Notes under the pieces: generated by a model
Database searches by the model: none
What the model was told of the DNA's origin: nothing
Seen by the model: only the letters and a program-made list of their open reading frames with translations
Shown: in pieces, positions 1 to 64,000 of the stretch
How positions within the stretch are numbered: position 1 is the first letter of the stretch
Layout: every line of letters starts with the position of its first letter
IMG/VR virus record: IMGVR_UViG_3300025250_000043
Span: 5,115-69,114 of that record
Direction: 5' to 3' (one strand)
From: a virus
Taxonomy: Duplodnaviria; Caudoviricetes
Length of the DNA: 64,000 nt
Made by a program: the position numbers and the translations under genes

Positions 1-247
1 CCGAAGCCGCTTCGAAGTCTTCGGCGTCGAGCTCCGCCGCGACGGCTTCCGGAATGTCGCCGAGTGCCGCGATGATCGCCACGTTTGCGGCGGTTAGCCC
101 GTTCTTTGCGGCCTTCTCGATGGCAACCAAGTCCTTCGCCTTGGGACGGCGGAACGTGATCGAGTTGAGCTTTGCGACGGCTCCAGCCGGCTCGCCCATC
201 TTCGCGGGCAAGTCGACCGGATGCTTCAGGGTGTAAGGGTTGCTCAT
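1..247 (-). CDS. Tail assembly chaperone (Mu gp41-like), truncated by window edge
   Basis: Manual translation MSNPYTLKHPVDLP...ITFRRPKAKDLVAIE...ELDAEDFEA; directly after tail tube. Confidence 0.8.
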   Translation of the reverse strand, partial: MSNPYTLKHPVDLPAKMGEPAGAVAKLNSITFRRPKAKDLVAIEKAAKNGLTAANVAIIAALGDIPEAVAAELDAEDFEAAS

Positions 248-262
248 GCTGCGCGCCTCCGA

Positions 263-766
263 TTAGCTCAAGAGCGCGGCGCGGATGCCGCCCGTCTGAG
301 ACTGGTTGCCGACAACGACTTCGAAGTCGTCGATTTCGAGCAACTGCTCGCCGTCGATTTCGAGCTTCAGATAGCTCACGTCGACCGTGTAGTCGGTGGA
401 GGCGAGATCGCCAGGCTTCCACGCGCCGGCATCCGGCTTCGTGAGCGTGCCGCGCATAAAGACGGCGGCCGAATGGATCGTGTCGTCTTCGTCGACCAGG
501 GCGCCCGTGACCATGAAGTCTTTCTCGCCGTTGATGGCGAAAAGCTTGATCGTCTGCGGGTCGAAGGCGGTCATCTTGAACGACAGTTCAAGCGCCTCGA
601 AACCCAGGCCGACCTTGCGCGGCTTGACCATGCCCGCGTTGCGGACATCGGCGGTCGTGCGGGCCGGAACCGGGATGGTGATTTCCGAAGCCTGCCCGAT
701 CTTGTTCACCCGGTCGGCGAAGATCGTGCAGTTGCGGAGGATATAGCGGGGAAGTTCGCTCGCCAT
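263..766 (-). CDS. Tail tube protein (P2 FII-like)
   Basis: 167 aa, LRNCTIFADRVNKIGQASEITIP...LEIDGEQLLEID; follows sheath. Confidence 0.92.
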   Translation of the reverse strand: MASELPRYILRNCTIFADRVNKIGQASEITIPVPARTTADVRNAGMVKPRKVGLGFEALELSFKMTAFDPQTIKLFAINGEKDFMVTGALVDEDDTIHSAAVFMRGTLTKPDAGAWKPGDLASTDYTVDVSYLKLEIDGEQLLEIDDFEVVVGNQSQTGGIRAALLS

Positions 767-784
767 TGACGTTGCTCCAATTCA

Positions 785-812
785 AAAAGAAAGGGACGCC
801 CGAAGGCGTCCC
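785..812 (-). terminator. Intrinsic terminator between sheath and tube
   Basis: Minus strand GGGACGCC-TTCG-GGCGTCCC followed by TTTCTTTTT. Confidence 0.75.
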
Positions 813-838
813 GTGTGAGTTTTTAGACCGGCCTAGAA

Positions 839-2287
839 TTAGGCCGTGGTCAAGCTGCCGTTGTTCACTTCCTTCAGGACTTCCTCGATCAGGAGGTCGT
901 AGTAGGCAATGTTGCGGTAAGTCTTGATCCGGATGTCTTCCATCGGAGCCGGCGGCTCGAATTCGACAGAGATCGTCGGGCTACCGGATGCCAGGTTCGA
1001 GGCCGGGTTGTCGTCGGCGCGAATGAAGCAACGGCCGCCCAGGATCGCGCCCTCGTTCTTCAGGGAGCGGAGAAAGGTGTTCCCGCTCTCGATCATGAAC
1101 TTCAGGTTCGCCTTGCTGAAGGGCTTGTCGACGAATTCGAGGTAGGCGTCGGCCAGCGCGCGATTGATCACGTCGGCAGTCCGGCGCACGGCCTCGAATT
1201 TCCAGAGATCGTCGCCGGTCGTGACGCGGTTGCCCCAGGTGCGGAGCCCTTCGCCATTGAGGTTGATGATCGTGTTGACCGCGCGCTCATTGAGATAGTT
1301 CGCCTGCGCGCCGTAGGAGACGGGTCGAGACACGCCAACGATGCCGGCAATCGGCTTGTTCGACACCGACCACCAGAAACCGAAGTCCCGGTCGGTCTTG
1401 GTGCGCACGCCCGCGAAGTAGGGCGAGGCCGGCTTCGCGACGTTGCCGAGCGCTTCCGCGTCATACACCAGCGCCTTTTGGTCGATGATGTAAATGCGCT
1501 GCGAATTGATCAGCGAGCGATACTTGACGCCGTCGGCGTCCGTCGTGGCCGGGCCGTCGATATAGGCGATGGCGGCGAGCTGGTCGGTCAGGCCGACGAG
1601 CTCCGCGACAACCGGGTCGGTTGCGTCGCCCACGGTCGCGGTCGCGGTTGCGGGAGTGGTCGCGCCGCCGCCGGTAAGCGTAACGGCTGGCGCGGCGGTG
1701 TAGCCCTTGCCGGGCCGGTCGATGACGATCGAAGTCACCTTGCCGCCAGCGACGACAGCGTGGCCCTTGGCGGTGATGCCGCCGGCCGGAGCCGCCGCGA
1801 AGGACACAGTCGGAACCGAGGTATAGCCGACGTTGCCCACACCGGAGATCGCCACGGAGGTAACGCCGTCGGTGATCAGGGAGCCGGTGAAGCCAGGCAC
1901 GATGATGTTGACAGGGCGGATGCCGAGAACCGGCTCCGCCTTCAAGCCGGCCCACACGCCAGTCATGGCGGTTCGGTCGCCTACGATGTTCGCCAGGGTT
2001 TCGGCGGCATTCGCGCCTTCGGCGACGCGCACGACGATGACGTAAGGACCGTCCTGCTTGAAGATCGCGTCGAGGGCGTCCGGAATGGTGCCGGCGTTGC
2101 CGAATTCATCGGCAACCGACGGAAGACCAGGGATCAAGATCGGCGTGTTCACCGGATACTTGGTCGCGTCCGCATCGGGCGCGGTGCCGACAAGCAGGAT
2201 GACGCGGGTCTGATTAGTGCGGACAAGGACGGGCGTTTCCCCGCTCTCGAAAACGCGGGTGCCGTGGTGGAAAGCGAGGTCTGCCAT
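839..2287 (-). CDS. Tail sheath protein (P2 FI-like)
   Basis: MADLAFHHGTRVFE...FWWSVSNKPIAG...RTWGNR...EPPAPME; GGAG RBS before ATG 2287. Confidence 0.95.
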   Translation of the reverse strand: MADLAFHHGTRVFESGETPVLVRTNQTRVILLVGTAPDADATKYPVNTPILIPGLPSVADEFGNAGTIPDALDAIFKQDGPYVIVVRVAEGANAAETLANIVGDRTAMTGVWAGLKAEPVLGIRPVNIIVPGFTGSLITDGVTSVAISGVGNVGYTSVPTVSFAAAPAGGITAKGHAVVAGGKVTSIVIDRPGKGYTAAPAVTLTGGGATTPATATATVGDATDPVVAELVGLTDQLAAIAYIDGPATTDADGVKYRSLINSQRIYIIDQKALVYDAEALGNVAKPASPYFAGVRTKTDRDFGFWWSVSNKPIAGIVGVSRPVSYGAQANYLNERAVNTIINLNGEGLRTWGNRVTTGDDLWKFEAVRRTADVINRALADAYLEFVDKPFSKANLKFMIESGNTFLRSLKNEGAILGGRCFIRADDNPASNLASGSPTISVEFEPPAPMEDIRIKTYRNIAYYDLLIEEVLKEVNNGSLTTA

Positions 2288-2306
2288 TGATGTATCTCCA
2301 GAAACG

Positions 2307-2329
2307 AAAAAAGCCGCCAAAGCGGCGGC
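2307..2329 (-). terminator. Terminator-like hairpin in the leader of the sheath gene
   Basis: Minus strand GCCGCC-GCTTT-GGCGGC-TTTTTT ending about 20 nt before the sheath ATG. Confidence 0.55.
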
Positions 2330-2389
2330 GAAAGACTTGTCGGCGGTCTTTTGGGAACTGCATTAAGCGCTACCATAAGCCCGCCGCCT

Positions 2390-2407
2390 TGACAAGTTAA
2401 TTTGTCA
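2390..2407. promoter_or_regulatory. 18-bp palindromic operator
   Basis: TGACAA-GTTAAT-TTGTCA. Confidence 0.75.
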
Positions 2408-2423
2408 AAGCACAACGCGAAAG

Positions 2424-2452
2424 TTGACTAAGCTCCAGACCGTGCCTAATTC
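2424..2452 (+). promoter_or_regulatory. Sigma70-type promoter of the SGNH moron
   Basis: TTGACT-N17-TAATTC upstream of ORF 2517. Confidence 0.55.
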
Positions 2453-2516
2453 AGATTTTTTGCCGATCGATATTTAAGTCGCCCTGCATTAGAGGGCACA
2501 CTCGGGGGGATATCCA

Positions 2517-3248
2517 ATGTTGATGACGCTCGGCGACAGCCATGCGCTGTTCAATTTTGCTGGCGTAGGCGGTCTGAAAATTTACTGGCGCTCTGGCGTA
2601 ACGATGCACCGCGCCGCAAGGGACGGCATCATGTCGTTGAAGCACAGAACTTGCCGCCCCAAACCTTCGGACATTCTGATTATCTCCTTTGGAGAGATCG
2701 ACAGCCGCGCGCACATACCCCGGCTGGCGAAAGCCAACGGAAGAAGCTCGATCGCAGAGGCGGACATCCTATGCGACCGATTCCATGTCGAACTCAACGA
2801 ATTCCGAAAAATCTATCCTGCCACCACTATCGCGCTTTCGTGCATCATCCCCTTCAACCCCGATAGTTTGGAGCCGCAGCATTACGCCAGCGCCGCCGAG
2901 TGCCTGGCAGACGCCAAGGCGATCAGGGACCATATGAACAACCGCCTCACCAACATGGGAGTGCCGTTCGTCGACTTCCGGAGCGGATACTCCAACGGCG
3001 ACGGAAGCATTCGCAAAGAGTACTCCGACGAGAACGTTCACATTGATGCTCGTCACTCTAAGCCGGTCATCGACGCGTTGAAGTCGACATTCGGCTTAGA
3101 GCTTGACGAGATCGTCCCCCCATGGCCCCCATACCCGCGCGCCGAGCCTGACCTAACCTTGGTGAAGGAATACCGGAGAGCCATTAAGAACGCCGTCAAA
3201 GCGCCGTTCATAAGGGTCGCCAAGTCTCTCCAGGCCGCCCGTCAATAG
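2517..3248 (+). CDS. SGNH/GDSL-hydrolase-like protein (moron, antisense to tail genes)
   Basis: N-terminal GDSH, internal FGEIDSR, C-terminal SDENVH; own promoter. Confidence 0.6.
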   Translation: MLMTLGDSHALFNFAGVGGLKIYWRSGVTMHRAARDGIMSLKHRTCRPKPSDILIISFGEIDSRAHIPRLAKANGRSSIAEADILCDRFHVELNEFRKIYPATTIALSCIIPFNPDSLEPQHYASAAECLADAKAIRDHMNNRLTNMGVPFVDFRSGYSNGDGSIRKEYSDENVHIDARHSKPVIDALKSTFGLELDEIVPPWPPYPRAEPDLTLVKEYRRAIKNAVKAPFIRVAKSLQAARQ

Positions 3249-3249
3249 G

Positions 3250-3690
3250 TTATCCGGGCCAGCCCTCGTTTATATCCACCGCTTCGAGGGCTTGCGTATC
3301 CGTGGCCGCCAGGATCGCCTCCGACAATGTCCTGGCGCGGCTGAAGCAGCCTTGCACATGTCGCCCGACCGCGATGCCGATAGCCTTCATGGTCACGGCA
3401 TCCAGCGTTACCCAAACGCCCGGTTGAGCTTCCCAATCAATGCTTACCAATTCGGGGTCATTTTCGAAAAGGGAAACCGCGCCGGTAATCTTAGCCTGGC
3501 TATTCGCATCCGTCCGGACCGAAGCGCCTCCGACGAGGATGCCGCCGGTTTCCACAGTCCATCGTTTATCGGCGAGCGCTGCGAGCTTAAGCTCGCGAAG
3601 CGTTTCGAACGGCACCACAATTACCGGCGGCTCATATTCATGTATCGTCGTCTCGCCGGTTGCGATGTTATATTCTTCTCGAATAGCCAT
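3250..3690 (-). CDS. Tail fibre-associated protein (DUF4376-like)
   Basis: KRWTVETGGILVGGASVRTDANSQAKITGA...WEAQPGVWVTLD; follows tail fibre. Confidence 0.8.
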   Translation of the reverse strand: MAIREEYNIATGETTIHEYEPPVIVVPFETLRELKLAALADKRWTVETGGILVGGASVRTDANSQAKITGAVSLFENDPELVSIDWEAQPGVWVTLDAVTMKAIGIAVGRHVQGCFSRARTLSEAILAATDTQALEAVDINEGWPG

Positions 3691-3695
3691 TGATG

Positions 3696-5120
3696 TCACT
3701 CCCAATGCACAATTGCGAAACCAGAGGTGCCCGTGGCCGTTCCGCTGCCGGAAGTAAGACGGATGCGGTCTAGAACGTTCGCGCCAAGATCTATGGAGCT
3801 TCCGCCATTGGAACTATTCGCTCCATTGGTTGCGCCGTTGTGCTTCATTGCCCAATAATTGCCTGTACTGCGCACAAGCTCCGACACACCGCCGGCAATC
3901 TGACCGCCGCGTGTACTCAAACCGTTCGTGCGAGTAGAGGTCTGAAGGATGCTGCCCGATAGCGAGGTAGCCGCTCCCAAGTACCCCGAAGTGAGTACGC
4001 CGCCAGCAGCAGACCCAATCTGCACAATGAACTCGTCGGCAGACAGTAGGGCGTTGAACCAGCCGATGGTGATCTGCTTCACCCACGACGGAATGCCCGT
4101 GATGTCATAGACGGTTGCGCCCGTCGAAAACGAGATGAGGGCACTCGACGTAAGCCTAGACGCGGTGAGGGACTGATAGGCGGCGGCGGCGGCGGCGGGC
4201 GTGAGATATCGCGCGTCCTGTTCGGCTTGGCTAAGCTGGAGCTTATACCAAGCGCCCCACGTTCCGTTCTGGCGATGCCGGCGATACGCCCACGTATTCG
4301 CTGCGCCGGCAGCGGTGAAGAGGTGCGCGGTTTGCGTCACCCACAGAGCTTCAATGTGTGCGACCGTCTCGATCAGGTAGTCGGACGCCGTCGGGATATT
4401 AGCCGACGTAGCGTTACACCGCCACCAACCGTTTGCCGTGGCGGTGTTGGCGTCGGCCGTAAGTGCGCCGACCGCCGCGCCAATGCTCGCCCTCGCATCC
4501 TGCTTGGCGTCAAGCGCCGTTTGCAGGCCCGCCACGTCGGCGATCGCGATCGCGAGCGCCGTCTTAAGCGCGGCGGCCGAGATAACGCCCTGAAGGCCCG
4601 CCACGCTCGCGACTTGATCGGTGTTGTCGATCTTGTCCCAAGCCGTGCCGTTCGACACGATCCAATCGCCGACCTTCCAATCGGTGATACCGCTTACGTT
4701 CGTCGCGCCGTCGGCGCTAACCTTGTAGTATTGCCCCTTGTTAGCGGCGGAGGACGCCGGGATCGTCGGCGTGTTCGTGTTCGCGTTCCAAGTCCCCTGA
4801 TACGACAGCGACCCGAAGAGCGCCGAAGGGAGTTGGCCCGCCGGAACCTTGCCGGTCGCGTCCAGGGCTGCAAAGCCGTTAGCGTTGCCCTTCGCGCTCG
4901 CGTCCTGCTTGCTGTCGAGCGCGGCCTGAAGGCCAGTTGTGTCGGCGACGGTGTGCTGATGCACCAAGAGCGCCCTGTCCGCGACCGCTACAAGAATTCC
5001 CGCAACATCAACGTCGATCGCGGAGAGCGCCGAGATCAGACGGAGAACGTCGTCCCTAAGTTCATTGCTTTGGAACGGGAGCTGATAGCTCCGGTTCGGC
5101 GTAGTGTTTTCCGTGGTCAT
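3696..5120 (-). CDS. Tail fibre protein with pyocin-knob-like domain
   Basis: MTTENTTPNRSYQLP, YQGTWNANTNTP...DWIVSNGTAWDKIDN, DANTATANGWW...NGTWGAWYKL. Confidence 0.85.
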   Translation of the reverse strand: MTTENTTPNRSYQLPFQSNELRDDVLRLISALSAIDVDVAGILVAVADRALLVHQHTVADTTGLQAALDSKQDASAKGNANGFAALDATGKVPAGQLPSALFGSLSYQGTWNANTNTPTIPASSAANKGQYYKVSADGATNVSGITDWKVGDWIVSNGTAWDKIDNTDQVASVAGLQGVISAAALKTALAIAIADVAGLQTALDAKQDARASIGAAVGALTADANTATANGWWRCNATSANIPTASDYLIETVAHIEALWVTQTAHLFTAAGAANTWAYRRHRQNGTWGAWYKLQLSQAEQDARYLTPAAAAAAYQSLTASRLTSSALISFSTGATVYDITGIPSWVKQITIGWFNALLSADEFIVQIGSAAGGVLTSGYLGAATSLSGSILQTSTRTNGLSTRGGQIAGGVSELVRSTGNYWAMKHNGATNGANSSNGGSSIDLGANVLDRIRLTSGSGTATGTSGFAIVHWE

Positions 5121-5196
5121 GACCGATCCCCGCAAGGCAAAAGAAAACCGCGCCAGCGTTGCCACTGGCGCGGTCGATGATGTCGTTTCGTGTGGT

Positions 5197-8100
5197 TTAC
5201 GGCGTCGAGATCGCCCGGAAGTCGTAAGCCATCGGCCGCGCCGCCGGAGTTCCGGTCAAGGTGATCCGGATGCGTCCGACGGGGTTCGCATTGAAGCCGG
5301 TGATGCTGTACTTCCGCTCGACCCATCCCGCTTCCTGAAGCGGCGTTTGAACAATCTGCGGAACCGGCGTCCAAACGTCGTTGGCCGGGTCGACATCCAT
5401 TGCGATGGTCGCCCCGGTCGGGATTTTGGTCTTCAGGTACGACAGAAGCTTGATGGCGGTCCCCATGTCGAACGCGCGGCTCACATAGGTTCCGGTCGTC
5501 TTCAGCTTGCCTTCAATGGCGAGGATCACAGGGAAGACCACCGGCGAAACTTTCGCTGAGCCGGAGAGAACCGCCCTAATCTTGACGTTGCCGGTGTAGA
5601 ACGCCTGCAACTCCCAAGCTTGCCCCGGATTGAGAAGCGTGATCGAGCCGTCGTCGAGTTCGACTTCGAAATGCATCGAAGCCGCCGCCGTCGGCAACTC
5701 GACCTCCGCACGAAGCAAGAGATCGCTCATGCTGTTAACGGCAAACGTTCCCACGTTCACCGTCTTCGTCGTCGGCGCGAATTTGGCCGCGATCAGTTGG
5801 AAGCAAATGTCTTCCGCCTGATGTGGCGTCCAAGTCACCGCGTTCGATGACGACAGCATCACGCCGACCGAATAAGGCTGCGCTGCCACTGGCTGTTGAG
5901 TGACGATATCGAAGTCGCCGAGCTTGGCGGTCGCGATCGAGTGGTCGCCGTCGTTGGTCTTCACCACGAAGGCATACTCGACGCCGCCAGCCAGCCAGAC
6001 CGGATAGGGGAAGCGGACTTGCGTCCACTGTCCGATGACCGCCGCGTTCATGTTGTAATACGCTTGCGCGATCACATTGACCGTCGGAATGCCATTGGCG
6101 ACCTCGACCAGTTCGATGATCAGCGGGTTATCAGGGTCGCCGATCAAGCAGACTTTCAGGTTGACGCCGGCAATGTGGCGCCCTTCCGTCAAGGTGAACG
6201 TCTGAGCGAGCGGGTCCGAGCGGCTTCCTCCGTTGCCGCCGCCACCGCCGCCGCTAACTCCGCCTGGCCGAGGCGTCGTCTCGCGCGGAGCCGTGACCGA
6301 CGTTTGCTGCACCGTTGTCGTGATGACGCGGCGGAGCGTTTCGATGTCGATCTTCCCTTGCCCGACGAAGATCGCCGCCGCACTGGAGCCGCCCGCGCCG
6401 GTCGCAACCAATCCTTTCGAACCGGCCGGAACATTCGCCGGGATCACGAAGCTTCCGACGATCTCGCCGTCGGCGTCCCCCGACAGTCCGGGAGGCGTGA
6501 CGTTGATGCCGTCGAATTCCAGCTTCGTCAGGTTTTCGCCTACGCCAAAGCCCTTGATGGTGAATTCAAGAGAAATCTGGCGAAGGTAGGCGAGCGCTTC
6601 CTCCGACGTGGAGCTTTCGACGGTTTCCTTTTTCGTCGTCGTCGTAGTGGTCGTCGTGCGGCCCGTCGTCGAGCTTGAAGTCGTAACCACAACGGGCGAC
6701 GAAAGGGCCGCCGCGCTATCAGAAGCCCATTGCGTCGCGTTCTCCGTCCAGTAGTCGACCGGAGGGTTGACAGTCATCGACGCGGGGATAGGCGTGAAGT
6801 TCTGATAGGGGTTGATCTTCATGCACGAAGTTGCAAGCGGTTGCTCGACCGCGACCTCTTCCGTCCAGTTCAACAGCGTCACGCCGGGGAGGTTTGCCGA
6901 GTGGAAGGTCGGGTCAATGGCAAGCCGCAAGAGGCCGCCAAAGACCGCCGCCGTCTGCGGCTCGCCCGCGTCGCGGTAGCGATCGGAAGTGAACGGGTCG
7001 ACAAAGACGCCGTTTTTCGAGACCGGCTCGCGGCTGTCGATGTCCCGCTGAAGCCTTTCGAGCGCGATCAGGTCGAGCGCGTTCACAAGGCTGTTGTACA
7101 TGCGGTCGATCTTGTCCATCGTATAGGCCCGCACGCCGATGTTGGTTACGTTCGGCGTGCCGGTCCACACGTTCTCGATCAGCGCCAGCGGCAACACGTC
7201 GGCCGGGACTTTCGGCGGCAAGGCATTAGTACGGCTGGAGACGCCCTTCAGATAAACCGCAAGGCCATCACTGTCCAAGCCGATCACGTCAACGCGCGGA
7301 AGCTTGAAGTCATAGTCGACTTGGATTTGGCCGCCCGTGACGCCGCCCGCGACCGTGATCGAGGTATTGGTAACGGCCGACGGGATCACAACGCCGAGGT
7401 AGCGATACTTGACCGTGTAGCTCGACCCTGAAGCCGGCTCCGCGCCGGCCGGACCCCACGAAATGAGATCGCCGGCCTTGTTGTAGCTCGTTCCCGCGAC
7501 ATAGGTCGTTCCGCCCTGCTTGACCTCCAGAATGGCGGTCACGCCGGTATTCAAGAGCGCGTCGGTTCCGTTCACCGTGCCGCCGCGCGTGATCGTATCG
7601 GTGACTTCCTTCTCGACCAACACCTGGCGAATGGTGGCGATCGGCCCATGATTGAGTGTGATGGTCGTAGGGTTCGCCCCGAAGGTCTGGACCTCGACCG
7701 GGATGCGGTAGAGATCAAACGTCTCCAGTTCGCGATGACGGAGGGCCGCGTAGCGCGTGCGCTTCCATCCCTTGATGTTGGCGACGCCTTCCGAGATCGA
7801 GAAGACTTGGTCCGTCCCATCCTTGCCGATCGCCGACACGACGCAACCGTTCACGATGTAGTTGCCGTTCGCGTCATTGTCGTAGAGGGCGAGCAAGGCG
7901 TTGACGCCCGTCAAGGACGGCGGCGGCGTCTGGTCGATGGCGACGCCATCCTTCAGCAAATAGACGGAATAGAGGTTGCCCTCGACGCCGTCGCCGGAGA
8001 AACCCCACGCGAGCGAAAGCACCACGCGGGCCGCGCCCTTCTCGCCTTCCGCCTCCGAGCCGGGATGAAGGCCGAGCAATGCCGGCTCTTCGAGCTCCGT

Positions 8101-8454
8101 CACGTAGGTTTCGGATACGCGCACGCCGATATGAACGGCTCCCGTCATCGGGACGGAAGCCAGCACGGCGGCAGGGGCGCTAAGGACGCGGCCATTGATG
8201 TACAGAAGGCCGGCGGTAAGGGTGACGGTATGAGCGTCGGCGTCGATGATGATGTCGCCGCCCTCGATCCGATCGCCGTCGCGAGCGACCATATTGCCGA
8301 TCGCGCGGATTTTGTTCTGGAGGATCGATTGAGCCTCGACCATTTCGGCGGCCTGGCCCAAGTGACCCTCGCGGGTCAGCACGCTATCCCAAAGCGGAAA
8401 TTGGGGCGTGCGGTCGTAAGCCCCGGAGAGGCCCGATTTATGCTCGTAAGTCAT
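5197..8454 (-). CDS. Large baseplate/tail structural protein (DUF4815-like)
   Basis: 1085 aa, QAAEMVEAQSILQ, KNGVFVDPF, DPLAQTF; between gpI and tail fibre. Confidence 0.8.
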   Translation of the reverse strand: MTYEHKSGLSGAYDRTPQFPLWDSVLTREGHLGQAAEMVEAQSILQNKIRAIGNMVARDGDRIEGGDIIIDADAHTVTLTAGLLYINGRVLSAPAAVLASVPMTGAVHIGVRVSETYVTELEEPALLGLHPGSEAEGEKGAARVVLSLAWGFSGDGVEGNLYSVYLLKDGVAIDQTPPPSLTGVNALLALYDNDANGNYIVNGCVVSAIGKDGTDQVFSISEGVANIKGWKRTRYAALRHRELETFDLYRIPVEVQTFGANPTTITLNHGPIATIRQVLVEKEVTDTITRGGTVNGTDALLNTGVTAILEVKQGGTTYVAGTSYNKAGDLISWGPAGAEPASGSSYTVKYRYLGVVIPSAVTNTSITVAGGVTGGQIQVDYDFKLPRVDVIGLDSDGLAVYLKGVSSRTNALPPKVPADVLPLALIENVWTGTPNVTNIGVRAYTMDKIDRMYNSLVNALDLIALERLQRDIDSREPVSKNGVFVDPFTSDRYRDAGEPQTAAVFGGLLRLAIDPTFHSANLPGVTLLNWTEEVAVEQPLATSCMKINPYQNFTPIPASMTVNPPVDYWTENATQWASDSAAALSSPVVVTTSSSTTGRTTTTTTTTKKETVESSTSEEALAYLRQISLEFTIKGFGVGENLTKLEFDGINVTPPGLSGDADGEIVGSFVIPANVPAGSKGLVATGAGGSSAAAIFVGQGKIDIETLRRVITTTVQQTSVTAPRETTPRPGGVSGGGGGGNGGSRSDPLAQTFTLTEGRHIAGVNLKVCLIGDPDNPLIIELVEVANGIPTVNVIAQAYYNMNAAVIGQWTQVRFPYPVWLAGGVEYAFVVKTNDGDHSIATAKLGDFDIVTQQPVAAQPYSVGVMLSSSNAVTWTPHQAEDICFQLIAAKFAPTTKTVNVGTFAVNSMSDLLLRAEVELPTAAASMHFEVELDDGSITLLNPGQAWELQAFYTGNVKIRAVLSGSAKVSPVVFPVILAIEGKLKTTGTYVSRAFDMGTAIKLLSYLKTKIPTGATIAMDVDPANDVWTPVPQIVQTPLQEAGWVERKYSITGFNANPVGRIRITLTGTPAARPMAYDFRAISTP

Positions 8455-8461
8455 GATTGCC

Positions 8462-9586
8462 TCAAACGATCTTCAAGAGGACGCGAAAGCGTTCGCGTGA
8501 TGTTTTGCCTAGAAGAGCCGGCGTGATGTCGAAGCCGCCGACGACAGCGCCGCCGGCAATGCCAGCGCCCGCAATCCATTGGATGCCAGCGGGTTGGGGT
8601 CCGACCGGCGAGCCGCCGAGCGTGACGCTCCAAGAGTGCATGGTTTCGCCCTCGCCCTCGCCGAAATCCATGAGAGCTTCGGCATAGATAGTCGAACCGG
8701 CTTGGCTGGCGACGACATAGTCCAACCCGTCGGCGTGATAGTATCCGCCGAACAGCAATTCGACGGGGCGATAGACACGCGCCTTGCGGAAGCCAATCGG
8801 CGTTCCGTCGGCCCGATAGGTGCCAATCCAGCATGATTTCGCGAGCAAAGCTGTCGCAATGACCTTCGCGCGCGTTGTGGCGGCGTCAGACATCCATTGC
8901 AGACCAGGCGTCGACCAGGGAACCGGCCCCCATGAGATCGAGCCGCCGCCGGCCGGCGGAGGAACCCACGCATTCAGGGCAACCAATTCCGCTTGCGTCA
9001 AATCGTGGCCAGCGTCGAAGGTGCGGCCGAAAGACCACTTCACCCCGCCGTCGTGTAGGCGAACGCCTGAAGCGTCGCCCCAAATGCCGTTGCCCCATCG
9101 GGAATAGGACCAATCGTGTTCCCGAACGTTGTAGCCCTTCCATGCCCGGTAGAATTCCGAGCGAACCGGGTCTGACAGCCTCACCACCGCCTCGATCGTG
9201 CCGAGATCGGTTTCGTTGTCGCGGAAGCGGTCCAGTTCCAATTCGTAAAAGTGCCAGCGCGTGCGGCGGAGCGGAGCCTCGTAAAGCGTCGAGAAGGCAT
9301 AGCCGACCCAAGTCAAGCTTTCTGCGATACCTTGTGGCGTTCCCTTCACCCGTTGCCAGCGCAAGCCATATTCGATCGTCGTCGCGAGATCGGGCAGATA
9401 TTGCGAGATCGTGCCGAGGCCGTATTCGACGACAAGCCAAGGCAGGATCGAGGGCTGGACCGTTTCGTATTTGAACGAATGCAGTTCGGCCGGACCTGGC
9501 GCGAGTTCGGGGAAGCGGTCGAGCGATTCCGACAGCGCTTCCTCGAATGGCGTTGAGTTCGGCGGGAGAAGGTGCTTCCTGTCCAT
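8462..9586 (-). CDS. Tail protein I (P2 gpI-like baseplate wedge)
   Basis: MDRKHLLPPNSTPFE...LPWLVVEYGL...RWQRVKGT; TAATG overlap with gpJ. Confidence 0.88.
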   Translation of the reverse strand: MDRKHLLPPNSTPFEEALSESLDRFPELAPGPAELHSFKYETVQPSILPWLVVEYGLGTISQYLPDLATTIEYGLRWQRVKGTPQGIAESLTWVGYAFSTLYEAPLRRTRWHFYELELDRFRDNETDLGTIEAVVRLSDPVRSEFYRAWKGYNVREHDWSYSRWGNGIWGDASGVRLHDGGVKWSFGRTFDAGHDLTQAELVALNAWVPPPAGGGSISWGPVPWSTPGLQWMSDAATTRAKVIATALLAKSCWIGTYRADGTPIGFRKARVYRPVELLFGGYYHADGLDYVVASQAGSTIYAEALMDFGEGEGETMHSWSVTLGGSPVGPQPAGIQWIAGAGIAGGAVVGGFDITPALLGKTSRERFRVLLKIV

Positions 9587-10446
9587 TACCGATCGCGCCC
9601 TTTGAACGTGAGCATCACGTTTCCGATCTTCACCGCGGAATGGTCGTCGACCACTATGTCGTCGACCGGCGAGGCGATGGAAACCTTTTGAACGCCCGGT
9701 TGATGCAGCTTTGCGGCCAGCCAAGACCGCGTGACGTTGAAGCCGAGGCCGCCTTCAGCCGCGAGCGCGGCGCGCAAGGTCGCCTCCAGATTGTCGAAGA
9801 CCGTGATTGGCGCGCCAGGCAGAAGCCAGACATCGGCGATGACGTTGGCCGTGGCGCTGGTCGCCGAAACGACCGTGACCCGATCGGAGATAACCCGAAC
9901 GCTGTTTTTCTGAACCTCCGCATTTACCGCTGCGAGCAAGGCCGCGTCGGGCTCGCCGAAGTTGTCGGTCGCCAGGACAGCGATGCGGAGGTCGGGGCCA
10001 CTCCCTACGCGATAGATCGACACGTCTTTGACCCGAATGTCGGCGCGTAGCGCGGCCGAGCGATACCAGTCGGCCCCGCCCGCCGGAGAACGGCCGGCGA
10101 TCGCGATGATTACCCGTTTGCGGAGGGCGTCGTCACTCTCGCCGGACAGCCGGCGCACGTCATAGAACGCGGCCAGGTGATCGAGATCGGTTCCGCCGGA
10201 GAAGGCGACAAGGTTCGCCTTGGCGGCATCGTTCACGCGCGCGCGGAGAAAGACCTCGCGGTAAGCGGCGACCTCCAGCACGATCTTGACCGGGTCTGTT
10301 TCCAGGCCGCCCACGTCGTAAGCGATGCCGGCGGCGGCGAAGCGTGCATTGGCGTCCGTCATGAGCGACGCAAGGATCGCCTCATAGTCGATTTCTTCGA
10401 TGATCGCCGGCTTTCCGAGCAGGGCAATTTCGGCTTGCGTGATCAT
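9586..10446 (-). CDS. Baseplate assembly protein J
   Basis: IIEEIDYEAIL...SGGTDLDHLAAFYDVRRL...AGRSPAGG. Confidence 0.93.
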   Translation of the reverse strand: MITQAEIALLGKPAIIEEIDYEAILASLMTDANARFAAAGIAYDVGGLETDPVKIVLEVAAYREVFLRARVNDAAKANLVAFSGGTDLDHLAAFYDVRRLSGESDDALRKRVIIAIAGRSPAGGADWYRSAALRADIRVKDVSIYRVGSGPDLRIAVLATDNFGEPDAALLAAVNAEVQKNSVRVISDRVTVVSATSATANVIADVWLLPGAPITVFDNLEATLRAALAAEGGLGFNVTRSWLAAKLHQPGVQKVSIASPVDDIVVDDHSAVKIGNVMLTFKGRDR

Positions 10447-10458
10447 GATAGGACCGCC

Positions 10459-10824
10459 TTACAATGTGATTTCAGCGAGCCGCGCGGAGGCTTCCGAGAA
10501 GTCGCCCAGGTGCCCGCGCGGATAGTAGGTTCCGGTGAGGCGGAAGATGATGCCGCCGTCCGCTCCGGCCTTCTCGACGTTGACAGTCTCCAGCCGGTAG
10601 CGCGGTTCCCATTTCGCGATGGCGTCCGCACACGCGGAGAAGACCGCGAGCAAGACACGGTCATTCATCGGCGCATCGATCAGGGCCATAATTCTCGAGC
10701 CGAAGTCGCGACGCATTACGCGCGTGCCGACCATCGTCGTGAGAACGACCTCGATCGATTGCTTGACGTGCTCCCATCCCGTCAAGATGCCGCCCCCATG
10801 GCGGTCGACGCCAAGGCTACTCAT
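10459..10824 (-). CDS. Baseplate wedge protein W (gp25-like)
   Basis: HVKQSIEVVLTTMVGTRVMRRDFGS...AIAKWEPR. Confidence 0.93.
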   Translation of the reverse strand: MSSLGVDRHGGGILTGWEHVKQSIEVVLTTMVGTRVMRRDFGSRIMALIDAPMNDRVLLAVFSACADAIAKWEPRYRLETVNVEKAGADGGIIFRLTGTYYPRGHLGDFSEASARLAEITL

Positions 10825-11002
10825 CGGCCGCCGCCTCGCGCTGCCGACGCCTGGCGGGCTTCTTTACCTCGACCAGCGTCAGCCGGTCGCCGTAGGGCGC
10901 GGCAAGGTATTTCGCCTCGCGCTCGCTCATGTCGATTTCCTCGCCAGCAACGCGCCAGTTCATGTTGAGGAAGCCGGTGTGATTGACCTTATAGCTAGGC
11001 AT
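10817..11002 (-). CDS. Small hypothetical protein
   Basis: MPSYKVNHTGFLNMNWRVAGEEIDMSEREAKYL; GGAG RBS; overlaps gpW start. Confidence 0.65.
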   Translation of the reverse strand: MPSYKVNHTGFLNMNWRVAGEEIDMSEREAKYLAAPYGDRLTLVEVKKPARRRQREAAADE

Positions 11003-11012
11003 GTGAGCTCCC

Positions 11013-11573
11013 TTAGACTGGAACGTTTGTCGTCGCCCCGCCGGGCTCGACGCCGCTGTGAATGTGCGTGTCGCCGACTTCCTTGGCATTGTGCTTCAGG
11101 CTGGCGCCCTCGACATGCAGCTTGCTTTTCATCGTGGTTTGTGTGGCCGCGATGTCGAAGTCTGTGCATGTGATTGTGAGCTTGCCGCCCGAGACGGAGA
11201 CGCGAACGCCGCCGTTGTCGATCAGCACGAATTCATCGCCGGCCTTTGACGGCCGGGGATTTTTGTTAGAAGGGATCGATTGCTCAATCACCCCGTCGGC
11301 CAGGTCGCCCGTCTCACTGGAGATCGTGACTTGCTGGCCGATCGAGGGCGGGAAATGCGTCTTGCCGAGGCCGGCCGCTTGCTCCGCCCACGGAACCCAC
11401 GGTGAGAGGAAAGGCTTGCCGCCATAACCTTTCGCCATGAGCTCGACCCGCGCCAGACCCTTCGCCGGATCGACTTGCGCGATCTTGCCCGTCCTTTTGG
11501 AGGCACGATCGCGCCGTTCCAGATCCTTTATGCGATTGGCGAGGCCGAGGATGATGTCTTCCATCGTCGTCAT
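11013..11573 (-). CDS. Baseplate spike protein V
   Basis: GKIAQVDPAKGLARV...PWVPWAEQAAG...PPSIGQQV; C-terminal HIHSGVEPGG. Confidence 0.92.
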   Translation of the reverse strand: MTTMEDIILGLANRIKDLERRDRASKRTGKIAQVDPAKGLARVELMAKGYGGKPFLSPWVPWAEQAAGLGKTHFPPSIGQQVTISSETGDLADGVIEQSIPSNKNPRPSKAGDEFVLIDNGGVRVSVSGGKLTITCTDFDIAATQTTMKSKLHVEGASLKHNAKEVGDTHIHSGVEPGGATTNVPV

Positions 11574-11585
11574 TCGCCTTGCCTT

Positions 11586-12113
11586 TCATAGCCCATCTAC
11601 CGTAGGCGCGGCCGGCTGATAGCCGCCGTTCTGAACGTCAGGGGACGGCGGCGGGACATAGCTCGCGGTGCCGAGTATGATTGCTTGCTCCCAACCGACG
11701 CCCCACACAGAGAGGCCGCGTGCCAGCGTCTTTTCGGAGTTGTAATTGAGGATCGAGATTTGATCGGGGTCCGTCCTTGCGGTCGGCCCCTCTTCCGCAT
11801 GGAAGCGGTTCTCATGGATGACCACGACCAGGCTTTCCGCGATTTCGGCGGCCGTTGTGTCGACGCCCTTGCCGCGATCTTCAGCGATCACCGCCACGGC
11901 GACCGCGACGGCAAGCTTCAGGCGGCCGTCGGAAAGCTTCGTGGCGATGCCGTTGCCAGTGACGGAGACGAGGGCGCCGGGCGTTTTGATCCCGATGCGG
12001 CCCTTCTCGCCCTCGTCGAATTCGTTCGCATACTTGCGGACTTCCTTCAGGGCCGGGACGCGGGTCTTGATCTCTTCGACGATCGCATCCCAAAACGTGA
12101 CGATATTGCTCAT
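11586..12113 (-). CDS. Tail completion/terminator protein (Mu gp37-like)
   Basis: MSNIVTFWDAIVEEIKTRVPALKEV...LSVWGVGWEQ; position after morphogenesis gene. Confidence 0.65.
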   Translation of the reverse strand: MSNIVTFWDAIVEEIKTRVPALKEVRKYANEFDEGEKGRIGIKTPGALVSVTGNGIATKLSDGRLKLAVAVAVAVIAEDRGKGVDTTAAEIAESLVVVIHENRFHAEEGPTARTDPDQISILNYNSEKTLARGLSVWGVGWEQAIILGTASYVPPPSPDVQNGGYQPAAPTVDGL

Positions 12114-12538
12114 CCGACCACCGCCTTCAGGAAATTGACAAGCGTCGTCTCGATCTCGGCGAGGTTCGCTTGCGACGCGCCGAGCCAGGGACGGGCGACC
12201 ATCTTCGTTGTGCCGAATTGGTGATACTTGCCATAGGGCACGCCAGAGCCGACCGTGACGCTGTCGCCGGCAACGAAGTTGGCGATCGAGCCCATGAGGC
12301 GGCCGGTGCGGACAAGCAAGCCGCGACCCTTCTGCGACTTGCCTCGCGCATAGGAGCCCGACCAGGGAGCCCAAGGCACGCCATCGGGCGAAACCTTCTC
12401 GCCGAACCGGCGCTTGGTCTGGCGCTCCGCGATGCCGCCCACAGCGCGCAGCAGGCGGTTCCGGAAGGAAGCTTGCGCAAGCGCGTTCATGACCTTGTCG
12501 GCATCCGACGTGTCGAAGGAAATGACGACTTCAGGCAC
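12110..12538 (-). CDS. Virion morphogenesis protein (Mu gpG/P2 gpS-like)
   Basis: SPDGVPWAPWS...LLVRTGRLMGSI...YHQFGT..MVARPWLG. Confidence 0.9.
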   Translation of the reverse strand: MPEVVISFDTSDADKVMNALAQASFRNRLLRAVGGIAERQTKRRFGEKVSPDGVPWAPWSGSYARGKSQKGRGLLVRTGRLMGSIANFVAGDSVTVGSGVPYGKYHQFGTTKMVARPWLGASQANLAEIETTLVNFLKAVVG

Positions 12539-12942
12539 TAGCCGCGCTCCCAGGTATAGAAGCCAGTCGCGAAGTCGGGGCCGGTCTGCTCTTCCTGCTC
12601 GACCGGGACGCCGATCGTCGCCTTGCCGGCCGCGATCTTCGTCAAGAGCGACACCGCGTCTTCATAGCGCGTGCGATGCTCGTCGGTGCGCGGCCCCGCC
12701 TTCAGGGCGAGCCGGTAAAGCGCGATGTCGACGCAAAGCCGCTTCAGGACGGGCGTCGCGGCGGAGATCGGCAGCGGATATTTCGCGCCGACGTAGCTGT
12801 CAATTTCAGCCGAGGCATTCGCTAGACCTTCGGCGACGCCGGTTTCATCAAGCTGGCCGGGATTGTCTTCGTCTTCAGCGACGCGCAAGAGCTCGTCGGC
12901 TCCGTAGAGCTTGGCGATGTCTTCCTTCGTGGCGTAGGGCAT
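12538..12942 (-). CDS. Head-tail connector (Mu gp36/DUF1320-like)
   Basis: MPYATKEDIAKLYG...ASAEIDSYVGAKYPLP...DIALYRL...RYEDAVSLL. Confidence 0.9.
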   Translation of the reverse strand: MPYATKEDIAKLYGADELLRVAEDEDNPGQLDETGVAEGLANASAEIDSYVGAKYPLPISAATPVLKRLCVDIALYRLALKAGPRTDEHRTRYEDAVSLLTKIAAGKATIGVPVEQEEQTGPDFATGFYTWERG

Positions 12943-12960
12943 GGCATCACCTTTGGAAAT

Positions 12961-13037
12961 TGGTTGCGGGAGCGGGATTTGAACCCGCGCGCTCCGGAGC
13001 ATGAACCCGGCGGGCTACCAGACTGCCCCATCCCGCG
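12961..13037 (-). tRNA. tRNA-Met(CAT), initiator (fMet) type, with variant anticodon arm
   Basis: CGCGGGA TG GGGC AGTCTGGTA GCCC G CCGGG TTCATGC TCCGG AGCGC GCGGG TTCAAAT CCCGC TCCCGCA A CCA; 77 nt, C1:A72 mismatch, encoded CCA. Confidence 0.92.
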
Positions 13038-13051
13038 TTGAAGGCCCTCGA

Positions 13052-13483
13052 TCAGAGGGCCAGGTAACAGACCTCTCCGCCGGTCCAGGCGTCGCACTCG
13101 ATCGCGACCTCGATCGCGCGTCGCGCGTCAGCGCCCATGACCATTGCGGCGTAGGCGTAAGCCTCGCCGGAGCCTGTTGAGTAGAAGTCGGCCCGCAAAG
13201 GGCCGGTGAAACATGGTCCGCCGTTGTAATACCAGACAGAGCCGTCCGGCTTGACCAGCAACGCCTTGACATCAAACGTCTCGGCGAAGTCTTGCTCGAC
13301 GCCGACCGCTTCAACGGCGCGGCGGAAGCTATCGGGGAGCCCGACGGTGCTCGACGACACGCCGAGAAGCGAGCCATCCTCCAAGCGACGAAGCTTTGAC
13401 TTCGTCCCTGTCGGATGCTTGTCGCCCGCATAGGCGCGGCTGTCGGCCGCCATGACGCCCGCGCGATACGCGATTGTCGTCAT
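13052..13483 (-). CDS. Proteasome-beta/HslV-like Ntn-hydrolase (threonine peptidase fold)
   Basis: N-terminus M-TTIAY..GVMAADSR..., Lys near position 28-30, internal TGSG..YA motif. Confidence 0.7.
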   Translation of the reverse strand: MTTIAYRAGVMAADSRAYAGDKHPTGTKSKLRRLEDGSLLGVSSSTVGLPDSFRRAVEAVGVEQDFAETFDVKALLVKPDGSVWYYNGGPCFTGPLRADFYSTGSGEAYAYAAMVMGADARRAIEVAIECDAWTGGEVCYLAL

Positions 13484-13492
13484 GGCCTATTT

Positions 13493-13819
13493 TCAGGCCA
13501 CCTTAGCGATTTCGGCCTGAAGGATCGGAAGGATTTCTTCCTTCGTCTTGGCCTCGCCGAGCTCGATCTTGAATTCGGCCGCGACAGCCTTCAGTTCGGC
13601 GGCGCTCATGGCCGCGAAGTCCGGCGGTTCGGCCGACTTCTGTTCTTTCGGCTCTTTCGAAGCCTTCGGTTCCTTGCCGGCCTTCGGTTCCTTCGGCTCT
13701 TTCGGTTCCTTGGTGGGAGCCTTGGCCTCATAGCCGTTGCCGGTAGCCTTTTCGTGGCCCTTGGAGCCGACTTCGACGAGGATTTCGGCCTGGCCGTTGG
13801 TGAGTGTGATCAGCTTCAT
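13493..13819 (-). CDS. Head-associated protein with KEP repeats and C-terminal HeH/Rho-N-like helix pair
   Basis: KEPKEPKEPKAGKEPK linker; DFAAMSAAELKAVAAEFKIELGEAKTKEEIL. Confidence 0.65.
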   Translation of the reverse strand: MKLITLTNGQAEILVEVGSKGHEKATGNGYEAKAPTKEPKEPKEPKAGKEPKASKEPKEQKSAEPPDFAAMSAAELKAVAAEFKIELGEAKTKEEILPILQAEIAKVA

Positions 13820-13837
13820 TTTGCTCTCTCCGGGTGC

Positions 13838-13868
13838 AAAAAAAGAAAGGGCGAGGTTTCCCTCGCCC
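13838..13868 (-). terminator. Intrinsic terminator after major capsid gene
   Basis: Minus strand GGGCGAGG-GAAA-CCTCGCCC-TTTCTTTTTTT. Confidence 0.8.
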
Positions 13869-13885
13869 CTTCCTATCGGTTGATG

Positions 13886-15031
13886 TTAGCCGTGATGTCG
13901 GACGGCCAGGGCGTCACGGATTTTCTTGGTGCCGAACAGGATGTCGAAGCGCCAGATGCGGCTCGACTTGCCCGGATCGCGCCAGGTTTCCAGACGGAGC
14001 GGGATGCCCGTGACCGGATCGGTCGCAACCGAAATGGTCGAGCTCTCGCTCTCTTCGTCCGCCAGCGTGCGGGCCGCCCACATGAAGGCGTTCTTCTGGA
14101 ACGCCAGGTTCACGGTGTAGGGCAGACCGGCGGTGCCTTCGAAGGTAACGGCCGCGTTGTCGGCGGCGGCGCCCTTCAGGGCCGGCAGGAACTTCACCTG
14201 TGCGAACGCGCCAGCAACGGCCGCGACGTTCTCGGTCACGACATACTGGCCCTCGACGTTCGCGACGGTGAACACGTCACCGACAACCAGGGTCCGCGTG
14301 CCAGTCGAGCCGTCGATCGCCATCGACGTTGCACCGGCAGCAGCAGCGCCGTTCACGGCCAGGCTGTCATCGACGGCCGTACCGGGAGTGTGCTTCGGAA
14401 CCATCTGGTCCGAATAGTTGTCGAAGCCGTAAATGCGGCCGAGGGAAGCCTCGCGAAGGGCGGCGGTCGAGCCGGTCTTGTCGAAGCCCTTCATGCCCTT
14501 CAGGAAGTTCTTCTCGGCCTTGCTGTCGAACACCGCGCGGCGTTCGGCGGTGCCCGCAAGCTGAAGGTTCAGCGCCTCGCGGCTGTCGAGAAGAGCGTCT
14601 TCGTTCGCGGGAGTGGTGTTAGCCCCGCCGACGAAGTTCGGGACGGTCTTATACAGCGCGAACAGGTTGCGGTTGACGGAATTCGCCAGCGCCTTCACCG
14701 CGCTCTCGGCGGCCGAGGGCAGAATGCCGCCGGTCAGGCTCTCGCGCATTTCCTTGTCGGACATGCCGAAAGCCTTGTACTTCCACTGGTCGAGCACGAT
14801 GTCGACCGTACCGGAACCGAGATCGGTCTTCGTGGTGCCGGTGTTCGGGTCGAAGTCGTCGGCCTCACCCAAATCCTGCGGCAGCGGGACCGAGATCGTG
14901 GCGGCCTTCTTGGCGGCTTCCGCCGAGTAATCAGACGCGACCAGGGCCGGCATGACGCAAGCCTCGCGCAGCACCGGGAGGGCCGCCGGGAGGATCAGGT
15001 CGTCCATGAGTTTCTTGAGATCGTTTGCCAT
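13886..15031 (-). CDS. Major capsid protein (P22 coat/gp5-like family)
   Basis: 382 aa, ATISVPLP, LREASLGRIYGFD, WRFDILFGTKKIR; follows scaffold. Confidence 0.88.
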   Translation of the reverse strand: MANDLKKLMDDLILPAALPVLREACVMPALVASDYSAEAAKKAATISVPLPQDLGEADDFDPNTGTTKTDLGSGTVDIVLDQWKYKAFGMSDKEMRESLTGGILPSAAESAVKALANSVNRNLFALYKTVPNFVGGANTTPANEDALLDSREALNLQLAGTAERRAVFDSKAEKNFLKGMKGFDKTGSTAALREASLGRIYGFDNYSDQMVPKHTPGTAVDDSLAVNGAAAAGATSMAIDGSTGTRTLVVGDVFTVANVEGQYVVTENVAAVAGAFAQVKFLPALKGAAADNAAVTFEGTAGLPYTVNLAFQKNAFMWAARTLADEESESSTISVATDPVTGIPLRLETWRDPGKSSRIWRFDILFGTKKIRDALAVRHHG

Positions 15032-15087
15032 TTCCATTCCTTCAAAGTTTGGACAAGCCGGCCCTCAAATGCGAAAGTCGCCGGGAG

Positions 15088-15918
15088 TTACCCGACGACT
15101 TCGATCTGGCCCGACATGTAATCGGAGGTCAGTTTCCGCTTGGTCGCCTCATCGGCGGCACCGAGCTTTGCAGTCCATTCAGCGCGGGTGTACTTGCCCG
15201 CCGCCCCGCCGCCGTTCTTGTTGTCCGGCGGCACGCCGCCGCCGCCCTTCGCCTGGCTTTCAAAGGCCACGGCAAAGCGCTTGTCGGCACGCATTTCGAC
15301 GACAAGGTCATCCACCGACATCATTTCGCCCTTGGCGTTCTTGATGCGGGGATTTCCGTTCGCGTCGATGACCTCGACTCCGAATTTGCCATCCTTCTCA
15401 GTCAGGCGAAGACGGTCGGTCACGACACGCTGAAGCAATTCCGGGTTGCCCTTGTGCGCGGAGAGCGCGGTCAGGGCGGCGTTGTCGACCAACACGCGAC
15501 GAATTTCGCCGGTCAGGGCGCCCTCGCGTTCGGTCCACTTTTTCTTGTCGGTTTCGACTTCGGCGAGGATTTGCGCCTTGATCGCGTCGACCTTCTCGCT
15601 CGCGATACGGTCGGCCTCGACAGCAGGGTCGAGATTGCCGATCTTCGCCAGCTTGGCGATCGCTTCCTTGGCGGCCTTGGCGTCCAGACCTTCGAAGCCC
15701 TTCAGCTTGCCGTTGGTCTGCTTGTGCGCCTCGCGCTCACCGGAGAGCGCCGACTTCAGGCTCTCGACATTGTCGAGCGCAAAGCCGTGACTGCCTTCCA
15801 CATCCAGGCGGAACTTGCCGGCCAGGTCGCCAGAGTCGTCGCCCTCGATCTTCGTGTAAAATCCTCGCGCCGTTTCGGGGACAGCCGAAACGTCGTCAAT
15901 AATTGCCTTCAGTGCCAT
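15088..15918 (-). CDS. Capsid scaffolding protein
   Basis: MALKAII...FRLDVEG...LKSALSGERE; coiled coil; C-terminal GGG motif; precedes capsid. Confidence 0.8.
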   Translation of the reverse strand: MALKAIIDDVSAVPETARGFYTKIEGDDSGDLAGKFRLDVEGSHGFALDNVESLKSALSGEREAHKQTNGKLKGFEGLDAKAAKEAIAKLAKIGNLDPAVEADRIASEKVDAIKAQILAEVETDKKKWTEREGALTGEIRRVLVDNAALTALSAHKGNPELLQRVVTDRLRLTEKDGKFGVEVIDANGNPRIKNAKGEMMSVDDLVVEMRADKRFAVAFESQAKGGGGVPPDNKNGGGAAGKYTRAEWTAKLGAADEATKRKLTSDYMSGQIEVVG

Positions 15919-16115
15919 CTTGTTCTTCCGGGGTTGCGAGGCATCCCGCCTCTAAGGATCGCTTGGCATCCCGCCGCGCTTCTGCAAAAGCCGGTCGTTC
16001 GATCAGGCGAGCGTCACGCTGGCCCAAAACGAAAAAGGCCCGACCGCGTGCGATCGAGCCTTTGAACGGATTTTGTCCCTTGCATTAAAGGCATATATGA
16101 GCCGGCCAGGCTCGT

Positions 16116-16133
16116 CAACAATTTATTTTGTCA
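16116..16133. promoter_or_regulatory. 18-bp palindromic operator upstream of scaffold/capsid block
   Basis: CAACAA-TTTATT-TTGTCA. Confidence 0.7.
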
Positions 16134-16404
16134 AAGGACAATCTTTAATGTGGAAATGCGGCTTCTCGCAACGCCGGCAACACCAGAACATCGCGCCGCC
16201 GACGAGCTCGCCGTCGATGACGTGGCCGCCAATTCGGACCTCGATCAGGGAGCCGTAAGGGTAGCCGACCGCGACCGAACACGGCACGCATTCGAACTTT
16301 TCAATGACGATGTCTTTGGAGCCTTGCCGAATGACCCGCGCCTTTGGCTTGGCGCTGGAGCCTCCGCCCTCAATCAAACGAAGGCGTCTAGGGTTCTCTG
16401 GCAA
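16123..16404 (-). CDS. Small zinc-finger-like protein
   Basis: TTG start with GGAGG RBS; CVPC...CRRC pairs. Confidence 0.55.
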   Translation of the reverse strand: MPENPRRLRLIEGGGSSAKPKARVIRQGSKDIVIEKFECVPCSVAVGYPYGSLIEVRIGGHVIDGELVGGAMFWCCRRCEKPHFHIKDCPLTK

Positions 16405-16561
16405 ATGCGACCTCCAGAAAAGGAAATGGGCAGACCCGAAAGCCTGCCCACGTTTCCTACCACAGAAACGGCCAGCGCTCCGGTTTGGGCCTTCGTGCTG
16501 ACTTGGCGAACCTACGCCGCGCCCTACCCGAATTCAACCGTAAATCGCCCGGTTTGCAACT

Positions 16562-16627
16562 TGACAAAAAAATTTGTTGAAGCGCCACCGCGACAAGTTT
16601 ATATGTCAGCCCTCACCTACCACGGAG
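16562..16627 (+). promoter_or_regulatory. Promoter of ADP-ribosylglycohydrolase: two 18-bp operators, -35/-10, CCTACCAC, SD
   Basis: TGACAA-AAAAAT-TTGTTG (16562), CGACAA-GTTTAT-ATGTCA (16591), TTGAAG-N17-TATATG, CCTACCAC-GGAG (16616). Confidence 0.7.
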
Positions 16628-16636
16628 AAGCGACAC

Positions 16637-17542
16637 ATGATGAACGTACAACAGGCCGTCGGCAGCTTTATCGGGCTCGCGGTCGGCGATGCTCTCGGCG
16701 CAACACTCGAATTCGGCCCGCGCCTGCATCACAACCCGCACACCGAAATGATCGGCAAAGGTCCGTTTGGCCTAAAACCAGGCCAGTACACCGACGATAC
16801 CGCGATGGCTATCGCGCTCTCCCACGGCATCCTCAATTCCGGCAAGGTCTTCAACCCGTTTGAAGCCGCGATGGAATTCGCAAGCTGGTATGCTCGCGGC
16901 AAATACTCGTCGAATGGGCGATGCTTCGACATCGGCAACCAGACGCGCAAGGCGCTCGATCGCTTCATCGACACTAAGACGGCAATCGCCTCTGAAGACG
17001 AAGAGGCGCGAGGCAACGGCGCGATGATGCGGCTTGCTCCCGTCCCGATCGCCTATTGGCAGTCGCCGGAGACGGCGGCCCATGTCGCGGACCTTCAGGC
17101 GCGCATCACCCACAATAGCCAATACAACGCCGCCGCGTGCCGCTGGCTTGCGTATCGCCTGGCGAAGCAATTCTCGTCGTCGCGAAGCCTTTTCCATGAG
17201 ATCGACGGCGACGGCGAGGAATTGCTCGCCGGCAACATGGAGCTCATTGCCTGCGTCCGCGAGCGGTGGAAGGTGCTACCGCCCTCGTCGGTGATCTCGG
17301 ATGGCCATGTAATGCACACTCTTGGCGCGGCGCTTTGGTCAGTCCAGAACACAAGCACCTTTGAGGCGGCCGTCGTGACGGCTGTAAACCTGGGCGGGGA
17401 CGCCGACACCGTCGGCGCGGTCACTGGCATGATTGCCGGCGCGGTCTATGGCGTGGACGCCATCCCCGAGCGCTGGAGCCGGGTTCTCGTTCACCGCGAC
17501 CCGATCAAGAGCCTGGCGCAACGGCTCACGCAACTGAATTGA
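16637..17542 (+). CDS. ADP-ribosylglycohydrolase (ARH/DraG family)
   Basis: GLAVGDALGATLEF, YTDDTAM, GNGAMMRLAP, THN, GGDADTVGAVTGMIAG all present. Confidence 0.95.
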   Translation: MMNVQQAVGSFIGLAVGDALGATLEFGPRLHHNPHTEMIGKGPFGLKPGQYTDDTAMAIALSHGILNSGKVFNPFEAAMEFASWYARGKYSSNGRCFDIGNQTRKALDRFIDTKTAIASEDEEARGNGAMMRLAPVPIAYWQSPETAAHVADLQARITHNSQYNAAACRWLAYRLAKQFSSSRSLFHEIDGDGEELLAGNMELIACVRERWKVLPPSSVISDGHVMHTLGAALWSVQNTSTFEAAVVTAVNLGGDADTVGAVTGMIAGAVYGVDAIPERWSRVLVHRDPIKSLAQRLTQLN

Positions 17543-17547
17543 CGAAG

Positions 17548-17573
17548 AGGCCGGTTTCAACCGGCCTTTTTTT
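17548..17573 (+). terminator. Intrinsic terminator after ARH, overlapping stop of convergent ORF
   Basis: AGGCCGGT-TTCA-ACCGGCCT-TTTTTT. Confidence 0.8.
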
Positions 17574-17766
17574 CTTCCTCGTCGAGCTCCGCCAGGCGCT
17601 TCACCGCCGCCGCGACGGCCTCCGGATCATCGTTCGCCTCTATGATGTCCTCACAGATGAACCGTTCATTGGCCCGCTTTTTCGCGAGCTTGGCCTTGAC
17701 CGCCTCGTCGGTATTCAGGACTTCGTAGGGGCCGCCGAACTTGTCGGCGTTGATGGGCGTCTTCAT
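17557..17766 (-). CDS. Small acidic protein coupled to MuF-ART (candidate immunity/partner)
   Basis: 69 aa; ATG overlaps MuF-ART stop (ATGA). Confidence 0.7.
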   Translation of the reverse strand: MKTPINADKFGGPYEVLNTDEAVKAKLAKKRANERFICEDIIEANDDPEAVAAAVKRLAELDEEEKKAG

Positions 17767-20216
17767 TCGGTCACTTCCTCGACTTCTAGGACGATCACGC
17801 GGTTCCCCGAATAGGTTCCGACCTTTTCCTTGTAATAGGTCGTTTCATCGCGCACGCCCACTACGCGGTATTGCGTGCCGCGCGTGATGATCTCTTGCTC
17901 ATAGTCGGTTCCGCGCAGCATCGGCGTCCCCTTCTTGAACACGGCTTCCATAACGAAGGCTGTGTCGCCCTGGCCCGGAATGTTGATGGCGGAGCCGTTC
18001 GCAAAGTTCGACGCCGCCCTCTCCCGAACCGAGAATGACATATAGCCGTCATCCGAAACAACCAGGCCCTTGAGATCGTCGACCTTGAAGTCGGCCGGAA
18101 CGCGGGTCGAGCCGAATTGCTCTTTGAGCGTGTGGCGAATGTCGAAGCCGCGAAACCCCTGCATATCGACCGGCGCTTGGTTCTTCATGAGGGCGCGGTC
18201 CATCCTGGCGATCTTGTCCGCCGTCGCGCCGCCGAGCTCTTTGATCTTTCGGCGGTCGCCCTTGTGCTCGCGGAGCATGGCGTTGATGGCGCGATAGGTC
18301 GAGCCCTTGTACTGGTCGATCGCAGTCGCCTCCGGCGCGGTCACGTCGTTGTAGTGCTGGCCGGCCCATGAGAAGTATTCGTGGTCGGCTGTCTTGAGCT
18401 TGTAGAAGGTATGGCCGTTCGCGCCCTGTCCGATCTCGTGCTTGATCGACATGATCTCTTGATCGGAGAGCTGGATTTTCTTCCCGGCCTTTTTCGCGGC
18501 GGCCAGGGCGGCTTTGATCTTCGCCGCTTCCTCTGCGGCGGCCAGTTGTTCGGCGGCGGCCTTGGCGGATGCCGCCTTGGCTTCCTCGATCGCCTTCGTG
18601 GCGTCGATGTATTGGAACTTGACCGTCGGCTCTTTCAGGGCTTCGGCGGCCTTGATAACCGCCTTGCCCTCGATCAGGTGGAATTTGCCGTCGACCTTCG
18701 CGCCGTAGACTGGTTTGGTCGGATCAAAATTCTGAATGATCGCCTTGACCGTGTCGGCCTGCACCGTACCGCCGTAGACGATCTCGATATCGCCGAGAGC
18801 AACGTCGGCAACCTGGCCGCTGGCCTTGGCGGTTTGCGCGTTCGCTCCGGCGTACATTTTGGCGTAGCCGCTCGCGGCCGGCGACGATGACGGCTGCTTG
18901 AAGTTAAGGGCGCCCTGCTCCGCCTCCGCGTCGATCCGCGCCAGGCCGGCGTTTACCTTGGCTTCCGCCGCTTCCTTCGCGGCCTTGGCCTCGTTTTCGA
19001 GGGCGAGCAATTTGGCGGCTTCAGCTTCGGCGGCTTTCTTCGCCGCGATAGCCTCCGCGCTCTCCGCAATCTTGACCTTCGCGGCGGCCTTGGTCTTCGC
19101 CAGGGTCTTCGCCGCCTCCGGCTGGATTGGGGCCGGCGGCGAGTTGCGCTTCACCGCGCCAGGATCTAGGGCGGCTTGCTTTGCGGTCTTGTCGCCGAAC
19201 GCGCGCTTCCATGCGGCGGCGTCGTTCGCCTTTAGTTGGTCGAGCGTGAGCGGCCGGCCGCTGTCGGCGACGAATTTGTCGAGAGCGATTCGGCCGTCCT
19301 TCCAAAGCTTTTGCTTTGCCGGGCCGAGCACTTCCTTTTGAACCGCGTCCGGCTGGTCGGCCAGCCATTTCGCGTAGTCGTTCACCGCCTCGACTTCCTG
19401 GCCGATGACGATCGGGGCGATTGTCGACCGACAGTTGACGTGTGCCGGCGGGATCGGGTTCGTCGAGTTCGGGGAATTCTGGTAGACCGCGCCGGCCCTC
19501 GATCGGCAAACCGGCGTCGTGCGCGCGTCGAGAACCGAAATCCACTGGTAGCGATCGAACACGTCCGCGTTGTCGTCGAGGAAAGTCTTGTGGGCGGCGT
19601 TTGAGACGTGGTTGACGGCCGTCCGCACCAAAGCCTCGACGCCGCGTTGCGTGCCGCGCAGAACACCGTCCCCATAGTTGAGGGCTCGAGTTCCGCGAAT
19701 GCGCCGGACGATCTCCGGAATGCCCTCGCCTTCCATGACGCCCATCAGCACGGCGTCGTGGACCTTTTGCTTGATCTGGTCGGGATACTGGAGAAGCCAA
19801 TCCTTGATGTAGCGGCCCTGAAGCGGGCGCGTGGTAACGATGGCTTTCAAAAGCTGCGGAGCCGGCGTCACAAAGTTGGTCGCGAAAGGCAGGGACGCCG
19901 AATAGGTGTTGGCCGCCCACTGGGCTTCATGCACCGCGAGGTCGCCGAGCTCCGTCTCGACGGTCGAGTTGACGACGGCCATCGCCTCGACGGCGGTGGC
20001 CCGAACCTGGGCGAGCAAGTTCGCAAGATGCTGTTGCGTGGCGTTGTTCGGGCCGGCCGTGGTCGCGCCGACGCTTGGCATGGCCGAGAGCTTGGCGACG
20101 ATGTCGGCCTCGACCTTGTTCAGCTTGTTCAGGATTTTTTTGTTGAGGGCTACGCCGTAGCGCTCCAGCCCTATGCGGTGTTGAACGAGTAGGTCGTGGG
20201 CAACCGCGTTCGGCAT
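17763..20216 (-). CDS. Head morphogenesis protein (SPP1 gp7/MuF) fused to C-terminal ADP-ribosyltransferase (VIP2/Alt-like)
   Basis: N-terminal MuF motifs YQWISVLDARTTPVCRSRAG, PPAHVNCRS; C-terminal YKGSTYRAINAMLR, FRG, YMSFS, EQE. Confidence 0.9.
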   Translation of the reverse strand: MPNAVAHDLLVQHRIGLERYGVALNKKILNKLNKVEADIVAKLSAMPSVGATTAGPNNATQQHLANLLAQVRATAVEAMAVVNSTVETELGDLAVHEAQWAANTYSASLPFATNFVTPAPQLLKAIVTTRPLQGRYIKDWLLQYPDQIKQKVHDAVLMGVMEGEGIPEIVRRIRGTRALNYGDGVLRGTQRGVEALVRTAVNHVSNAAHKTFLDDNADVFDRYQWISVLDARTTPVCRSRAGAVYQNSPNSTNPIPPAHVNCRSTIAPIVIGQEVEAVNDYAKWLADQPDAVQKEVLGPAKQKLWKDGRIALDKFVADSGRPLTLDQLKANDAAAWKRAFGDKTAKQAALDPGAVKRNSPPAPIQPEAAKTLAKTKAAAKVKIAESAEAIAAKKAAEAEAAKLLALENEAKAAKEAAEAKVNAGLARIDAEAEQGALNFKQPSSSPAASGYAKMYAGANAQTAKASGQVADVALGDIEIVYGGTVQADTVKAIIQNFDPTKPVYGAKVDGKFHLIEGKAVIKAAEALKEPTVKFQYIDATKAIEEAKAASAKAAAEQLAAAEEAAKIKAALAAAKKAGKKIQLSDQEIMSIKHEIGQGANGHTFYKLKTADHEYFSWAGQHYNDVTAPEATAIDQYKGSTYRAINAMLREHKGDRRKIKELGGATADKIARMDRALMKNQAPVDMQGFRGFDIRHTLKEQFGSTRVPADFKVDDLKGLVVSDDGYMSFSVRERAASNFANGSAINIPGQGDTAFVMEAVFKKGTPMLRGTDYEQEIITRGTQYRVVGVRDETTYYKEKVGTYSGNRVIVLEVEEVTE

Positions 20217-20456
20217 CTAAAGTCAACCAGAATTTTTGTTGATTTCGCAAAATTTGATGTCATTCTAACAATCTTCCTTGTTTTTTGGAAGGTCACATTT
20301 GCCGGGCGCACAAGCGTTTTTGTCAAAAGTGAATTGCGCATCCGTCCCGACGCGAGTAAGGGGCGGCTTCCTACCACCCACGAAACGGCCCAAAATGAAG
20401 CACCGAACGATGCATTCTCACGCCCGCCGAGCACCTTCGACGCGGGGGCCTTGCCT

Positions 20457-21335
20457 ATGACGCAAGACGCCAAACAACCCTATGTGCGGTTCTTCGTGTC
20501 CGACTGGCTTGGCGGGACACGCGGCATGAAGTCGAATGAGATCGGCGTCTACATCACCCTGCTTATGCTCATGTATGAGCGGGCGGCTCCGGTGCCGGAG
20601 AACCATGAGCGCTTAGCGCGCCAGTGCGGTTGCACGCCGAAGACCTTCTCGCCGATCCTCGAAATGCTGGTCGACGACGGCAAAATTCGCCGCGTCGAGG
20701 GCGGTCTTTGGAACGGCCGCGTGGAAAAAGAATTCGATTTCCGTCGAAAAAATTCGGAAGGCAATTCCAAGGCCGCAAAAAATCGCTGGCAAAAACCCAA
20801 TAAAAACAATGACGATTCGATGCAGGCGCATAGCGAGCGCAATGCGGATGCAATGCCTAATCCAGAAGCCAGAAACCAGAATATAGAACCTGACGGTTCT
20901 AGCGCGCCTCCGGCCGCGCCCAAACCACCGAAGCCGACGGAGCCTCCGAAGCCGACGGCGCGCCAAGAGCTCGAAACGGTTCTCAGCCGAGCGACCGCCG
21001 ATGCCGTCCTGAAGCACCGGACGAAAATCCGGAAGCCTCTCACCGACCACGCCGCGAAGCTGCTCGCCGGCAAGTTCGCCAAATGCAGCAACCCCGACGC
21101 GGCGGCCGACGCGATGATCGCGAATGGCTGGCAAGGCTTCGAACCGGAATGGGTCGAGGGCCGCCAGTCGCGAAACCAGAACAACGGACCTACCACCCAA
21201 CGCGGCTCCGGCTTCCTGGCCGACCTGGCGCGTGAAACCTACCACGGAGACGAAACCAATGAACGACTTGGACTTCAAGAAACGGGCGGCGCTGTTATCG
21301 ATGCTACTCGCCTCCTTCCCGGAGGCGGCCGGTGA
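20457..21335 (+). CDS. Replication initiator (DUF1376/YdaU family)
   Basis: PYVRFFVSDWLGGTRGM..EIGVYITLLMLMY; C-terminal AMIANGWQGFEPEW. Confidence 0.85.
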   Translation: MTQDAKQPYVRFFVSDWLGGTRGMKSNEIGVYITLLMLMYERAAPVPENHERLARQCGCTPKTFSPILEMLVDDGKIRRVEGGLWNGRVEKEFDFRRKNSEGNSKAAKNRWQKPNKNNDDSMQAHSERNADAMPNPEARNQNIEPDGSSAPPAAPKPPKPTEPPKPTARQELETVLSRATADAVLKHRTKIRKPLTDHAAKLLAGKFAKCSNPDAAADAMIANGWQGFEPEWVEGRQSRNQNNGPTTQRGSGFLADLARETYHGDETNERLGLQETGGAVIDATRLLPGGGR

Positions 21336-21654
21336 CAGCGAGGCCAAGGGCCGCGCCTACCTACTCGCAACCCGCGACATCGAATTGAGCGTGCTTGAAA
21401 GGGCGGTCGGCCGCTTCATGCGAGGCGAGGTCGAGGGCCGCAACCCGGTATTCTGCCCGTCGACCGCCGAGCTATGCGCGGAGGTCCGTCGGCTTGAGGC
21501 GCACGATCGATATATCGAGCACAAGGCCAAGGCCGACAAATTGCCCAAGCCGAGGCCGGAGCCTGAAGCCGCGATCTCGCCAGAGCAAAGGGCGGCGACG
21601 GTCGCGAAGCTCCGCGAGAAATTCCCCGGCTTCTTTGGCGGCAAAGTCGAGTGA
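21259..21654 (+). CDS. Replication accessory protein (helicase-loader/inhibitor-like)
   Basis: LLASFP...AYLLATRD...RAVGRFMRG...FCPSTAEL; follows initiator; CCTACCACGGAG RBS. Confidence 0.6.
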   Translation: MNDLDFKKRAALLSMLLASFPEAAGDSEAKGRAYLLATRDIELSVLERAVGRFMRGEVEGRNPVFCPSTAELCAEVRRLEAHDRYIEHKAKADKLPKPRPEPEAAISPEQRAATVAKLREKFPGFFGGKVE

Positions 21655-21711
21655 CAAAATTTTTTGTCATACCCGCTTGACGACGTTTTCTAAGTGGCCT
21701 AAATCTAGGCC
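21652..21711 (+). promoter_or_regulatory. Composite early promoter (18-bp operator + TTGACG-N17-TAAATC + GGCCTA-N4-TAGGCC)
   Basis: TGACAAAATTTTTTGTCA 21652-69; TTGACG 21677; GGCCTAAATCTAGGCC 21696-711. Confidence 0.8.
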
Positions 21712-21741
21712 ACACAAGAGAAACGAAACGGAGCCTTCGAC

Positions 21742-22061
21742 ATGAACGCCGCAAGCATCCTTGAAGCCGCCTACAGCCATTCCGCTTCGATCGGCATCGA
21801 TATGCTGGAGCGTGTCGGCGACAAAGGCGATTGCGGAAATGCCTTCGTCGTGATCCGGCCGGCGACCGGCGCTTTCGTGAAGCATCTGAAGGCGGCCGGC
21901 ATCGGCGAAAAGCATTGGGAAGGCGGCTGGAAAGTCGATGTCTGCAACGGCCTGAAGCGCCACACCCAATGCCGCATCGTGTTCGAAAAGGCGGCCGACG
22001 CCTTGTCGAAATCCTCGAAAAGGCCGGCATCAAGGCTCACACCTATTCCCACGCCGATTGA
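21742..22061 (+). pseudogene. Small phage gene with apparent 1-nt frameshift near 22002
   Basis: Frame 1 reads MNAASILE...FEKAADA; the shifted frame continues VEILEKAGIKAHTYSHAD*, a plausible C-terminus. Confidence 0.5.
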
Positions 22062-22117
22062 GCAATGGCCCGGGTTTAAACCCTTCCGCTCACCTACCAC
22101 GCAAACGGAGAACGACC

Positions 22118-22369
22118 ATGACCAAGAAAGAATTCTTGACCGCCTACATCCTGGCACGCGCTGGCGCGATTTCGGGGTCCGTGACCGCCGACAAGCTGGT
22201 CGCCTCGGCCGCCAAGGTCTGGCAGGAAATCCAGTATGAAACCGGCGCGGCAACACGCCCTGTCGTCGTCGAGCATCAGCCGGCGGACAACGTCTATCAG
22301 ATCGGCCACCATCCGTTGACGGGCGAGATTTTCGACGATGTCGACGACGGTTGCGAGATCGGCCAGTAA
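22118..22369 (+). CDS. Hypothetical phage protein
   Basis: MTKKEFLTAYILARAG; CCTACCAC...GGAG RBS. Confidence 0.75.
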   Translation: MTKKEFLTAYILARAGAISGSVTADKLVASAAKVWQEIQYETGAATRPVVVEHQPADNVYQIGHHPLTGEIFDDVDDGCEIGQ

Positions 22370-22415
22370 GTCGGCCAGGACGGAAGAGCGCGGCCACAAA
22401 CCGCGCTCTTTTATC

Positions 22416-22473
22416 TGACAACCTTTTTTGTTGACATTTCGGCCGGAGCCGCCGATCGTTCTGCCCCTACCAC
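22416..22473 (+). promoter_or_regulatory. Operator-overlapped promoter
   Basis: TGACAA-CCTTTT-TTGTTG overlapping TTGACA; CCTACCAC at 22466. Confidence 0.65.
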
Positions 22474-22485
22474 GGAAGACGACAC

Positions 22486-22728
22486 ATGCAACCCTCGAAA
22501 AAAGCCATCGTGAAGGCGGCCGAGCGCATATGCGCCAAGACGCCCGGAATGTCCGCCGAAGCCGGCGCGGCATGGAATGCACTCGGCGCGGAGATCGGCG
22601 TCGCGTTCGAAGGAAGGGCGCGGATCGAAGCGTGCGACAAGGCCCGGCTCGCGATGCTGCAATCGATCATCGAAGGCAACGACATTCAATGCGCCACACT
22701 CGACGGCCGAAGGGCCGTCGACCTCTAA
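22486..22728 (+). CDS. Hypothetical phage protein
   Basis: 80-aa ORF after CCTACCAC-GGAAG. Confidence 0.7.
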   Translation: MQPSKKAIVKAAERICAKTPGMSAEAGAAWNALGAEIGVAFEGRARIEACDKARLAMLQSIIEGNDIQCATLDGRRAVDL

Positions 22729-22757
22729 AACTCAACCCCTACCACAGGAGACGAAGC

Positions 22758-23189
22758 ATGACCCCGGCACAGATCAACAACGCCCTGGAGCGCCTGAAGG
22801 CCATGGTCGGCCCGAAGGCTTACATCGCCATCACCATGTCCAGCGACACGACGCCGGTACGCGCCGTGATCTATCCGCGCGGTGTAACCGACATGAGCCT
22901 TCCGGCGCTGCATGTGAACGCTGCCACGTTTGAAGAGGTCTTCGCCGAGCTCGACACTGTTTGGCTTCAGCACCGCGCGAAGCATCACCATGTCAGCATT
23001 CGCAAGATGGCGCTGGAGATCATCGACCTAACCCATCGCTCCGGCCAATGCACGGAGGCCGAGCTCCGCAAAAGCTTTCCCGCCGACGAGATCAAATTCT
23101 TCGGCTCCGACGCCCTCACCATGGCGGCGGAAATGTCGGGCGGAAGGCAGTTCTTCATCCTTCCCGAACCGGCCGCCCTGGCGGCCTAA
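22758..23189 (+). CDS. Hypothetical phage protein
   Basis: MTPAQINNALERLKAMVG; CCTACCAC-AGGAG RBS. Confidence 0.75.
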   Translation: MTPAQINNALERLKAMVGPKAYIAITMSSDTTPVRAVIYPRGVTDMSLPALHVNAATFEEVFAELDTVWLQHRAKHHHVSIRKMALEIIDLTHRSGQCTEAELRKSFPADEIKFFGSDALTMAAEMSGGRQFFILPEPAALAA

Positions 23190-23356
23190 TTCCAGACATA
23201 GCGCGGCACCTTGCCGGAGCCTCCAGCCCGGCAACAGAAGCTGAAACCCGAAGCCGAGGACCGCTAGGCGGAGGGCGTGCCGGTTCGACCATGGTCAAGC
23301 CGGGGGCGGTGACGAACAGGAAACCCGCCATTTCCTACCAAGCAACGGAGCCGAAA

Positions 23357-24508
23357 ATGTACCATCTGGAAACCACCGCGGGGCTTTTAAGCACCGCTCT
23401 GAAGACACTTAAACCGCTCGTCGAGGCCCGGAATACGATTCCGATCCTTGGCGCGGTTCTTTTCGAGGGCGCCCGCGCCTCGACAACCAATCTCGACATG
23501 ATGATGTCGGTAGGGTTCGGCTCGATCAAGGCGGAAGGGCGTGCTTGCGTCGCCTACTCCTATCTGGAGCGGATCATCCGGTTGATCGACAAAGACGCGG
23601 AGATCGAGATCGACGTTGACGCCGAAGCCAAGGCGACTTTGACGTTTCCCGGCGGCCTGTATCGCCTCCCAGGCTTCGACGCGGCCGACTTCCCAAGCCT
23701 CGATATGCCCGCGACAGCGGCCACGATCGGCGGCATAACCGACAAGTTCAAGGCTGCCCTCGCCTTCACAAGTCCGAGCATTTCGACGGAGGAAACCCGC
23801 TACTACTTGAACGGCGTCTATTTCGACGGCCAGGACGGCAAGCACGGCGTTGTCGCCACCGACGGCCACCGGCTTTCCTGCTATCCGCTCGACTTCGACG
23901 CGGCGGCCCTTTCCGGAACCATCTTGCCGCGCTCCGCCGTGGCCGTGCTGCTGAATCTTCCGAAGCCGAACACAATCCGGGTGGGCGACGGCCATCGCGT
24001 CGAGTTCCAATTTGATGGCGTGACGCTCTGGACGAAGACGATCGACGGCACCTTCCCTGACTGGCGGCGCATCGTGCCGAAGAGGGCCGAAGCCAAGCAA
24101 TCGGCGATCTTCGACCGGCTGTCCCTCCAGGCCGCGACGAAGCGCGTCATGGCGGCGGCGACCGAGCGCGGTCGGGCTATTCAATTCGCCTTCGGGGACG
24201 GCCGTACAGCGATTGGCGCGAAGACGCTTGACGCTTCCGGCATCGAATACCTCGACGGCGTCGAACTGGCCTCCCCGGCCGGCGGCGAAATCTCCTTCAA
24301 TGCCGCCTATGTGCTGACCACGCTGGAGCAACTGAAGCACAACGCCCGCGTCAAAATGTGGGTCGACGATGCCGGGGCACCGGCAACTATCACCGGAGCC
24401 GACACCGACGCGAAGGAATTCATCATCCTTATGCCGATGCGCGGCGACAGCGACTTTGCACGCAATGAGCTCGCCCGATTGGCCGCTCCGCTGAAGGCCG
24501 CAGCATGA
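23357..24508 (+). CDS. dnaN: DNA polymerase III beta sliding clamp homologue
   Basis: RNTIPILGAVL, AADFP, ISTEETRYYLNGVY, VATDGHRL, IDGTFPDWRRIVP, ISFNAAYV, ILMPMR. Confidence 0.93.
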   Translation: MYHLETTAGLLSTALKTLKPLVEARNTIPILGAVLFEGARASTTNLDMMMSVGFGSIKAEGRACVAYSYLERIIRLIDKDAEIEIDVDAEAKATLTFPGGLYRLPGFDAADFPSLDMPATAATIGGITDKFKAALAFTSPSISTEETRYYLNGVYFDGQDGKHGVVATDGHRLSCYPLDFDAAALSGTILPRSAVAVLLNLPKPNTIRVGDGHRVEFQFDGVTLWTKTIDGTFPDWRRIVPKRAEAKQSAIFDRLSLQAATKRVMAAATERGRAIQFAFGDGRTAIGAKTLDASGIEYLDGVELASPAGGEISFNAAYVLTTLEQLKHNARVKMWVDDAGAPATITGADTDAKEFIILMPMRGDSDFARNELARLAAPLKAAA

Positions 24509-26025
24509 ACGCGATCATGCCACGCGACACCGTCGCGGAGATCGTGAGCGCCAGGGATAAGGCCCTGGCGCTCTACGAAGTGGCGCACGCCAAGATCATT
24601 GAGGCGGCCGACGCTGAAGAGGCCGCAATGGAAATGGCGAAACGCGCCTTCATGGGTTGCGCGAGCTCCTACACGTCCGCCCACGCCGGCGAAGTGAAGG
24701 CGTTCTTCTCCGCTGTCACCCGCCCCGATCGCGAGGGCTATCTCCGCACTGCGCGCCGGCTGATCGACCTTTCCGTTTGGGGCGCCATTATCCAGCGCAC
24801 CGACCTTGAAAGGCTCATGGACAAGGAAGCGAAAGACCAACTGCGAAAGCAGATGGCCTATGTCCCCGAGAAGACGAATCATCGCGGCGAGCTCATCAAC
24901 GCCGACGAGATCGAGGCGGGAATGCCGCCCGTCACCGAAGAGAACATCATCGCGACGCTGGAGCGGTTCGCGGGCGACGCCGGGATGATCTTTCATCGGG
25001 GCGTCGCGAACGCCTTTTCGAAGCTCGATCGACGCTTCAAGTCGCATGACGGCTTCAAGGTCGGGTCGCGGATGATCATCGACCACGCCTTCAACGAATT
25101 CGGTAGCTGGAGCTTCTACCGCAACCACCAAGACACGCTCATGGATATCGAGCGCGCCTTCACCATTCTGGACGGCAAGGGCGTCAAGGCGAGCTATGCC
25201 GGCATCGTCGGCGTGATCGACGAGGCGCGACGCGGTCGCGGCTTCCTGGCGTCGCAATCCGAGCATGAGGGCGATTATTTCCGGGTCCGCATCTTCAAGA
25301 ATGGCAACATGCACCTTTGGTTTACCCGGAAAGACCTGGTCGAGAAGGTGAACCGCATCCTGGCGGACTGGTATGGGGCCACTATCGCCGACGGCCAGGC
25401 GACCCCCGAAGATCCTTTTGCGAACGTCAAGCACACTCCGGCGCGGAATTTCGGCTTCTTCCCGACGCCGGACGATGCCGCCGAGCGCGCGGTGGGTTCC
25501 GTGTCGTTCGTGGTCGAGGAAGGGAAGCACGCCCTTCGCGTTCTGGAGCCGTCGGCAGGCACCGGCAACCTGGCGCGTCGTTGCCTTCGTGCGGGCCGCG
25601 AGCCGCGCAACGGCTATGTCGAAAAGGCTGTAGTCGACGTGGTGGAAATCCAGCCAGCCCTTGTGTCGGCCCTCTCCGCATCCGGCCTGTATGCCAGGGT
25701 CTATGCCGGCGACTTCCTCCGCCTGGAGCCGTCTACAACCGGGCTCTATGATCGCGTCGTCATGAACCCGCCCTTCGACCGCGAGCGCGATATCGACCAC
25801 GTCGTTCATGCGCTCAAATTCCTGAAGCCGGACGGCATCCTTGTTGCCATCATGTCGGCGGGGACGGAGTTCCGCGAGACGAAGAAATCCGAAGCCTTCC
25901 GGGCCATGATCGCCAAGCTGAAGGGCCGCTTCACGGAGCTCCCTGCCGGTTCGTTCTCGTCGGTCGGGACCAACGTCAACACCGTGATCTTACGCGTGAG
26001 CAAGGCCGGCCGCGATCTCTACTGA
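24505..26025 (+). CDS. DUF4942-domain class I SAM-dependent (amino) DNA methyltransferase
   Basis: FFPTP, VLEPSAGTGNL, VVMNPPF; N-terminal RVRIFKNGNMHLWF. Confidence 0.88.
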   Translation: MNAIMPRDTVAEIVSARDKALALYEVAHAKIIEAADAEEAAMEMAKRAFMGCASSYTSAHAGEVKAFFSAVTRPDREGYLRTARRLIDLSVWGAIIQRTDLERLMDKEAKDQLRKQMAYVPEKTNHRGELINADEIEAGMPPVTEENIIATLERFAGDAGMIFHRGVANAFSKLDRRFKSHDGFKVGSRMIIDHAFNEFGSWSFYRNHQDTLMDIERAFTILDGKGVKASYAGIVGVIDEARRGRGFLASQSEHEGDYFRVRIFKNGNMHLWFTRKDLVEKVNRILADWYGATIADGQATPEDPFANVKHTPARNFGFFPTPDDAAERAVGSVSFVVEEGKHALRVLEPSAGTGNLARRCLRAGREPRNGYVEKAVVDVVEIQPALVSALSASGLYARVYAGDFLRLEPSTTGLYDRVVMNPPFDRERDIDHVVHALKFLKPDGILVAIMSAGTEFRETKKSEAFRAMIAKLKGRFTELPAGSFSSVGTNVNTVILRVSKAGRDLY

Positions 26026-26070
26026 AGAAACGGTCGGACCGCCCTGGCTCGACCATTTCTTTTGTTGTTT

Positions 26071-26088
26071 TGACAAATTTTCTTGTTG
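26071..26088. promoter_or_regulatory. 18-bp palindromic operator
   Basis: TGACAA-ATTTTC-TTGTTG. Confidence 0.7.
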
Positions 26089-26151
26089 CTTTTCCATAAA
26101 AAGCGCGTAGCATTTTAGGCGTCCTACCACCTACCACGAGGAACGTCTGAC

Positions 26152-26286
26152 ATGCTTTCGACGCCGATCATCCCGGCCGCGCTTTATCGCGCCATCGCCG
26201 CCGCCGCGACCGTCTATCTCTTCTACGCCATCTGGAGCGCGGTCGCCCATCTGGACGCCGCCCTCGCTGTCGCCAGCCGGGTCTAA
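26152..26286 (+). CDS. 44-aa membrane peptide
   Basis: MLSTPIIPAALYRAIAAAATVYLFYAIWSAVAHLDAALAVASRV; tandem CCTACCAC and GAGGA RBS. Confidence 0.55.
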   Translation: MLSTPIIPAALYRAIAAAATVYLFYAIWSAVAHLDAALAVASRV

Positions 26287-26292
26287 TCGATC

Positions 26293-26682
26293 ATGAGCCG
26301 CCGCGAACGGCGTTACATGGCGCGCCAGCAATGCAAGCTGGATGCCGCCTTCATGCGGGCCTATCGCGACGACGCGAGGGCCAGGCAATGCAATGAGTGC
26401 GCCTACTGTGAAGACGCAATCACCCCGAAGACGGCCACGGCTGACCACGTCATCCCGAAGGCGGTTTTCGGCAAGGATCACAGGAACAACATCGTTGCCG
26501 CGTGCAGTCATTGTAACCGCGTAAAGGGTCATATGCCGGAGAAGCTTTTCCGGCGCATGATCGAGAGCCCGAAGTCCGGAGAGCCCTTGGTTTTCCGGCT
26601 CATTCACTTCCGCATCCGCGTCAATCGGCGGCTGAAGCTAATGAGCTCCCGCCTCGATCGCGCAACGCGCGTTGTGGCCTAA
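26293..26682 (+). CDS. HNH endonuclease
   Basis: CAYC...TADHVIPK...NIVAACSHCNRVKG. Confidence 0.9.
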   Translation: MSRRERRYMARQQCKLDAAFMRAYRDDARARQCNECAYCEDAITPKTATADHVIPKAVFGKDHRNNIVAACSHCNRVKGHMPEKLFRRMIESPKSGEPLVFRLIHFRIRVNRRLKLMSSRLDRATRVVA

Positions 26683-26706
26683 ATCCTACCACCGAAGGAA
26701 ACAGAA

Positions 26707-26940
26707 ATGGCGACCAATACCACTTCGCAAAACGACCTGATCCTTGAACACCTTCAGGTGTTGGGGACGATCACGCCGCTGGAGGCGCTGAAGGATTACG
26801 GGTGCCTCCGCCTTGGGGCGCGCATCCACGACTTGAAGGCCAAGGGCCATCATATCACGATGGACCTGATCGAGGTCGGCGACCACGGGAAGCGCGTTGC
26901 GCAATACTCCCTGGCCGCGTCGAAAGCGCTTGCGGCATGA
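26707..26940 (+). CDS. Winged helix-turn-helix protein
   Basis: ILEHLQVLGTITPLEALKDYGCLRLGARIHDLKAKGH. Confidence 0.85.
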   Translation: MATNTTSQNDLILEHLQVLGTITPLEALKDYGCLRLGARIHDLKAKGHHITMDLIEVGDHGKRVAQYSLAASKALAA

Positions 26941-27116
26941 CCACGGTCGAGCCCGATCACTACGCCGACGCCGATCTCGCGACCAAGATCATCCTGTCCG
27001 AATTGGAGCGAGATATCGCGGCGCAACTCGACATCGAATTCCGCCGGCCGGCCAGGCGTCCCCGCACCGGCCAGCGCCGGCCGATCAAGCGGCGGCCTGA
27101 CAACAAAAGTTGTTGA
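26937..27116 (+). CDS. Hypothetical small protein
   Basis: ATGA coupling to previous gene; MTTVEPDHYADAD. Confidence 0.5.
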   Translation: MTTVEPDHYADADLATKIILSELERDIAAQLDIEFRRPARRPRTGQRRPIKRRPDNKSC

Positions 27117-27160
27117 CGAAATTCCTGTAGCGGCCTAAATCTAGGCCACTACCGCAGGAG
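27098..27160 (+). promoter_or_regulatory. Composite early promoter
   Basis: TGACAA-CAAAAG-TTGTTG; TTGACG-N17-TAAATC; GGCCTAAATCTAGGCC 27132-47; CTACCGC-AGGAG. Confidence 0.8.
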
Positions 27161-27167
27161 ACGAGAA

Positions 27168-27368
27168 ATGAGCACCCGCGACGCAATCGCACTGAAGATA
27201 ACGGCCGAGATCGTGGCCGACACGATAGCCCACATGGCAAAGCAGGCCAGCGTTGGCTACGGCGAACTTCTGCATAGCCTGTTTATCGAGAAGAACCCGA
27301 ACACGATCAAGGTCTTCAACAAGTACCTCGCGATCGCCGTCGAGTATGTCCAAAAGCAGGCGGCCTAA
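27168..27368 (+). CDS. Hypothetical protein
   Basis: 66-aa ORF, AGGAG RBS. Confidence 0.7.
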   Translation: MSTRDAIALKITAEIVADTIAHMAKQASVGYGELLHSLFIEKNPNTIKVFNKYLAIAVEYVQKQAA

Positions 27369-27523
27369 TGAGCGCGCGGCCGTACTGCGATCATTGCCTC
27401 GACACCTTGTTTTGGTGCGATTTCGAGGAAGCGCTCATTTGCGATTGCCCGACCGCGACGGCGAAGCGCCAGGCGGCGGAGCAAGAAAACGAAGACATGG
27501 AACACGACCGCAAGGCGGCGTGA
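27368..27523 (+). CDS. Small Cys-rich protein
   Basis: MSARPYCDHCLDTLFWCDFEEALICDCPT; TAATG coupling. Confidence 0.55.
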   Translation: MSARPYCDHCLDTLFWCDFEEALICDCPTATAKRQAAEQENEDMEHDRKAA

Positions 27524-27548
27524 CCACCTACCACACAAGGAACGCGAA

Positions 27549-27737
27549 ATGCTCCGCAAGATATTCTCCGCCCTGACCGGCGGCCGACCCATGCGCAAGA
27601 TCGGCATCGCCTACACGAAGCGCGGAAGCGGCGAAAAGGTCTTCTACTTCGTCGACGACTTCGGCACGCTCTGGATGGCCGCCCACGCCTGGTCGATCGG
27701 CCGCGTGCGCCCGCCGAAAGGCATGGTGCAGCGGTGA
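27549..27737 (+). CDS. Hypothetical protein
   Basis: 62-aa ORF after CCTACCAC-acAAGGA. Confidence 0.65.
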   Translation: MLRKIFSALTGGRPMRKIGIAYTKRGSGEKVFYFVDDFGTLWMAAHAWSIGRVRPPKGMVQR

Positions 27738-28258
27738 GCGCGGCGCGTCACGCGGCGTTTTACGCCAAGGGTTATGCAGAGGGTCTTCGGGACGCTGCAA
27801 ACCACGATGTCGCCCGCCTGGTCGCCGAGCTCGACCACGTCCGCACATGCCTCGAAATGGAGCGGATAATCCGGTGCGACTATGAGCGCCAGGTCGACGA
27901 TCTGAAGGCTGGCCGGGCGATCATGCTCGCCGAGCTCAAGACCGCGATCGGTGCCCAATGGCTGACCCGCTTCAAGGTTTGGAACTTGATGACGTTTGGC
28001 CCCGGCAAGCGCACCGCCGGCACCGTCGAGCATATCCGCCGCGAATTGATCGAGATCGAGGATAAGCCCGACGATCCGGAAGAGTGGGTCGATGTCGCCC
28101 TTCTCGCGATCAACGGGCTTGTACGCCTGGGTCTGGAGCCGCTGGAAATCCTGGCCCGATTCACGGCCAAGCTGGACAAGAACATCGCTCGCAAATGGCC
28201 TGACTGGCGCACCGCGCCCGACAGCCCGATCGAGCATGTCAGGGACGAAGCGGCATGA
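27734..28258 (+). CDS. DUF550-family dATP/dGTP pyrophosphohydrolase-domain protein
   Basis: TFGPGKRTAGTVEHIRRELIEIED..DDPEEWVDVALLA..G...KLDKNIARKWPDWR. Confidence 0.85.
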   Translation: MSAARHAAFYAKGYAEGLRDAANHDVARLVAELDHVRTCLEMERIIRCDYERQVDDLKAGRAIMLAELKTAIGAQWLTRFKVWNLMTFGPGKRTAGTVEHIRRELIEIEDKPDDPEEWVDVALLAINGLVRLGLEPLEILARFTAKLDKNIARKWPDWRTAPDSPIEHVRDEAA

Positions 28259-28563
28259 GCGCGCTCGAATGGACGGTCTACACGACCGAGGATTGCGCGC
28301 CCTGGGCTGTCTTCGTTGACGGCCATGTGCCGATGGATGACGCGAGCGACGCCTTCAACGAAATGATGGTCGAGCTCTTGGAAGAGCAAGGCTTCGACCG
28401 CATGGACGCCCGTGCATATGTCGAGGAAGCCAAGTTCGGTCATTACTGGATTAGGCAGGGCGAAACCGACGACGAAGACACCGACCCGGAATATCCGTGG
28501 CTCTGGTCGAAGGAAGGCGTCGAGGGCGCCCGCGCGATCACCGGCTTGAAGTTCCCGGCATGA
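28255..28563 (+). CDS. Hypothetical acidic protein
   Basis: ATGA coupled ORF. Confidence 0.7.
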   Translation: MSALEWTVYTTEDCAPWAVFVDGHVPMDDASDAFNEMMVELLEEQGFDRMDARAYVEEAKFGHYWIRQGETDDEDTDPEYPWLWSKEGVEGARAITGLKFPA

Positions 28564-28760
28564 CGGCGCGCTTCAACCCTGGCGACCGTGTCGTCGCGAT
28601 AAGCGGCTGGCACGGCCGCGTCGAACGCGACGACGGCGGAACGCATGTCGTCGTCAGTTTCCCCTCTGCCGGCACCGGCAACGTCGATCGTCAATTCCTC
28701 TTGCCGCTCCCGCGCGGCGTCATTCCTCACCCGCAAGAGGCCAGCAGCTATGTCCACTGA
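28560..28760 (+). CDS. Small SH3/KOW-like protein
   Basis: FNPGDRVVAISGWHGRV; ATGA coupling. Confidence 0.55.
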   Translation: MTARFNPGDRVVAISGWHGRVERDDGGTHVVVSFPSAGTGNVDRQFLLPLPRGVIPHPQEASSYVH

Positions 28761-29244
28761 TCTCCCGGCGACCTTCTCGCCGTGCCGTACCTGGCGCTAC
28801 ACCCTTCGTCGCCGTTGGGCGGACGGCAAGTCGGCCGCGTTCATCCTTCTCAACCCGTCGACCGCCGACGAAGTCCAAGACGATCCGACCATTCGCCGCT
28901 GCATCGCCTACGCGAAGCGTTGGGGCTACGGCGGCTTAATACTTGGCAACGCCTTCGCTCTCCGGTCGACCGATCCCCGCGGGCTCTATTCGCACGCCGA
29001 TCCGAACGGCCCCGGCAACGACCAGGCGCTCGCCGAGATCGCGAAGGAAGCCGACCGCGTGGTTTGCGGTTGGGGAACCCATGGCGCGCTCATGGGGCGC
29101 GGCGCGGCCGTTCTGGACATCATCCGCCAGGCCGGAGCCGAACCGCTCGCCCTGAAGCTCACGGCGGCCGGCTATCCCGGCCACCCGCTCTACCTCCGCC
29201 AAGACCTTCAACCCTTCCCGTTTTCTACCACTGGAGCGAACTGA
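28750..29244 (+). CDS. DUF1643 protein
   Basis: FSPCRTWRYTLRRRW, LNPSTAD..DDPTIRRC, VVCGWG, HPLY. Confidence 0.9.
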   Translation: MSTDLPATFSPCRTWRYTLRRRWADGKSAAFILLNPSTADEVQDDPTIRRCIAYAKRWGYGGLILGNAFALRSTDPRGLYSHADPNGPGNDQALAEIAKEADRVVCGWGTHGALMGRGAAVLDIIRQAGAEPLALKLTAAGYPGHPLYLRQDLQPFPFSTTGAN

Positions 29245-29245
29245 A

Positions 29246-29638
29246 ATGAGGTTTGGACTGTTTACCGCCCTGGCCGCAGCGCAAATCGCGGCCGTCGTGA
29301 TCGAGCCGCCCACGCCGCCCGTGCCGACGATCGGCCCCGAAGATGGCGCACCGCCGCGCCGGCTCCGGCTCACCCGCGAAACCCGCGCCCTCGCCCGCAA
29401 GGTCGGCATCCTTTTCGACGGCCAGCAGCGGAGCGACGTTCTTGCATACGACGCCGACGACGGCTGGATCGAAATCCAGAATCATGAGGGCCGGCTCTTC
29501 GGTCCCGTCGAGCCCTATTGGCGGCATCCGCCGACGGTCGAGCCTCCGCGCGTGCCGGAGCTCCAGGCGAGCACGGAGGCCAGGGCCGAGGCCAAGCGCG
29601 CCCGAAAGGCCGCCAAGCGTCTTGGGAGGGCCGCATGA
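29246..29638 (+). CDS. Hypothetical protein
   Basis: TCTACCAC-tGGAG RBS; 130 aa. Confidence 0.65.
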   Translation: MRFGLFTALAAAQIAAVVIEPPTPPVPTIGPEDGAPPRRLRLTRETRALARKVGILFDGQQRSDVLAYDADDGWIEIQNHEGRLFGPVEPYWRHPPTVEPPRVPELQASTEARAEAKRARKAAKRLGRAA

Positions 29639-29817
29639 GCTTTTCCGTCACGATCTCATGGTGGATTATCCCGCTCATGATTACCGCCGCCCTCTTCGCC
29701 TGGTTTGCCTCCAGCGAGAAGAGTAGCGGCGGCTTCGACATCGTGCCGCTATTCCGCCTTGTCGCGGCGATCATTGGGTCGCTCGTCGCCTGGCTGGTTT
29801 GGGCGCTTCTCAGGTAG
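29635..29817 (+). CDS. Small two-TM membrane protein
   Basis: MSFSVTISWWIIPLMITAALFAWF...LVAAIIGSLVAWLVWALL. Confidence 0.7.
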   Translation: MSFSVTISWWIIPLMITAALFAWFASSEKSSGGFDIVPLFRLVAAIIGSLVAWLVWALLR

Positions 29818-29826
29818 GGCGCGGCG

Positions 29827-30105
29827 ATGGCCAGACCCGACGAAAGGAAGCTCCCCGCCGCGCTCCGCGAGCTCTTAGGCCGACTGAAGGCCGGCGCGGT
29901 GTTGTGTAAGGAAGTCGCCGCGACCAGCGCCGAGGCGAACCAGGGCGGCTTTGTTTGGTTCATGCATCCGACCGGCGTTCGCGTCGCGAAGGATCAAGCC
30001 GACGCCCTCTTGAAGATGGGCTTCGTCGAGCCGGCCGGCGACAGCCTCTTTGCCGGCGACGGCCAGACCTTTCCGCTGGCCGGAACCCGGTTCAAAAACG
30101 GCTGA
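29827..30105 (+). CDS. Hypothetical protein
   Basis: 92-aa ORF; stop codon is the TGA of the next operator. Confidence 0.7.
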   Translation: MARPDERKLPAALRELLGRLKAGAVLCKEVAATSAEANQGGFVWFMHPTGVRVAKDQADALLKMGFVEPAGDSLFAGDGQTFPLAGTRFKNG

Positions 30106-30175
30106 CAAAATTTTTTGTCAGACCCTATTGCGTTCCCGTAAAGGGTGGCCTAAATCTAGGCCACCTACCACGGAG
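30103..30175 (+). promoter_or_regulatory. Composite early promoter
   Basis: TGACAAAATTTTTTGTCA; TTGCGT-N17-TAAATC; GGCCTAAATCTAGGCC 30147-62; CCTACCAC-GGAG. Confidence 0.8.
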
Positions 30176-30182
30176 AAGCGAC

Positions 30183-30701
30183 ATGCCCAAGACGAAATAC
30201 ATCGCCACCGACAAAGCCGGCGGCATCCATACGCGCCAGACCGCGCGAACCTACACGCATACGGTTGTGCGCCGTGGCGGATATCAGACGGCGCTTTCTT
30301 GGGCCAGCGACAAGAGTTGGGCCAGGAGCGACGCGAGGGATTTCGCCTACTGGACACAGATTGCCGACGGCAACGATCCCTACCCGCAAAAGTGCTACTG
30401 CACACCCGAGCGCGACAGCGCCGAGCAGATCGCCGAGGAAGCCGCCCGCGTCGCCGCACAGAACGAAAAGCGTGTCGCCGCGGCCAAGGCCGAGATCGAG
30501 GGCCACACCGTCGAGAGCTACGTCGCCGGCAAGCTGGCGAAGCGCCTGGCTGATATCGAGAAACGCCGCGCCGCTGGCTTTTTCGACACCTGGGGCAACG
30601 TCGGGTGGTGCGGCCGTCTTGCGCTCGCCGTCGCTCTCGCCGCGAAGGAATGCGGCAATGGCGACTACGAAACCGACATTCTCGACGCCAGGGAGGCTTG
30701 A
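30183..30701 (+). CDS. Hypothetical phage protein
   Basis: MPKTKYIATDKAGGIHTRQTARTYTHTVV. Confidence 0.75.
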   Translation: MPKTKYIATDKAGGIHTRQTARTYTHTVVRRGGYQTALSWASDKSWARSDARDFAYWTQIADGNDPYPQKCYCTPERDSAEQIAEEAARVAAQNEKRVAAAKAEIEGHTVESYVAGKLAKRLADIEKRRAAGFFDTWGNVGWCGRLALAVALAAKECGNGDYETDILDAREA

Positions 30702-30704
30702 GCC

Positions 30705-30986
30705 ATGAAGACCATTCGCTTCGTTGACGACGACATTTACACGCTTGCCGAGATTTGCTCGCTGGCGGCCGATCGCTACCGCGAGAACGCCGCCGAGTTC
30801 GACAAGCTGGCCGCGATCAAGACCGGGCCAATCGGTGCGATGTATCCCACCGGAGCCGCCGCGCAAGAGCTCGCCGACCAGTTCCGTAAGCAGGAGCGGG
30901 ACGCGCGGAAATACAGCAATATCTTTCAGGCTTGCGAGCCCTTCAACGTCGAGCACGACGACGGCCCCGACCCCGACGCTGACTGA
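30705..30986 (+). CDS. Hypothetical protein
   Basis: GGAGG RBS; stop is the TGA of operator 30984. Confidence 0.7.
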   Translation: MKTIRFVDDDIYTLAEICSLAADRYRENAAEFDKLAAIKTGPIGAMYPTGAAAQELADQFRKQERDARKYSNIFQACEPFNVEHDDGPDPDAD

Positions 30987-31058
30987 CAAATTTATTTGTC
31001 GAAGCGCTTGACGGCGCTCCGACGCGCGGCCTAAAAATCGACCTTCCCTACCACGGAG
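30984..31058 (+). promoter_or_regulatory. Composite early promoter (half GGCCTA site)
   Basis: TGACAA-ATTTAT-TTGTCG; TTGACG 31008; GGCCTAAAAATC; CCTACCAC-GGAG. Confidence 0.7.
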
Positions 31059-31065
31059 AGACGAC

Positions 31066-31284
31066 ATGCAACGGGTTCAAATTCCCGCCTATACCGACAC
31101 ATGGATGCGAGGGGATCGATACGGGTTCCTCGACAACGTCACGCGGATGCGGGCTGACAAAATCCACGCCAGCATCCGGCCCCGCCACGTTGCCGACGGC
31201 GACATGGTCGAGATCGCTCACGTCAAGCTCGACAAGTCGGGCAAGACGGGCCGGTTCATCCTTCTCGACTGCAACGCGATCTAG
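31066..31284 (+). CDS. Hypothetical protein
   Basis: MQRVQIPAYTDTWMRGDRYG. Confidence 0.7.
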   Translation: MQRVQIPAYTDTWMRGDRYGFLDNVTRMRADKIHASIRPRHVADGDMVEIAHVKLDKSGKTGRFILLDCNAI

Positions 31285-31295
31285 GAGCCGGCAAC

Positions 31296-31523
31296 ATGAC
31301 CGCCCACGCTATGCCTGAGAGATCATACGAGAAGATCGAGGAAATCATCGACTTGGAGACGCCCGACAACACCGGATGGTGGATCGTCTACTACGACCCC
31401 GACGGCACGTCTTACGACGCGATCGGCCCCTTCGATACCTGCATGGAAGCGACCGACGTTCACGAAGGGTGCGGCGAAGAGCCGGACCTTGCCCGCGCTA
31501 TGGCGAAGGGGTTCGGCCGATGA
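31296..31523 (+). CDS. Hypothetical acidic protein
   Basis: AGGAG RBS; GWWIVYYDPDG. Confidence 0.65.
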   Translation: MTAHAMPERSYEKIEEIIDLETPDNTGWWIVYYDPDGTSYDAIGPFDTCMEATDVHEGCGEEPDLARAMAKGFGR

Positions 31524-32065
31524 ACGCGGAAGCGAAGATCGAGATCGCCGCGACGATCGGCCTAAGCAAGGTCGAGCTCTACACGATCCGGAGCGCCAAG
31601 CGCGGGGAATGGGCTTACATCACGATCGACGAGAGCTCCGGGCTTTTCCTGGCCCTCTCCAGCTATGGCACCTTCGGCTATTGCTGGACCGCGATCGGCA
31701 ATGAGACGCTGAAGCAATTCCTTGCGAGCCTCAATTTCGGGTATTTCTTCAGCAAGGTCGCCGAGCAAACACGCGGCCAGGTCTTCAGCCCCGGGAAGAC
31801 GGTCGAGGGCATCAAGCGCCTTGTGCTCGAACGCAGCCGCAATGGCGAGATCACGAAGAGCCAGGCGCGAGGCGCATGGGAAGCCGCCGAGGCGAGCGAA
31901 GGCAACCACGACGCACACGAATTCTTCGACGAGTTGCTTTCGGACGCCGACATCCTGGCCGTTTACGACGGGGACTATGGCGACATCGAGCGGCGCGAGC
32001 GCGACCCGCAATGCGTCGGGTTTTGGGAGCACATTTGGCCGGTATTTCTGGAGGCAATTCGATGA
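31520..32065 (+). CDS. Hypothetical phage protein
   Basis: WAYITIDE...SSYGTFGYCWTAIG...FLASLNFGYFFSK; ATGA coupling. Confidence 0.75.
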   Translation: MNAEAKIEIAATIGLSKVELYTIRSAKRGEWAYITIDESSGLFLALSSYGTFGYCWTAIGNETLKQFLASLNFGYFFSKVAEQTRGQVFSPGKTVEGIKRLVLERSRNGEITKSQARGAWEAAEASEGNHDAHEFFDELLSDADILAVYDGDYGDIERRERDPQCVGFWEHIWPVFLEAIR

Positions 32066-32117
32066 TGATCGTCAACCTAAAGGGCCGAGCGAAAGCCAGC
32101 CGAGGATTGCATGACCA

Positions 32118-32690
32118 TCAAGCGCCCTTGCGTTGAAGCTTCTGTCGCTCTCGCGGCGCCTTACCCTCAATCAACCGCTGCGGAGGCGCGGACCCCGAAA
32201 CCTCTGTTGGCTCGTCGTCAACTGGCAGACCAAACTTCTCTTCGACCCGCCTCTGGTACTGATCAAAATCTCGATATCGCCGTTCAGTATCGGATATCGC
32301 ATACAAAAGCGCCCCGGCCAAAAGGTAGCCAAATAAGGCGATGGCTCCCCCAACCAAGCTATGAACTATTGACGGATGCGCCTCTCTAGCTATGTGCTCG
32401 TCTACCATCACCGTACTAGAAAGGACGGCAGCTATAATCGACATAGTCGCCAGGGTAAGGTAGTTGACATACCGGTCTTTCTTGCCGGTTCGAAAATCCT
32501 TGACTAGCCGGTACATTCGCCATTCGCTGTCCCGCCTCTTGCTAAGCTTGCGCTCTCGCCGCCTAGCGACAAATTCACCTACACTGGGCGACAGGAAAAG
32601 TGCGAGGAACGTAGCAATTATCCCAATGGCGGTGAAAGCCGAACCGAGCGCGATGTCCTTAGCCGTTATACCCCATGAAGTAATATCCAT
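32118..32690 (-). CDS. Multi-pass membrane protein (accessory)
   Basis: Three hydrophobic segments; visibly more AT-rich than flanking phage genes. Confidence 0.65.
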   Translation of the reverse strand: MDITSWGITAKDIALGSAFTAIGIIATFLALFLSPSVGEFVARRRERKLSKRRDSEWRMYRLVKDFRTGKKDRYVNYLTLATMSIIAAVLSSTVMVDEHIAREAHPSIVHSLVGGAIALFGYLLAGALLYAISDTERRYRDFDQYQRRVEEKFGLPVDDEPTEVSGSAPPQRLIEGKAPRERQKLQRKGA

Positions 32691-32818
32691 CCCCAAACCC
32701 TTTCTGCGCCGCCAATCCCAAGTTGCTGTAACTAGCAGCTTCTGCAATCGGGCGATACTTCAGGGATTTTCTTCGCGGGTGAACCGCAACGTCGCGTGGC
32801 GTAGCATGTTCTCGCGCC

Positions 32819-33223
32819 TCAAGGTTTTGACCCTGCCCCTGGGACGTACTGATCAGGCCCCGCAAGCGAGAGCATTGACCGAACACGTTCAACGATCGTT
32901 TCGACATCGGCCGGTTTTGGGACAAACTCCCCGAGCCGAAACACCGGATCGACGCCATCAATGAGGGCGCCCGTGTGCACGACGAACGGGACGCCCAGAT
33001 CTACGAGCTTTTCTGCGACATTAGTGCATTCGCCGTCTGGCAAACGAATGTCGAGCACCGCCGCATCAGGCCGATATTCGGACAAATAGCCCTCGGCCTT
33101 CGCGCACGAATTAAACAAGATAGGCGCCAAACCTGCCCGTTCCAGCGCATCCTCGATGTCGAGGGCTACCAGCGCTTGGTCTTCAACAACCAGGATCGCT
33201 GAACCTTGAACGTGTTCTGACAT
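32819..33223 (-). CDS. Single-domain response regulator (receiver)
   Basis: ILVVEDQALVALDIE...AAVLDIRLPDG...VPFVVHTG...FVPKP. Confidence 0.85.
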   Translation of the reverse strand: MSEHVQGSAILVVEDQALVALDIEDALERAGLAPILFNSCAKAEGYLSEYRPDAAVLDIRLPDGECTNVAEKLVDLGVPFVVHTGALIDGVDPVFRLGEFVPKPADVETIVERVRSMLSLAGPDQYVPGAGSKP

Positions 33224-33326
33224 ATCCCGCGCCTCCCCTGATGAGGAAGGCAAAGTTTTATCACTCCGTACGCTGTATTGGAGTCGGACTTTTGGCCTAG
33301 GAGCCGCTGTCTTCGGCGTTGCCTGT

Positions 33327-33756
33327 TCAAAGCCCCTTCGCCTGCGCATAAGGTGACCAGCCGTCAGGCGTATCAGCGATGTAGCGGGTGAACTCGACCT
33401 CGAGTTCTGACACCGCGAGATCCTTCGTGTTGCACCTTCCCCCGGCCGCCGCCGTGGCCGCGCCAACGGCGGTCATGTGTCGAGCACGACCAGGACCATA
33501 TCCCGGCACTCGGCCCATGCGTCTCGCCCATGACGCGGCCGACGGAATCTGATCCCAGGAACTTCGGGGAAAAGTCGTGTGGGAGGGAGTTCCCGTTGAT
33601 CACTGTCCGCCCCCAATCGAGCCAGAAGCGCGCCCCGCGATCGCGAACGAATCGCGCCATCTCGACGATACTCGCGAAGCGCCCAAGCACGTCGTCGCCG
33701 TCGAACACCTCATAGGCGCCGTCGACTTCGCGGGCCTTCAATCGATCGGCGGGCAT
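33327..33756 (-). pseudogene. Hypothetical gene, probably frameshifted near 33440
   Basis: One frame reads ...WSWSCSTHDRRWRGHGG; another continues RCNTKDLAVSELEVEFTRYIADTPDGWSPYAQAKGL*. Confidence 0.4.
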
Positions 33757-33833
33757 GGTCCTTCTCTGCGATCACGAGTCGTTGCGGACCCAAAAAATTG
33801 GAACGCTTCGTGCGAGTCAAGCTGTGGCCTAGA

Positions 33834-34022
33834 TCAGACTCGGCGGACCTGTTTCTTTCGGCCGACAGGCATCTTTGATGAGCAGGCTTCCCGGATAATC
33901 GTGGCGGCTTCGTGAATGGTGATGCCGACCTTGCGGGCATAGTAAGTGGCCTCCGCTTCCAGCTCGCCATCCAGTGGGGCCGCAACAGCCAGTTTTGCCT
34001 TATGCTTCGCCTTCTTTCCCAT
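33834..34022 (-). CDS. Small DUF3606-like protein
   Basis: EATYYARKVGITIHEAATIIRE. Confidence 0.55.
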   Translation of the reverse strand: MGKKAKHKAKLAVAAPLDGELEAEATYYARKVGITIHEAATIIREACSSKMPVGRKKQVRRV

Positions 34023-34049
34023 CGGTCGAATCATAGCACATTTACAGGA

Positions 34050-34268
34050 TCAAAGCTCGCCGCCATCGCGATGATCCAAGGCTTCGACGATGACCTCGAA
34101 CACGCTGGGCACTTCCTCACTGATTTCCGTCGTGGGAATGCCTGCCCGGTCCGCCGCGCTCATAGCCTTGTCCGCAAGGTCGCTGATGACGATCGGATCG
34201 TCGGTCGCGGTTTCGGGCAGCTGCTCTGCCATCCATTTATCGAGGAAGTTGATGCCGCGTGTGCTCAT
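34050..34268 (-). CDS. DUF768-family protein (copy 1)
   Basis: MSTRGINFLDKWMAEQLP...ADKAMSAADRAGI. Confidence 0.85.
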   Translation of the reverse strand: MSTRGINFLDKWMAEQLPETATDDPIVISDLADKAMSAADRAGIPTTEISEEVPSVFEVIVEALDHRDGGEL

Positions 34269-34305
34269 CGAGCTTTAAGCTCAATAGCCGGCTTAGGTTC
34301 CCCTG

Positions 34306-34497
34306 CTACATCCGAACGATGTTATCCAGCCCTAAGCGTCTGCGCTGGCCTTCCGCAAATGAGAGCGCGTACGACTCCAGCACGAACGATCGGGTAAATT
34401 CTTGGTCTTCCTCGACCACGCGAACGTCCCACTCACCGCCGGCTTCGACCACTTCAACGCGCGGATCGCCATTCAAGTTTATGGTTATGCTGTCCAT
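34306..34497 (-). CDS. Small hypothetical protein
   Basis: GGAGG RBS; FTRSFVLESYALSFAEGQRRRL. Confidence 0.65.
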   Translation of the reverse strand: MDSITINLNGDPRVEVVEAGGEWDVRVVEEDQEFTRSFVLESYALSFAEGQRRRLGLDNIVRM

Positions 34498-35100
34498 CGC
34501 AATTCTCCTCCGAAAGCAATGACAACTGAGTTTTTTTATAAATCCGGCGGAGTTGGCCTTTCAATAGCAAAAGACGGTTCGGTTTAGTACCAATGCGAGC
34601 GTCATTCCTCGCGGAAATCCTGCACCGAAGCGTGCCGCAAATCCTCCTCGCCGCGCAACGGCTTCACGCGGCCGCGATCAAAGGCGTTCGACCCCAAGCT
34701 TAACGCGGTTCGATCGGCAACCCACGCGTTCGCACCATATCCGCGCCTACGACATTAGCTGGTTTGAATATGCGACGGAGAAATCCGTCGGGCCGGCGTT
34801 CTGCCCATTCTTTACCCCCAAGGACGCCGGCCACCTTTTTCGACTTTATCGTCCGCTCTGAGGCAATCGCTCTCGATAGCGGCGAATGGCCTCCGATATG
34901 TACATTGCATACCGCCGCTCGACCACTCGGCGTCGATCGGCATCCAAATTATTGCGCGCCAAATGCGCTGTCGACCATGTAATGAGGATGTGTAGATCAT
35001 CGTCGTTCAACTCAGGGAGAGTTCTTGCCATGCGCAATTTCTGTACGGGTTATGGATACACTCAGCAGGATTGCTCGTTTAGCTGACGGAGCTTAAGGCC

Positions 35101-35322
35101 CTACCCGCCTGCGCCGCCCGACCGATGCATAATCGCCTCAAGTACGGCCTGGTAGACGCTACCGGTTTCTTCTTCGAGTTCGTTGCTGCTGATTCCAGCC
35201 GCCTTGGCGTCGGCAAAAAGCGTTTGCACCAGGTCAGCCACCGAGATGATGTCGAAACTTTCGACGCGGTCCAGGTTGCTCGAAATCCATGTGTGCAGGA
35301 AGTTAACGCCGCGCGTGCTCAT
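35101..35322 (-). CDS. DUF768-family protein (copy 2)
   Basis: MSTRGVNFLHTWISSNL...LFADAKAAGI. Confidence 0.8.
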   Translation of the reverse strand: MSTRGVNFLHTWISSNLDRVESFDIISVADLVQTLFADAKAAGISSNELEEETGSVYQAVLEAIMHRSGGAGG

Positions 35323-35345
35323 CAACCTCAAGCAACTGGCTGAGG

Positions 35346-35726
35346 CTATGTTCCCCCGGGGATCATTTCTTCGCTGACGAGGCGATCTAGGAGACGGACC
35401 ACCTCCTTGGCTTCCGGCGATTTGCAAGAATAGTACCGACGACCGCCATGGTAGCGCGCCTCGACGATATCGAGATGAAGCAGCTTGCCTAGATGTTGTG
35501 ACAGACTAGCCTGGCTGCACTTAATCTGAGAGAGCAAATACGAGACGCTTCTCTCTTTCTCCAGCAAATGAGCGACGATCAATAGGCGTATGCCATACCC
35601 TAGGCCGGAAAGTATCTCGGCCGCTAAACTGCGTTGGTCCTGGGAAGAAACCTCCGCACCCGGCCCCTGACGTAGGGCTGGATCAGCTTCAATTTCCGCA
35701 AGCCTCTGCCGGACATAAGCAGTCAT
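35346..35726 (-). CDS. ArsR/SmtB-family (NolR-like) transcriptional regulator
   Basis: AAEILS...RLLIV..L...SV..L......SQASLSQHLGKL...YYS. Confidence 0.8.
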   Translation of the reverse strand: MTAYVRQRLAEIEADPALRQGPGAEVSSQDQRSLAAEILSGLGYGIRLLIVAHLLEKERSVSYLLSQIKCSQASLSQHLGKLLHLDIVEARYHGGRRYYSCKSPEAKEVVRLLDRLVSEEMIPGGT

Positions 35727-36169
35727 GACTTCTATCTCTCAATTTTGGACGAAATAAACTGCCGAGTCGGCGTGCCTTAGTCAACCAAATGCTGAAAAGC
35801 CCGCCGACGGAGCTAACGGGCAAAGGATTTTGCGTCGCCGCCAGCGGCAGCAGCAAAGCAAATTAGCGCTACCGCATGGACCTACTTGGCGCACTAACAA
35901 AAGTTAAATGAATGCCGATCAGACCCGAGCGCTTTGCGCGGGGTCGCTCACCGCGCCTTCGTCTAGTTCAGATTCCAGGGCATCGCCCACGGGCTTCGGC
36001 TCGCTTCCGAGCGGGACACCGTCGAAGCCCTGTAACCATGCATCGGCATGCTCGGCCCAATACGCCGGCACAACACGTTCCTTGCAGTCCTTGCGCGCCT
36101 GCTGGCCATACATCCAGGCGTAGGTGACGCGCTCCTGGTCTTTCTTGGCGACGGCCGACGAAATAGAGG

Positions 36170-36474
36170 TCGTGCTGGCGGCTTTTTAAAGCCTTCTGCA
36201 GAACCTTGAAGTTGGAAAGCCCAGCATCATTCAAGGCGATGATTTCGCCGTCTATAATGGCGCTTTCGACCTCGAGGTCGCTGGCCGCCTTGGCGAGGTC
36301 GCGGTATTTCATCGTCCAGTCGACGCCGCGCCGGGTGAAGATGCGCACGCCGGCGTCGTCGCGCACGATCTGCGACCGGTAACCGTCGAACTTCACTTCG
36401 TGTATCCAGCCGTCCCCCTCGGGAGGCTTCTCGACCAGCGTCGGCAACAAGGGCTCTACGAACTTAAGACGCAT
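36170..36474 (-). pseudogene. 5' fragment of ATP-dependent DNA ligase (LigD-type ligase domain)
   Basis: MRLKFVEPLLPTLVEKPPEGDGWIHEVKFDGYR..., IDGEI; similarity stops after HDLYFV. Confidence 0.85.
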
Positions 36475-36500
36475 ACACTGACCCGCACAAACCGCGATTC

Positions 36501-36525
36501 AATAAGCTTTAGCTAAAATTGTTCC
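36501..36525 (-). promoter_or_regulatory. EcfG/RpoE2-type promoter motif upstream of ligase fragment
   Basis: Minus strand GGAAC-N18-TT. Confidence 0.45.
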
Positions 36526-36549
36526 GAAGCAGGAAATGATTCTCGATTT

Positions 36550-36574
36550 GCAACGAACTCCAGATTCCCACGTT
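36550..36574 (+). promoter_or_regulatory. EcfG-type promoter motif upstream of DUF3606
   Basis: GCAAC-N16-CGTT (one mismatch to GGAAC). Confidence 0.4.
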
Positions 36575-36607
36575 TCGCTCAATCCGTTCTCATCTGGAGG
36601 AAAGGGC

Positions 36608-36796
36608 ATGGCCGACGATAAGAGCAAGCGTGACTTTCGCGACCGCAACCGGGTGTCAGCCGACGAGGATTATGAGGTGCGGTACTTTGCGGAGAAAGCC
36701 GGCATTACGCCCCAACAGGTCAGGGACTTGATATCAAAGCACGGCAATGACCGTGCAACGCTGGAGCGGGAAGCCAAAGCGCTCAAAGGTCGGTAA
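36608..36796 (+). CDS. DUF3606 protein
   Basis: MADDKSKRDFRDRNRVSADEDYEVRYFAEKAGIT. Confidence 0.9.
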   Translation: MADDKSKRDFRDRNRVSADEDYEVRYFAEKAGITPQQVRDLISKHGNDRATLEREAKALKGR

Positions 36797-36800
36797 CTAC

Positions 36801-37022
36801 ATGCCGACATACCAGGTTGAAGAATTCTGTGGCGAGCGGCTTGTCGCATCCCAAACCGTGGACGATGACAACCCGATGAATGCGGCCGAACGGGTTGCGG
36901 GCGGCCCGATCTCGCCGAGGGCGTTGCAGAAACACTGGTTCAGGGTCGTTGATGAACGGCTAGGATCAGTGCACGAGTTCAGTTTGGCTGAAACTGGCGA
37001 GCCCAAAGATTTCGCGAAGTGA
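36801..37022 (+). CDS. Hypothetical protein
   Basis: MPTYQVEEFCGERLVAS; 73 aa. Confidence 0.6.
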   Translation: MPTYQVEEFCGERLVASQTVDDDNPMNAAERVAGGPISPRALQKHWFRVVDERLGSVHEFSLAETGEPKDFAK

Positions 37023-37205
37023 GCGGCTAGTGACTCTCCAGCAGCCCGCCCCCGCCCACCATTGTCACACGGGTGGCATCGTCACCAATCATCATCGGCG
37101 GTGCGACCAAAGTCCAATCCACAGCCAAAGAGGTCCTACGTCGGGAAACTCTTGGCCTTTCGTAAGTTGTGAGTACCCGTGAGTCCCTCCAACGAGTAAA
37201 CCACC

Positions 37206-37415
37206 ATGCCCTTGTCACTTGAATTGAACGACACGCCGCTCGCGTTAACGTGTCCCGATTGTTCACTTACATTCGTAAAAAAGGGCTCGTGGATCAAAAC
37301 CATCAGCAGGTACAAATGCGATGGCTGCGGAGCGACAGTTCGCGTTGGATACGACGAAAAACTCTCCATATTCGAGAGGCACCTCGAAACGATCCACCTG
37401 TCAGCCCCCCGATAA
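37206..37415 (+). CDS. Small zinc-ribbon protein
   Basis: CPDC...CDGC. Confidence 0.6.
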   Translation: MPLSLELNDTPLALTCPDCSLTFVKKGSWIKTISRYKCDGCGATVRVGYDEKLSIFERHLETIHLSAPR

Positions 37416-37727
37416 AAAAGCCCGCCGACCGGAGCCGACGGGCAAGAAGTGGTTTGGCTTCGCCCACCGATCGTCAGGCGAGGCATATTAGCGCTACTGC
37501 ATACAGCTGCGGCAAGCACCAACAAAAGTTAAAGCGAGAACGAAAGTGTGTGAGAGCCCATCAAACCCGCTGGGGAAGATGGGCTCTCTGGTCGGTCGAG
37601 GGGTCTCTTCCCGACACATCGCGGCGCGACCATCCTCCTACGCGCCGCACCACCCCAATTTCGCTGTCGGCGGAATGTTCCATTAGCAAACGCTTGACTA
37701 CGCCGCCGGCCGCGCCAGAGTCATGGC

Positions 37728-38039
37728 ATGGCGAAGGACTCTATCAAGATCGGCGACGAGGTCGCCATCACTGCAACCGTGCGCAAGCGCGTGACAGAGG
37801 ACAGAATCAGCGTGCTGATCCCATCCTACGATCACCCGCATTCGATCGTCGATAGCACGCCACACATAAGCAGCGGCCAGAAGATCGAGCTAATCGGCCC
37901 GGTTGTTCGCGTCGATGAGGACACGGTGACGATCGGCGGCAAGGATCTCGGCATCACGGTCAAGCGCAGTGCCGTGCGGCTCGTCACCAGCCATGTGGCG
38001 CCGAAGCGTAAAACGCCACTGGTCGACAAGCCGACGTAG
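37728..38039 (+). CDS. Hypothetical beta-rich protein
   Basis: MAKDSIKIGDEVAITATVRKRV. Confidence 0.7.
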   Translation: MAKDSIKIGDEVAITATVRKRVTEDRISVLIPSYDHPHSIVDSTPHISSGQKIELIGPVVRVDEDTVTIGGKDLGITVKRSAVRLVTSHVAPKRKTPLVDKPT

Positions 38040-38379
38040 ATGGCACCAACGCGCGTTTCCGCTGGCCGCTGTCTACCCGGTCACGGCGAAATAGTTCGGG
38101 AAAGCCCGGCCCACTCATCGAGGAGAGTGTCATGTCGCCAGAACAGGTGAGCCGGGCTCCCGCGCTCCTCCGTTCGTGAGGAACGGTGGAGCGCCGGGCA
38201 AGGCTTGCTGAGAATGGGGAGCGCCGCAAATTGACAAAGGTCTTATTTGAAATCGAAAAGGTCCGATGCCGGCCGACGATTCACCATTTGTTGACCATAT
38301 TAGACCACTCTCATACGCGGACATGCCTGTATCGCGTACATGGCCAAGGCCCCGGCGACTGACCCCGTCGCCGGGGCTA

Positions 38380-38616
38380 TTAGTTTCCCAGCCTAGCTGT
38401 CGGCGGGAACGGTACGACGTTGTTGTCGCGCTTGCGGATTTCCATCTCGCGATAGATTAGAATCGTCATCGTCATTTCGGCGCTGCCAGCGACCGACTGT
38501 CCTGGCATGGACTCCAAAAGGGTTCTGAGGGTGTGGTCATCCATTGTCGCGAGATGGGCTTTGATCGCCTCGATGCTGTCGCCAAGCTCTGCAATCAATT
38601 TGGCCGCTGTCTGCAT
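38380..38616 (-). CDS. Hypothetical protein
   Basis: MQTAAKLIAELGDS...NNVVPFP. Confidence 0.55.
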   Translation of the reverse strand: MQTAAKLIAELGDSIEAIKAHLATMDDHTLRTLLESMPGQSVAGSAEMTMTILIYREMEIRKRDNNVVPFPPTARLGN

Positions 38617-39287
38617 ATGACCCGTTCCATCCCACTGACGCCGCGCGACTCGATGGTGGATAGTACAAACTGAAAGCAGCGCCTCACAATTGGGCCAAAG
38701 TCCCTGATAGCGGCTGCGTCCATCCATGGTCGTCGATATAGTTCTCCGTTGGGCCGCTCTCCTACGCCGCCGAAGCGTCCCGCGTCCTCGCGGTCCTCGC
38801 GGGCCAGGCGATACACCTCTTGAAACGGTTGCCAGCATAAGCCGCCACTTATCGGCAAGGCCATGACAATGGTCCCTCAGACGAGCCCTATCAGATGGAT
38901 TAAATGAGAAATGCGGGTGCCGACCGCTTCGACAAATGCGCCATGATTGGCCGCGAGATTCCAGCCAAAGAATGCGACCCAGCAGAAGAGCATGATGGCG
39001 AAGCGCATTAGGGGACACTAATATACTGCGGTTGCTCAAAACTTAAAGCCGGGGAAAGGCGCTAGCGCGCGTTTTGCTGCCCGCTCTGCAAGCCGTTGAG
39101 GCGGTCACGCAATGAAAAGAGCCCGCCGGGGGACACGACGGGCTCTTTGTCGGGCACCATGCATAACCCGACCGCTGGCGAGATGGGCACCCGCCGAAAT
39201 CCCGAACTTCGCTGGTTCAAGAATGTTCCAACCTCATGGCTCTTCCTCGCGAAAATCGTAGCGACCCTCGCAGATCCGCGAGTGGTC

Positions 39288-39313
39288 GGAACATTTTAGC
39301 TATCGCGAATGTT
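39288..39313 (+). promoter_or_regulatory. EcfG/RpoE2-type promoter motif
   Basis: GGAAC-N18-GTT immediately upstream of ORF 39321. Confidence 0.45.
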
Positions 39314-39320
39314 TCACTGC

Positions 39321-39563
39321 ATGGCGACGATAGACACATCCGAGTGCAGGGCCGCGCTGACCCTGATCCGGCGAACGATAGAAGATCACTGCCCTCCTGG
39401 CGTTCTCCCGAGCGAAGAAGCCGTTAATGGGCTCTATGGCCCTTCGGTGATGCATGAAGCCGCCGCGCTGGCCGCAGCCATCGTCAAGACAGTCGACCGG
39501 CTTAGTTTTGAGCGACACGAGATGCCGCCGGCGCCGAGCATTAAACCTAGCGGTGGACAGTAA
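39321..39563 (+). CDS. Hypothetical protein
   Basis: MATIDTSECRAALTLIRRTIEDHCPPG. Confidence 0.6.
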   Translation: MATIDTSECRAALTLIRRTIEDHCPPGVLPSEEAVNGLYGPSVMHEAAALAAAIVKTVDRLSFERHEMPPAPSIKPSGGQ

Positions 39564-39947
39564 GCATTCCCGCCGACTTTCGGCACCGGGCAATCTAGTG
39601 CCGGTCCTTCAAAAACCTGGCTTCACGTATCAGGGAATTCCAGTCGGTTCCGATCAGCTTGATAAGGCCCCGGGCAACCGTCTCCGAAATGCCAATCTCT
39701 TTCGCGAGCCGGCGGGCGAGCATCTGGTCGCCATCGTCTTCGCGTCCGTCGCCGTTCTTCGACATCGAACCTCCCGCTTGGAAATGGCCCGCGCTCGGGA
39801 AAGCGCGGGCCGACCAAGATTGGGTCTTCGGTCAGCGACAGCCCGTTGAAGGACCATCGCCTCTGCTCAAACCAGCGAACGGCACACAGGTTCCACAGCC
39901 AGAACCAAACGCTTAAAAGCCGCTTTCGGTGGCCGCGTGGGCCGCTT

Positions 39948-40100
39948 TCACCGGCATCTCTTCAGGCAAACGGCCGGCGCGCGAGCGTCGGCCGTAAGGT
40001 CGATGATGACGTGTGCCACATAGGCCGCCGCGACCAGGCAAACGCCGATTGCGACCAGTTGCGCCAGGGCGCCCTTGAGGGTTCTCGGCCGGTGCGTCAT
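39948..40100 (-). CDS. 50-aa membrane peptide
   Basis: MTHRPRTLKGALAQLVAIGVCLVAAAYVAHVII; ATGA coupling. Confidence 0.55.
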   Translation of the reverse strand: MTHRPRTLKGALAQLVAIGVCLVAAAYVAHVIIDLTADARAPAVCLKRCR

Positions 40101-40348
40101 GGATGCTTCCCCGTGAAGTACACCGCGACCTTGTCCCAGGCCACGATAGCGCCTGTGACGAAGGCGAACAGGATGCCGAGGAACTTCAGGAACCGGCCGG
40201 CCGTCTCGCGGTCTTGCGAGAACTGGATAGCTTGCTCCAGATAGGCGACGCGCTTCGGCGTGAGGCCCGCGAGGAACTTGCGGACCTCCGGATCGAGATC
40301 GGCCAGGCGACGAACGATCTCTTCCTCGTCGGTGAGCTCATTTGACAT
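40097..40348 (-). CDS. Small protein with C-terminal TM helix
   Basis: 83 aa, FLGILFAFVTGAIVAW. Confidence 0.7.
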   Translation of the reverse strand: MSNELTDEEEIVRRLADLDPEVRKFLAGLTPKRVAYLEQAIQFSQDRETAGRFLKFLGILFAFVTGAIVAWDKVAVYFTGKHP

Positions 40349-40883
40349 CGGCGGCCTCTCTCTTCAGCCGATCGCGTTCCCCCTGCATCGCCTTCAGGTG
40401 CGCGACCCATGCCTCGCCCTCATGCAAGAGGTCGGCGTCACGCTGGCTCTTGCGGCGGTTGTCGATCAGCGTCCCGTGCTCTTGCGCATCGAGCAGGATA
40501 GCGCAGCACGCCATGACCGCGCCGAGGTTCTTGATCTTCGTGTCGCGAGTGAGCTCTTCGCCGACGGAGAAAAGCTCGAGGTGACGGAGGGCCGCGTGGA
40601 CGTAGGTCATCGCCTCGACGTGAGTGTCGCGCCAGTTGTAGAAGTCATACTTCAGCCCGCCGTCATAGTGGGCCGACAGTTGCGCCAGCTTGCCGGCCAT
40701 CGGCAGGAAGCCAAGCGGCGGTTTCTTGTCGCCGAACGCCTGCTTAGGGTTCGCCGGCTTCACCGCTGGCGCGTCCGACACGTTCTGGAATTGCTGCGTT
40801 TGCAGCGTGGGCGGAGGCCCCGCGGATTTATCCGCGTATGCCTCCAGAGGGCCGAAAGTCTCGGCCGCCAGGTCCGCATCCAT
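40338..40883 (-). CDS. dATP/dGTP diphosphohydrolase-domain protein (DUF5664-like)
   Basis: NPKQAFGDKKPPLGFLP...GGLKYDFYNWR...YVHAALRHL...GE...D...LGAVMACCAIL. Confidence 0.8.
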   Translation of the reverse strand: MDADLAAETFGPLEAYADKSAGPPPTLQTQQFQNVSDAPAVKPANPKQAFGDKKPPLGFLPMAGKLAQLSAHYDGGLKYDFYNWRDTHVEAMTYVHAALRHLELFSVGEELTRDTKIKNLGAVMACCAILLDAQEHGTLIDNRRKSQRDADLLHEGEAWVAHLKAMQGERDRLKREAADVK

Positions 40884-40890
40884 ATGTCAC

Positions 40891-42159
40891 CTATCGGATT
40901 TCGACTTCAGTCGAGCCGACGGCCCCACGATTGAAGTCATAGTTCATGGCCCGCATCGATCGGCCGGACAAGAAGCCGTACGAGTGGTGGAATGCGTCTT
41001 GGGCAACCGGCGCGCGGTGCGAGTACACATGCACACCACCAATTTCCTTCAGCGTGTCGTGATGGATATGGCCGGTGTGGAAATGCCGTGTCGTCGTCTC
41101 CGCCCAATCCTGGCGGCGGATGTTCGCCATGATCAGCGGCATTTCGGGGATCTTCGCACCGTCGCCGTGAGTGCCGCCGAGAAGATTGACGCCGAAGCGC
41201 CGCCACCAAAACGGGTCGGGGCTGTCGTCGACCGTCACCCGGTCCGAGTTGCGCCAGTACATGCGCATGGCTTGCACAAGGCCGACGGTCGAGTTCGGGT
41301 CGTGGTTGCCCTTCTTCAGGACGAATTCGACGCTCTCATGCTTGGCCGCGACCATTTCGGACGATTCCACCAAGAGATCGGAAGTCGTCGAGAGGGTCTT
41401 CGGATAGCGCGTGTCAACGTCGAGGATGTTGCCCGAGCGCTCCGTCATGTTGCGGCCGTTGTCGGCGTGGAGAAGGTCGCCCAGGCCCAGGATGACGGCG
41501 TACTTCGACCGTGGCGATTGCTCGATCACGTCCGCCACCGTTTGCAGCAAGACACGCTTGGCGATCGACAAATCCCAATCGAGGCCAGTCTCGCGCCCGT
41601 AGGCGAAAAGGCCGACGTGCCAGTCGCAGAAAATGTAGACCGTGAGCCGTTCGGCTAAGGTCATCTGCGGCCGGATGATGAAGGGAGCCGAAGGCACGAA
41701 TTCTTCGAACGCCTGGCGGATGATCTCCGCCTTGTCGATCGCGTCCTTCAGGTCGCGGTCGGTCTTGTGCCACTTCAGGAGGATACGATCCTCGCCATCC
41801 GTGAGAACCGACAGGCCCTTCAGTAGGTGGTCGTCCGGCTTGACGAATTCTCCGCCCTTGTCGGCGCGGGTCTTGACCGACGTGCGCTCGATATAGCCGT
41901 CGGCGTCGCGCGTGATCGAATGCGACTGGACGATGAATCCTTCCGGAACGATGTTCCCGGCGATCGTGCCGTCGAGGCCGCGTTCGGAAGCTCGCCGGAG
42001 CGTCTTCTGTAGCGTCGATCGGTTGATGCCGAGTTCGCCAGCGGCCTTGCGCTTGGACAGCCCACAGGCCCGGTAAACGGCGAGCCGGCGGAGGATTTCT
42101 TCGTTCTCCAGCTTGTCGACTTTGCCGCCGGTCTTTCTCTTGATTGCCCCCTCGCTCAT
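40891..42159 (-). CDS. Calcineurin-like metallophosphoesterase with N-terminal HTH
   Basis: DWHVG, GDLLH, GNHD, HGD, GHIHH; N-terminal SKRKAAGELGINRSTL. Confidence 0.85.
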   Translation of the reverse strand: MSEGAIKRKTGGKVDKLENEEILRRLAVYRACGLSKRKAAGELGINRSTLQKTLRRASERGLDGTIAGNIVPEGFIVQSHSITRDADGYIERTSVKTRADKGGEFVKPDDHLLKGLSVLTDGEDRILLKWHKTDRDLKDAIDKAEIIRQAFEEFVPSAPFIIRPQMTLAERLTVYIFCDWHVGLFAYGRETGLDWDLSIAKRVLLQTVADVIEQSPRSKYAVILGLGDLLHADNGRNMTERSGNILDVDTRYPKTLSTTSDLLVESSEMVAAKHESVEFVLKKGNHDPNSTVGLVQAMRMYWRNSDRVTVDDSPDPFWWRRFGVNLLGGTHGDGAKIPEMPLIMANIRRQDWAETTTRHFHTGHIHHDTLKEIGGVHVYSHRAPVAQDAFHHSYGFLSGRSMRAMNYDFNRGAVGSTEVEIR

Positions 42160-42452
42160 TTCGGCACCGCCTTTCCGGCCGGCGTCGCGCCGGCCTTGAT
42201 CAGCGCTGCATTCTTCGCGATGCAGTCGCCGTAATTGATGCGGTCGGTCCCCCACAGGTCCCCGACTTCCTTTTCGGTGAGATCGCGGTGCGGAACGTCG
42301 ACCAAAGGCGCGCACGGTTCCTTCAGCGTCTTCGGGTTCTCATTCGCCGTTTGCAGGACGGCGGGCGCTGGCACGTCCAGCTTTGTCCAGACCGATTGAC
42401 AGCCGCTTAGACACAGAAGGAACGTGGCAGCGGTCATCAGGCGAAGGTGCAT
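42156..42452 (-). CDS. o-spanin (Rz1-like lipoprotein)
   Basis: Lipobox LSGC after hydrophobic leader; Cys pair; overlaps Rz 3' end. Confidence 0.75.
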   Translation of the reverse strand: MHLRLMTAATFLLCLSGCQSVWTKLDVPAPAVLQTANENPKTLKEPCAPLVDVPHRDLTEKEVGDLWGTDRINYGDCIAKNAALIKAGATPAGKAVPK

Positions 42453-42846
42453 TTTCCAGATCATTGAGGATTTCCTTGAGCTCCCCGGCGTGGATGGCGC
42501 GCGCGGCGCGGTCGGCGAGGAATTGGCGTTCGGCTTCGGCTTTGCGTTCGGCGTCGGCGGCGCGGAGTTGGGCGGCCTTGTCACGGGCCTCTTGGGCGGC
42601 CTTGACCCAGGCGGCGCGCTCTTCGCTCACGCCGGCACCGTGGCCGGCCTGGCGGGCTCGCTCGACCCGCCCAATGGCGATGTCGTCGAGCAGCGGACCG
42701 ACCGCCGGCACGTAGCGGACGATCGGCACGGCCGTTTCGATTTCCTTCACGACCGGAACGCCCTCGTAGAAGACGAGAACGCCGATCGCGACGATGGCAG
42801 CTGGCGACAAACGCGACAGCAGCCAGGCCAGGGCGCCGGAGATCAT
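42340..42846 (-). CDS. i-spanin (Rz-like)
   Basis: N-terminal TM plus coiled coil and C-terminal Cys; follows endolysin. Confidence 0.7.
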   Translation of the reverse strand: MISGALAWLLSRLSPAAIVAIGVLVFYEGVPVVKEIETAVPIVRYVPAVGPLLDDIAIGRVERARQAGHGAGVSEERAAWVKAAQEARDKAAQLRAADAERKAEAERQFLADRAARAIHAGELKEILNDLENAPSPDDRCHVPSVSKRLSIGLDKAGRASARRPANGE

Positions 42847-43364
42847 CGGCCGGCTTCCTTCAGGCCACGGAGGCACATGGCTTGCTCGCTCTCGCGGCCG
42901 GCGTCGCCCTTGACGCGCCGGTTGAAGAGCCCGCGCACGACCTCGCCCTTGACGTAGACCCATTTCGAGAGCTGGAGGCACGCGCCGCGAAGATCGCCGG
43001 CCTTCACCTTGGCGATCAGGGTCGACTTGCAAGCGGCTCCGGTGCCGACGTTGAACGCCCAATCGTTGATGGCGACATAGGCCGGGCCAGGGACGCGTTT
43101 CTCGTCGCCGAGCTCCGGCGCACAGGCCAGCAAGCGCATTTCATGCGCGACGATGTCCTTGCGGGTGATCTCGTCGCATTCGGCCGGCGTGTAGAGCTTA
43201 TCCTTGATGATGTCGGGTCCGGTGTGGCCTCGACACACGGTAAGGACATGGCCGACATCGTAGTACGGCCGGTATTTGGTTCCTTCCCACGACCCGGTGT
43301 ACGCGGTGGCAGCAGCAAGCAGGGCAAGCCCCGCCGCTCCGCTCTGGAGGTAACGGCTTTTCAT
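42843..43364 (-). CDS. Endolysin, GH24 lysozyme (SAR-type N-terminus)
   Basis: WEG..Y.PYYDVGHVLTVCRGHT, FNVG, ACLQLSKWVY, GLFNRR. Confidence 0.93.
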   Translation of the reverse strand: MKSRYLQSGAAGLALLAAATAYTGSWEGTKYRPYYDVGHVLTVCRGHTGPDIIKDKLYTPAECDEITRKDIVAHEMRLLACAPELGDEKRVPGPAYVAINDWAFNVGTGAACKSTLIAKVKAGDLRGACLQLSKWVYVKGEVVRGLFNRRVKGDAGRESEQAMCLRGLKEAGR

Positions 43365-43632
43365 CGAAATTTTCCTTTGGAGTTTGGGCCACGAAGCGGG
43401 CGACCAGGCCGGCGCAAATGACCACGAAGAGAAGGGCAGCGAAGACGTTCGGCGGGAACCGATCGCTGTAGAGCGGCAAGATCGCTTCGGCCCCGGAGAG
43501 GATGCCGGCGACCGCCAGGATGCGAACCGACCAGGCGCGCTTGAGCACGTCTCGCCAGTTGTCGATCAGCCTGAGTTCGGTCGCACGAAATCGCCTCCAG
43601 GCAGCTTTCGCCGCCAGAGTGAGGGCAGACAT
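43198..43632 (-). CDS. Putative holin
   Basis: LIDNWRDVLKRAWSVRI, two TM segments, GLVARFVAQ; precedes endolysin. Confidence 0.75.
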   Translation of the reverse strand: MSALTLAAKAAWRRFRATELRLIDNWRDVLKRAWSVRILAVAGILSGAEAILPLYSDRFPPNVFAALLFVVICAGLVARFVAQTPKENFDEKPLPPERSGGACPACCCHRVHRVVGRNQIPAVLRCRPCPYRVSRPHRTRHHQG

Positions 43633-43693
43633 GACGATGTCCTTGGGTTGCGGCCTAGAACTAGGCCAGGGCGCGCCTTAGCGGTAGTGGCGC

Positions 43694-43816
43694 TCAAAAG
43701 AACACCCTCCAGACGACGAAGGCGGTGAATGCGGAGCCGACGACGAAGCCGCCGGTCGCCCACAAGAGCCGATCGATGATCGGCGCGATGATAGGGACTA
43801 GCTCCATGATCTTCAC
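43694..43816 (-). CDS. 40-aa membrane peptide after portal
   Basis: GTG start overlapping portal stop; IIDRLLWATGGFVVGSAFTAFVVWRVFF. Confidence 0.45.
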   Translation of the reverse strand: MKIMELVPIIAPIIDRLLWATGGFVVGSAFTAFVVWRVFF

Positions 43817-45309
43817 GCCGCCTTCGCCGGGTTCGGGTTGTCGTTCGTGGCGTTCGGGTCATCCGTGGTGGCGGGATTATCCGGCTCCGTCCCCAAGCCC
43901 GTCCCCTCTTCCGCCAGGAGCATTTCCTCCGCGTCGGCGTCGAAGCTTGCCGCGAGCTCGCCACGGCGCTTCAATTCCGACCAGTAGGTCTTGCGCGACA
44001 ACTGACCGGCGACGCGAGCCTTCAGAAGGCTATCCATCGTCGGGCTGTCATTGCCCATGTCGTCGTCGAATTCCGTCTGGACATTGACCGAGGGCGCCCG
44101 CGTCGTGTCGGCCGCGCCGCGATAGCGCTCCGCGAACACGAAGGCCCGCTCAAGCGCATCCTTGAGATTGAGGGCCATGTTCTTGACCGCCGAATTCTCG
44201 CGGCGCTCGCCGGCCTTGACTGAGGTCGCGGTGATGACGCCGGAGCCCTTTTGGTGCGGCTTCATGGCGAGCGCGTCCATTTCCGCCTCCAGACGCTCAA
44301 GGTCTTTCTGGCCGGCCTCGATCGCCTTGCCTTCGGCCTCGACGTAGTACCACTTGCCTTGCGGGTCTTCCGTGGTGAGCAGCGAGTTGGGGCCGATCAC
44401 CGGCTTGACCGGAGCGTCCTCGCCCTTCTTCGGGACCGGCATCTTGACGCCGGAGCCCGCCAGGATCGGGAACCGGGCATACTTCAGGATGTTGCGCTGG
44501 TCGCTCGACGACTGCCAATGCTCGACGTTCTTCCACGCAAGATCGAGGAAGGGCGGCTTGACCGTGAACCCGGTCTTCGTGGCGCGGCGGCCGGTGAAAA
44601 AGGGGATGAGTGAGACTTCGCCGAGTGGAGCCGGCCCGCTCGCGACGATCTTCCACTCTTTCGCCTCCGTGCCTGCGTCGTCGACCGAGAGCTCCCATAA
44701 GTCCCATCCGTCGGAACGATAGTGGCGGACCCGCTTAACCGTGTATTCGGTGAAGCCGACCATTTTGACGCCGTTCTCAAACCAACGGGCATCAATGACC
44801 GTCGGCCGGCCCGTCCCCATGGACACGGTGCAGGAGAGCACGTCTTCAGCCCGGAAGTGAACGAAATAGGGCCGGATGTTGCCGGCGATCTCTTGCGCCA
44901 GGGTCATGCCAGGTTCGGCGCGAGGCATATCGACCAGAATGTACGCCAGGCCAGCGGTGACGCCGTCTTCAAGGAAGCGGCGCGCGAACACGTCGAGCGA
45001 GTTGCCGAGGAAGTCCACGTCATAGATGAACTGGTCATAGTACGGGTCATACTCGCCAGCGAGGGCGATAGGCGTTCCCATAGGCTTGCCGACGGCGAGA
45101 TTGACCGCGCCTTCAAGCTTGTTGAGCAGCACGGTTTCGGCCTTGCGGCCCTCGTAGCGCTGCGGGTCTTCCGTCGGCCATTTCGGGAGATAGCTTTCTC
45201 CGGCCGCGCGCATGGCCTCCGTGCCAGCCATGACCGTACGGAGCACCTTGAAGCTGGATTGGTTTGCCTTGTAGTCGGCGGAGGGAACGGTAGGATCGAT
45301 ATTCGCCAT
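43813..45309 (-). CDS. Portal protein (DUF4055 family)
   Basis: GTEAMRAAGESYLPKWPTED..RY..R, PYFVHFRAEDV, IPFF, PPFLDLA..N..HWQSSSD. Confidence 0.92.
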   Translation of the reverse strand: MANIDPTVPSADYKANQSSFKVLRTVMAGTEAMRAAGESYLPKWPTEDPQRYEGRKAETVLLNKLEGAVNLAVGKPMGTPIALAGEYDPYYDQFIYDVDFLGNSLDVFARRFLEDGVTAGLAYILVDMPRAEPGMTLAQEIAGNIRPYFVHFRAEDVLSCTVSMGTGRPTVIDARWFENGVKMVGFTEYTVKRVRHYRSDGWDLWELSVDDAGTEAKEWKIVASGPAPLGEVSLIPFFTGRRATKTGFTVKPPFLDLAWKNVEHWQSSSDQRNILKYARFPILAGSGVKMPVPKKGEDAPVKPVIGPNSLLTTEDPQGKWYYVEAEGKAIEAGQKDLERLEAEMDALAMKPHQKGSGVITATSVKAGERRENSAVKNMALNLKDALERAFVFAERYRGAADTTRAPSVNVQTEFDDDMGNDSPTMDSLLKARVAGQLSRKTYWSELKRRGELAASFDADAEEMLLAEEGTGLGTEPDNPATTDDPNATNDNPNPAKAA

Positions 45310-45311
45310 TG

Positions 45312-54588: not shown

Positions 54589-55030
54589 GGGTCTGCTCCG
54601 TGGTAGAAATCTTGAAACGCGGGTTGATAAGGCCCCACGCCTTGATGATCTCGATCGCCTCGTCGAGGCTCTTCGCGATCTCGTATTCAAAGCCGGCCGC
54701 CTCGATCTCGGCGCGAAACTTGCGCTGATTGGGATTGGCCGACCCGGTCTTCGATTTGAGCTCCAGAAAGAACGTCCGCCCTTCGTGGAAAAACAGAAGG
54801 TCGGCGATGCCGTCCTTCATGCCCATCCGCTGAAGCTTTTTCAGGTAGCGGACCAGGCGGATGCCTTGATTGGGGACGTGCGCCATAACGACGCCAGGCA
54901 ACAACACGTCATCCAAAAGGGAGACGAGAGCGATATGAAGATCATCTTCCGGCCTCGCTCTCTTGGCCTTGCCGCCGCGCCCGGAGGCGCGACGGAGTTT
55001 GGTGAGTAGAGGGACACGCCGCCGCTTCAC
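54344..55030 (-). CDS. VRR-NUC-family nuclease
   Basis: GMKDGIADLLF...FLELKSKTG....NQRKF; 3' extension overlaps next gene. Confidence 0.85.
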   Translation of the reverse strand: MKRRRVPLLTKLRRASGRGGKAKRARPEDDLHIALVSLLDDVLLPGVVMAHVPNQGIRLVRYLKKLQRMGMKDGIADLLFFHEGRTFFLELKSKTGSANPNQRKFRAEIEAAGFEYEIAKSLDEAIEIIKAWGLINPRFKISTTEQTLVSRSVSKRGTAISRRSDSASAGSEGEALRPPQVGQCAAGANPRGGLPSGEGGDQAGTDRGPAPRAGTPRLRYQPGNSARD

Positions 55031-55039
55031 CGGCCGCCC

Positions 55040-55420
55040 TCATGCAGCGGCGACGTTGCTCCCGTAAGAGCGCGCCATGCCCGTGTCTTCAGCCGCACGG
55101 CCAACACTATGAGCCGCCAGCACGATATTCCGATCAGTCGCATTCAAGCCTTCCTCGCTTAAGGCCGCCCTTGCTTCGGACATGAGCGCGGCTCCGGCTT
55201 CCTGGCATTTGCGCCGGTAGACCTCGTCGAGCTTCAGAACCAAATCGTAGGCGATGGATTTCGGAGGCCGGAATTTCAGGTTCCAAAGCAACTGGTATGG
55301 AAGCTTTTCCGAGCGAGAGATTGAACGCATTGCGTTTTCTTTCCCGCAAGCCTCCAGAGTATCGACTATGTCGACCAGCTTTTTGGCCTTTTGTACGGCC
55401 TCGTTAATATATTGTTTCAT
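55040..55420 (-). CDS. Hypothetical (possible HTH) protein
   Basis: 126-aa ORF in early leftward operon; AGGAGG RBS. Confidence 0.7.
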   Translation of the reverse strand: MKQYINEAVQKAKKLVDIVDTLEACGKENAMRSISRSEKLPYQLLWNLKFRPPKSIAYDLVLKLDEVYRRKCQEAGAALMSEARAALSEEGLNATDRNIVLAAHSVGRAAEDTGMARSYGSNVAAA

Positions 55421-55632
55421 TTAGATAACCTCCTGCTGTTTTAGCAAAGACATTTTTCTTACTCGCAAGCGAAACCATGACACATTCGCTTTGTTCACGG
55501 AGTAGAAAGAAATGTCTTGGGAGCCTATCGGTGACGCTGTTACGCTTATTCTTACCGACTTAAAGAAACGCCGTCTGGCGTCCCCCGCACCCTTACCGCT
55601 CGCGGAAGTCCCGTCCGCGAACGTAGTACCGT

Positions 55633-55914
55633 TTAGACCATGCCGAGAGCGGCCTTGTAGAGATCGAGAATGCTCTCTTCTTCCTGCCGTTCAGCTTGGT
55701 CTTTTTTCCGAAGGCGAACGATGGTCCGAATAGCCTTCGTATCGAAGCCCGTGCCTTTTGCTTCGGCGTAGACATCCTTGATGTCTTCGCCGATCGTTTT
55801 CTTTTCTTCCTCAAGGCGTTCGATGCGCTCGACAACAGTCCGAAGCTGTCCGGCGGCGACTGTTTGGCTTGTCGCGTTATTGTCGTCGGTTGTCGAATTT
55901 GAAGTCCCGTCCAT
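55633..55914 (-). CDS. gapR: GapR/DUF2312 nucleoid-associated protein homologue
   Basis: [48 protein letters not shown]...EE..LDLY. Confidence 0.93.
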
Positions 55915-56010
55915 TTCAAGTTTCCTTTTCCAGTGGTAGGCTTGCGCCCGTTTTCGTCCTGTGGAAGAGCGAAGTCGGGCCGAGAGAGATTTACACAAAC
56001 GTTGCCCTTT

Positions 56011-56028
56011 TGACAATCGTTTTTGTCA
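56011..56028. promoter_or_regulatory. 18-bp operator between gapR and cI
   Basis: TGACAA-TCGTTT-TTGTCA. Confidence 0.75.
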
Positions 56029-56057
56029 AGGCTCATGACAGAAACAAGGAGAATTGT

Positions 56058-56777
56058 GTGGGGGCGAACTTGGAGACGAAGGTTTTGAGGCAAGAGAGTG
56101 TAGGCGAGCGCGTCCGTCGCGTGAGGGAAGCGGCAGGGTTGAGCCAGCGCGCACTCGCCAAGATTGTCGGCACATCGCAACAAGCAATTCAGGCTTTAGA
56201 AATTAAGCCTGAAGGGGGCTCATCCCACTTGGTAGCAATAGCGCAAGCATTGGGTGTGTCGGCCGAGTACCTGTGGACAGGTGACGAAAAATCGTCGCAA
56301 GCAAATTTTCGTGATGACGAAAGGGGAAGCTCTAGACTAATAGGATTGTCAGGGCGGGCTCCGGTCATCGGGTCCGTTGGTGCTGGACTCTGGAGAGAAA
56401 CACAAGTGAACGCGCTCGCTGCGTCAGGCGAAGAAATCCCCTATTTGCCGACGAAAACAAACAACGGGATACCTCAATACGGGTTGCGGGTTGAAGGCAA
56501 CTCCATGAACAAAGTCGTCCAGGCGGGTGAATTTGTCTCCATTTGCCTCGTTGAAGATGGCGCGCGTTTTTACACTAATGATATCGTCGTCGTCGAAAAG
56601 TGCAGAGCCGGCTTATATGAGACGACTCTAAAGCGCCTCAAGAGAATGACTGAGGACACGCTTGTCCTGGAGCCGGAGAGCACCGACGAGAGCTTCACGC
56701 CCTTGATTATGAAAAAGGAAGGCGACGAGGAAGTCCGCATAGTCGCGGTTGCAATCGGAAAATACGCGCCCTTTTAA
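56058..56777 (+). CDS. cI: CI-like repressor (XRE HTH + S24 peptidase)
   Basis: LSQRALAKIVGTSQQAIQALE; GLRVEGNSM; TLKRL; GTG start after AAGGAG. Confidence 0.9.
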   Translation: MGANLETKVLRQESVGERVRRVREAAGLSQRALAKIVGTSQQAIQALEIKPEGGSSHLVAIAQALGVSAEYLWTGDEKSSQANFRDDERGSSRLIGLSGRAPVIGSVGAGLWRETQVNALAASGEEIPYLPTKTNNGIPQYGLRVEGNSMNKVVQAGEFVSICLVEDGARFYTNDIVVVEKCRAGLYETTLKRLKRMTEDTLVLEPESTDESFTPLIMKKEGDEEVRIVAVAIGKYAPF

Positions 56778-56781
56778 CGGG

Positions 56782-56828
56782 TGACAAAATTTTTTGTTGA
56801 CATTAAAGTCTGACAAGTTATGTTGTCG
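56782..56828 (+). promoter_or_regulatory. Rightward early promoter with two 18-bp operators
   Basis: TGACAA-AATTTT-TTGTTG 56782, TTGACA 56797, TGACAA-GTTATG-TTGTCG 56811. Confidence 0.8.
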
Positions 56829-56876
56829 GCGTTCACGGAGAACGCCCACATGACCTACCACGTCGGAACGAACTGA

Positions 56877-56912
56877 AAAAAGCCGGCCTCCAATCCGTGA
56901 GGCCGGCTTTTT
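56877..56912. terminator. Bidirectional intrinsic terminator in early leader
   Basis: AAAAA-GCCGGCCTC-CAATCCGT-GAGGCCGGC-TTTTT. Confidence 0.8.
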
Positions 56913-56958
56913 CGTTGTGCGCGCTCTCCGTTCCTACCGCAAAACGGAGACAACCCTA

Positions 56959-57579
56959 ATGAAACATGATCACGACGAGTTCAAATTGCGCCTTCGCGTT
57001 GAGGCGGCAAAAACACTAATCGCGGATATGCGCGGCCAGCACGGCGCGGATATCTTCGACGGCGACGAAAGCTTCCTTGTCGATACGATCGAAGGCGAAA
57101 CCGGCCTGGTCGAGGCGATCGAGGCGGCCCTCGCCTCGCGTGACGAAGACCTGATTTTGCTTGCCGGCGTCGAGAAGCGAATTGAAGAGCTCGACGCGCG
57201 CAAGGCCCGGCTGAAGGCCACGGCCGAACGGAAGAAAGCAATCATTGAACGCGCCATGGTCGCGGCGGAGATCAAGACCCTTCCGCTCCCGATCGCCACG
57301 CTGTCGATCTCCAATCGCGCTCCCGCCTTGGTCGTAACCGAGGAAGCCGACATTCCGTCCAGCTACTTCACCGCGCCGCCGGCTCCGCCGCCGAAGCTGG
57401 ACAAGAACGCCGTTACAGCCGCCCTCCGCGCGCGCAAGGCTGCGCTCGACGCGGCTGCATCGATCGAGGATGCGGACGCCCGCAAGGCCGCGATCGAGGC
57501 GGCGAACGCCGCGCATCCTGCCATTCCGGGGGCCGAGCTCGACAACGGCTCCGTCTCTCTCGCAATCCGGGTGAAGTAA
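56959..57579 (+). CDS. Siphovirus Gp157-like protein
   Basis: LVDTIEGET...RKARL...ATLSISN..PALVVTEEADIP..YF...KLDK...IPGAELDNG. Confidence 0.85.
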   Translation: MKHDHDEFKLRLRVEAAKTLIADMRGQHGADIFDGDESFLVDTIEGETGLVEAIEAALASRDEDLILLAGVEKRIEELDARKARLKATAERKKAIIERAMVAAEIKTLPLPIATLSISNRAPALVVTEEADIPSSYFTAPPAPPPKLDKNAVTAALRARKAALDAAASIEDADARKAAIEAANAAHPAIPGAELDNGSVSLAIRVK

Positions 57580-57580
57580 C

Positions 57581-58561
57581 ATGAACGCCATAGCACAAAT
57601 CAATCAATCGCCGACGGCGCTGCACGCTCGCCAGATCAAGCTTGTGAAGGACACGGTCGCGAAGGACTGCAACGCGATCGAGTTCGATCTCTTTATGGAA
57701 TTCTCCGCGTCGATGGGCTTGAACCCGTTTCGCGGTCAAATCCTGCCGATGATCTTCAACAAGACCAACGCCAACAAGCGGCGCATGACGATGATCGTCA
57801 CGCGCGACGGCCTCCGCGTTATCGCCGCACGGTGCAAGAACTATCGCCCCGCGTCCAAGCCGGCGGATATCCTCTATGACGAAACCCTGAAGGGTCCAGG
57901 CAACCCGAAGGGCATCGTCAAGGCGACCGTCGAGCTCTGGCAACAGGACAACGCCGGTACATGGTGGCCGGTCATCGGCGAAGCTTATTGGGATGAATTC
58001 GCGCCGCTGAAGTACGCGCCGGATGCCTACGAGGAAACCGGCGAAACCTGGCCGGACGGCAACCCGAAAATGCGCCTGAAGGCCGGCATGGTTCCGTCGG
58101 TTCTCGACGCCGACGGCAACTGGCCGAAGATGCCTATCGTGATGATCACGAAATGCGCCGAGGCACAGGCCCTCCGCGCCGGCTGGCCTGAGCAATTCTC
58201 CGGCATGTATGCCGAGGAAGAAATGGACCGCGCCCGCGTGATCGACCAAATGGCGACGGCAAGCGAAGTCGTGGCGCAAGCCGAGGCGGCCGACCGGATG
58301 GCGAAGATCAATTCGACGCCTTCCATCATGGTTTGCTTCAACGGCCAAACGGCCGAACTGGAGGCTGTTCCCGTCGACAAGTTCGCCGACCGGGTTCTTG
58401 CTTGGACACGCGGTTGCGACGCCGACGCCATCGCGTCGTTTGTCCGGCGCAACACGATCCCGCTTCGCGAGTTTTGGGCGAGATCGCCGGGCGATGCCCT
58501 GGCGCTGAAGAAAGAGCTTGAACAGAAGGCCAAGGCCGCACCGAAGGCGCTTGTCCAATGA
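57581..58561 (+). CDS. bet: Single-strand annealing recombinase (Bet/RecT family)
   Basis: EFDLFM.......LNPFRGQI, VTRDGLRVIA, WPKMPIVMITKCAEAQALRAGWPEQFSGMYAEEEM. Confidence 0.92.
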   Translation: MNAIAQINQSPTALHARQIKLVKDTVAKDCNAIEFDLFMEFSASMGLNPFRGQILPMIFNKTNANKRRMTMIVTRDGLRVIAARCKNYRPASKPADILYDETLKGPGNPKGIVKATVELWQQDNAGTWWPVIGEAYWDEFAPLKYAPDAYEETGETWPDGNPKMRLKAGMVPSVLDADGNWPKMPIVMITKCAEAQALRAGWPEQFSGMYAEEEMDRARVIDQMATASEVVAQAEAADRMAKINSTPSIMVCFNGQTAELEAVPVDKFADRVLAWTRGCDADAIASFVRRNTIPLREFWARSPGDALALKKELEQKAKAAPKALVQ

Positions 58562-59130
58562 TCGAGCTCAATGACGAAGTGAAGGCGCGCGTTAGCGCCT
58601 TCACCAAAAACCCGCTTGCCGACCGCTGGAAGGCACCAAGGGCCGAGCGCGCCGAGCTTATCGGCGACCTGGCCGCTCACGACTACTCGGCGGCCGAAAT
58701 GGCTGTCATCTTCGGTTGCTCGCGCAATGCCGTCATCGGATTTGCCGACCGCCAGGGCGTCAAGCTTGGCGGCCATGAGAAGCACGCGACGACGCGCACA
58801 AGGAAGCGCGCCGAGCGGGCTCCCCGCCAGCCTAAGACGCGCAAGCGGATGAAATTCGGTCTGGAGATCGTCCCGAAAGGCAAACCGCTTCCCCAGGCGC
58901 CCCAACCGATCGCCGAAGACCCGAACGCGGTCTTGACGATCGCGGAGCGTCCGAACCGGGTCCATATCCTCGACGCCGAGCTCTCGCATTGCCGGTTCCC
59001 GCTCTGGAGCTCCGAGCGTAAGCCCGCCCTGGCCGAAATGTTCTTCTGCGGCGCAACCAAGGAAGACATCTTGAAGCCTTATTGCAAGGCGTGCGCGGCG
59101 TCCGGACTGACCTATAGGGCGGTGGCATGA
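58558..59130 (+). CDS. gcrA: GcrA cell-cycle regulator homologue
   Basis: SAAEMAVIFGCSRNAVIG; C-terminal CRFPLW...FFCG...PYC. Confidence 0.85.
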   Translation: MIELNDEVKARVSAFTKNPLADRWKAPRAERAELIGDLAAHDYSAAEMAVIFGCSRNAVIGFADRQGVKLGGHEKHATTRTRKRAERAPRQPKTRKRMKFGLEIVPKGKPLPQAPQPIAEDPNAVLTIAERPNRVHILDAELSHCRFPLWSSERKPALAEMFFCGATKEDILKPYCKACAASGLTYRAVA

Positions 59131-59609
59131 GCGGGAAAAAGAAAGCCGACGACAAGCCGTTTACGATGCTTCGCCGCGTCCCGAACGGCTTCGTTCCTCT
59201 CACCGCCTACGATCACGAAATGATCGAGCGCGTCCCGATGTTCGCCGACGTGCGCGCGGCCATCACCATGCCGCGCTCGCTCCCTCGCCATCGGTTCTAT
59301 TGGGTGCTTCTCGGCATTGTCGCGGAGAACCAAGACCGCTGGCGCACGGCGGAAGACCTTCACACCGCGATCAAGGTCAAGCTTGGCTATATCGAAGACT
59401 TCCACCTTATCGACGGAAGCCTCTTGATCCGGCCGCGCTCGACCAACTTCGACAGCATGGATGAGCTCGACTTCCGCGACTACTTCGACCGGGCGCTCGA
59501 AATCATCTGCACAGACATCATTCCCGGCCTCGACATAAGAGCATTGAAGGCCGAGGGCGAACGCAAGATCGGCAAGCCTCGAAATGACCGCTACCTATCG
59601 CACGCTTGA
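59127..59609 (+). CDS. DUF1367/NinB-like protein
   Basis: PRSLPRHRFYWVLL...PRSTNFDSMDELDFRDYF. Confidence 0.75.
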   Translation: MSGKKKADDKPFTMLRRVPNGFVPLTAYDHEMIERVPMFADVRAAITMPRSLPRHRFYWVLLGIVAENQDRWRTAEDLHTAIKVKLGYIEDFHLIDGSLLIRPRSTNFDSMDELDFRDYFDRALEIICTDIIPGLDIRALKAEGERKIGKPRNDRYLSHA

Positions 59610-60468
59610 CATTGAGACTTCGGGGACCGACCCGAAGGAACACGAAATCCTGCAAATCGGCTGGCGCGACGGCGCGGTCGACGGGAAGGCTATCGCCCTA
59701 GATCCTTTGTATCTGGAAACCTTCGTCCAGAACACGAAGCCGATCCCGATCGAAGCAAAGGCCATCCATCATATCAGCGAGGAAGACCTCGCCGTTGCGC
59801 CTCCGCGCTCGATCGCCATCGAGCGGATCAAGCGGGCAAGCCTCTACATCGCACACAATGCCGATTTCGAGGCTTCCTTCCTTCCGGAGCTCGCTCCGTG
59901 GGTTTGCACCTACAAGACCGCCCTACGCCTCGTCCCCGACGCGGCGAAGCACAACAACCAATATCTTCGCTACCACTTCGGCGTGGCCGTGAGCCGCGAT
60001 GAACGCGAGAGCCTATTCCCGCACCGCGCCGGCCCGGATGCCTATGTGACCGCGCCGATCTTCCTCCAGCTTTTGCGCCTGGCACCGCTGGAGGAATTGC
60101 TCCGGATTTCCGAGCTCCCGCCCCTCTTTAAGCGGTTCGCCTTCGGCAAGCACAAAGGCCAACCGATCGCCGACGTTCCGCTCGACTACTTCAACTGGAT
60201 CAATCGCGAGGGCGACTTCGACGCCGCCGTGCTGCACTCGATCGCGGTCGAGCGCGCCCGCCGGCTGGAGGGCGACCACGAAGCCTATTACACCCTGGCG
60301 TGCGCGGCGCTCGAAACGGCCGACAGCCGGCCCGCCCTGGTCGATTGGTGGAAGCGCGAAGAGCCGAACCGCTCAAAGCATTGGATGCGCGAGGGCGCGC
60401 CGCTCTATGACCGCCTCGTCGCCCGTTGCGCGGCCAAGACGGCGACCTTCGTCGCGGAGGCCGCATAA
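59584..60468 (+). CDS. DEDDh 3'-5' exonuclease (ExoX-like)
   Basis: LDIETSG, IAHNADFE, PHRAGPDAYVT, FAFGKHKGQPIADVP.DY. Confidence 0.88.
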   Translation: MTATYRTLDIETSGTDPKEHEILQIGWRDGAVDGKAIALDPLYLETFVQNTKPIPIEAKAIHHISEEDLAVAPPRSIAIERIKRASLYIAHNADFEASFLPELAPWVCTYKTALRLVPDAAKHNNQYLRYHFGVAVSRDERESLFPHRAGPDAYVTAPIFLQLLRLAPLEELLRISELPPLFKRFAFGKHKGQPIADVPLDYFNWINREGDFDAAVLHSIAVERARRLEGDHEAYYTLACAALETADSRPALVDWWKREEPNRSKHWMREGAPLYDRLVARCAAKTATFVAEAA

Positions 60469-60959
60469 TGACGATTGCCGTCCGCGAACCCGTGGCCGCG
60501 CCGCCGGCCGGCTACCGCCCGAAAATCAGCGTCAAGACCACGCTGGAGGCTTGCTTGCTTCAGGCCCGCTGCCCGGATTGCGGAGAGAAGCTTGGCGCGC
60601 TCGACAACATCCATCGCGACCACGTCCCGCCGCTCCAGATGCGCGCATGGGATGCGGAGGCCGGCGACACGATCCCGGCCGCGAACGATCCGAATCATAT
60701 CGTCCTACGCCACGCCGATTGCCACAAGGGAAAGACCTCCGGCGGCAAGACCAAGGCGAAAGCGCAAGGCGACGTGACGGAGATTTATCGCACGCGGCGA
60801 CTGGCCCAAAAACAGGCCGACATGCGCGCGCGAATGCTCGCCCGCACGGCCCCGGAGGAAGACACGGAGCCGCCCGACAGACCGCCGAAGCGGAAGTCAA
60901 AGTTCCCCTCTCGACCCTTCCAAAAGCGCCCTACCACGCTGAAACGGACAGACAGATGA
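60468..60959 (+). CDS. HNH-like nuclease
   Basis: CPDCG...HRDH.PPL...N.P......H..CH..KT. Confidence 0.75.
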   Translation: MTIAVREPVAAPPAGYRPKISVKTTLEACLLQARCPDCGEKLGALDNIHRDHVPPLQMRAWDAEAGDTIPAANDPNHIVLRHADCHKGKTSGGKTKAKAQGDVTEIYRTRRLAQKQADMRARMLARTAPEEDTEPPDRPPKRKSKFPSRPFQKRPTTLKRTDR

Positions 60960-61177
60960 ACAACACGGTCAAGCCTTCCAACATCGAATTTATCAACCGT
61001 AGCGAAGCCGCCAGGCGCGCCGGATGCGCACCGCAGCTTATCGACTACTGGATCAAGAAATACCCGGCGTTGATGCGCCATTGGGGTCCGGACGGCAAAG
61101 TCTACGTCGCCGCCAAAGCCCTCGACGGCATCATTGCCGCGCGCAATGCGCTCGCCGGAAAGGCGGTGGCACGATGA
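60956..61177 (+). CDS. Small HTH DNA-binding protein
   Basis: INRSEAARRAGCAPQLIDYWIK; CCTACCAC upstream. Confidence 0.7.
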   Translation: MNNTVKPSNIEFINRSEAARRAGCAPQLIDYWIKKYPALMRHWGPDGKVYVAAKALDGIIAARNALAGKAVAR

Positions 61178-61599
61178 ACGTCCGCCCTGCCTTTTGCGAT
61201 TATGACAAGACCACGCCTTTGCGGCTTGAGACGGCCGCGAAACTTGCCTATCCCGACGGGTCTATGACGGTCAAAGGGCTCCGCAAAGAGCGCGACCGTG
61301 GTCGACTTACCACCGAAATTGTCGCCAACAAGGAATACACAACCCTTGAGGCGATCGAACAAATGAGAGCTCTATGCCGCGCCCAGCCAAAGGCGCTCGC
61401 CTCCATTGGCGAGACGAATTCAGGAAGAAAGACGGGTCGCTCATCCACGCGGCCGGGTGGTTCATCTACGACGGCGACAAGCGATACAGCACTGGATGCG
61501 CTCGCGCTGACCTTGCAGAAGCTGAAAAACAACTCGCCGAGTACATCGCGAAAAGGCACCGGCCGACGCGCCACCGCCACCGTGATCCCGATCAAGTAA
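61174..61599 (+). CDS. Excisionase-like protein overlapping int
   Basis: PLRLETAAKLAYPDGSMTVKGLRKERDRGRL...YTTLEAIEQM. Confidence 0.7.
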   Translation: MNVRPAFCDYDKTTPLRLETAAKLAYPDGSMTVKGLRKERDRGRLTTEIVANKEYTTLEAIEQMRALCRAQPKALASIGETNSGRKTGRSSTRPGGSSTTATSDTALDALALTLQKLKNNSPSTSRKGTGRRATATVIPIK

Positions 61600-62600
61600 A
61601 GATCGCGGACGTTCTAAACGTCTATGGGTCGGAAGTTGCGCCAAACCACGCGAGGCCGAGCGAAACGGCCTCGCGCCTGGCCGCCATTGCTAAGTTCTTC
61701 GGCCGCCTCAACGTGGCGGACATCAACGGCCAGCTATGCCGCGACTATGTCAAGCAAGCCTCAACGACGTCGGCCACTCGTCGACAGCTTGAAGACCTTC
61801 GGGCCGCCCTGAAGCACTACTACGACGAAGGCTACGTGACCTCGATCCCGGCGATCGTGTTGCCGGAGAAATCCGTAGGGCGCCAGCGCTGGCTTACGCG
61901 AAGCGAAGCCGCGCGATTGATCCTGGCGGCCTGGCGCATGAGGCAAACATGGAAAGGCGTCGCCAGCGACCGCCGGACAGGCCAGCACGTCGCTCGCTTC
62001 ATTCTGGTTGCGCTCTACACCGGCACGCGCTCCGGCGCGATCTGTGAGGCCGCTATCCGGCCGACGGAGGGCCAAGGCTATATCGACCTCCAGCGCGGCG
62101 TCTTCTACCGTCGCGCCGATGGTGAGCGCGAGACGAAGAAACGCCGGCCGCCAGTGCGGCTACCCGATCGGCTGCTTGCCCATATCAGGCGATGGGCGAC
62201 GACGCCTGTTAGCATCAAGACGAAGGCGCGAGGCAAGAGCAAGACGATCGGCCGGATGATCGCTCACGACTTCGTCGTCGAGTGGCAAGGCCACCCCGTC
62301 GGCTCCGTTCGCAAGGCGTTCGAAACCGCGTGCGAGATCGCCGGCCTTGGCTGGTATGACGAAGATGGCAAATTCCAAACCGACGTGACGCCCCACGTCC
62401 TGCGCCACACCGCCGCGACCTGGCTCATGCAGAACGGAACCGACCTCTCGCTCGCGGCCGATTTCCTTGGCATGACGGAGGCGGTTCTCCGCTCGACCTA
62501 CTATCATCATCACCCGGATTTCCAGGCCGAGGCGGCGGAGAAGATCACCGCGAAAGCGCCGGCCCTGAAGGTGAAGAGCAACGTCGTTCGGATGCGCTGA
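61374..62600 (+). CDS. int: Tyrosine recombinase (integrase)
   Basis: YTGTRSGAI (R), KTK/K, TPHVLRHTAATW (HxxR), FLGM, YYHH (Y). Confidence 0.96.
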   Translation: MPRPAKGARLHWRDEFRKKDGSLIHAAGWFIYDGDKRYSTGCARADLAEAEKQLAEYIAKRHRPTRHRHRDPDQVKIADVLNVYGSEVAPNHARPSETASRLAAIAKFFGRLNVADINGQLCRDYVKQASTTSATRRQLEDLRAALKHYYDEGYVTSIPAIVLPEKSVGRQRWLTRSEAARLILAAWRMRQTWKGVASDRRTGQHVARFILVALYTGTRSGAICEAAIRPTEGQGYIDLQRGVFYRRADGERETKKRRPPVRLPDRLLAHIRRWATTPVSIKTKARGKSKTIGRMIAHDFVVEWQGHPVGSVRKAFETACEIAGLGWYDEDGKFQTDVTPHVLRHTAATWLMQNGTDLSLAADFLGMTEAVLRSTYYHHHPDFQAEAAEKITAKAPALKVKSNVVRMR

Positions 62601-62617
62601 GAACGGCCGGCGAACCT

Positions 62618-62637
62618 CCTACCGGATACCTACCGGA
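62618..62637 (+). repeat. Direct repeat CCTACCGGA x2 (candidate integrase arm sites)
   Basis: 62618-26 and 62629-37, 11-bp spacing, between int stop and att core. Confidence 0.5.
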
Positions 62638-62739
62638 AACGACGGAATAAATGTGGAACACCGGGCTTTGAACGGGACCGCGCCGAAGGCTGAAAGCCTT
62701 GAAAACCGGGCATTCCGGGCGATGCCGACTGGCTACAAG

Positions 62740-62789
62740 CCTCGTTCGGGACGAGGGGGTCGCAGGTTCAAATCCTGCCACTCCGACCA
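62740..62789 (+). other. att core: 3' 50 nt of tRNA-Pro(CGG)
   Basis: CCTCG-TTCGGGA-CGAGG-GGGTC-GCAGG-TTCAAAT-CCTGC-CACTCCG-ACCA; no D-arm or 5' acceptor strand upstream. Confidence 0.9.
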
Positions 62790-63160
62790 GTCTGAAGCTT
62801 CCCGAAAATCCGCAGTTTTCTCCTGATACTCCAACGGCTTGCGCCGGTTTCGGCGTTCGAACAACTGCGGAACGGTGGCACGTTGAGACGCGTCTCACGT
62901 CACCCCTGTGACTTTGGCCGTTCTCGTGATGTTCAGGCCACTTTCGGATGCTGCCTCTCGTCGATGGTTTTAAGGCGCGCCCTGGGTGTGGACGCATTGA
63001 CCCGCAGCAATATGAATGGAAATGTGGCGTGCCATGGCGCTGTCAGCTTCGCCGCATCGCCAAGGCAGGTGACGAAGGCGATCGTTCGAGGACGCTGCGC
63101 CGAGGTCGGCTTGCTATTGGCACCATATGGCAAACGTATCGATATCAGGGGGAATTGGTC

Positions 63161-64000
63161 ATGAGCGACAACAGGCCGGACGTTACCAAAGATTGGCAAG
63201 CGACGCAGGGCCAGAAATCTTCCGCCACGCGCCTGCGCATGTTCGCGGCGCTGGCGTGGATCATCGCCATCGGCGGCGAGATCGCCGGGATCGTTTTGTT
63301 CTACCAGCACAAGTTCGACCACGGGAACCTGCCGCTGCTGATCGGCCTCCTGGTCGGAATCGCGATTTTCGCCATCGCCGGCAACTTGCTGTGGAAGGCG
63401 GCCAACCGGCACGATCCGGCCCGCGCATCCGACACGGCCAAGTTCTTCTTCCAAAACCAGCTCGGCGCGATCATCACGCTGATCGCCTTCCTCCCGCTGG
63501 TTATCCTGATCCTCACCGACAAGAACATGGACCCGCAGACCAAGAAGGTTGCCGGCGGCATCGGCGCCGCGCTGGCCGTGATCGCGACGGTAACGGGAAT
63601 CAGCTTCAAGCCTCCATCGGTCGAGCAGTACACGCAGGACACGAACGCTTGCGCGACCCAGATAAAGTCGGGCCAGCCCACCACTGCCTGCTCGCCCGAG
63701 GTCGCCGCCCAGGCGCAGCAGATCGCCACGGACTCGGCTGCGGTGACTGCCGCGACGAAGGACGCGAGCCACCCCGCCGGTCAGGATATCGTCTACTGGA
63801 TCGCGCCCGAAAACGGCGCGGCAAAGTCGTCGGAGCCGCATGTTTTCCACCTTTGCGCGGGCGTCAGTCCGCTGAAGGACAAAACCGTCAATAGCGGCTC
63901 GGTGACGGAGGCCTACGCACAGAACGCCATCCGCATCACGAAGCAGATCGAGATGGAACAGAAGCAGTGCGGGTTCACCGCAACAACCGGCACCAACTGA
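63161..64000 (+). CDS. Host membrane protein (hypothetical)
   Basis: Four hydrophobic segments plus Cys-containing C-terminal domain; outside att. Confidence 0.8.
   Translation: MSDNRPDVTKDWQATQGQKSSATRLRMFAALAWIIAIGGEIAGIVLFYQHKFDHGNLPLLIGLLVGIAIFAIAGNLLWKAANRHDPARASDTAKFFFQNQLGAIITLIAFLPLVILILTDKNMDPQTKKVAGGIGAALAVIATVTGISFKPPSVEQYTQDTNACATQIKSGQPTTACSPEVAAQAQQIATDSAAVTAATKDASHPAGQDIVYWIAPENGAAKSSEPHVFHLCAGVSPLKDKTVNSGSVTEAYAQNAIRITKQIEMEQKQCGFTATTGTN

Follow-up and report, generated by a model that had tools for sequence, protein, structure and literature searches.

The window analyzed here, a stretch of 64,000 nucleotides, originates from an IMG/VR provirus whose record comprises 69,114 bases, and the sequencing runs listed as containing the stretch are root-metagenome DNA runs, with no RNA run among them. 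On the minus strand, a tRNA gene lies between the genes of an HslV-like head-module protein and a head-tail adaptor of the Mu Gp36 family (Table 1), and all neighbors of the tRNA share this strand with it. A preliminary description of this DNA had located the tRNA inside the head operon, which agrees with the close spacing to the same-strand HslV-like gene (14 nt upstream) and to the Gp36 adaptor gene (18 nt downstream).

Table 1. Features of the late head-neck region around the tRNA gene, listed from upstream to downstream on the minus strand.
Feature	Position	Strand	Basis
MuF-like head protein fused to an ADP-ribosyltransferase domain (817 aa; C-terminal domain, PF03496)	17763-20216	-	
ADP-ribosylglycohydrolase ARH (PF03747), convergent to the MuF-ADP-ribosyltransferase gene	16574-17542		
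Scaffold	15088-15918	-	
Major head protein	13886-15037	-	phrog_283, E=6.8e-86; places the tRNA in the late structural operon
Terminator-like hairpin, 14 pairs and T run, just 3' of the major head gene	13843..13874	-	consensus match only
Small ORF	13493-13819	-	
HslV-like protein, head module	13052-13483	-	phrog_1040; L074 homologue with 62% identity, followed directly by a tRNA
Spacer, 14 nt, from the upstream stop codon to tRNA position 1; presumed RNase P leader	13038..13051	-	ORF coordinates, sequence; processing predicted
Initiator-type tRNA(CAU), 77 nt, CCA encoded	12961..13037	-	ARAGORN; Rfam RF00005; sequence
Anticodon arm CCGGG UUCAUGC UCCGG (positions 27-43)	12994..13010	-	sequence; L074 syntenic tRNA with the same loop
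Anticodon CAU	13003..13001	-	sequence
Spacer, 18 nt, after CCA, with the adaptor ribosome-binding site AAGGTGA	12943..12960	-	sequence
Head-tail adaptor, Mu Gp36 family	12538-12942	-	PF07030, E=2.4e-31; phrog_195
Tail-completion protein	12110-12538	-	

The Pfam match of the adaptor starts at residue 3 of the ORF beginning at 12942. The terminator-like hairpin precedes the tRNA-containing stretch on its upstream side, and no promoter-like site adjoining the tRNA was found in the window. This layout suggests that the tRNA would be co-transcribed with the late mRNA, and it is reasonable to infer from the lengths of the two spacers that RNase P cuts this mRNA when the tRNA is excised. The HslV-like protein adjoining the tRNA upstream has no Pfam match, and no classical prohead protease was seen among the scanned head genes. 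At the far end of the window, ARAGORN also called a tRNA-Pro(cgg) at 62715–62789, which adjoins the integrase gene (61374–62600). Its Rfam score fell below the threshold, and tRNA pairing is confined to its 3' half, so that it was rejected as a second phage tRNA; a host tRNA-Pro that left a remnant at the attachment site is its probable origin. No second copy of its 30-nt 3' end was found within the window, and no tRNA was found in the first 5.2 kb of the record.

For the gene at the head-neck junction, ARAGORN, which had been proposed as a check, called tRNA-Met(cat) at exactly 12961–13037 on the minus strand, and the Rfam RF00005 model scored it at 56.9 bits (gathering score, 29; E=1.3e-09). 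When read as the reverse complement, the acceptor stem begins with a C1·A72 mismatch, which is followed by G2:C71, C3:G70, and G4:C69, and it ends with A73 and the encoded CCA. The D arm has a purine:pyrimidine pair at 11:24 (G11:C24). The initiator hallmarks named in the preliminary description (C1:A72, purine11-pyrimidine24, G29-G30-G31, CAU, and CCA) were hence all found in the sequence. The unpaired 1:72 position, the feature linked to formylation and EF-Tu exclusion, is present as C1·A72, and the window tRNA also retains the complete set of G2:C71, C3:G70, A73, and CAU, which are established identity elements for the formylase and MetRS (PMC9976931). The minimum-energy fold predicted by ViennaRNA was not a cloverleaf (z=-1.05), which is uninformative because the tRNA is GC-rich. 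The cloverleaf is strongly backed by covariation over 20 related tRNAs that share the UUCAUGC loop, in whose alignment 99.8% of cells were paired and 13 of the 20 pairs had changed on both sides, versus 37–51% paired cells for controls with slid partners. By these sequence marks, the gene is a phage-borne tRNA of the bacterial initiator type.

The departures from that type are found in the anticodon arm. Its stem consists of C27:G43, C28:G42, G29:C41, G30:C40, and G31·U39, so that the position of the three consecutive G:C pairs (29–31:39–41) is occupied by two G:C pairs and a G·U, and its loop reads U32 U33 C34 A35 U36 G37 C38 instead of C32 U33 CAU A37 A38. Both the loop and the G·U at 31:39 had been described previously and were read here directly from the reverse complement. 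The variant bases in the arm are thus U32, G37, C38, and the U39 of G31·U39. The claim that the arm departs from bacterial tRNA-fMet at 32, 37, 38, and 39 holds, but the G31·U39 pair by itself is not special because it is a natural alphaproteobacterial variant (GC/GC/gu) in which the purine:pyrimidine order is kept (PMC5389676).

Comparison with bacterial genes was based on 10 tRNA(CAU) genes of 5 Paracoccaceae genomes in which related prophages reside, and on the best 30 tRNA matches from 401 sampled alphaproteobacterial genomes, of which one, the unpublished G245, entered the tally only. Two prophage-borne copies (those of L082 and of the G505 prophage, both described below) were set apart, and all the other genes read have the loop CUCAUAA. 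The alphaproteobacterial tRNA-fMet of 35 genomes reads UCAGG CUCAUAA CCUGA almost throughout. The closest alphaproteobacterial tRNA in this sample shares 80% identity with the window tRNA (range for tRNA-fMet genes, 74–80%), and at each of 37, 38, and 39 the base of the window tRNA departs from that of every alphaproteobacterial copy sampled. It is also not a fresh copy of an alphaproteobacterial gene because it has G29:C41, where A29:U41 is typical of initiators in that class (PMC5389676). In a search for the host, no exact record of the capsid protein was found, the flank of the provirus (62790–64000) gave no DNA match in 201 Paracoccaceae genomes, and the closest capsids of cultured phages share only 37% identity with the provirus capsid. 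The host-versus-phage comparison of tRNAs was made on relatives only.

The nearest relative found, the viral contig L074, was retrieved through the protein upstream of the tRNA (62% identity) and not through the tRNA itself, and it carries a tRNA in the same place. The two tRNAs differ at 9 positions in all, and three pairs are changed on both sides, namely 11:24 (G:C to C:G), 31:39 (G·U to U:A), and 51:63 (G:C to C:G), while the 7-nt loop UUCAUGC is identical. An identical loop together with covarying stem pairs is what purifying selection on the loop of a functional tRNA would produce. The tRNAs of the window, L074, and the G505 prophage all retain the encoded CCA along with the identity elements for formylation and MetRS. 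A Fuscovulum prophage (L082), found via the downstream adaptor, has a tRNA(CAU) (2907–2981) directly upstream of the adaptor gene, with a U1:A72 pair and a canonical loop, and a tRNA(CAU) directly upstream of the Gp36 adaptor gene also occurs in L226. Among the best 80 adaptor loci in IMG/VR, 2 have a tRNA within 1.5 kb upstream, and both are initiator-like with CAU. The tRNA is a sporadic passenger of the head/neck junction, and it is always of the initiator-like CAU type where present.

An alphaproteobacterial genome, G505 (L226/L397), enabled us to compare a prophage tRNA with the tRNA-fMet of its own host. Its prophage has the order major head, small gene, tRNA(CAU), Gp36 adaptor, and tail completion, whereas the canonical tRNA-fMet gene sits behind the 23S-5S genes of an rRNA operon. 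The two tRNAs differ at 8 positions, 6 of which fall within the 17-nt anticodon arm (Fisher p=0.001); these comprise compensatory changes of both 27:43 and 29:41, C32U, and A38C. No difference was found in the acceptor stem, the T arm, or the variable region. The prophage copy is evidently a host-derived initiator gene that was rewritten only in the anticodon arm, as judged from this pair of genes.

We scanned IMG/VR for other tRNAs with such an arm. An exact 15-nt scan for the anticodon arm gave 73 matches, all of which were chance hits in coding DNA and none a tRNA, so that the exact arm of the window was not found as a tRNA in any of the other IMG/VR records returned. When the scan was relaxed to any 31:39 pair, many tRNAs were obtained, and the UUCAUGC loop was found in 20 distinct initiator-like phage tRNAs that fall into 12 families, as cut at 85% identity computed outside the anticodon arm. 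All 20 have A73 and a non-Watson-Crick 1:72 combination (C·A, G·A, A·A, C·C, or G·G). The contigs bearing them have GC contents of 42–68%, and most are phages of 44% GC. Two background scans showed how common other loops are. A T-arm/acceptor pattern gave 27 distinct phage tRNAs, with 21 CUCAUAA, 2 UUCAUAC, 2 UUCAUAA, 1 CCCAUAA, and 1 UUCAUGC loops. A scan with the stem CCGGG/CCCGG and U33 fixed and positions 32, 37, and 38 free gave 38 distinct phage tRNAs, with 20 CUCAUAA, 7 UUCAUAC, 3 UUCAUGC, and scattered others; the loop was non-canonical in 18 of the 38, and U32 was mostly combined with C38. In both scans, the canonical loop was kept in about half or more of the initiator-like phage tRNAs. 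Among cultured phages, the Pseudomonas phage PaMx74 (JQ067093.2, 3359–3434) has an unannotated tRNA with the arm CCGGG UUCAUAC UCCGG, including G31·U39, the UUCAUAA loop occurs in Xoo-sp2, QDWS359, and VBv52, and mycobacteriophage Catera has a CUCAUGA loop with G37. Preservation of the loop in the nearest relative and its recurrence in 12 phage families make these changes look selected rather than accidental. By the sequences collected, phage initiator-type tRNAs with a rewritten loop form a class that recurs, and no description of this class was found in the literature searched.

Several further tRNAs were recorded during these scans. In L088 (2112–6301), which belongs to the 44% GC phages, an array of at least 10 tRNAs ends with the UUCAUGC initiator-type tRNA and includes, as another member, a Met(CAU) tRNA whose loop is canonical. 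The Catera tRNA (NC_008207.1, 91599–91673) is the tRNA-Met of a Bxz1-type array and has an initiator-like body, A at position 1, and three G:C pairs. A second recurrent class of phage CAU tRNAs is represented by that of L082 (2907–2981) and occurs at several loci (L245, L246, L251, L256, L258, and L262). Its members have an initiator-like body and 3' end, but U1:A72 is paired; the loop is usually canonical, and G is found at 39, mostly as a C31:G39 pair. These tRNAs may be elongators, Ile2 tRNAs, or altered initiators.

The window tRNA is a phage copy of a tRNA species known as a nuclease target. Cleavage of tRNA-fMet by VapC toxins is described for enterics, Leptospira, Bosea, and Rickettsia (PMC4105405, PMC8522696, PMC12321070), of which Bosea (PMC8522696) and Rickettsia (PMC12321070) are Alphaproteobacteria, and the enteric VapC cut is placed between A38 and C39, as cited in PMC4105405. 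That phage tRNAs carry loop changes where nucleases cut is an accepted idea (PMC10264068). [quoted passage not shown] The tRNA of the G505 prophage differs from that of its own host at 32 and 38. The preliminary description had proposed a backup initiator insensitive to the nucleases of tRNA-cleaving defense or TA systems, a proposal that is partly supported here. We favor the reading, plausible rather than probable, that the window encodes a working phage initiator tRNA whose arm may have been remodeled to evade a factor, likeliest a nuclease, that recognizes host tRNA-fMet by its anticodon stem-loop. The tRNA would be transcribed within the late head-neck mRNA, from which RNase P and 3' processing would release it. 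Host MetRS would charge it via CAU and A73, it would be formylated owing to C1·A72, G2:C71, and C3:G70, and its use at the ribosomal P site would depend on G29:C41 and G30:C40. Selection would remodel the arm at 31:39, 32, 37, and 38, with the remainder keeping initiator identity, so that the attacking factor would no longer recognize the phage copy. The best candidate attacker may be a tRNA-fMet-cleaving PIN/VapC-type toxin or another anticodon nuclease that cuts at 38/39, and initiation could then continue in late gene expression while the host initiator is destroyed. A profile search for the PIN domain (PF01850), for which 10 of 14 control genomes were positive, found none in the provirus, the record of L074, or G505 and G001, the two host genomes carrying related prophage tRNAs. 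This absence weighs less because a lysogen is a host in which the phage succeeded. Extended to all phage initiators with a U32/C38 loop, with or without G37, the proposal would describe a widespread class that serves as a private initiator when host tRNA-fMet is attacked via its anticodon stem-loop, the attacker being either a host nuclease or a phage shut-off effector (here the MuF-ADP-ribosyltransferase); we consider this broader form possible, albeit doubtful.

The same arm would also result from relaxed constraint, if a supplementary or dosage-boosting initiator copy captured from the host is needed only briefly and drifts because alphaproteobacterial ribosomes tolerate variants. Initiators of both the au/GC/GC and the GC/GC/gu type are natural in Alphaproteobacteria and are accommodated by their ribosomes (PMC5389676), the tRNA is rare among Gp36-type prophages (the 2 of the best 80 loci noted above), and the arms of the syntenic prophage tRNAs vary, with G·U, U:A, G:C, and C:G at 31:39 and UUCAUGC, UUCAUAC, CUCAUAA, and CUCAUUA as loops. 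The U:A or C:G at 31:39 and the U:A at 29:41 in relatives would mean weaker P-site selection by E. coli rules (PMC5389676), which could reflect such relaxation. However, the concentration of the G505 changes in the arm and their compensation in the stem argue against pure drift, the loop is unchanged between the window and L074 despite 7 positions changed elsewhere, the same loop recurs in 12 unrelated families, and U32 is coupled to C38 in the scan with the fixed stem. Relaxed constraint appears unlikely. A further alternative ascribes the loop to start-context tuning, in which G37, together with C38, lengthens the codon-anticodon pairing before AUG and confers a preference for starts preceded by C, common in this GC-rich phage. 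In E. coli, the base at 37 of tRNAfMet pairs with that at −1 of the mRNA, and the A37G change turns the preference toward mRNAs that complement it, at little growth cost (PMC10018350). At the 67 window starts that have a ribosome-binding site, the base at −1 is most often C (25/67) and least often U (10/67), but G is depleted at −2 (9/67), which gives no support for pairing by C38. Moreover, in a test that is weak owing to crude gene calls and partial loci, C preceded 37% of starts in G37 loci against 41% in A37 loci at GC ≥0.55, and 12% against 33% at GC 0.45–0.55. Quadruplet pairing of G37 with C(−1) was rejected on this absence of excess C in matched GC bins, with the same reservation about the test, and most UUCAUGC tRNAs occur in 44% GC phages, where A or U dominates −1. 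We regard start-context tuning as quite improbable.

The MuF-ADP-ribosyltransferase fusion and the ADP-ribosylglycohydrolase present in the window raise another alternative, that a phage effector disables host tRNA-fMet via the anticodon loop and the rewritten copy is immune, with the virion-borne enzyme as the candidate effector and the glycohydrolase as its eraser. The record of L074, the only close relative with the same loop, also has both genes (53% and 60% identity to the window proteins, respectively), while neither was found in 4 relatives lacking the UUCAUGC loop, 3 of which also lack the tRNA. A tRNA anticodon loop is modified by one described ADP-ribosyltransferase toxin (PMC13617354). 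Against this link, the co-occurrence represents one evolutionary event because the two phages are closely related, and a search for PF03496 that detected it in the window and in the record of L074 gave no match in G505 or in 18 further records that carry UUCAUGC tRNAs, some of them 87–98% complete. The PF03496 family is best known for protein targets. The enzyme was hence rejected as a general explanation of the loop and is kept only as a lineage-specific variant of low probability, which makes this a very improbable account. Apart from its bearing on the tRNA, the pair of convergent genes at 16574–20216 resembles a toxin delivered with the virion, accompanied by an eraser or immunity protein. 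It may also be asked whether the tRNA is a translating initiator at all, instead of an RNA-processing punctuation or a recombination hotspot at the head/neck junction, or a tRNA of other identity (elongator Met or lysidine-modified Ile2). The tight placement between cistrons at a module boundary, the U1:A72-paired version with a canonical loop in related prophages (L082 and several others), and the loss of purine11:pyrimidine24 in L074, which has C11:G24, would fit such a role. Retention of the full identity set and CCA in the three tRNAs of the window, L074, and G505 speaks against it, as does the unpaired 1:72 and A73 in 20/20 UUCAUGC tRNAs, which would be needless for a mere processing signal. 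This is the least probable of the alternatives considered.

Escape from a nuclease that reads the anticodon stem-loop, the reading favored above, can be set beside known systems. The window tRNA resembles bacterial tRNA-fMet (E. coli metZ/metY and the alphaproteobacterial au/GC/GC type) in C1·A72, G2:C71, C3:G70, A73, CAU, G30:C40, and CCA, and the T arm GGUUCAAAUCC is common to it and the bacterial initiator. It differs in the UUCAUGC loop in place of CUCAUAA, in G31·U39, in G29:C41 versus the A29:U41 of Alphaproteobacteria, and in its location in a phage late operon versus that of bacterial tRNA-fMet after an rRNA operon. With this loop, the Cm32·A38 pair and the A37 triple of E. coli tRNAfMet (PMC2528185) cannot form as such. 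Among related phage tRNAs, that of the G505 prophage shares the head/adaptor position, C1·A72, U32, and C38 with the window tRNA, but has A37 and U29:A41, and its major head protein belongs to phrog_1005. Outside the arm, it is nearly identical to the tRNA-fMet of its host, whereas the window tRNA is more diverged from bacterial copies. The closest arm from a cultured phage is that of PaMx74, whose whole tRNA is 81.8% identical and shares C1·A72, U32, C38, and G31·U39; it has A37, not G37, and its phage, a virulent Pseudomonas siphovirus, encodes it just after the large terminase gene and not at a head/adaptor junction. The engineered A37G variant of E. coli tRNAfMet (Hollerer and Jeschek 2023, PMC10018350) indicates that G37 is compatible with initiation, with a shifted −1 preference, but this is a single change in an otherwise canonical loop, and U32/C38 lie outside that study. 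The evasion tRNAs of van den Berg et al. 2023 (PMC10264068) likewise belong to nuclease-target species, and they carry substitutions adjoining the cleavage site, where the window tRNA departs from the sampled alphaproteobacterial copies. That survey reports a general avoidance of tRNA-fMet among phage-encoded tRNAs, whereas the present phage encodes an initiator in rewritten form, whose resistance is a proposal.

No means of stopping translation is more economical than destroying the initiator tRNA, as several toxins do. Contrary to the conclusion of avoidance drawn in the published survey (PMC10264068), many phages encode initiator-type tRNAs, and a sizeable fraction of these share the same few changes at positions that shape the initiator loop and flank the VapC cut site. 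If the variants resist cleavage, they would represent a counter-defense that targets translation initiation, and also natural orthogonal initiator tRNAs with which the loop bases needed by the ribosome and IF3 could be probed. If they do not, initiator loop positions 32, 37, and 38, near-invariant in the bacterial copies examined, would still be shown to be dispensable in nature.

Elsewhere in the window, the large terminase and portal genes (43813–46826) lie approximately 23 kb from the MuF/scaffold/capsid/tail block (1–20216). Between these blocks are plus-strand accessory and replication genes, including those for a beta-clamp-like protein, DUF4942 and a methyltransferase, HNH, and DUF1643. 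Amidoligase_2 and gamma-glutamyl cyclotransferase (GGACT) genes were found at 47141–48094 and 51770–52261, each beside a helix-turn-helix gene, and they flank two ParB-like genes.

Follow-up and report, generated by a model that had tools for sequence, protein, structure and literature searches.

CCUACCAC is a start-associated box of a temperate Hyphomicrobiales phage; it occurs in 5' leaders and intercistronic spacers, and the genes concerned are early and accessory ones. The window, the 64-kb stretch of phage DNA analyzed here, contains 22 exact copies of CCTACCAC, 19 on the plus strand and three on the minus strand, whereas dinucleotide shuffles gave an expectation of 0.51 and a maximum of three; extending the count to the first 5 kb of the 69,114-bp virus record yields no additional copy. 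The original prediction of an enrichment in the leaders of non-structural genes is thus confirmed. The orientation of the box follows the direction of the gene in every case. For approximately 17 genes the box ends 10–21 nt before the start codon with GGAG or AGGA in between, and in 12 of these GGAG or AGGAG abuts the box with a gap of 0–1 nt. Overall, 0–9 nt separate the box from a distinct GGAG on its 3' side. As had also been claimed, tail, head and lysis genes and the island lack the box: exact copies are absent from positions 1–16455 (tail and head) and 31055–47219 (island, lysis, terminase/portal). Almost all uncoupled early starts carry the box, which itself comes without a boxB-type hairpin. 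The exact 8-mer is constant and its flanks are variable within the window. Whole start regions can be alike, for example GGAGAAGCGAC(AC)ATG, and promoter-plus-leader cassettes occur repeatedly. The phage also has a separate network of palindromic operators, apart from the box. Many early ORFs of the window have no known function. The window sequence is present in five root-metagenome DNA runs and in no listed RNA run.

On the plus strand, the box is followed by GGAG at 16616..16623 (ATG 16637, an ADP-ribosylglycohydrolase), 21238..21245 (ATG 21259, 131 aa, phrog_18745), 31047..31054 (ATG 31066, 72 aa), 47220..47227 (ATG 47240, an amidoligase) and 51752..51759 (ATG 51770, a gamma-glutamylcyclotransferase-like protein), and also at 30164..30171, where it lies directly 3' of a GGCCTAAATCTAGGCC hairpin (ATG 30183, 172 aa). 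GGAAG follows the box at 22466..22473 (ATG 22486, 80 aa) and AGGAG the box at 22738..22745 (ATG 22758, 143 aa); at 22093..22100 GGAG comes 6 nt later (ATG 22118, 83 aa). Two boxes overlap (CCTACCACCTACCAC) at 26123..26137 (ATG 26152, 44 aa). The plus-strand box at 26685..26692 lies directly 3' of a CTAAAT -10-like hexamer and precedes a winged HTH gene (ATG 26707, HTH_39), that at 27527..27534 occupies a 25-nt intercistronic spacer (ATG 27549, 62 aa), and that at 60930..60937 precedes a 73-aa HTH protein (ATG 60956) encoded just upstream of the integrase gene. Several HTH proteins are encoded by the phage. On the minus strand, the box at 53342..53349 (ATG 53320, 202 aa) sits in a hairpin loop whose 3' stem arm holds the Shine-Dalgarno (SD) sequence, and the box at 55933..55940 precedes a gene that ends at 55593.

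All exact copies previously listed were recovered, but two had been overlooked: the minus-strand copy at 55933 and an extra plus-strand box at 21189..21196, which is 49 nt upstream of the 21238 box and has no SD of its own. The proposed one-mismatch copies precede an SD and a start at 23334..23341 (+, CCTACCAA, ATG 23357, a sliding-clamp-like protein), 29224..29231 (+, TCTACCAC, ATG 29246, 130 aa), 54600..54607 (-, TCTACCAC, then GGAG, a gene with a DnaA-C-like HTH) and 56933..56940 (+, CCTACCGC, ATG 56959, Gp157-like), while ACTACCGC at 27148..27155 (+), located 3' of a GGCCTAAATCTAGGCC hairpin and before ATG 27168, proved to have two mismatches. Placement in front of genes likewise held for approximately 17 genes but not for every copy. 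The box at 16456 (+) precedes no gene, and that at 20370..20377 (+) is 17 nt before an ATG that opens a 21-codon ORF only. The copy at 52674..52681 (+), in the 3' region of a plus-strand operon, is followed by AGGAG and a small hairpin with no start codon; that at 56854..56861 (+) is within an 8-codon mini-ORF (ATG 56851) followed by a terminator hairpin; and that at 48846..48853 (-) lies 1 nt past the stop codon of a ParB/methyltransferase gene, the next ATG being 46 nt downstream.

The copy at 16456 had been listed as an ordinary one, and its possible role as an antisense partner was not recognized. On the minus strand, GUGGUAGG (16463–16456) is the exact complement of CCUACCAC and is part of a hairpin at 16451..16470 with a 7-bp stem (CGUUUCU/GGAAACG) and the loop GUGGUA, followed by GG. 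Directly 3' of this anti-box hairpin, a terminator scan located an intrinsic-terminator-like hairpin (16415..16451, minus strand) with 9–11 pairs, a UUCG loop and a U-rich tail, whose G-U pairs are valid on the minus strand only. Among the 30 terminator-like sites in the genome, this is the only one with an anti-box within 40 nt. We infer that the element is transcribed as a candidate small RNA (R1 family) that would extend over approximately 16410..16530 on the minus strand, its 5' end being approximate. The R1 covariance model matches the window at 16404–16510, and a leave-one-out model, R2, built without the window, gives 16410–16482 (-) as its top match in the 64 kb (E 0.002). Upstream of the candidate RNA lie a palindromic operator at ~16561–16578 and a -35/-10 pair, TTGCAA-N17-TGAATT, that is weak by consensus. 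No Rfam family, C4 included, matches the candidate RNA at the gathering score; sub-threshold matches are at chance level. At the 52674 copy, the sequence CCTACCACAG is complementary to the RNA loop region over 10 nt.

Every CCTACCAC- or TACCAC-bearing phage found retains the hairpin and terminator, and compensatory changes accompany this conservation. In alignment A2, which comprises only six sequences that represent some three or four lineages, the stem is maintained by compensatory changes in all six phages, with 96.6% of cells paired and five pairs changed on both sides. None of 500 shuffles matched the paired fraction or the covariation score of A2, and slid controls were 27–61% paired. 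About one-fifth of the A2 cells are G-U pairs, which would be mismatches if read on the other strand. In the window and in each of G003–G006, the complement of the phage's own box lies within 40 nt of exactly one of the 16–30 terminator-like sites per genome. R1 was found only in box-bearing phages among ~150 related loci, and only in the G001 prophage among 151 host-family genomes. Boxes number 8 in G410 and 10 in G411, two new R1 carriers, compared with 0–4 in contigs that have the terminator alone. The hairpin-terminator element and the box therefore co-occur, a result that is partly circular as the conserved loop of the model is the box complement by construction; only the stems and the terminator count as independent. 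R1 and R2 revealed no homologues with an altered loop in the ~150 related loci, and their weak matches in L023, G017 and G056 correspond to ordinary terminators or to start regions read in reverse.

Box and RNA also differ between phages. G007 has a different box, UCAGCCAC, and carries GUGGCUGA adjoining a terminator. All boxes of G006 are TACCACGG, and its RNA has CCGUGGUA where others have CUGUGGUA; in G003–G005 the base 5' of the box is always C, facing the GGG of their RNA. The reversed copies deviate at positions where the forward copies are invariant, as that of G003 ends in A, that of G006 has no TA and that of G007 has no GGAG. G003–G006 carry a second anti-box in the 3' UTR of a ParB-like gene, and a search with the ParB-like protein for more such anti-boxes returned the four known phages only. 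All lineage variants of the box are rich in pyrimidines and A, poor in G, and end in CAC before GGAG. Further related lineages have SD-adjacent boxes of their own; for CTGCAACAYGGAG of L148 and CCTTCCGAGGAG of L114, no anti-box was present in the ~21 kb searched. The ATGGCAAMCACGGAG box of Brucella/Ochrobactrum relatives was set aside, having too few copies and an uninformative whole-genome pattern count.

The box is a phage signal rather than one of the host. Among 14 CCTACCACNGAG sites in the genomes of two Mesorhizobium hosts of related prophages, 13 fall in the two box-carrying prophage regions. Clusters of the box occur in two of 401 host-family genomes, and the others have 0–3 copies, similar to the control pattern; equal enrichment before host genes, which had been considered in the original prediction, was not observed. 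The identical 8-mer stands before non-homologous genes in the window and in G003–G006 and G314, which have in common with the window only a methyltransferase (~53% identity), an HNH-like ORF and a lysozyme. A screen for a trans-acting factor by shared proteins returned these same three, 12 kb of the window had no megablast match among GenBank phages, and no relatives of the ARH gene were found in viral contigs. The earlier proposal of a strand-specific, RNA-level cis element at the translation starts of non-structural genes is supported.

The closest known analogue of the box is the start-associated sequence (SAS/ESAS) system of cluster K mycobacteriophages (PMC3203893), and the positional analogy drawn previously holds. 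Both are short, asymmetric boxes located a few nt before start codons in a single orientation and at non-structural genes only. Both occur in 13–19 or more copies, are absent from the host genome (absent or rare for the box described here), are often preceded by an operator/promoter module, and have one reversed copy away from any gene start. In Anaya the single reversed SAS lies in a hairpin loop within a conserved 385-nt non-coding gap. The systems differ in that the SAS consensus, GGGATAGGAGCCC, includes the SD core while CCTACCAC lies 5' of the SD, and the phages infect hosts of different phyla. SAS function is still without explanation (PMC11373665, PMC12699233). The reversed SAS hairpin is not universal in cluster K, as it is degenerate in Ekdilam and absent in Yuna, and it is also absent in K2 and K3 phages (Pope et al. 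2011, PMC3203893), yet SAS persist in each case. An antisense RNA is therefore not the whole reason for such boxes.

We propose, with a probability of about one half, that an antisense RNA encoded by the phage targets the box and thereby governs translation initiation across the early gene set. One small structured RNA, read from the minus strand between ~16530 and 16415, would present GUGGUA in a loop with GG adjoining, and end in the terminator. A kissing interaction between the loop and the UACCAC stretch of the box would come first, and pairing would then extend to 8–10 bp abutting the Shine-Dalgarno sequence. Binding of the 30S subunit would be changed at ~20 genes at once and most likely blocked; such repression might serve early shut-off or silencing in the lysogen. 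The duplex would be limited to 8–10 bp because the flanks of the window boxes have no extended complementarity to the RNA. RNAduplex energies, computed for the RNA paired with every start region, were of little use for telling the classes apart, since long GC-rich partners give approximately -25 to -40 kcal/mol everywhere, and were not used as evidence.

Known small-RNA systems come close to parts of this antisense model. The c4 RNA of phages P1 and P7 and the CI RNA of P4 are small structured phage RNAs whose exposed loop or single-stranded bases pair with complementary boxes in the phage's own transcripts at or near the ribosome-binding site, and in these immunity systems the RNA and the boxes jointly set specificity. 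The candidate RNA similarly has a hairpin with an exposed stretch complementary to phage boxes. However, processing of the very transcript that they target gives rise to the c4 and CI RNAs, which have two target boxes in one operon, whereas the candidate RNA would have ~20 dispersed targets at separate genes and matches neither C4 nor any other Rfam family. AbcR and related RNAs of Rhizobiales are host RNAs with anti-SD (CUCC-type) loop seeds that target host transporter mRNAs. The pairing proposed here would resemble theirs in placing a hairpin-loop seed at or next to the SD of many mRNAs in the same bacterial order, but the seed avoids the SD and matches a phage-only box.

A phage or host protein could instead bind single-stranded CCUACCAC beside the SD as an RNA operator or enhancer and activate or repress translation, the hairpin RNA being secondary or unrelated. 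An exact 8-mer kept while the window flanks vary is consistent with a protein-sized site, there are many early ORFs without known function, and related lineages as well as cluster K phages of the K2 and K3 types keep boxes without a visible antisense partner (PMC3203893). We nevertheless consider this explanation rather improbable. The only proteins that the window and the other CCTACCAC phages share at notable identity are the methyltransferase, the HNH-like ORF and the lysozyme, host genes do not use the box, and the sole reversed copy, a strand-specific hairpin plus terminator conserved with covariation, would be left unexplained.

Cluster A stoperators, the sites bound by the immunity repressor (L5 gp71), suggest a mechanism at the DNA level, in which a monomeric protein on oriented sites would block elongating RNA polymerase in the early operons of the lysogen. 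The box shares with stoperators its many asymmetric sites in short intergenic regions, oriented with transcription, and the several HTH proteins of the phage also speak for this mechanism. Stoperators are, however, DNA sites that also occur across structural operons and are not tied to the SD, whereas the box is missing from the late blocks and its tight coupling to the SD (0–1 nt in 12 copies) would be pointless for a roadblock. A palindromic operator network is already present, and the reversed copies of G003, G006 and G007 differ at positions that are invariant in forward copies. G-U pairs are required for the structure of the reversed copy, which is therefore a feature of RNA rather than of DNA. 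Stoperator-like repression thus appears improbable. A DNA-binding protein would also treat the reversed copy as a site, which is a point against the antisense model.

As improbable as stoperator-like repression is an intrinsic enhancer or spacer with no dedicated partner, where a G-free, C/A-rich stretch keeps the SD free or contacts the ribosome and is made uniform in each genome as promoter and start-site cassettes are copied. The shared composition of the lineage variants (pyrimidine/A-rich, G-poor, CAC before GGAG), the similar start regions of the GGAGAAGCGAC(AC)ATG kind and the repeated promoter-plus-leader cassettes are all in line with this view, but exact identity of an 8-mer across phages that share almost no proteins exceeds a composition effect, and host genes do without the box. 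The translational enhancer raised in the original prediction was not borne out in an rRNA-pairing form, as GUGGUAGG is absent from the sense strand of Mesorhizobium 16S rRNA at up to one mismatch; pairing with rRNA was rejected, the single exact 23S match being within chance.

A processing or antitermination signal, likewise raised in the original prediction, is very unlikely: the box is strand-specific and adjoins GGAG, the cleavage motif of T4 RegB, but it lies anywhere from 0 to 9 nt away from GGAG, a partial scan of ~40 ORFs against Pfam or PHROGs (and hence weak evidence) revealed no RegB-like nuclease or N-like protein, and an operon has a single nut site with a boxB hairpin, whereas the box lacks such a hairpin and recurs at almost all early starts that are uncoupled. 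Other candidates were also discarded. The D-loop of the phage tRNA-Met offers only a generic 6-nt complement (CUACCA/UGGUAG), and no RNA polymerase gene was seen that would suit a T7-like promoter, the 817-aa ORF being a MuF/ADP-ribosyltransferase fusion. Chi-like and methylation sites were ruled out on positional grounds, given the association of the box with start codons.

The cataloguing of SAS began in 2011 and now covers hundreds of mycobacteriophages, with no mechanism assigned. The window provides an unrelated example from an alphaproteobacterial phage, together with a concrete and testable candidate partner, a conserved hairpin-terminator RNA whose loop is complementary to the box. Tentatively, the start-associated boxes of temperate phages may be seed-match sites for phage antisense hairpin RNAs that place the whole early set under one RNA in a microRNA-like manner, and the same logic could apply to cluster K SAS, at least in K1-type phages with the reversed hairpin. 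If the antisense model were true for SAS, the question of function dating from 2011 would be answered, at least for K1-type phages. Without real pairing, there would still be two things to explain, a conserved RNA element and a box specific to the phage. If the pairing is real, a single antisense RNA would act on ~20 start sites of its own phage, a first among phage regulons, and an 8-nt box with one small RNA would be a compact, portable and orthogonal translation handle for phage biology and Rhizobiales engineering. A phage of root-nodule-type bacteria may control its whole early gene set via one antisense RNA.

The 8-mer CCTACCAC, hereafter the box, occurs 22 times in the window, 19 times on the plus strand and three times on the minus strand, against a chance expectation of 0.51 and a maximum of 3 in dinucleotide-preserving shuffles; the window spans bases 5115–69114 of a 69,114-bp record, the remainder of which contains no copy. 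Approximately 17 copies (a number that includes the near-copies at 23334, 27148, 29224, 54600 on the minus strand and 56933) are located 10–21 nt upstream of a start codon with GGAG or AGGA in between, and in 12 copies the box directly adjoins GGAG or AGGAG. The enrichment before Shine-Dalgarno (SD) sequences and start codons described in the original prediction was thereby reproduced, while its list of copies had missed those at 21189 and 55933. The genes led by a box are early or accessory and run in the sense of the box, including those behind the three minus-strand copies, in agreement with the proposed restriction to non-structural genes. They include genes for ADP-ribosylglycohydrolase (ARH), clamp, winged HTH, amidoligase, gamma-glutamylcyclotransferase, a DnaA-C-like HTH and a Gp157-like protein, a small HTH gene preceding the integrase gene, and many genes of no assigned function; translationally coupled genes of the same block carry no box. 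The predicted absence of the box from the tail, head and lysis genes and the island was borne out, and the packaging block is likewise devoid of copies.

Several sites in the window have additional features. An 8-codon mini-ORF at 56851–56920 (ATG ACC TAC CAC GTC GGA ACG AAC TGA) carries an SD of its own and encloses a box; directly 3' of it are a strong terminator hairpin and then a one-mismatch box and the Gp157-like/RecT/exonuclease operon, an arrangement that looks like a leader-peptide attenuator. In the leader of a 202-aa minus-strand gene (53320–53360, minus strand) the box is found in the loop of a hairpin, GCCUUUCC...GGAAAGGC, whose 3' arm is the SD region and which could therefore mask the SD. 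Palindromic operator-like sites, TGACAAAA-N2-TTTTGTCA (YRACAA-N6-TTGTYR), are present at divergent and early promoters (16561–16578, 21652–21669, 30103–30120, 47149, 56782, 2389–2408 and others). An inverted repeat, GGCCTAAATCTAGGCC, overlaps promoter-like modules of the form TTGACG-N16-CTAAAT at 21696–21713, 27132–27149, 30147–30164 and 47165–47180, and lies immediately 5' of a box in three cases.

The box is phage-specific rather than equally enriched before host genes, a point on which the original prediction had proposed to be judged. In two Mesorhizobium genomes (6.2 and 6.4 Mb) with related prophages, 13 of 14 CCTACCACNGAG sites are inside two box-bearing prophage regions. Box clusters were found in only two of 401 genomes of the host family, with six copies each on a single strand over a span of 25–27 kb; the remaining genomes have 0–3 copies, similar to a reversed-pattern control. 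A search of host 16S rRNA for the complement of the box returned no match, and 23S rRNA gave a single match, within chance. An extended SD and an rRNA-pairing enhancer were therefore rejected as readings of the box.

The window belongs to a temperate, myovirus-like phage with genes for a sheath, a DUF4815 baseplate protein, a portal, a MuF/ADP-ribosyltransferase fusion, a lysozyme and an integrase beside tRNA-Pro, and further for RecT, an exonuclease, GcrA-like and sliding-clamp-like proteins and a DUF4942 N6-adenine methyltransferase. Its DNA is present in root-metagenome runs, and its relatives based on the methyltransferase are Hyphomicrobiales prophages (Mesorhizobium, Brucella/Ochrobactrum, Rhizobium, Ensifer and Bradyrhizobium). 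The identical 8-mer occurs 9–13 times in each of the Mesorhizobium-type prophages G003, G004, G005 and G314, with which the window detectably shares only three proteins: the methyltransferase (~53% identity), the lysozyme and an HNH-like ORF. The last of these, unannotated at 60426–60959 (plus strand) in the window, has the pattern CxxC...HxDH...HxxCH. Other relatives carry lineage-specific variants, each with CAC as its end before GGAG: TACCACGGAGA in prophage G006, yCAGCCACGGAG in G007, ATGGCAAMCACGGAG in the Brucella group, and further boxes in loci L148 and L114. A box is missing altogether from many relatives. L148 and L114 represent methyltransferase-linked lineages with SD-adjacent boxes of their own: in L148 (CTGCAACAYGGAG; 3667–13721) nine copies of aaCTGCAACAYGGAG, often following a small hairpin, and in L114 (CCTTCCGAGGAG; 1339–14174) five copies of cCTTCCGAGGAG. 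In the DNA examined, the L148, L114 and Brucella group boxes have no partner carrying the box complement (anti-box). Another group of related loci (L023, L026, L027 and L044; e.g. L027 at 7711) has a box of ~20 nt, CCCnCGCAATCATGCGACCC, that precedes (A)AGGAG and contains a small TCGCA/TGCGA hairpin.

The copy at 16456 had been counted as an ordinary box, a reading that does not hold: no SD or start codon follows it, and it is the complement of a minus-strand hairpin. Read as minus-strand RNA, this anti-box hairpin (16451–16470) has the stem CGUUUCU/GGAAACG and the loop GUGGUA; the hairpin that comes directly after it is terminator-like, has a UUCG loop and ends in a U-rich tail. This site alone among the 30 terminator-like sites of the genome has an anti-box within 40 nt. 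G003–G006 have one such site each among 16–25 terminator-like sites, and G007 has two, including a reversed ordinary copy. In G003–G006 and G314 a homologous element lies on the strand opposite the early genes, ordered as a 5' hairpin, a 6–7-bp hairpin (YCYGUGGUAGGRA) with the same GUGGUA loop, a terminator hairpin and a U-rich tail. In an alignment of the element from six phages, pairing extends to 96.6% of cells, and five pairs show changes in both partners; not one of 500 shuffles matched the paired fraction or the covariation score, and slid controls were 27–61% paired. G-U pairs make up about a fifth of the paired cells and would become A-C mismatches on the other strand; the structure thus belongs to the anti-box-bearing strand. 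When the window was left out of model building, the resulting covariance model still found 16410–16482 (minus strand) as its best match there, with both helices and an E-value of ~0.002. No Rfam family matches the candidate RNA, which is predicted to be 70–120 nt long and to end at 16415–16426; its counterpart in L033 would be a reverse-strand RNA at about 12294–12409.

The element is directly downstream of one of the palindromic operator-like sites, which it has in common with the ARH promoter, and has a small zinc-ribbon ORF and the head genes downstream of it; it could therefore be a stand-alone RNA, a late-operon leader, or both. Its candidate promoter is weak by consensus. The zinc-ribbon-like ORF (93 aa, 16123–16404, minus strand), between the terminator and the head genes, has two CxxC pairs and no match in Pfam or PHROG; its position suggests a late-gene regulator.

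Among ~150 related loci, matches to a covariance model of the candidate RNA are confined to box-bearing phages. In 151 host-family genomes the model matched only the G001 prophage, apart from two weak matches that were plain terminators. Searching viral contigs with the terminator sequence yielded two more carriers, G410 with 8 boxes (7:1 by strand) and G411, which is the G314 prophage, with 10 (10:0); three contigs with a similar terminator and without the seed hairpin have 0–4 boxes. This co-occurrence is partly circular, given that loop and box are complementary; its independent part consists of the stems and the terminator. Box and RNA also differ together between lineages. In G007, with the box UCAGCCAC, GACGUGGCUGA directly precedes a UUCG-loop terminator in a 3' UTR. 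All boxes of G006 are TACCACGG, and its RNA reads CCGUGGUA versus CUGUGGUA in the others. The base preceding the box is always C in G003–G005, opposite GGG of their RNA; in the window this base is not conserved and the RNA reads GGA at that place. In G003–G006 a ParB-like gene bears a second anti-box in its 3' UTR, placed between a UNCG-loop hairpin and a terminator (CUGUGGUAGGGA) or, in G006, taking the form of a loop, UUUUCUCCGUGG, covering CCAC plus the SD. In the Mesorhizobium prophages the 5' leader of this gene contains a box and its 3' UTR the anti-box (L033 17160–17250, L031 17735–17825, L029 16420–16510), so that the mRNA could pair end to end with itself.

The best-supported explanation, to which we assign a probability of about 0.5, is an RNA-level system in which the box would be the target and the hairpin RNA a candidate regulator. 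Loop-to-box kissing would give a short duplex, predicted at 8–10 bp, adjoining the SD. Such a duplex should impede binding of the 30S subunit, so that the predicted pairing would most likely repress the early gene set. The site at 52674–52730, at the 3' end of the XRE/GGCT operon, has a box, AGGAG and a small hairpin without a start codon; its CCTACCACAG matches the loop region of the candidate RNA over 10 nt, and the site may act as a decoy or sponge or may be a relic.

The start-associated sequences (SAS) of cluster K mycobacteriophages resemble the box in distribution and, as originally proposed, in position while differing in sequence. The host phylum also differs, and the box sits 5' of the SD whereas SAS contain it; the box is thus not a SAS family member. 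Each K1 genome has one reversed SAS away from gene starts (PMC3203893). In Anaya (JF704106) a 385-nt non-coding gap harbours it on the sense strand, where it forms the loop of GCGCGG-CCUCCUAUCC-CCGCGC; a conserved TAGACT box (-10-like) lies upstream. This unannotated region near the right end (59,780–59,960), whose hairpin loop is the SAS complement, is conserved in 150 cluster K phages and may encode an antisense RNA that targets SAS. In Ekdilam 17 canonical SAS persist alongside a degenerate hairpin (loop CCUCCUUCCCC), Yuna lacks the anti-SAS hairpin, and K2 and K3 phages have no reversed SAS site. An antisense RNA would therefore be at most one layer over other roles of such boxes. For this reason our estimate stays at about one half, and we retain as rivals a protein that reads the box as an operator, a stoperator-like site acting as DNA, and an enhancer intrinsic to the box.

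In its proposed mechanism the system is akin to the P1/P7 c4 and P4 CI antisense RNAs; it differs in having ~20 dispersed targets and no family membership. The main value of these observations is a concrete box/RNA pair that is cheaply testable and could settle the purpose of start-associated sequences.

What the first reader, a model, noticed from the sequence alone, without database searches (positions are those of the whole stretch)
16562..20216. MuF-ADP-ribosyltransferase, small partner and convergent ADP-ribosylglycohydrolase: candidate virion-delivered writer/eraser module
Seen: an 817-aa head morphogenesis protein whose C-terminal ~200 aa has the R-S-ExE ART signature (FRG, YMSFS, EQE; YRAINAMLR helix); a translationally coupled 69-aa acidic ORF; then a complete ARH/DraG hydrolase on the opposite strand with its own operator-bound promoter and CCTACCAC leader, sharing a terminator. 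Established: MuF proteins carry polymorphic toxin domains with downstream immunity genes; ExE-type ARTs (VIP2, T4 Alt/Mod) modify arginine; ARH enzymes reverse Arg-ADP-ribosylation (DraG, Tri1). Inference: the ART is packaged and injected to modify a host target, while the independently timed eraser resets it or protects the producing cell. Two separate protection layers, with the eraser under early control, is unusual.
Basis: partly seen in the sequence, partly recalled or inferred. Interest (0 to 1): 0.87.

Follow-up and report, generated by a model that had tools for sequence, protein, structure and literature searches.

The report
Prophage MuF-ART toxin with two antidotes
A Mesorhizobium-type prophage carries a head protein fused to an ADP-ribosylating enzyme, with a small partner gene and an ADP-ribose-removing enzyme beside it; the genes are real and linked, but the same three-part design was already shown experimentally in a Bacteroides prophage, so this is a new example and not a new kind.

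Summary
At 17763-20216(-) an 817-aa protein joins a MuF/SPP1-gp7 head domain to a C-terminal ADPrib_exo_Tox domain. That domain has intact R689, S727 and E773-x-E775, and a confident model matches C2-I, CDTa, VIP2 and C3. A 69-aa ORF is ATGA-coupled to it. A complete DraG/Tri1-type ADP-ribosylarginine hydrolase (16637-17542,+) converges on them.

Comparison with relatives adds most. Against an 80%-identical MuF in another Mesorhizobium prophage, the block 16569-19194 is swapped. That block holds the MuF middle region, ART, 69-aa ORF, ARH and ARH promoter. The relative has an unrelated C-terminal domain, an unrelated small ORF and no ARH. A third relative has a very divergent ART (24% identity), an unrelated small ORF and a retained ARH.

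This fits a polymorphic MuF toxin cassette with a toxin-specific small partner and a generic enzymatic eraser. Five more distant MuF-ARTs lack ARH, and 49 of 50 ARH-bearing viral records lack this ART type.

The claim that two protection layers are unusual is not supported. Bxa-Bsi-BAH (JBC 2024) and Apk2-Tis1-Aph1 are characterised precedents. The shared terminator is strong only for the ARH strand. "Early" timing of ARH is inferred from a shared leader motif.

Verdict: new member of a known kind, moderate interest.

The parts
17763..20216 (-). MuF-ART gene (817 aa): MuF head domain, middle region, C-terminal ADP-ribosyltransferase
   Evidence: Pfam and PHROG hits. NCBIfam phageSPP1_gp7 domain 4e-14. 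GC3 0.81.
19419..19769 (-). Phage_Mu_F domain (residues 150-266)
   Evidence: PF04233 8e-11, above the curated cut-off.
17766..18449 (-). ART domain (residues 590-817) with R689, S727, E773-Q-E775
   Evidence: PF03496 5e-17. Invariant columns. AF2 model with mean pLDDT 87.6. Foldseek best matches are C2-I, CDTa, Certhrax, VIP2 and C3, E 3e-10 to 1e-8.
17557..17766 (-). 69-aa ORF, ATGA-coupled to MuF-ART; candidate ART-specific binding immunity protein
   Evidence: Sequence. GC3 0.80. Homologues only next to the same ART type. No Pfam, PHROG or NCBIfam hit. The Atlas model is a helical hairpin of low confidence.
17544..17573 (+). GC-rich hairpin plus T7 run. It is the intrinsic terminator of the ARH transcript, and the stop codon of the 69-aa ORF lies in its loop.
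   Evidence: z -3.95 on +. On the minus strand the following tract is U-poor.
16637..17542 (+). ADP-ribosylarginine hydrolase of the DraG/Tri1 type (301 aa), convergent with MuF-ART
   Evidence: PF03747 3e-61. PDB 6dre_A (Tri1) 2e-56 and DraG 3.5e-39. NCBIfam Tri1 model 1.8e-72 over profile positions 67-357 only. E25, D53, D54, T55, D98, D255, D257 and T258 are invariant in relatives.
16561..16636 (+). ARH upstream region: operator-like element, -10-like TATAT, CCTACCAC-GGAG leader
   Evidence: Conserved upstream of ARH in L001, L005 and L007.
16569..19194 (.). Variable cassette relative to the ART-less Mesorhizobium relative L006
   Evidence: blastn homology stops at 19195 and resumes at 16568. 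L006 carries an unrelated C-terminal domain and a 55-aa ORF there, and no ARH.

Best explanation
This is a polymorphic MuF toxin/effector cassette of a temperate myovirus-like prophage, from a Mesorhizobium-type host.

Shown here:
- The MuF head domain carries a catalytically intact, ExE-type (predicted arginine-specific) ADP-ribosyltransferase as C-terminal cargo.
- The cassette also holds a translationally coupled small ORF that changes whenever the cargo domain changes.
- It also holds a DraG/Tri1-type ADP-ribosylarginine hydrolase, which is kept across two very different ART domains and is missing when the cargo is not an ART.
- The hydrolase has its own conserved promoter and leader.

Inferred mechanism:
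- The 69-aa protein is made one-for-one with the ART and blocks it by binding during assembly.
- The ARH removes any ADP-ribose put on cell proteins. It works as a generic enzymatic immunity protein or eraser, and is probably made before the late genes.
- The MuF domain brings a few copies of the ART into the capsid for delivery with the DNA.

Together the small binder and the hydrolase would do as two proteins what Tri1 does as one. This matches the Bxa-Bsi-BAH system of Bacteroides.
For: - Domains and motifs.
- Fold.
- ARH type and intact metal and catalytic residues.
- ARH lacks the Tri1 N-terminal extension. The alignment starts at Tri1 residue 69 and at profile position 67.
- Cassette boundaries enclose the ART, the small ORF, the ARH and the ARH promoter.
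- L006, with 80% MuF identity, has an unrelated C-terminus, an unrelated 55-aa ORF and no ARH.
- L007 has an ART only 24% identical, an unrelated 86-aa coupled ORF, and an ARH 51% identical.
- The same trio occurs in L001, L002 and L005.
- A small coupled ORF follows MuF in all ten other loci examined.
- The ARH promoter and leader are conserved.
- Experimental precedent for this logic: PMC11699363. For Tri1: PMC8120803.
- MuF/gp7 is a portal-bound capsid protein: PMC5576092.
Against: - No biochemical or expression data exist, and no RNA run holds this DNA.
- The binder role of the 69-aa protein rests only on position, coupling and co-variation with the ART type. It has no detectable similarity to any known immunity family.
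- The five ARH-bearing loci are one phage clade, so they are not independent.
- Five more distant MuF-ARTs have no ARH within 4-6 kb.
- Of the 50 viral records with the closest ARHs, 49 lack a PF03496 ART. ARH is therefore neither required by MuF-ARTs nor dedicated to them.
- Only 6 kb on each side of the L006 MuF gene was seen.
Confidence: 0.7

Rival explanations
1. Reversible host take-over. The packaged ART is injected, as T4 Alt is, to reprogramme a host target. The main job of the ARH is to erase that mark in the newly infected cell, for example when lysogeny is chosen. Protecting the producing cell is not its main job.
For: - The ARH has its own promoter on the opposite strand.
- Its leader is nearly identical to leaders in the + strand replication block.
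- That promoter and leader are conserved in relatives.
- The phage is temperate, with an integrase at 61374-62600.
- Head-packaged ARTs are widely proposed (PMC9503650).
Against: - Timing is only inferred from a shared motif.
- The same operator-like element also sits on the minus strand before the scaffold gene, so it does not mark early genes only.
- In the one tested system the ARH acts as immunity for the producer (PMC11699363).
- The two roles do not exclude each other.
Confidence: 0.2
2. The ARH is an independent moron or counter-defence gene. It would remove ADP-ribose added by host defence ARTs, or process ADP-ribose signals. On this reading it sits next to the MuF-ART by chance of insertion.
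For: - Of the 50 viral records with the closest ARHs, 49 have no PF03496 ART.
- ARH homologues occur in jumbo phages with no obvious ART partner.
- The ARH is antisense to the late operon, like a moron.
Against: - Within the clade ARH presence follows ART presence exactly: 5 of 5 with an ART against 0 of 1 without.
- The ARH and its promoter lie inside the swapped cassette.
- The closest characterised relative is an anti-ART immunity protein.
Confidence: 0.07
3. The ART works outside the phage cycle. It would be released at lysis and act on competing bacteria or on the eukaryotic (plant) partner of the host, as Bxa acts on epithelial cells. The antidotes would then serve only to protect the producer.
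For: - Bxa precedent (PMC11699363).
- All DNA holders of this stretch are root or soil metagenome runs (which may include the source sample).
- The fold is closest to actin- and Rho-modifying toxins.
Against: - There is no secretion signal or uptake domain.
- The closest ART relatives are again fused to MuF beside portal genes, which points to the capsid.
- Fold similarity does not show the target.
Confidence: 0.08

Closest known systems
Bxa-Bsi-BAH of the Bacteroides stercoris prophage (Alexei et al., J Biol Chem 2024, PMC11699363)
   Same: - A prophage head-module protein of similar size and layout. Bxa is 869 aa with MuF at 1-322, a middle domain, and ART at 621-869. Here the protein is 817 aa with MuF at about 1-350, a middle region, and ART at about 600-817.
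- An adjacent ARH that acts as enzymatic immunity.
- An adjacent small non-enzymatic ORF that binds and blocks the ART.
- The N-terminal MuF is fused to different toxins in relatives.
   Different: - Different phylum.
- The ART is related only at Pfam-family level.
- The ARH here is the DraG/Tri1 type, while BAH was compared with human ARH1.
- The 69-aa ORF has no demonstrated similarity to Bsi, because no Bxa, Bsi or BAH sequence was available to these tools.
- The ARH here is convergent and has its own conserved promoter.
- Nothing here has been tested at the bench.
Tre1-Tri1 (Serratia proteamaculans T6SS; PDB 6DRE/6DRH; PMC8120803)
   Same: - An R-S-E ART toxin paired with a DraG-like ADP-ribosylarginine hydrolase as immunity.
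- Tri1 is the best PDB and NCBIfam match of this ARH (2e-56; 1.8e-72).
   Different: - Tri1 has an N-terminal extension that plugs the toxin's active site. This ARH lacks it.
- Delivery there is by T6SS, not by a phage head.
- The score is below the Tri1 equivalog cut-off (244 against 490 bits).
MuF polymorphic toxins (Jamet et al. 2017, PMC5576092) and MuF-Alt/VIP2 ART fusions (Iyer et al. 2022, PMC9503650)
   Same: - MuF N-terminus, variable C-terminal toxin, small downstream ORF, temperate phage.
- ARTs of the Alt/VIP2 family fused to MuF and proposed to be head-packaged.
   Different: - Jamet et al. found MuF toxins mainly in Firmicutes. Proteobacterial MuF extensions mostly had no known domain.
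- An ARH partner is not part of the general family description.
MuF-Apk2 with Aph1 hydrolase and Tis1 binder (PMC10083569; described in PMC11699363)
   Same: The same two-layer logic: an enzyme that reverses the toxin's product plus a small binder that blocks the toxin.
   Different: The chemistry differs: (p)ppApp synthesis and hydrolysis, not ADP-ribosylation.
Phage T4 Alt
   Same: A head-packaged R-S-E ART injected with the DNA (established knowledge; PMC9503650).
   Different: T4 is virulent. Alt is not MuF-fused, and no phage eraser is paired with it.

Membership tests
MuF polymorphic toxin family | N-terminal MuF (PF04233 / SPP1 gp7) domain | tested here: met
   PF04233 8e-11. TIGR01641 4e-14. 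PHROG 241 1e-107.
MuF polymorphic toxin family | C-terminal domain is variable among close relatives that share the MuF core | tested here: met
   L006 has 72-80% identity over residues 1-350, then an unrelated C-terminus. L007 has 70% identity in the N-terminus and an ART only 24% identical.
MuF polymorphic toxin family | A small ORF directly downstream that varies with the toxin domain | tested here: met
   The 69-aa ORF is ATGA-coupled. Its homologues occur only with the same ART type, and unrelated small ORFs go with the other C-termini.
MuF polymorphic toxin family | Encoded in the head module of a temperate phage | tested here: met
   Scaffold and major head genes lie downstream, an integrase lies at 61374-62600, and the record is classed as a provirus. 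Portal and terminase are not adjacent here; they lie at 43.8-46.8 kb.
MuF polymorphic toxin family | Toxicity of the C-terminal domain, neutralised by the downstream ORF | not testable with these tools
   Needs expression assays.
R-S-E (C3/VIP2/Alt-like) ADP-ribosyltransferases, PF03496 | Catalytic Arg, Ser-x-Ser and (E/Q)-x-E motifs | tested here: met
   R689, S727-F-S729, E773-Q-E775. S and both E columns are invariant, and R is at least 90% conserved, in 23 sequences.
R-S-E (C3/VIP2/Alt-like) ADP-ribosyltransferases, PF03496 | ART fold | tested here: met
   AF2 mean pLDDT 87.6 and pTM 0.85. Foldseek probability 1.00 to C2-I, CDTa, Certhrax, VIP2 and C3, with target TM up to 0.74.
R-S-E (C3/VIP2/Alt-like) ADP-ribosyltransferases, PF03496 | NAD-dependent transfer to arginine | not testable with these tools
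   Arginine specificity is inferred from the ExE motif (established rule) and from the arginine-type ARH partner.
Tri1-type bifunctional immunity protein | DraG-like ARH domain with E-D-D and metal-binding residues | tested here: met
   Alignment to 6dre_A, 2e-56. E25, D53/D54, D98 and D255/D257 are invariant in relatives.
Tri1-type bifunctional immunity protein | N-terminal extension that occludes the toxin's active site | tested here: not met
   The protein starts 3 residues before the ARH core. The match begins at Tri1 residue 69 and at profile position 67 of 361, and the score is below the equivalog cut-off.
Tri1-type bifunctional immunity protein | Encoded next to its cognate ART toxin | tested here: met
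   It is convergent, 221 bp from the ART gene's stop, and lies inside the same swapped cassette.
Bxa-Bsi-BAH type dual-immunity MuF-ART system | MuF-ART plus an adjacent ARH plus an adjacent small non-enzymatic ORF | tested here: met
   The same gene content occurs in four relatives.
Bxa-Bsi-BAH type dual-immunity MuF-ART system | The small ORF binds the ART, and the ARH reverses its product | not testable with these tools
   No complex modelling or assay was available.
Bxa-Bsi-BAH type dual-immunity MuF-ART system | Sequence homology to Bxa, Bsi and BAH | not tested
   No reference sequences could be fetched.

The most novel reading that the evidence does not exclude
This would be a 'split Tri1'. 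The two immunity functions that Tri1 unites in one protein are here two genes with different evolution and different timing. The binder is swapped together with each ART and is co-translated with it. The hydrolase is kept across ART swaps and is driven by the phage's early-type promoter and leader. A temperate phage could then inject an active ART and afterwards erase the marks, giving a reversible take-over switch tied to the choice between lysis and lysogeny.
Probability: 0.22. Interest if true: 0.65.

Novelty: new member of a known kind. Interest (0 to 1): 0.42.

Why it matters
- It extends the experimentally defined MuF-ART dual-immunity design from gut Bacteroidales to prophages of root-associated alphaproteobacteria.
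- It offers a natural swap series: ART type A, ART type B, and a non-ART cargo, all on near-identical MuF cores. That series separates a toxin-specific partner from a generic eraser.
- This is a convenient system for three questions. Are MuF cargo enzymes really delivered by the virion? Does one ARH protect against several ARTs? Does the eraser serve the producing cell or the newly infected cell?
- It does not open a new category.

Tried and rejected
- phmmer of the ART domain against PDB sequences: no hit at 0.01. Fold search was needed instead.
- tblastn of the ART domain against 50,697 phage records: no match.
- blastn of the region against phages: only a 244-bp match in phiLM21, outside the module.
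- Pattern scans of viral contigs and genome contigs with the ART domain, and of genome contigs with the MuF core: nothing.
L001's genome is not held.
- The 69-aa ORF has no Pfam, PHROG or NCBIfam family. The Atlas gives only a low-confidence helical hairpin.
- The C-terminus of L006's MuF has no Pfam, NCBIfam or PDB hit. A JAB/RadC-like HNHPS motif seen by eye got only weak Atlas leads at 0.80-0.82, so it is not claimed.
- Expression: no RNA holder listed.
- The script machine was lost. No dN/dS, no ARH tree, and no automated ART scan of the last 30 ARH loci could be done.
- I considered and rejected the idea that the hairpin is a symmetric shared terminator.
- I considered and rejected the TTG at 16574 as the ARH start. 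The conserved leader, the Shine-Dalgarno sequence and the L001 start all point to 16637/16640.


Full report
**Context**

The window is most of a 69-kb IMG/VR provirus record. It has the following layout:
- A P2-like tail block and a head block on the minus strand, from 263 to 20216: sheath, fibres, baseplate, major head, scaffold.
- A + strand replication block from about 20.2 to 33 kb.
- Portal and terminase at 43.8-46.8 kb.
- An integrase at 61374-62600.

Its nearest relatives are prophages in Mesorhizobium genomes.

**The three genes**

MuF-ART. The ORF at 17763-20216(-) encodes 817 aa. Pfam finds Phage_Mu_F at residues 150-266 and ADPrib_exo_Tox at 621-793, both above the curated cut-offs. 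PHROGs calls it head morphogenesis at 1e-107.

The ART part is divergent. A search of 1.8 billion cluster representatives gave only 46 hits at E<=0.001, and outside its own clade identity is about 30%. I aligned it with 22 of these hits and relatives.
- N645, S727, E773 and E775 are invariant.
- R689 is nearly invariant.

An AlphaFold2 model from that alignment is confident, with mean pLDDT 87.6 and pTM 0.85. Its best PDB matches are C2-I, CDTa, Certhrax, VIP2 and C3. An ExE loop is the arginine-specific version of this family. That is established knowledge, not something tested here.

69-aa ORF. The ORF at 17557-17766(-) starts in an ATGA overlap with the MuF stop. It has coding-type GC3 of 0.80 and pI 4.8. 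It matches no family library.

ARH. The ARH at 16637-17542(+) covers the whole ADP_ribosyl_GH profile (3e-61).
- Its best solved relative is 6DRE chain A at 2e-56. That chain is Tri1, the ADP-ribosylarginine hydrolase immunity protein of the Tre1 toxin (PMC8120803).
- DraG follows at 3.5e-39.
- NCBIfam agrees: the Tri1 model scores 1.8e-72. The match covers only profile positions 67-357 and is below the equivalog cut-off.
- So this is a Tri1-like core without Tri1's N-terminal plug.
- The acidic and metal-binding residues are invariant in four relatives.
- The record holds exactly one ART and one ARH.

**Comparative evidence**

Four relatives carry the same trio in the same order and orientation:
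- L001, from Mesorhizobium sp. M0152.
- L002, a 1.1-kb metagenome fragment.
- L005, from IMG/VR.
- L007, from ENA.

Two comparisons are the most informative.

L006, from Mesorhizobium sp. Cs1299R1N3.
- Its MuF core is 72-80% identical over the first ~350-400 residues.
- DNA homology to the window stops at 19195 and resumes at 16568.
- In between, the window has the MuF middle region, ART, 69-aa ORF, ARH and the ARH promoter.
- L006 has instead an unrelated C-terminal domain of about 240 aa and an unrelated 55-aa ORF, with no ARH.
- The right junction falls inside the operator-like element.

L007.
- It shares the MuF core and the middle region up to about residue 540.
- Its ART is so different that BLASTP finds nothing.
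- Pfam still calls it an ART at 4e-8. An alignment shows 24% identity with R, S and ExE kept.
- Its coupled small ORF (86 aa) is unrelated to the 69-aa family.
- Its ARH is a clear homologue at 51% identity.

Taken together, the small ORF tracks the particular cargo domain, and the ARH tracks 'ART or not'. This is the pattern expected for a specific binding antidote plus a generic enzymatic one.

**Limits of the co-occurrence**

- The five ARH-bearing loci are one clade.
- Five more distant MuF-ARTs each have a small downstream ORF but no ARH within 4-6 kb. These are L008, L010, L011, L012 and L094, and they include the nearest outside relative of this ART.
- From the other side, 250 viral stretches encode relatives of this ARH. 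Of the 50 best records, only the close relative has a PF03496 ART. Many of these records are fragments, and other ART families were not scanned.
- In isolated phages this ARH type is rare, found in 38 of 50,697 records and mostly in jumbo phages.

**Regulation**

- CCTACCAC occurs 22 times against 0.5 expected, and 19 of the copies are on the + strand. The copy at 16616 directly precedes the GGAG and the start of ARH.
- The ARH leader is almost the same as the one at 30164 in the replication block.
- An operator-like element at 16561-16580 has three relatives in the window. One of them lies on the minus strand before the scaffold gene, so the element is not restricted to the + strand block.
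- Operator and leader are both conserved upstream of ARH in L001 and L005. In L007 they are conserved upstream of a 48-aa ORF that precedes ARH.
- This supports separate, conserved control of ARH. 'Early' remains an inference, and no RNA data exist.
- The hairpin at 17544-17571 plus a T7 run is a proper terminator for ARH only.
- L001 keeps the hairpin.
- L005 and L007 have overlapping convergent stop codons instead.

**What is already known**

- MuF toxins with small downstream immunity ORFs were defined in 2017. [quoted passage not shown]
- MuF fusions to Alt/VIP2-family ARTs, and their likely packaging, were surveyed in 2022 (PMC9503650). That survey also notes that ARH domains are rare in viruses and mentions an ART-ARH pair in Aeromonas phages.
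- Most directly, Bxa of a Bacteroides stercoris prophage is an 869-aa protein built as MuF, middle domain and ART.
  - Its antibacterial activity is reversed by the adjacent hydrolase BAH.
  - It is blocked by the adjacent small binder Bsi.
  - Its orthologues co-occur with both partners.
  - Its MuF domain is fused to other toxins in relatives (PMC11699363).
- The same paper describes the parallel Apk2, Aph1 and Tis1 case.

**Conclusion**

The module reading is supported by cassette-level comparative evidence. Delivery, timing and biochemistry are inferred.

The system is a new, phylogenetically distant member of the MuF-ART dual-immunity kind. Its useful particulars are a Tri1-type hydrolase without the plug, its own conserved promoter, and a natural swap series.

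Noticed in passing
window, 22 sites (e.g. 16456, 16616, 20370, 30164, 47220, 51752, 56854): CCTACCAC occurs 22 times against 0.5 expected, with 19 copies on the + strand. It usually abuts a GGAG Shine-Dalgarno sequence about 9 nt before a start codon. This looks like a phage-wide leader or initial-transcribed motif of unknown function.
   Followed up: partly
window 16115-16134 (-), 16561-16580 (+), 27097-27116 (+), 47148-47167 (+): An operator-like 20-mer family (TGACAA, A/T-rich spacer, TTGTTG). One copy lies on the minus strand just upstream of the scaffold gene and is conserved in L006, so the element is not confined to the + strand 'early' genes.
   Followed up: partly
window 16123-16404 (-): A 93-aa Cys-rich ORF (CxxC ... 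CCxxC-type) between ARH and scaffold. It is conserved at 70-85% identity in L001 and L005 and is also encoded in L006 (an uncalled ORF) and in L007 (a 92-aa ORF at the same position), whatever the cargo type. It has no family hit. Terminator-like hairpins bracket it at 16451-16426 and 16063-16034 on the minus strand, which suggests several termination points inside the late region.
   Followed up: partly
window 18597-18854 (-), MuF-ART residues ~455-540: A conserved middle domain, flanked by Ala/Lys/Glu-rich linkers. The window, L005 and L007 share it, and L006 lacks it. It has no family assignment. It behaves as a separate module between MuF and the cargo, like the 'middle domain' of Bxa.
   Followed up: no
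window 43813-46826 versus 13886-20216: The head module is split. Portal and large terminase lie about 24 kb from MuF, scaffold and major head, with a + strand replication block between them. More distant relatives (L008-L011) keep the usual order of terminase, portal, MuF.
   Followed up: no
L006:7023-7913: The alternative cargo is a C-terminal domain of about 180 aa with an HNHPS...S..D motif. Atlas structural neighbours are domains fused to MuF, minor-capsid-2 and portal proteins. JAB/RadC leads are weak. It is followed by its own 55-aa ORF.
   Followed up: partly
L094:579-7870: A 1140-aa Portal_Mu-Acb1 fusion lies directly upstream of a 1289-aa MuF protein with two ART-like repeats. Both would be head-borne counter-defence or effector cargos in one phage.
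   Followed up: no
L010:4769-7652: A Tad2-like (anti-Thoeris) gene and an SLT lysozyme gene sit immediately upstream of another MuF-ART.
   Followed up: no
L005:8699-8702 and L007:8720-8723: The small ORF and the convergent ARH share overlapping stop codons (CTAG, TTAG) with no intergenic terminator. The window and L001 differ: there the stop codon of the small ORF lies in a hairpin loop.
   Followed up: yes
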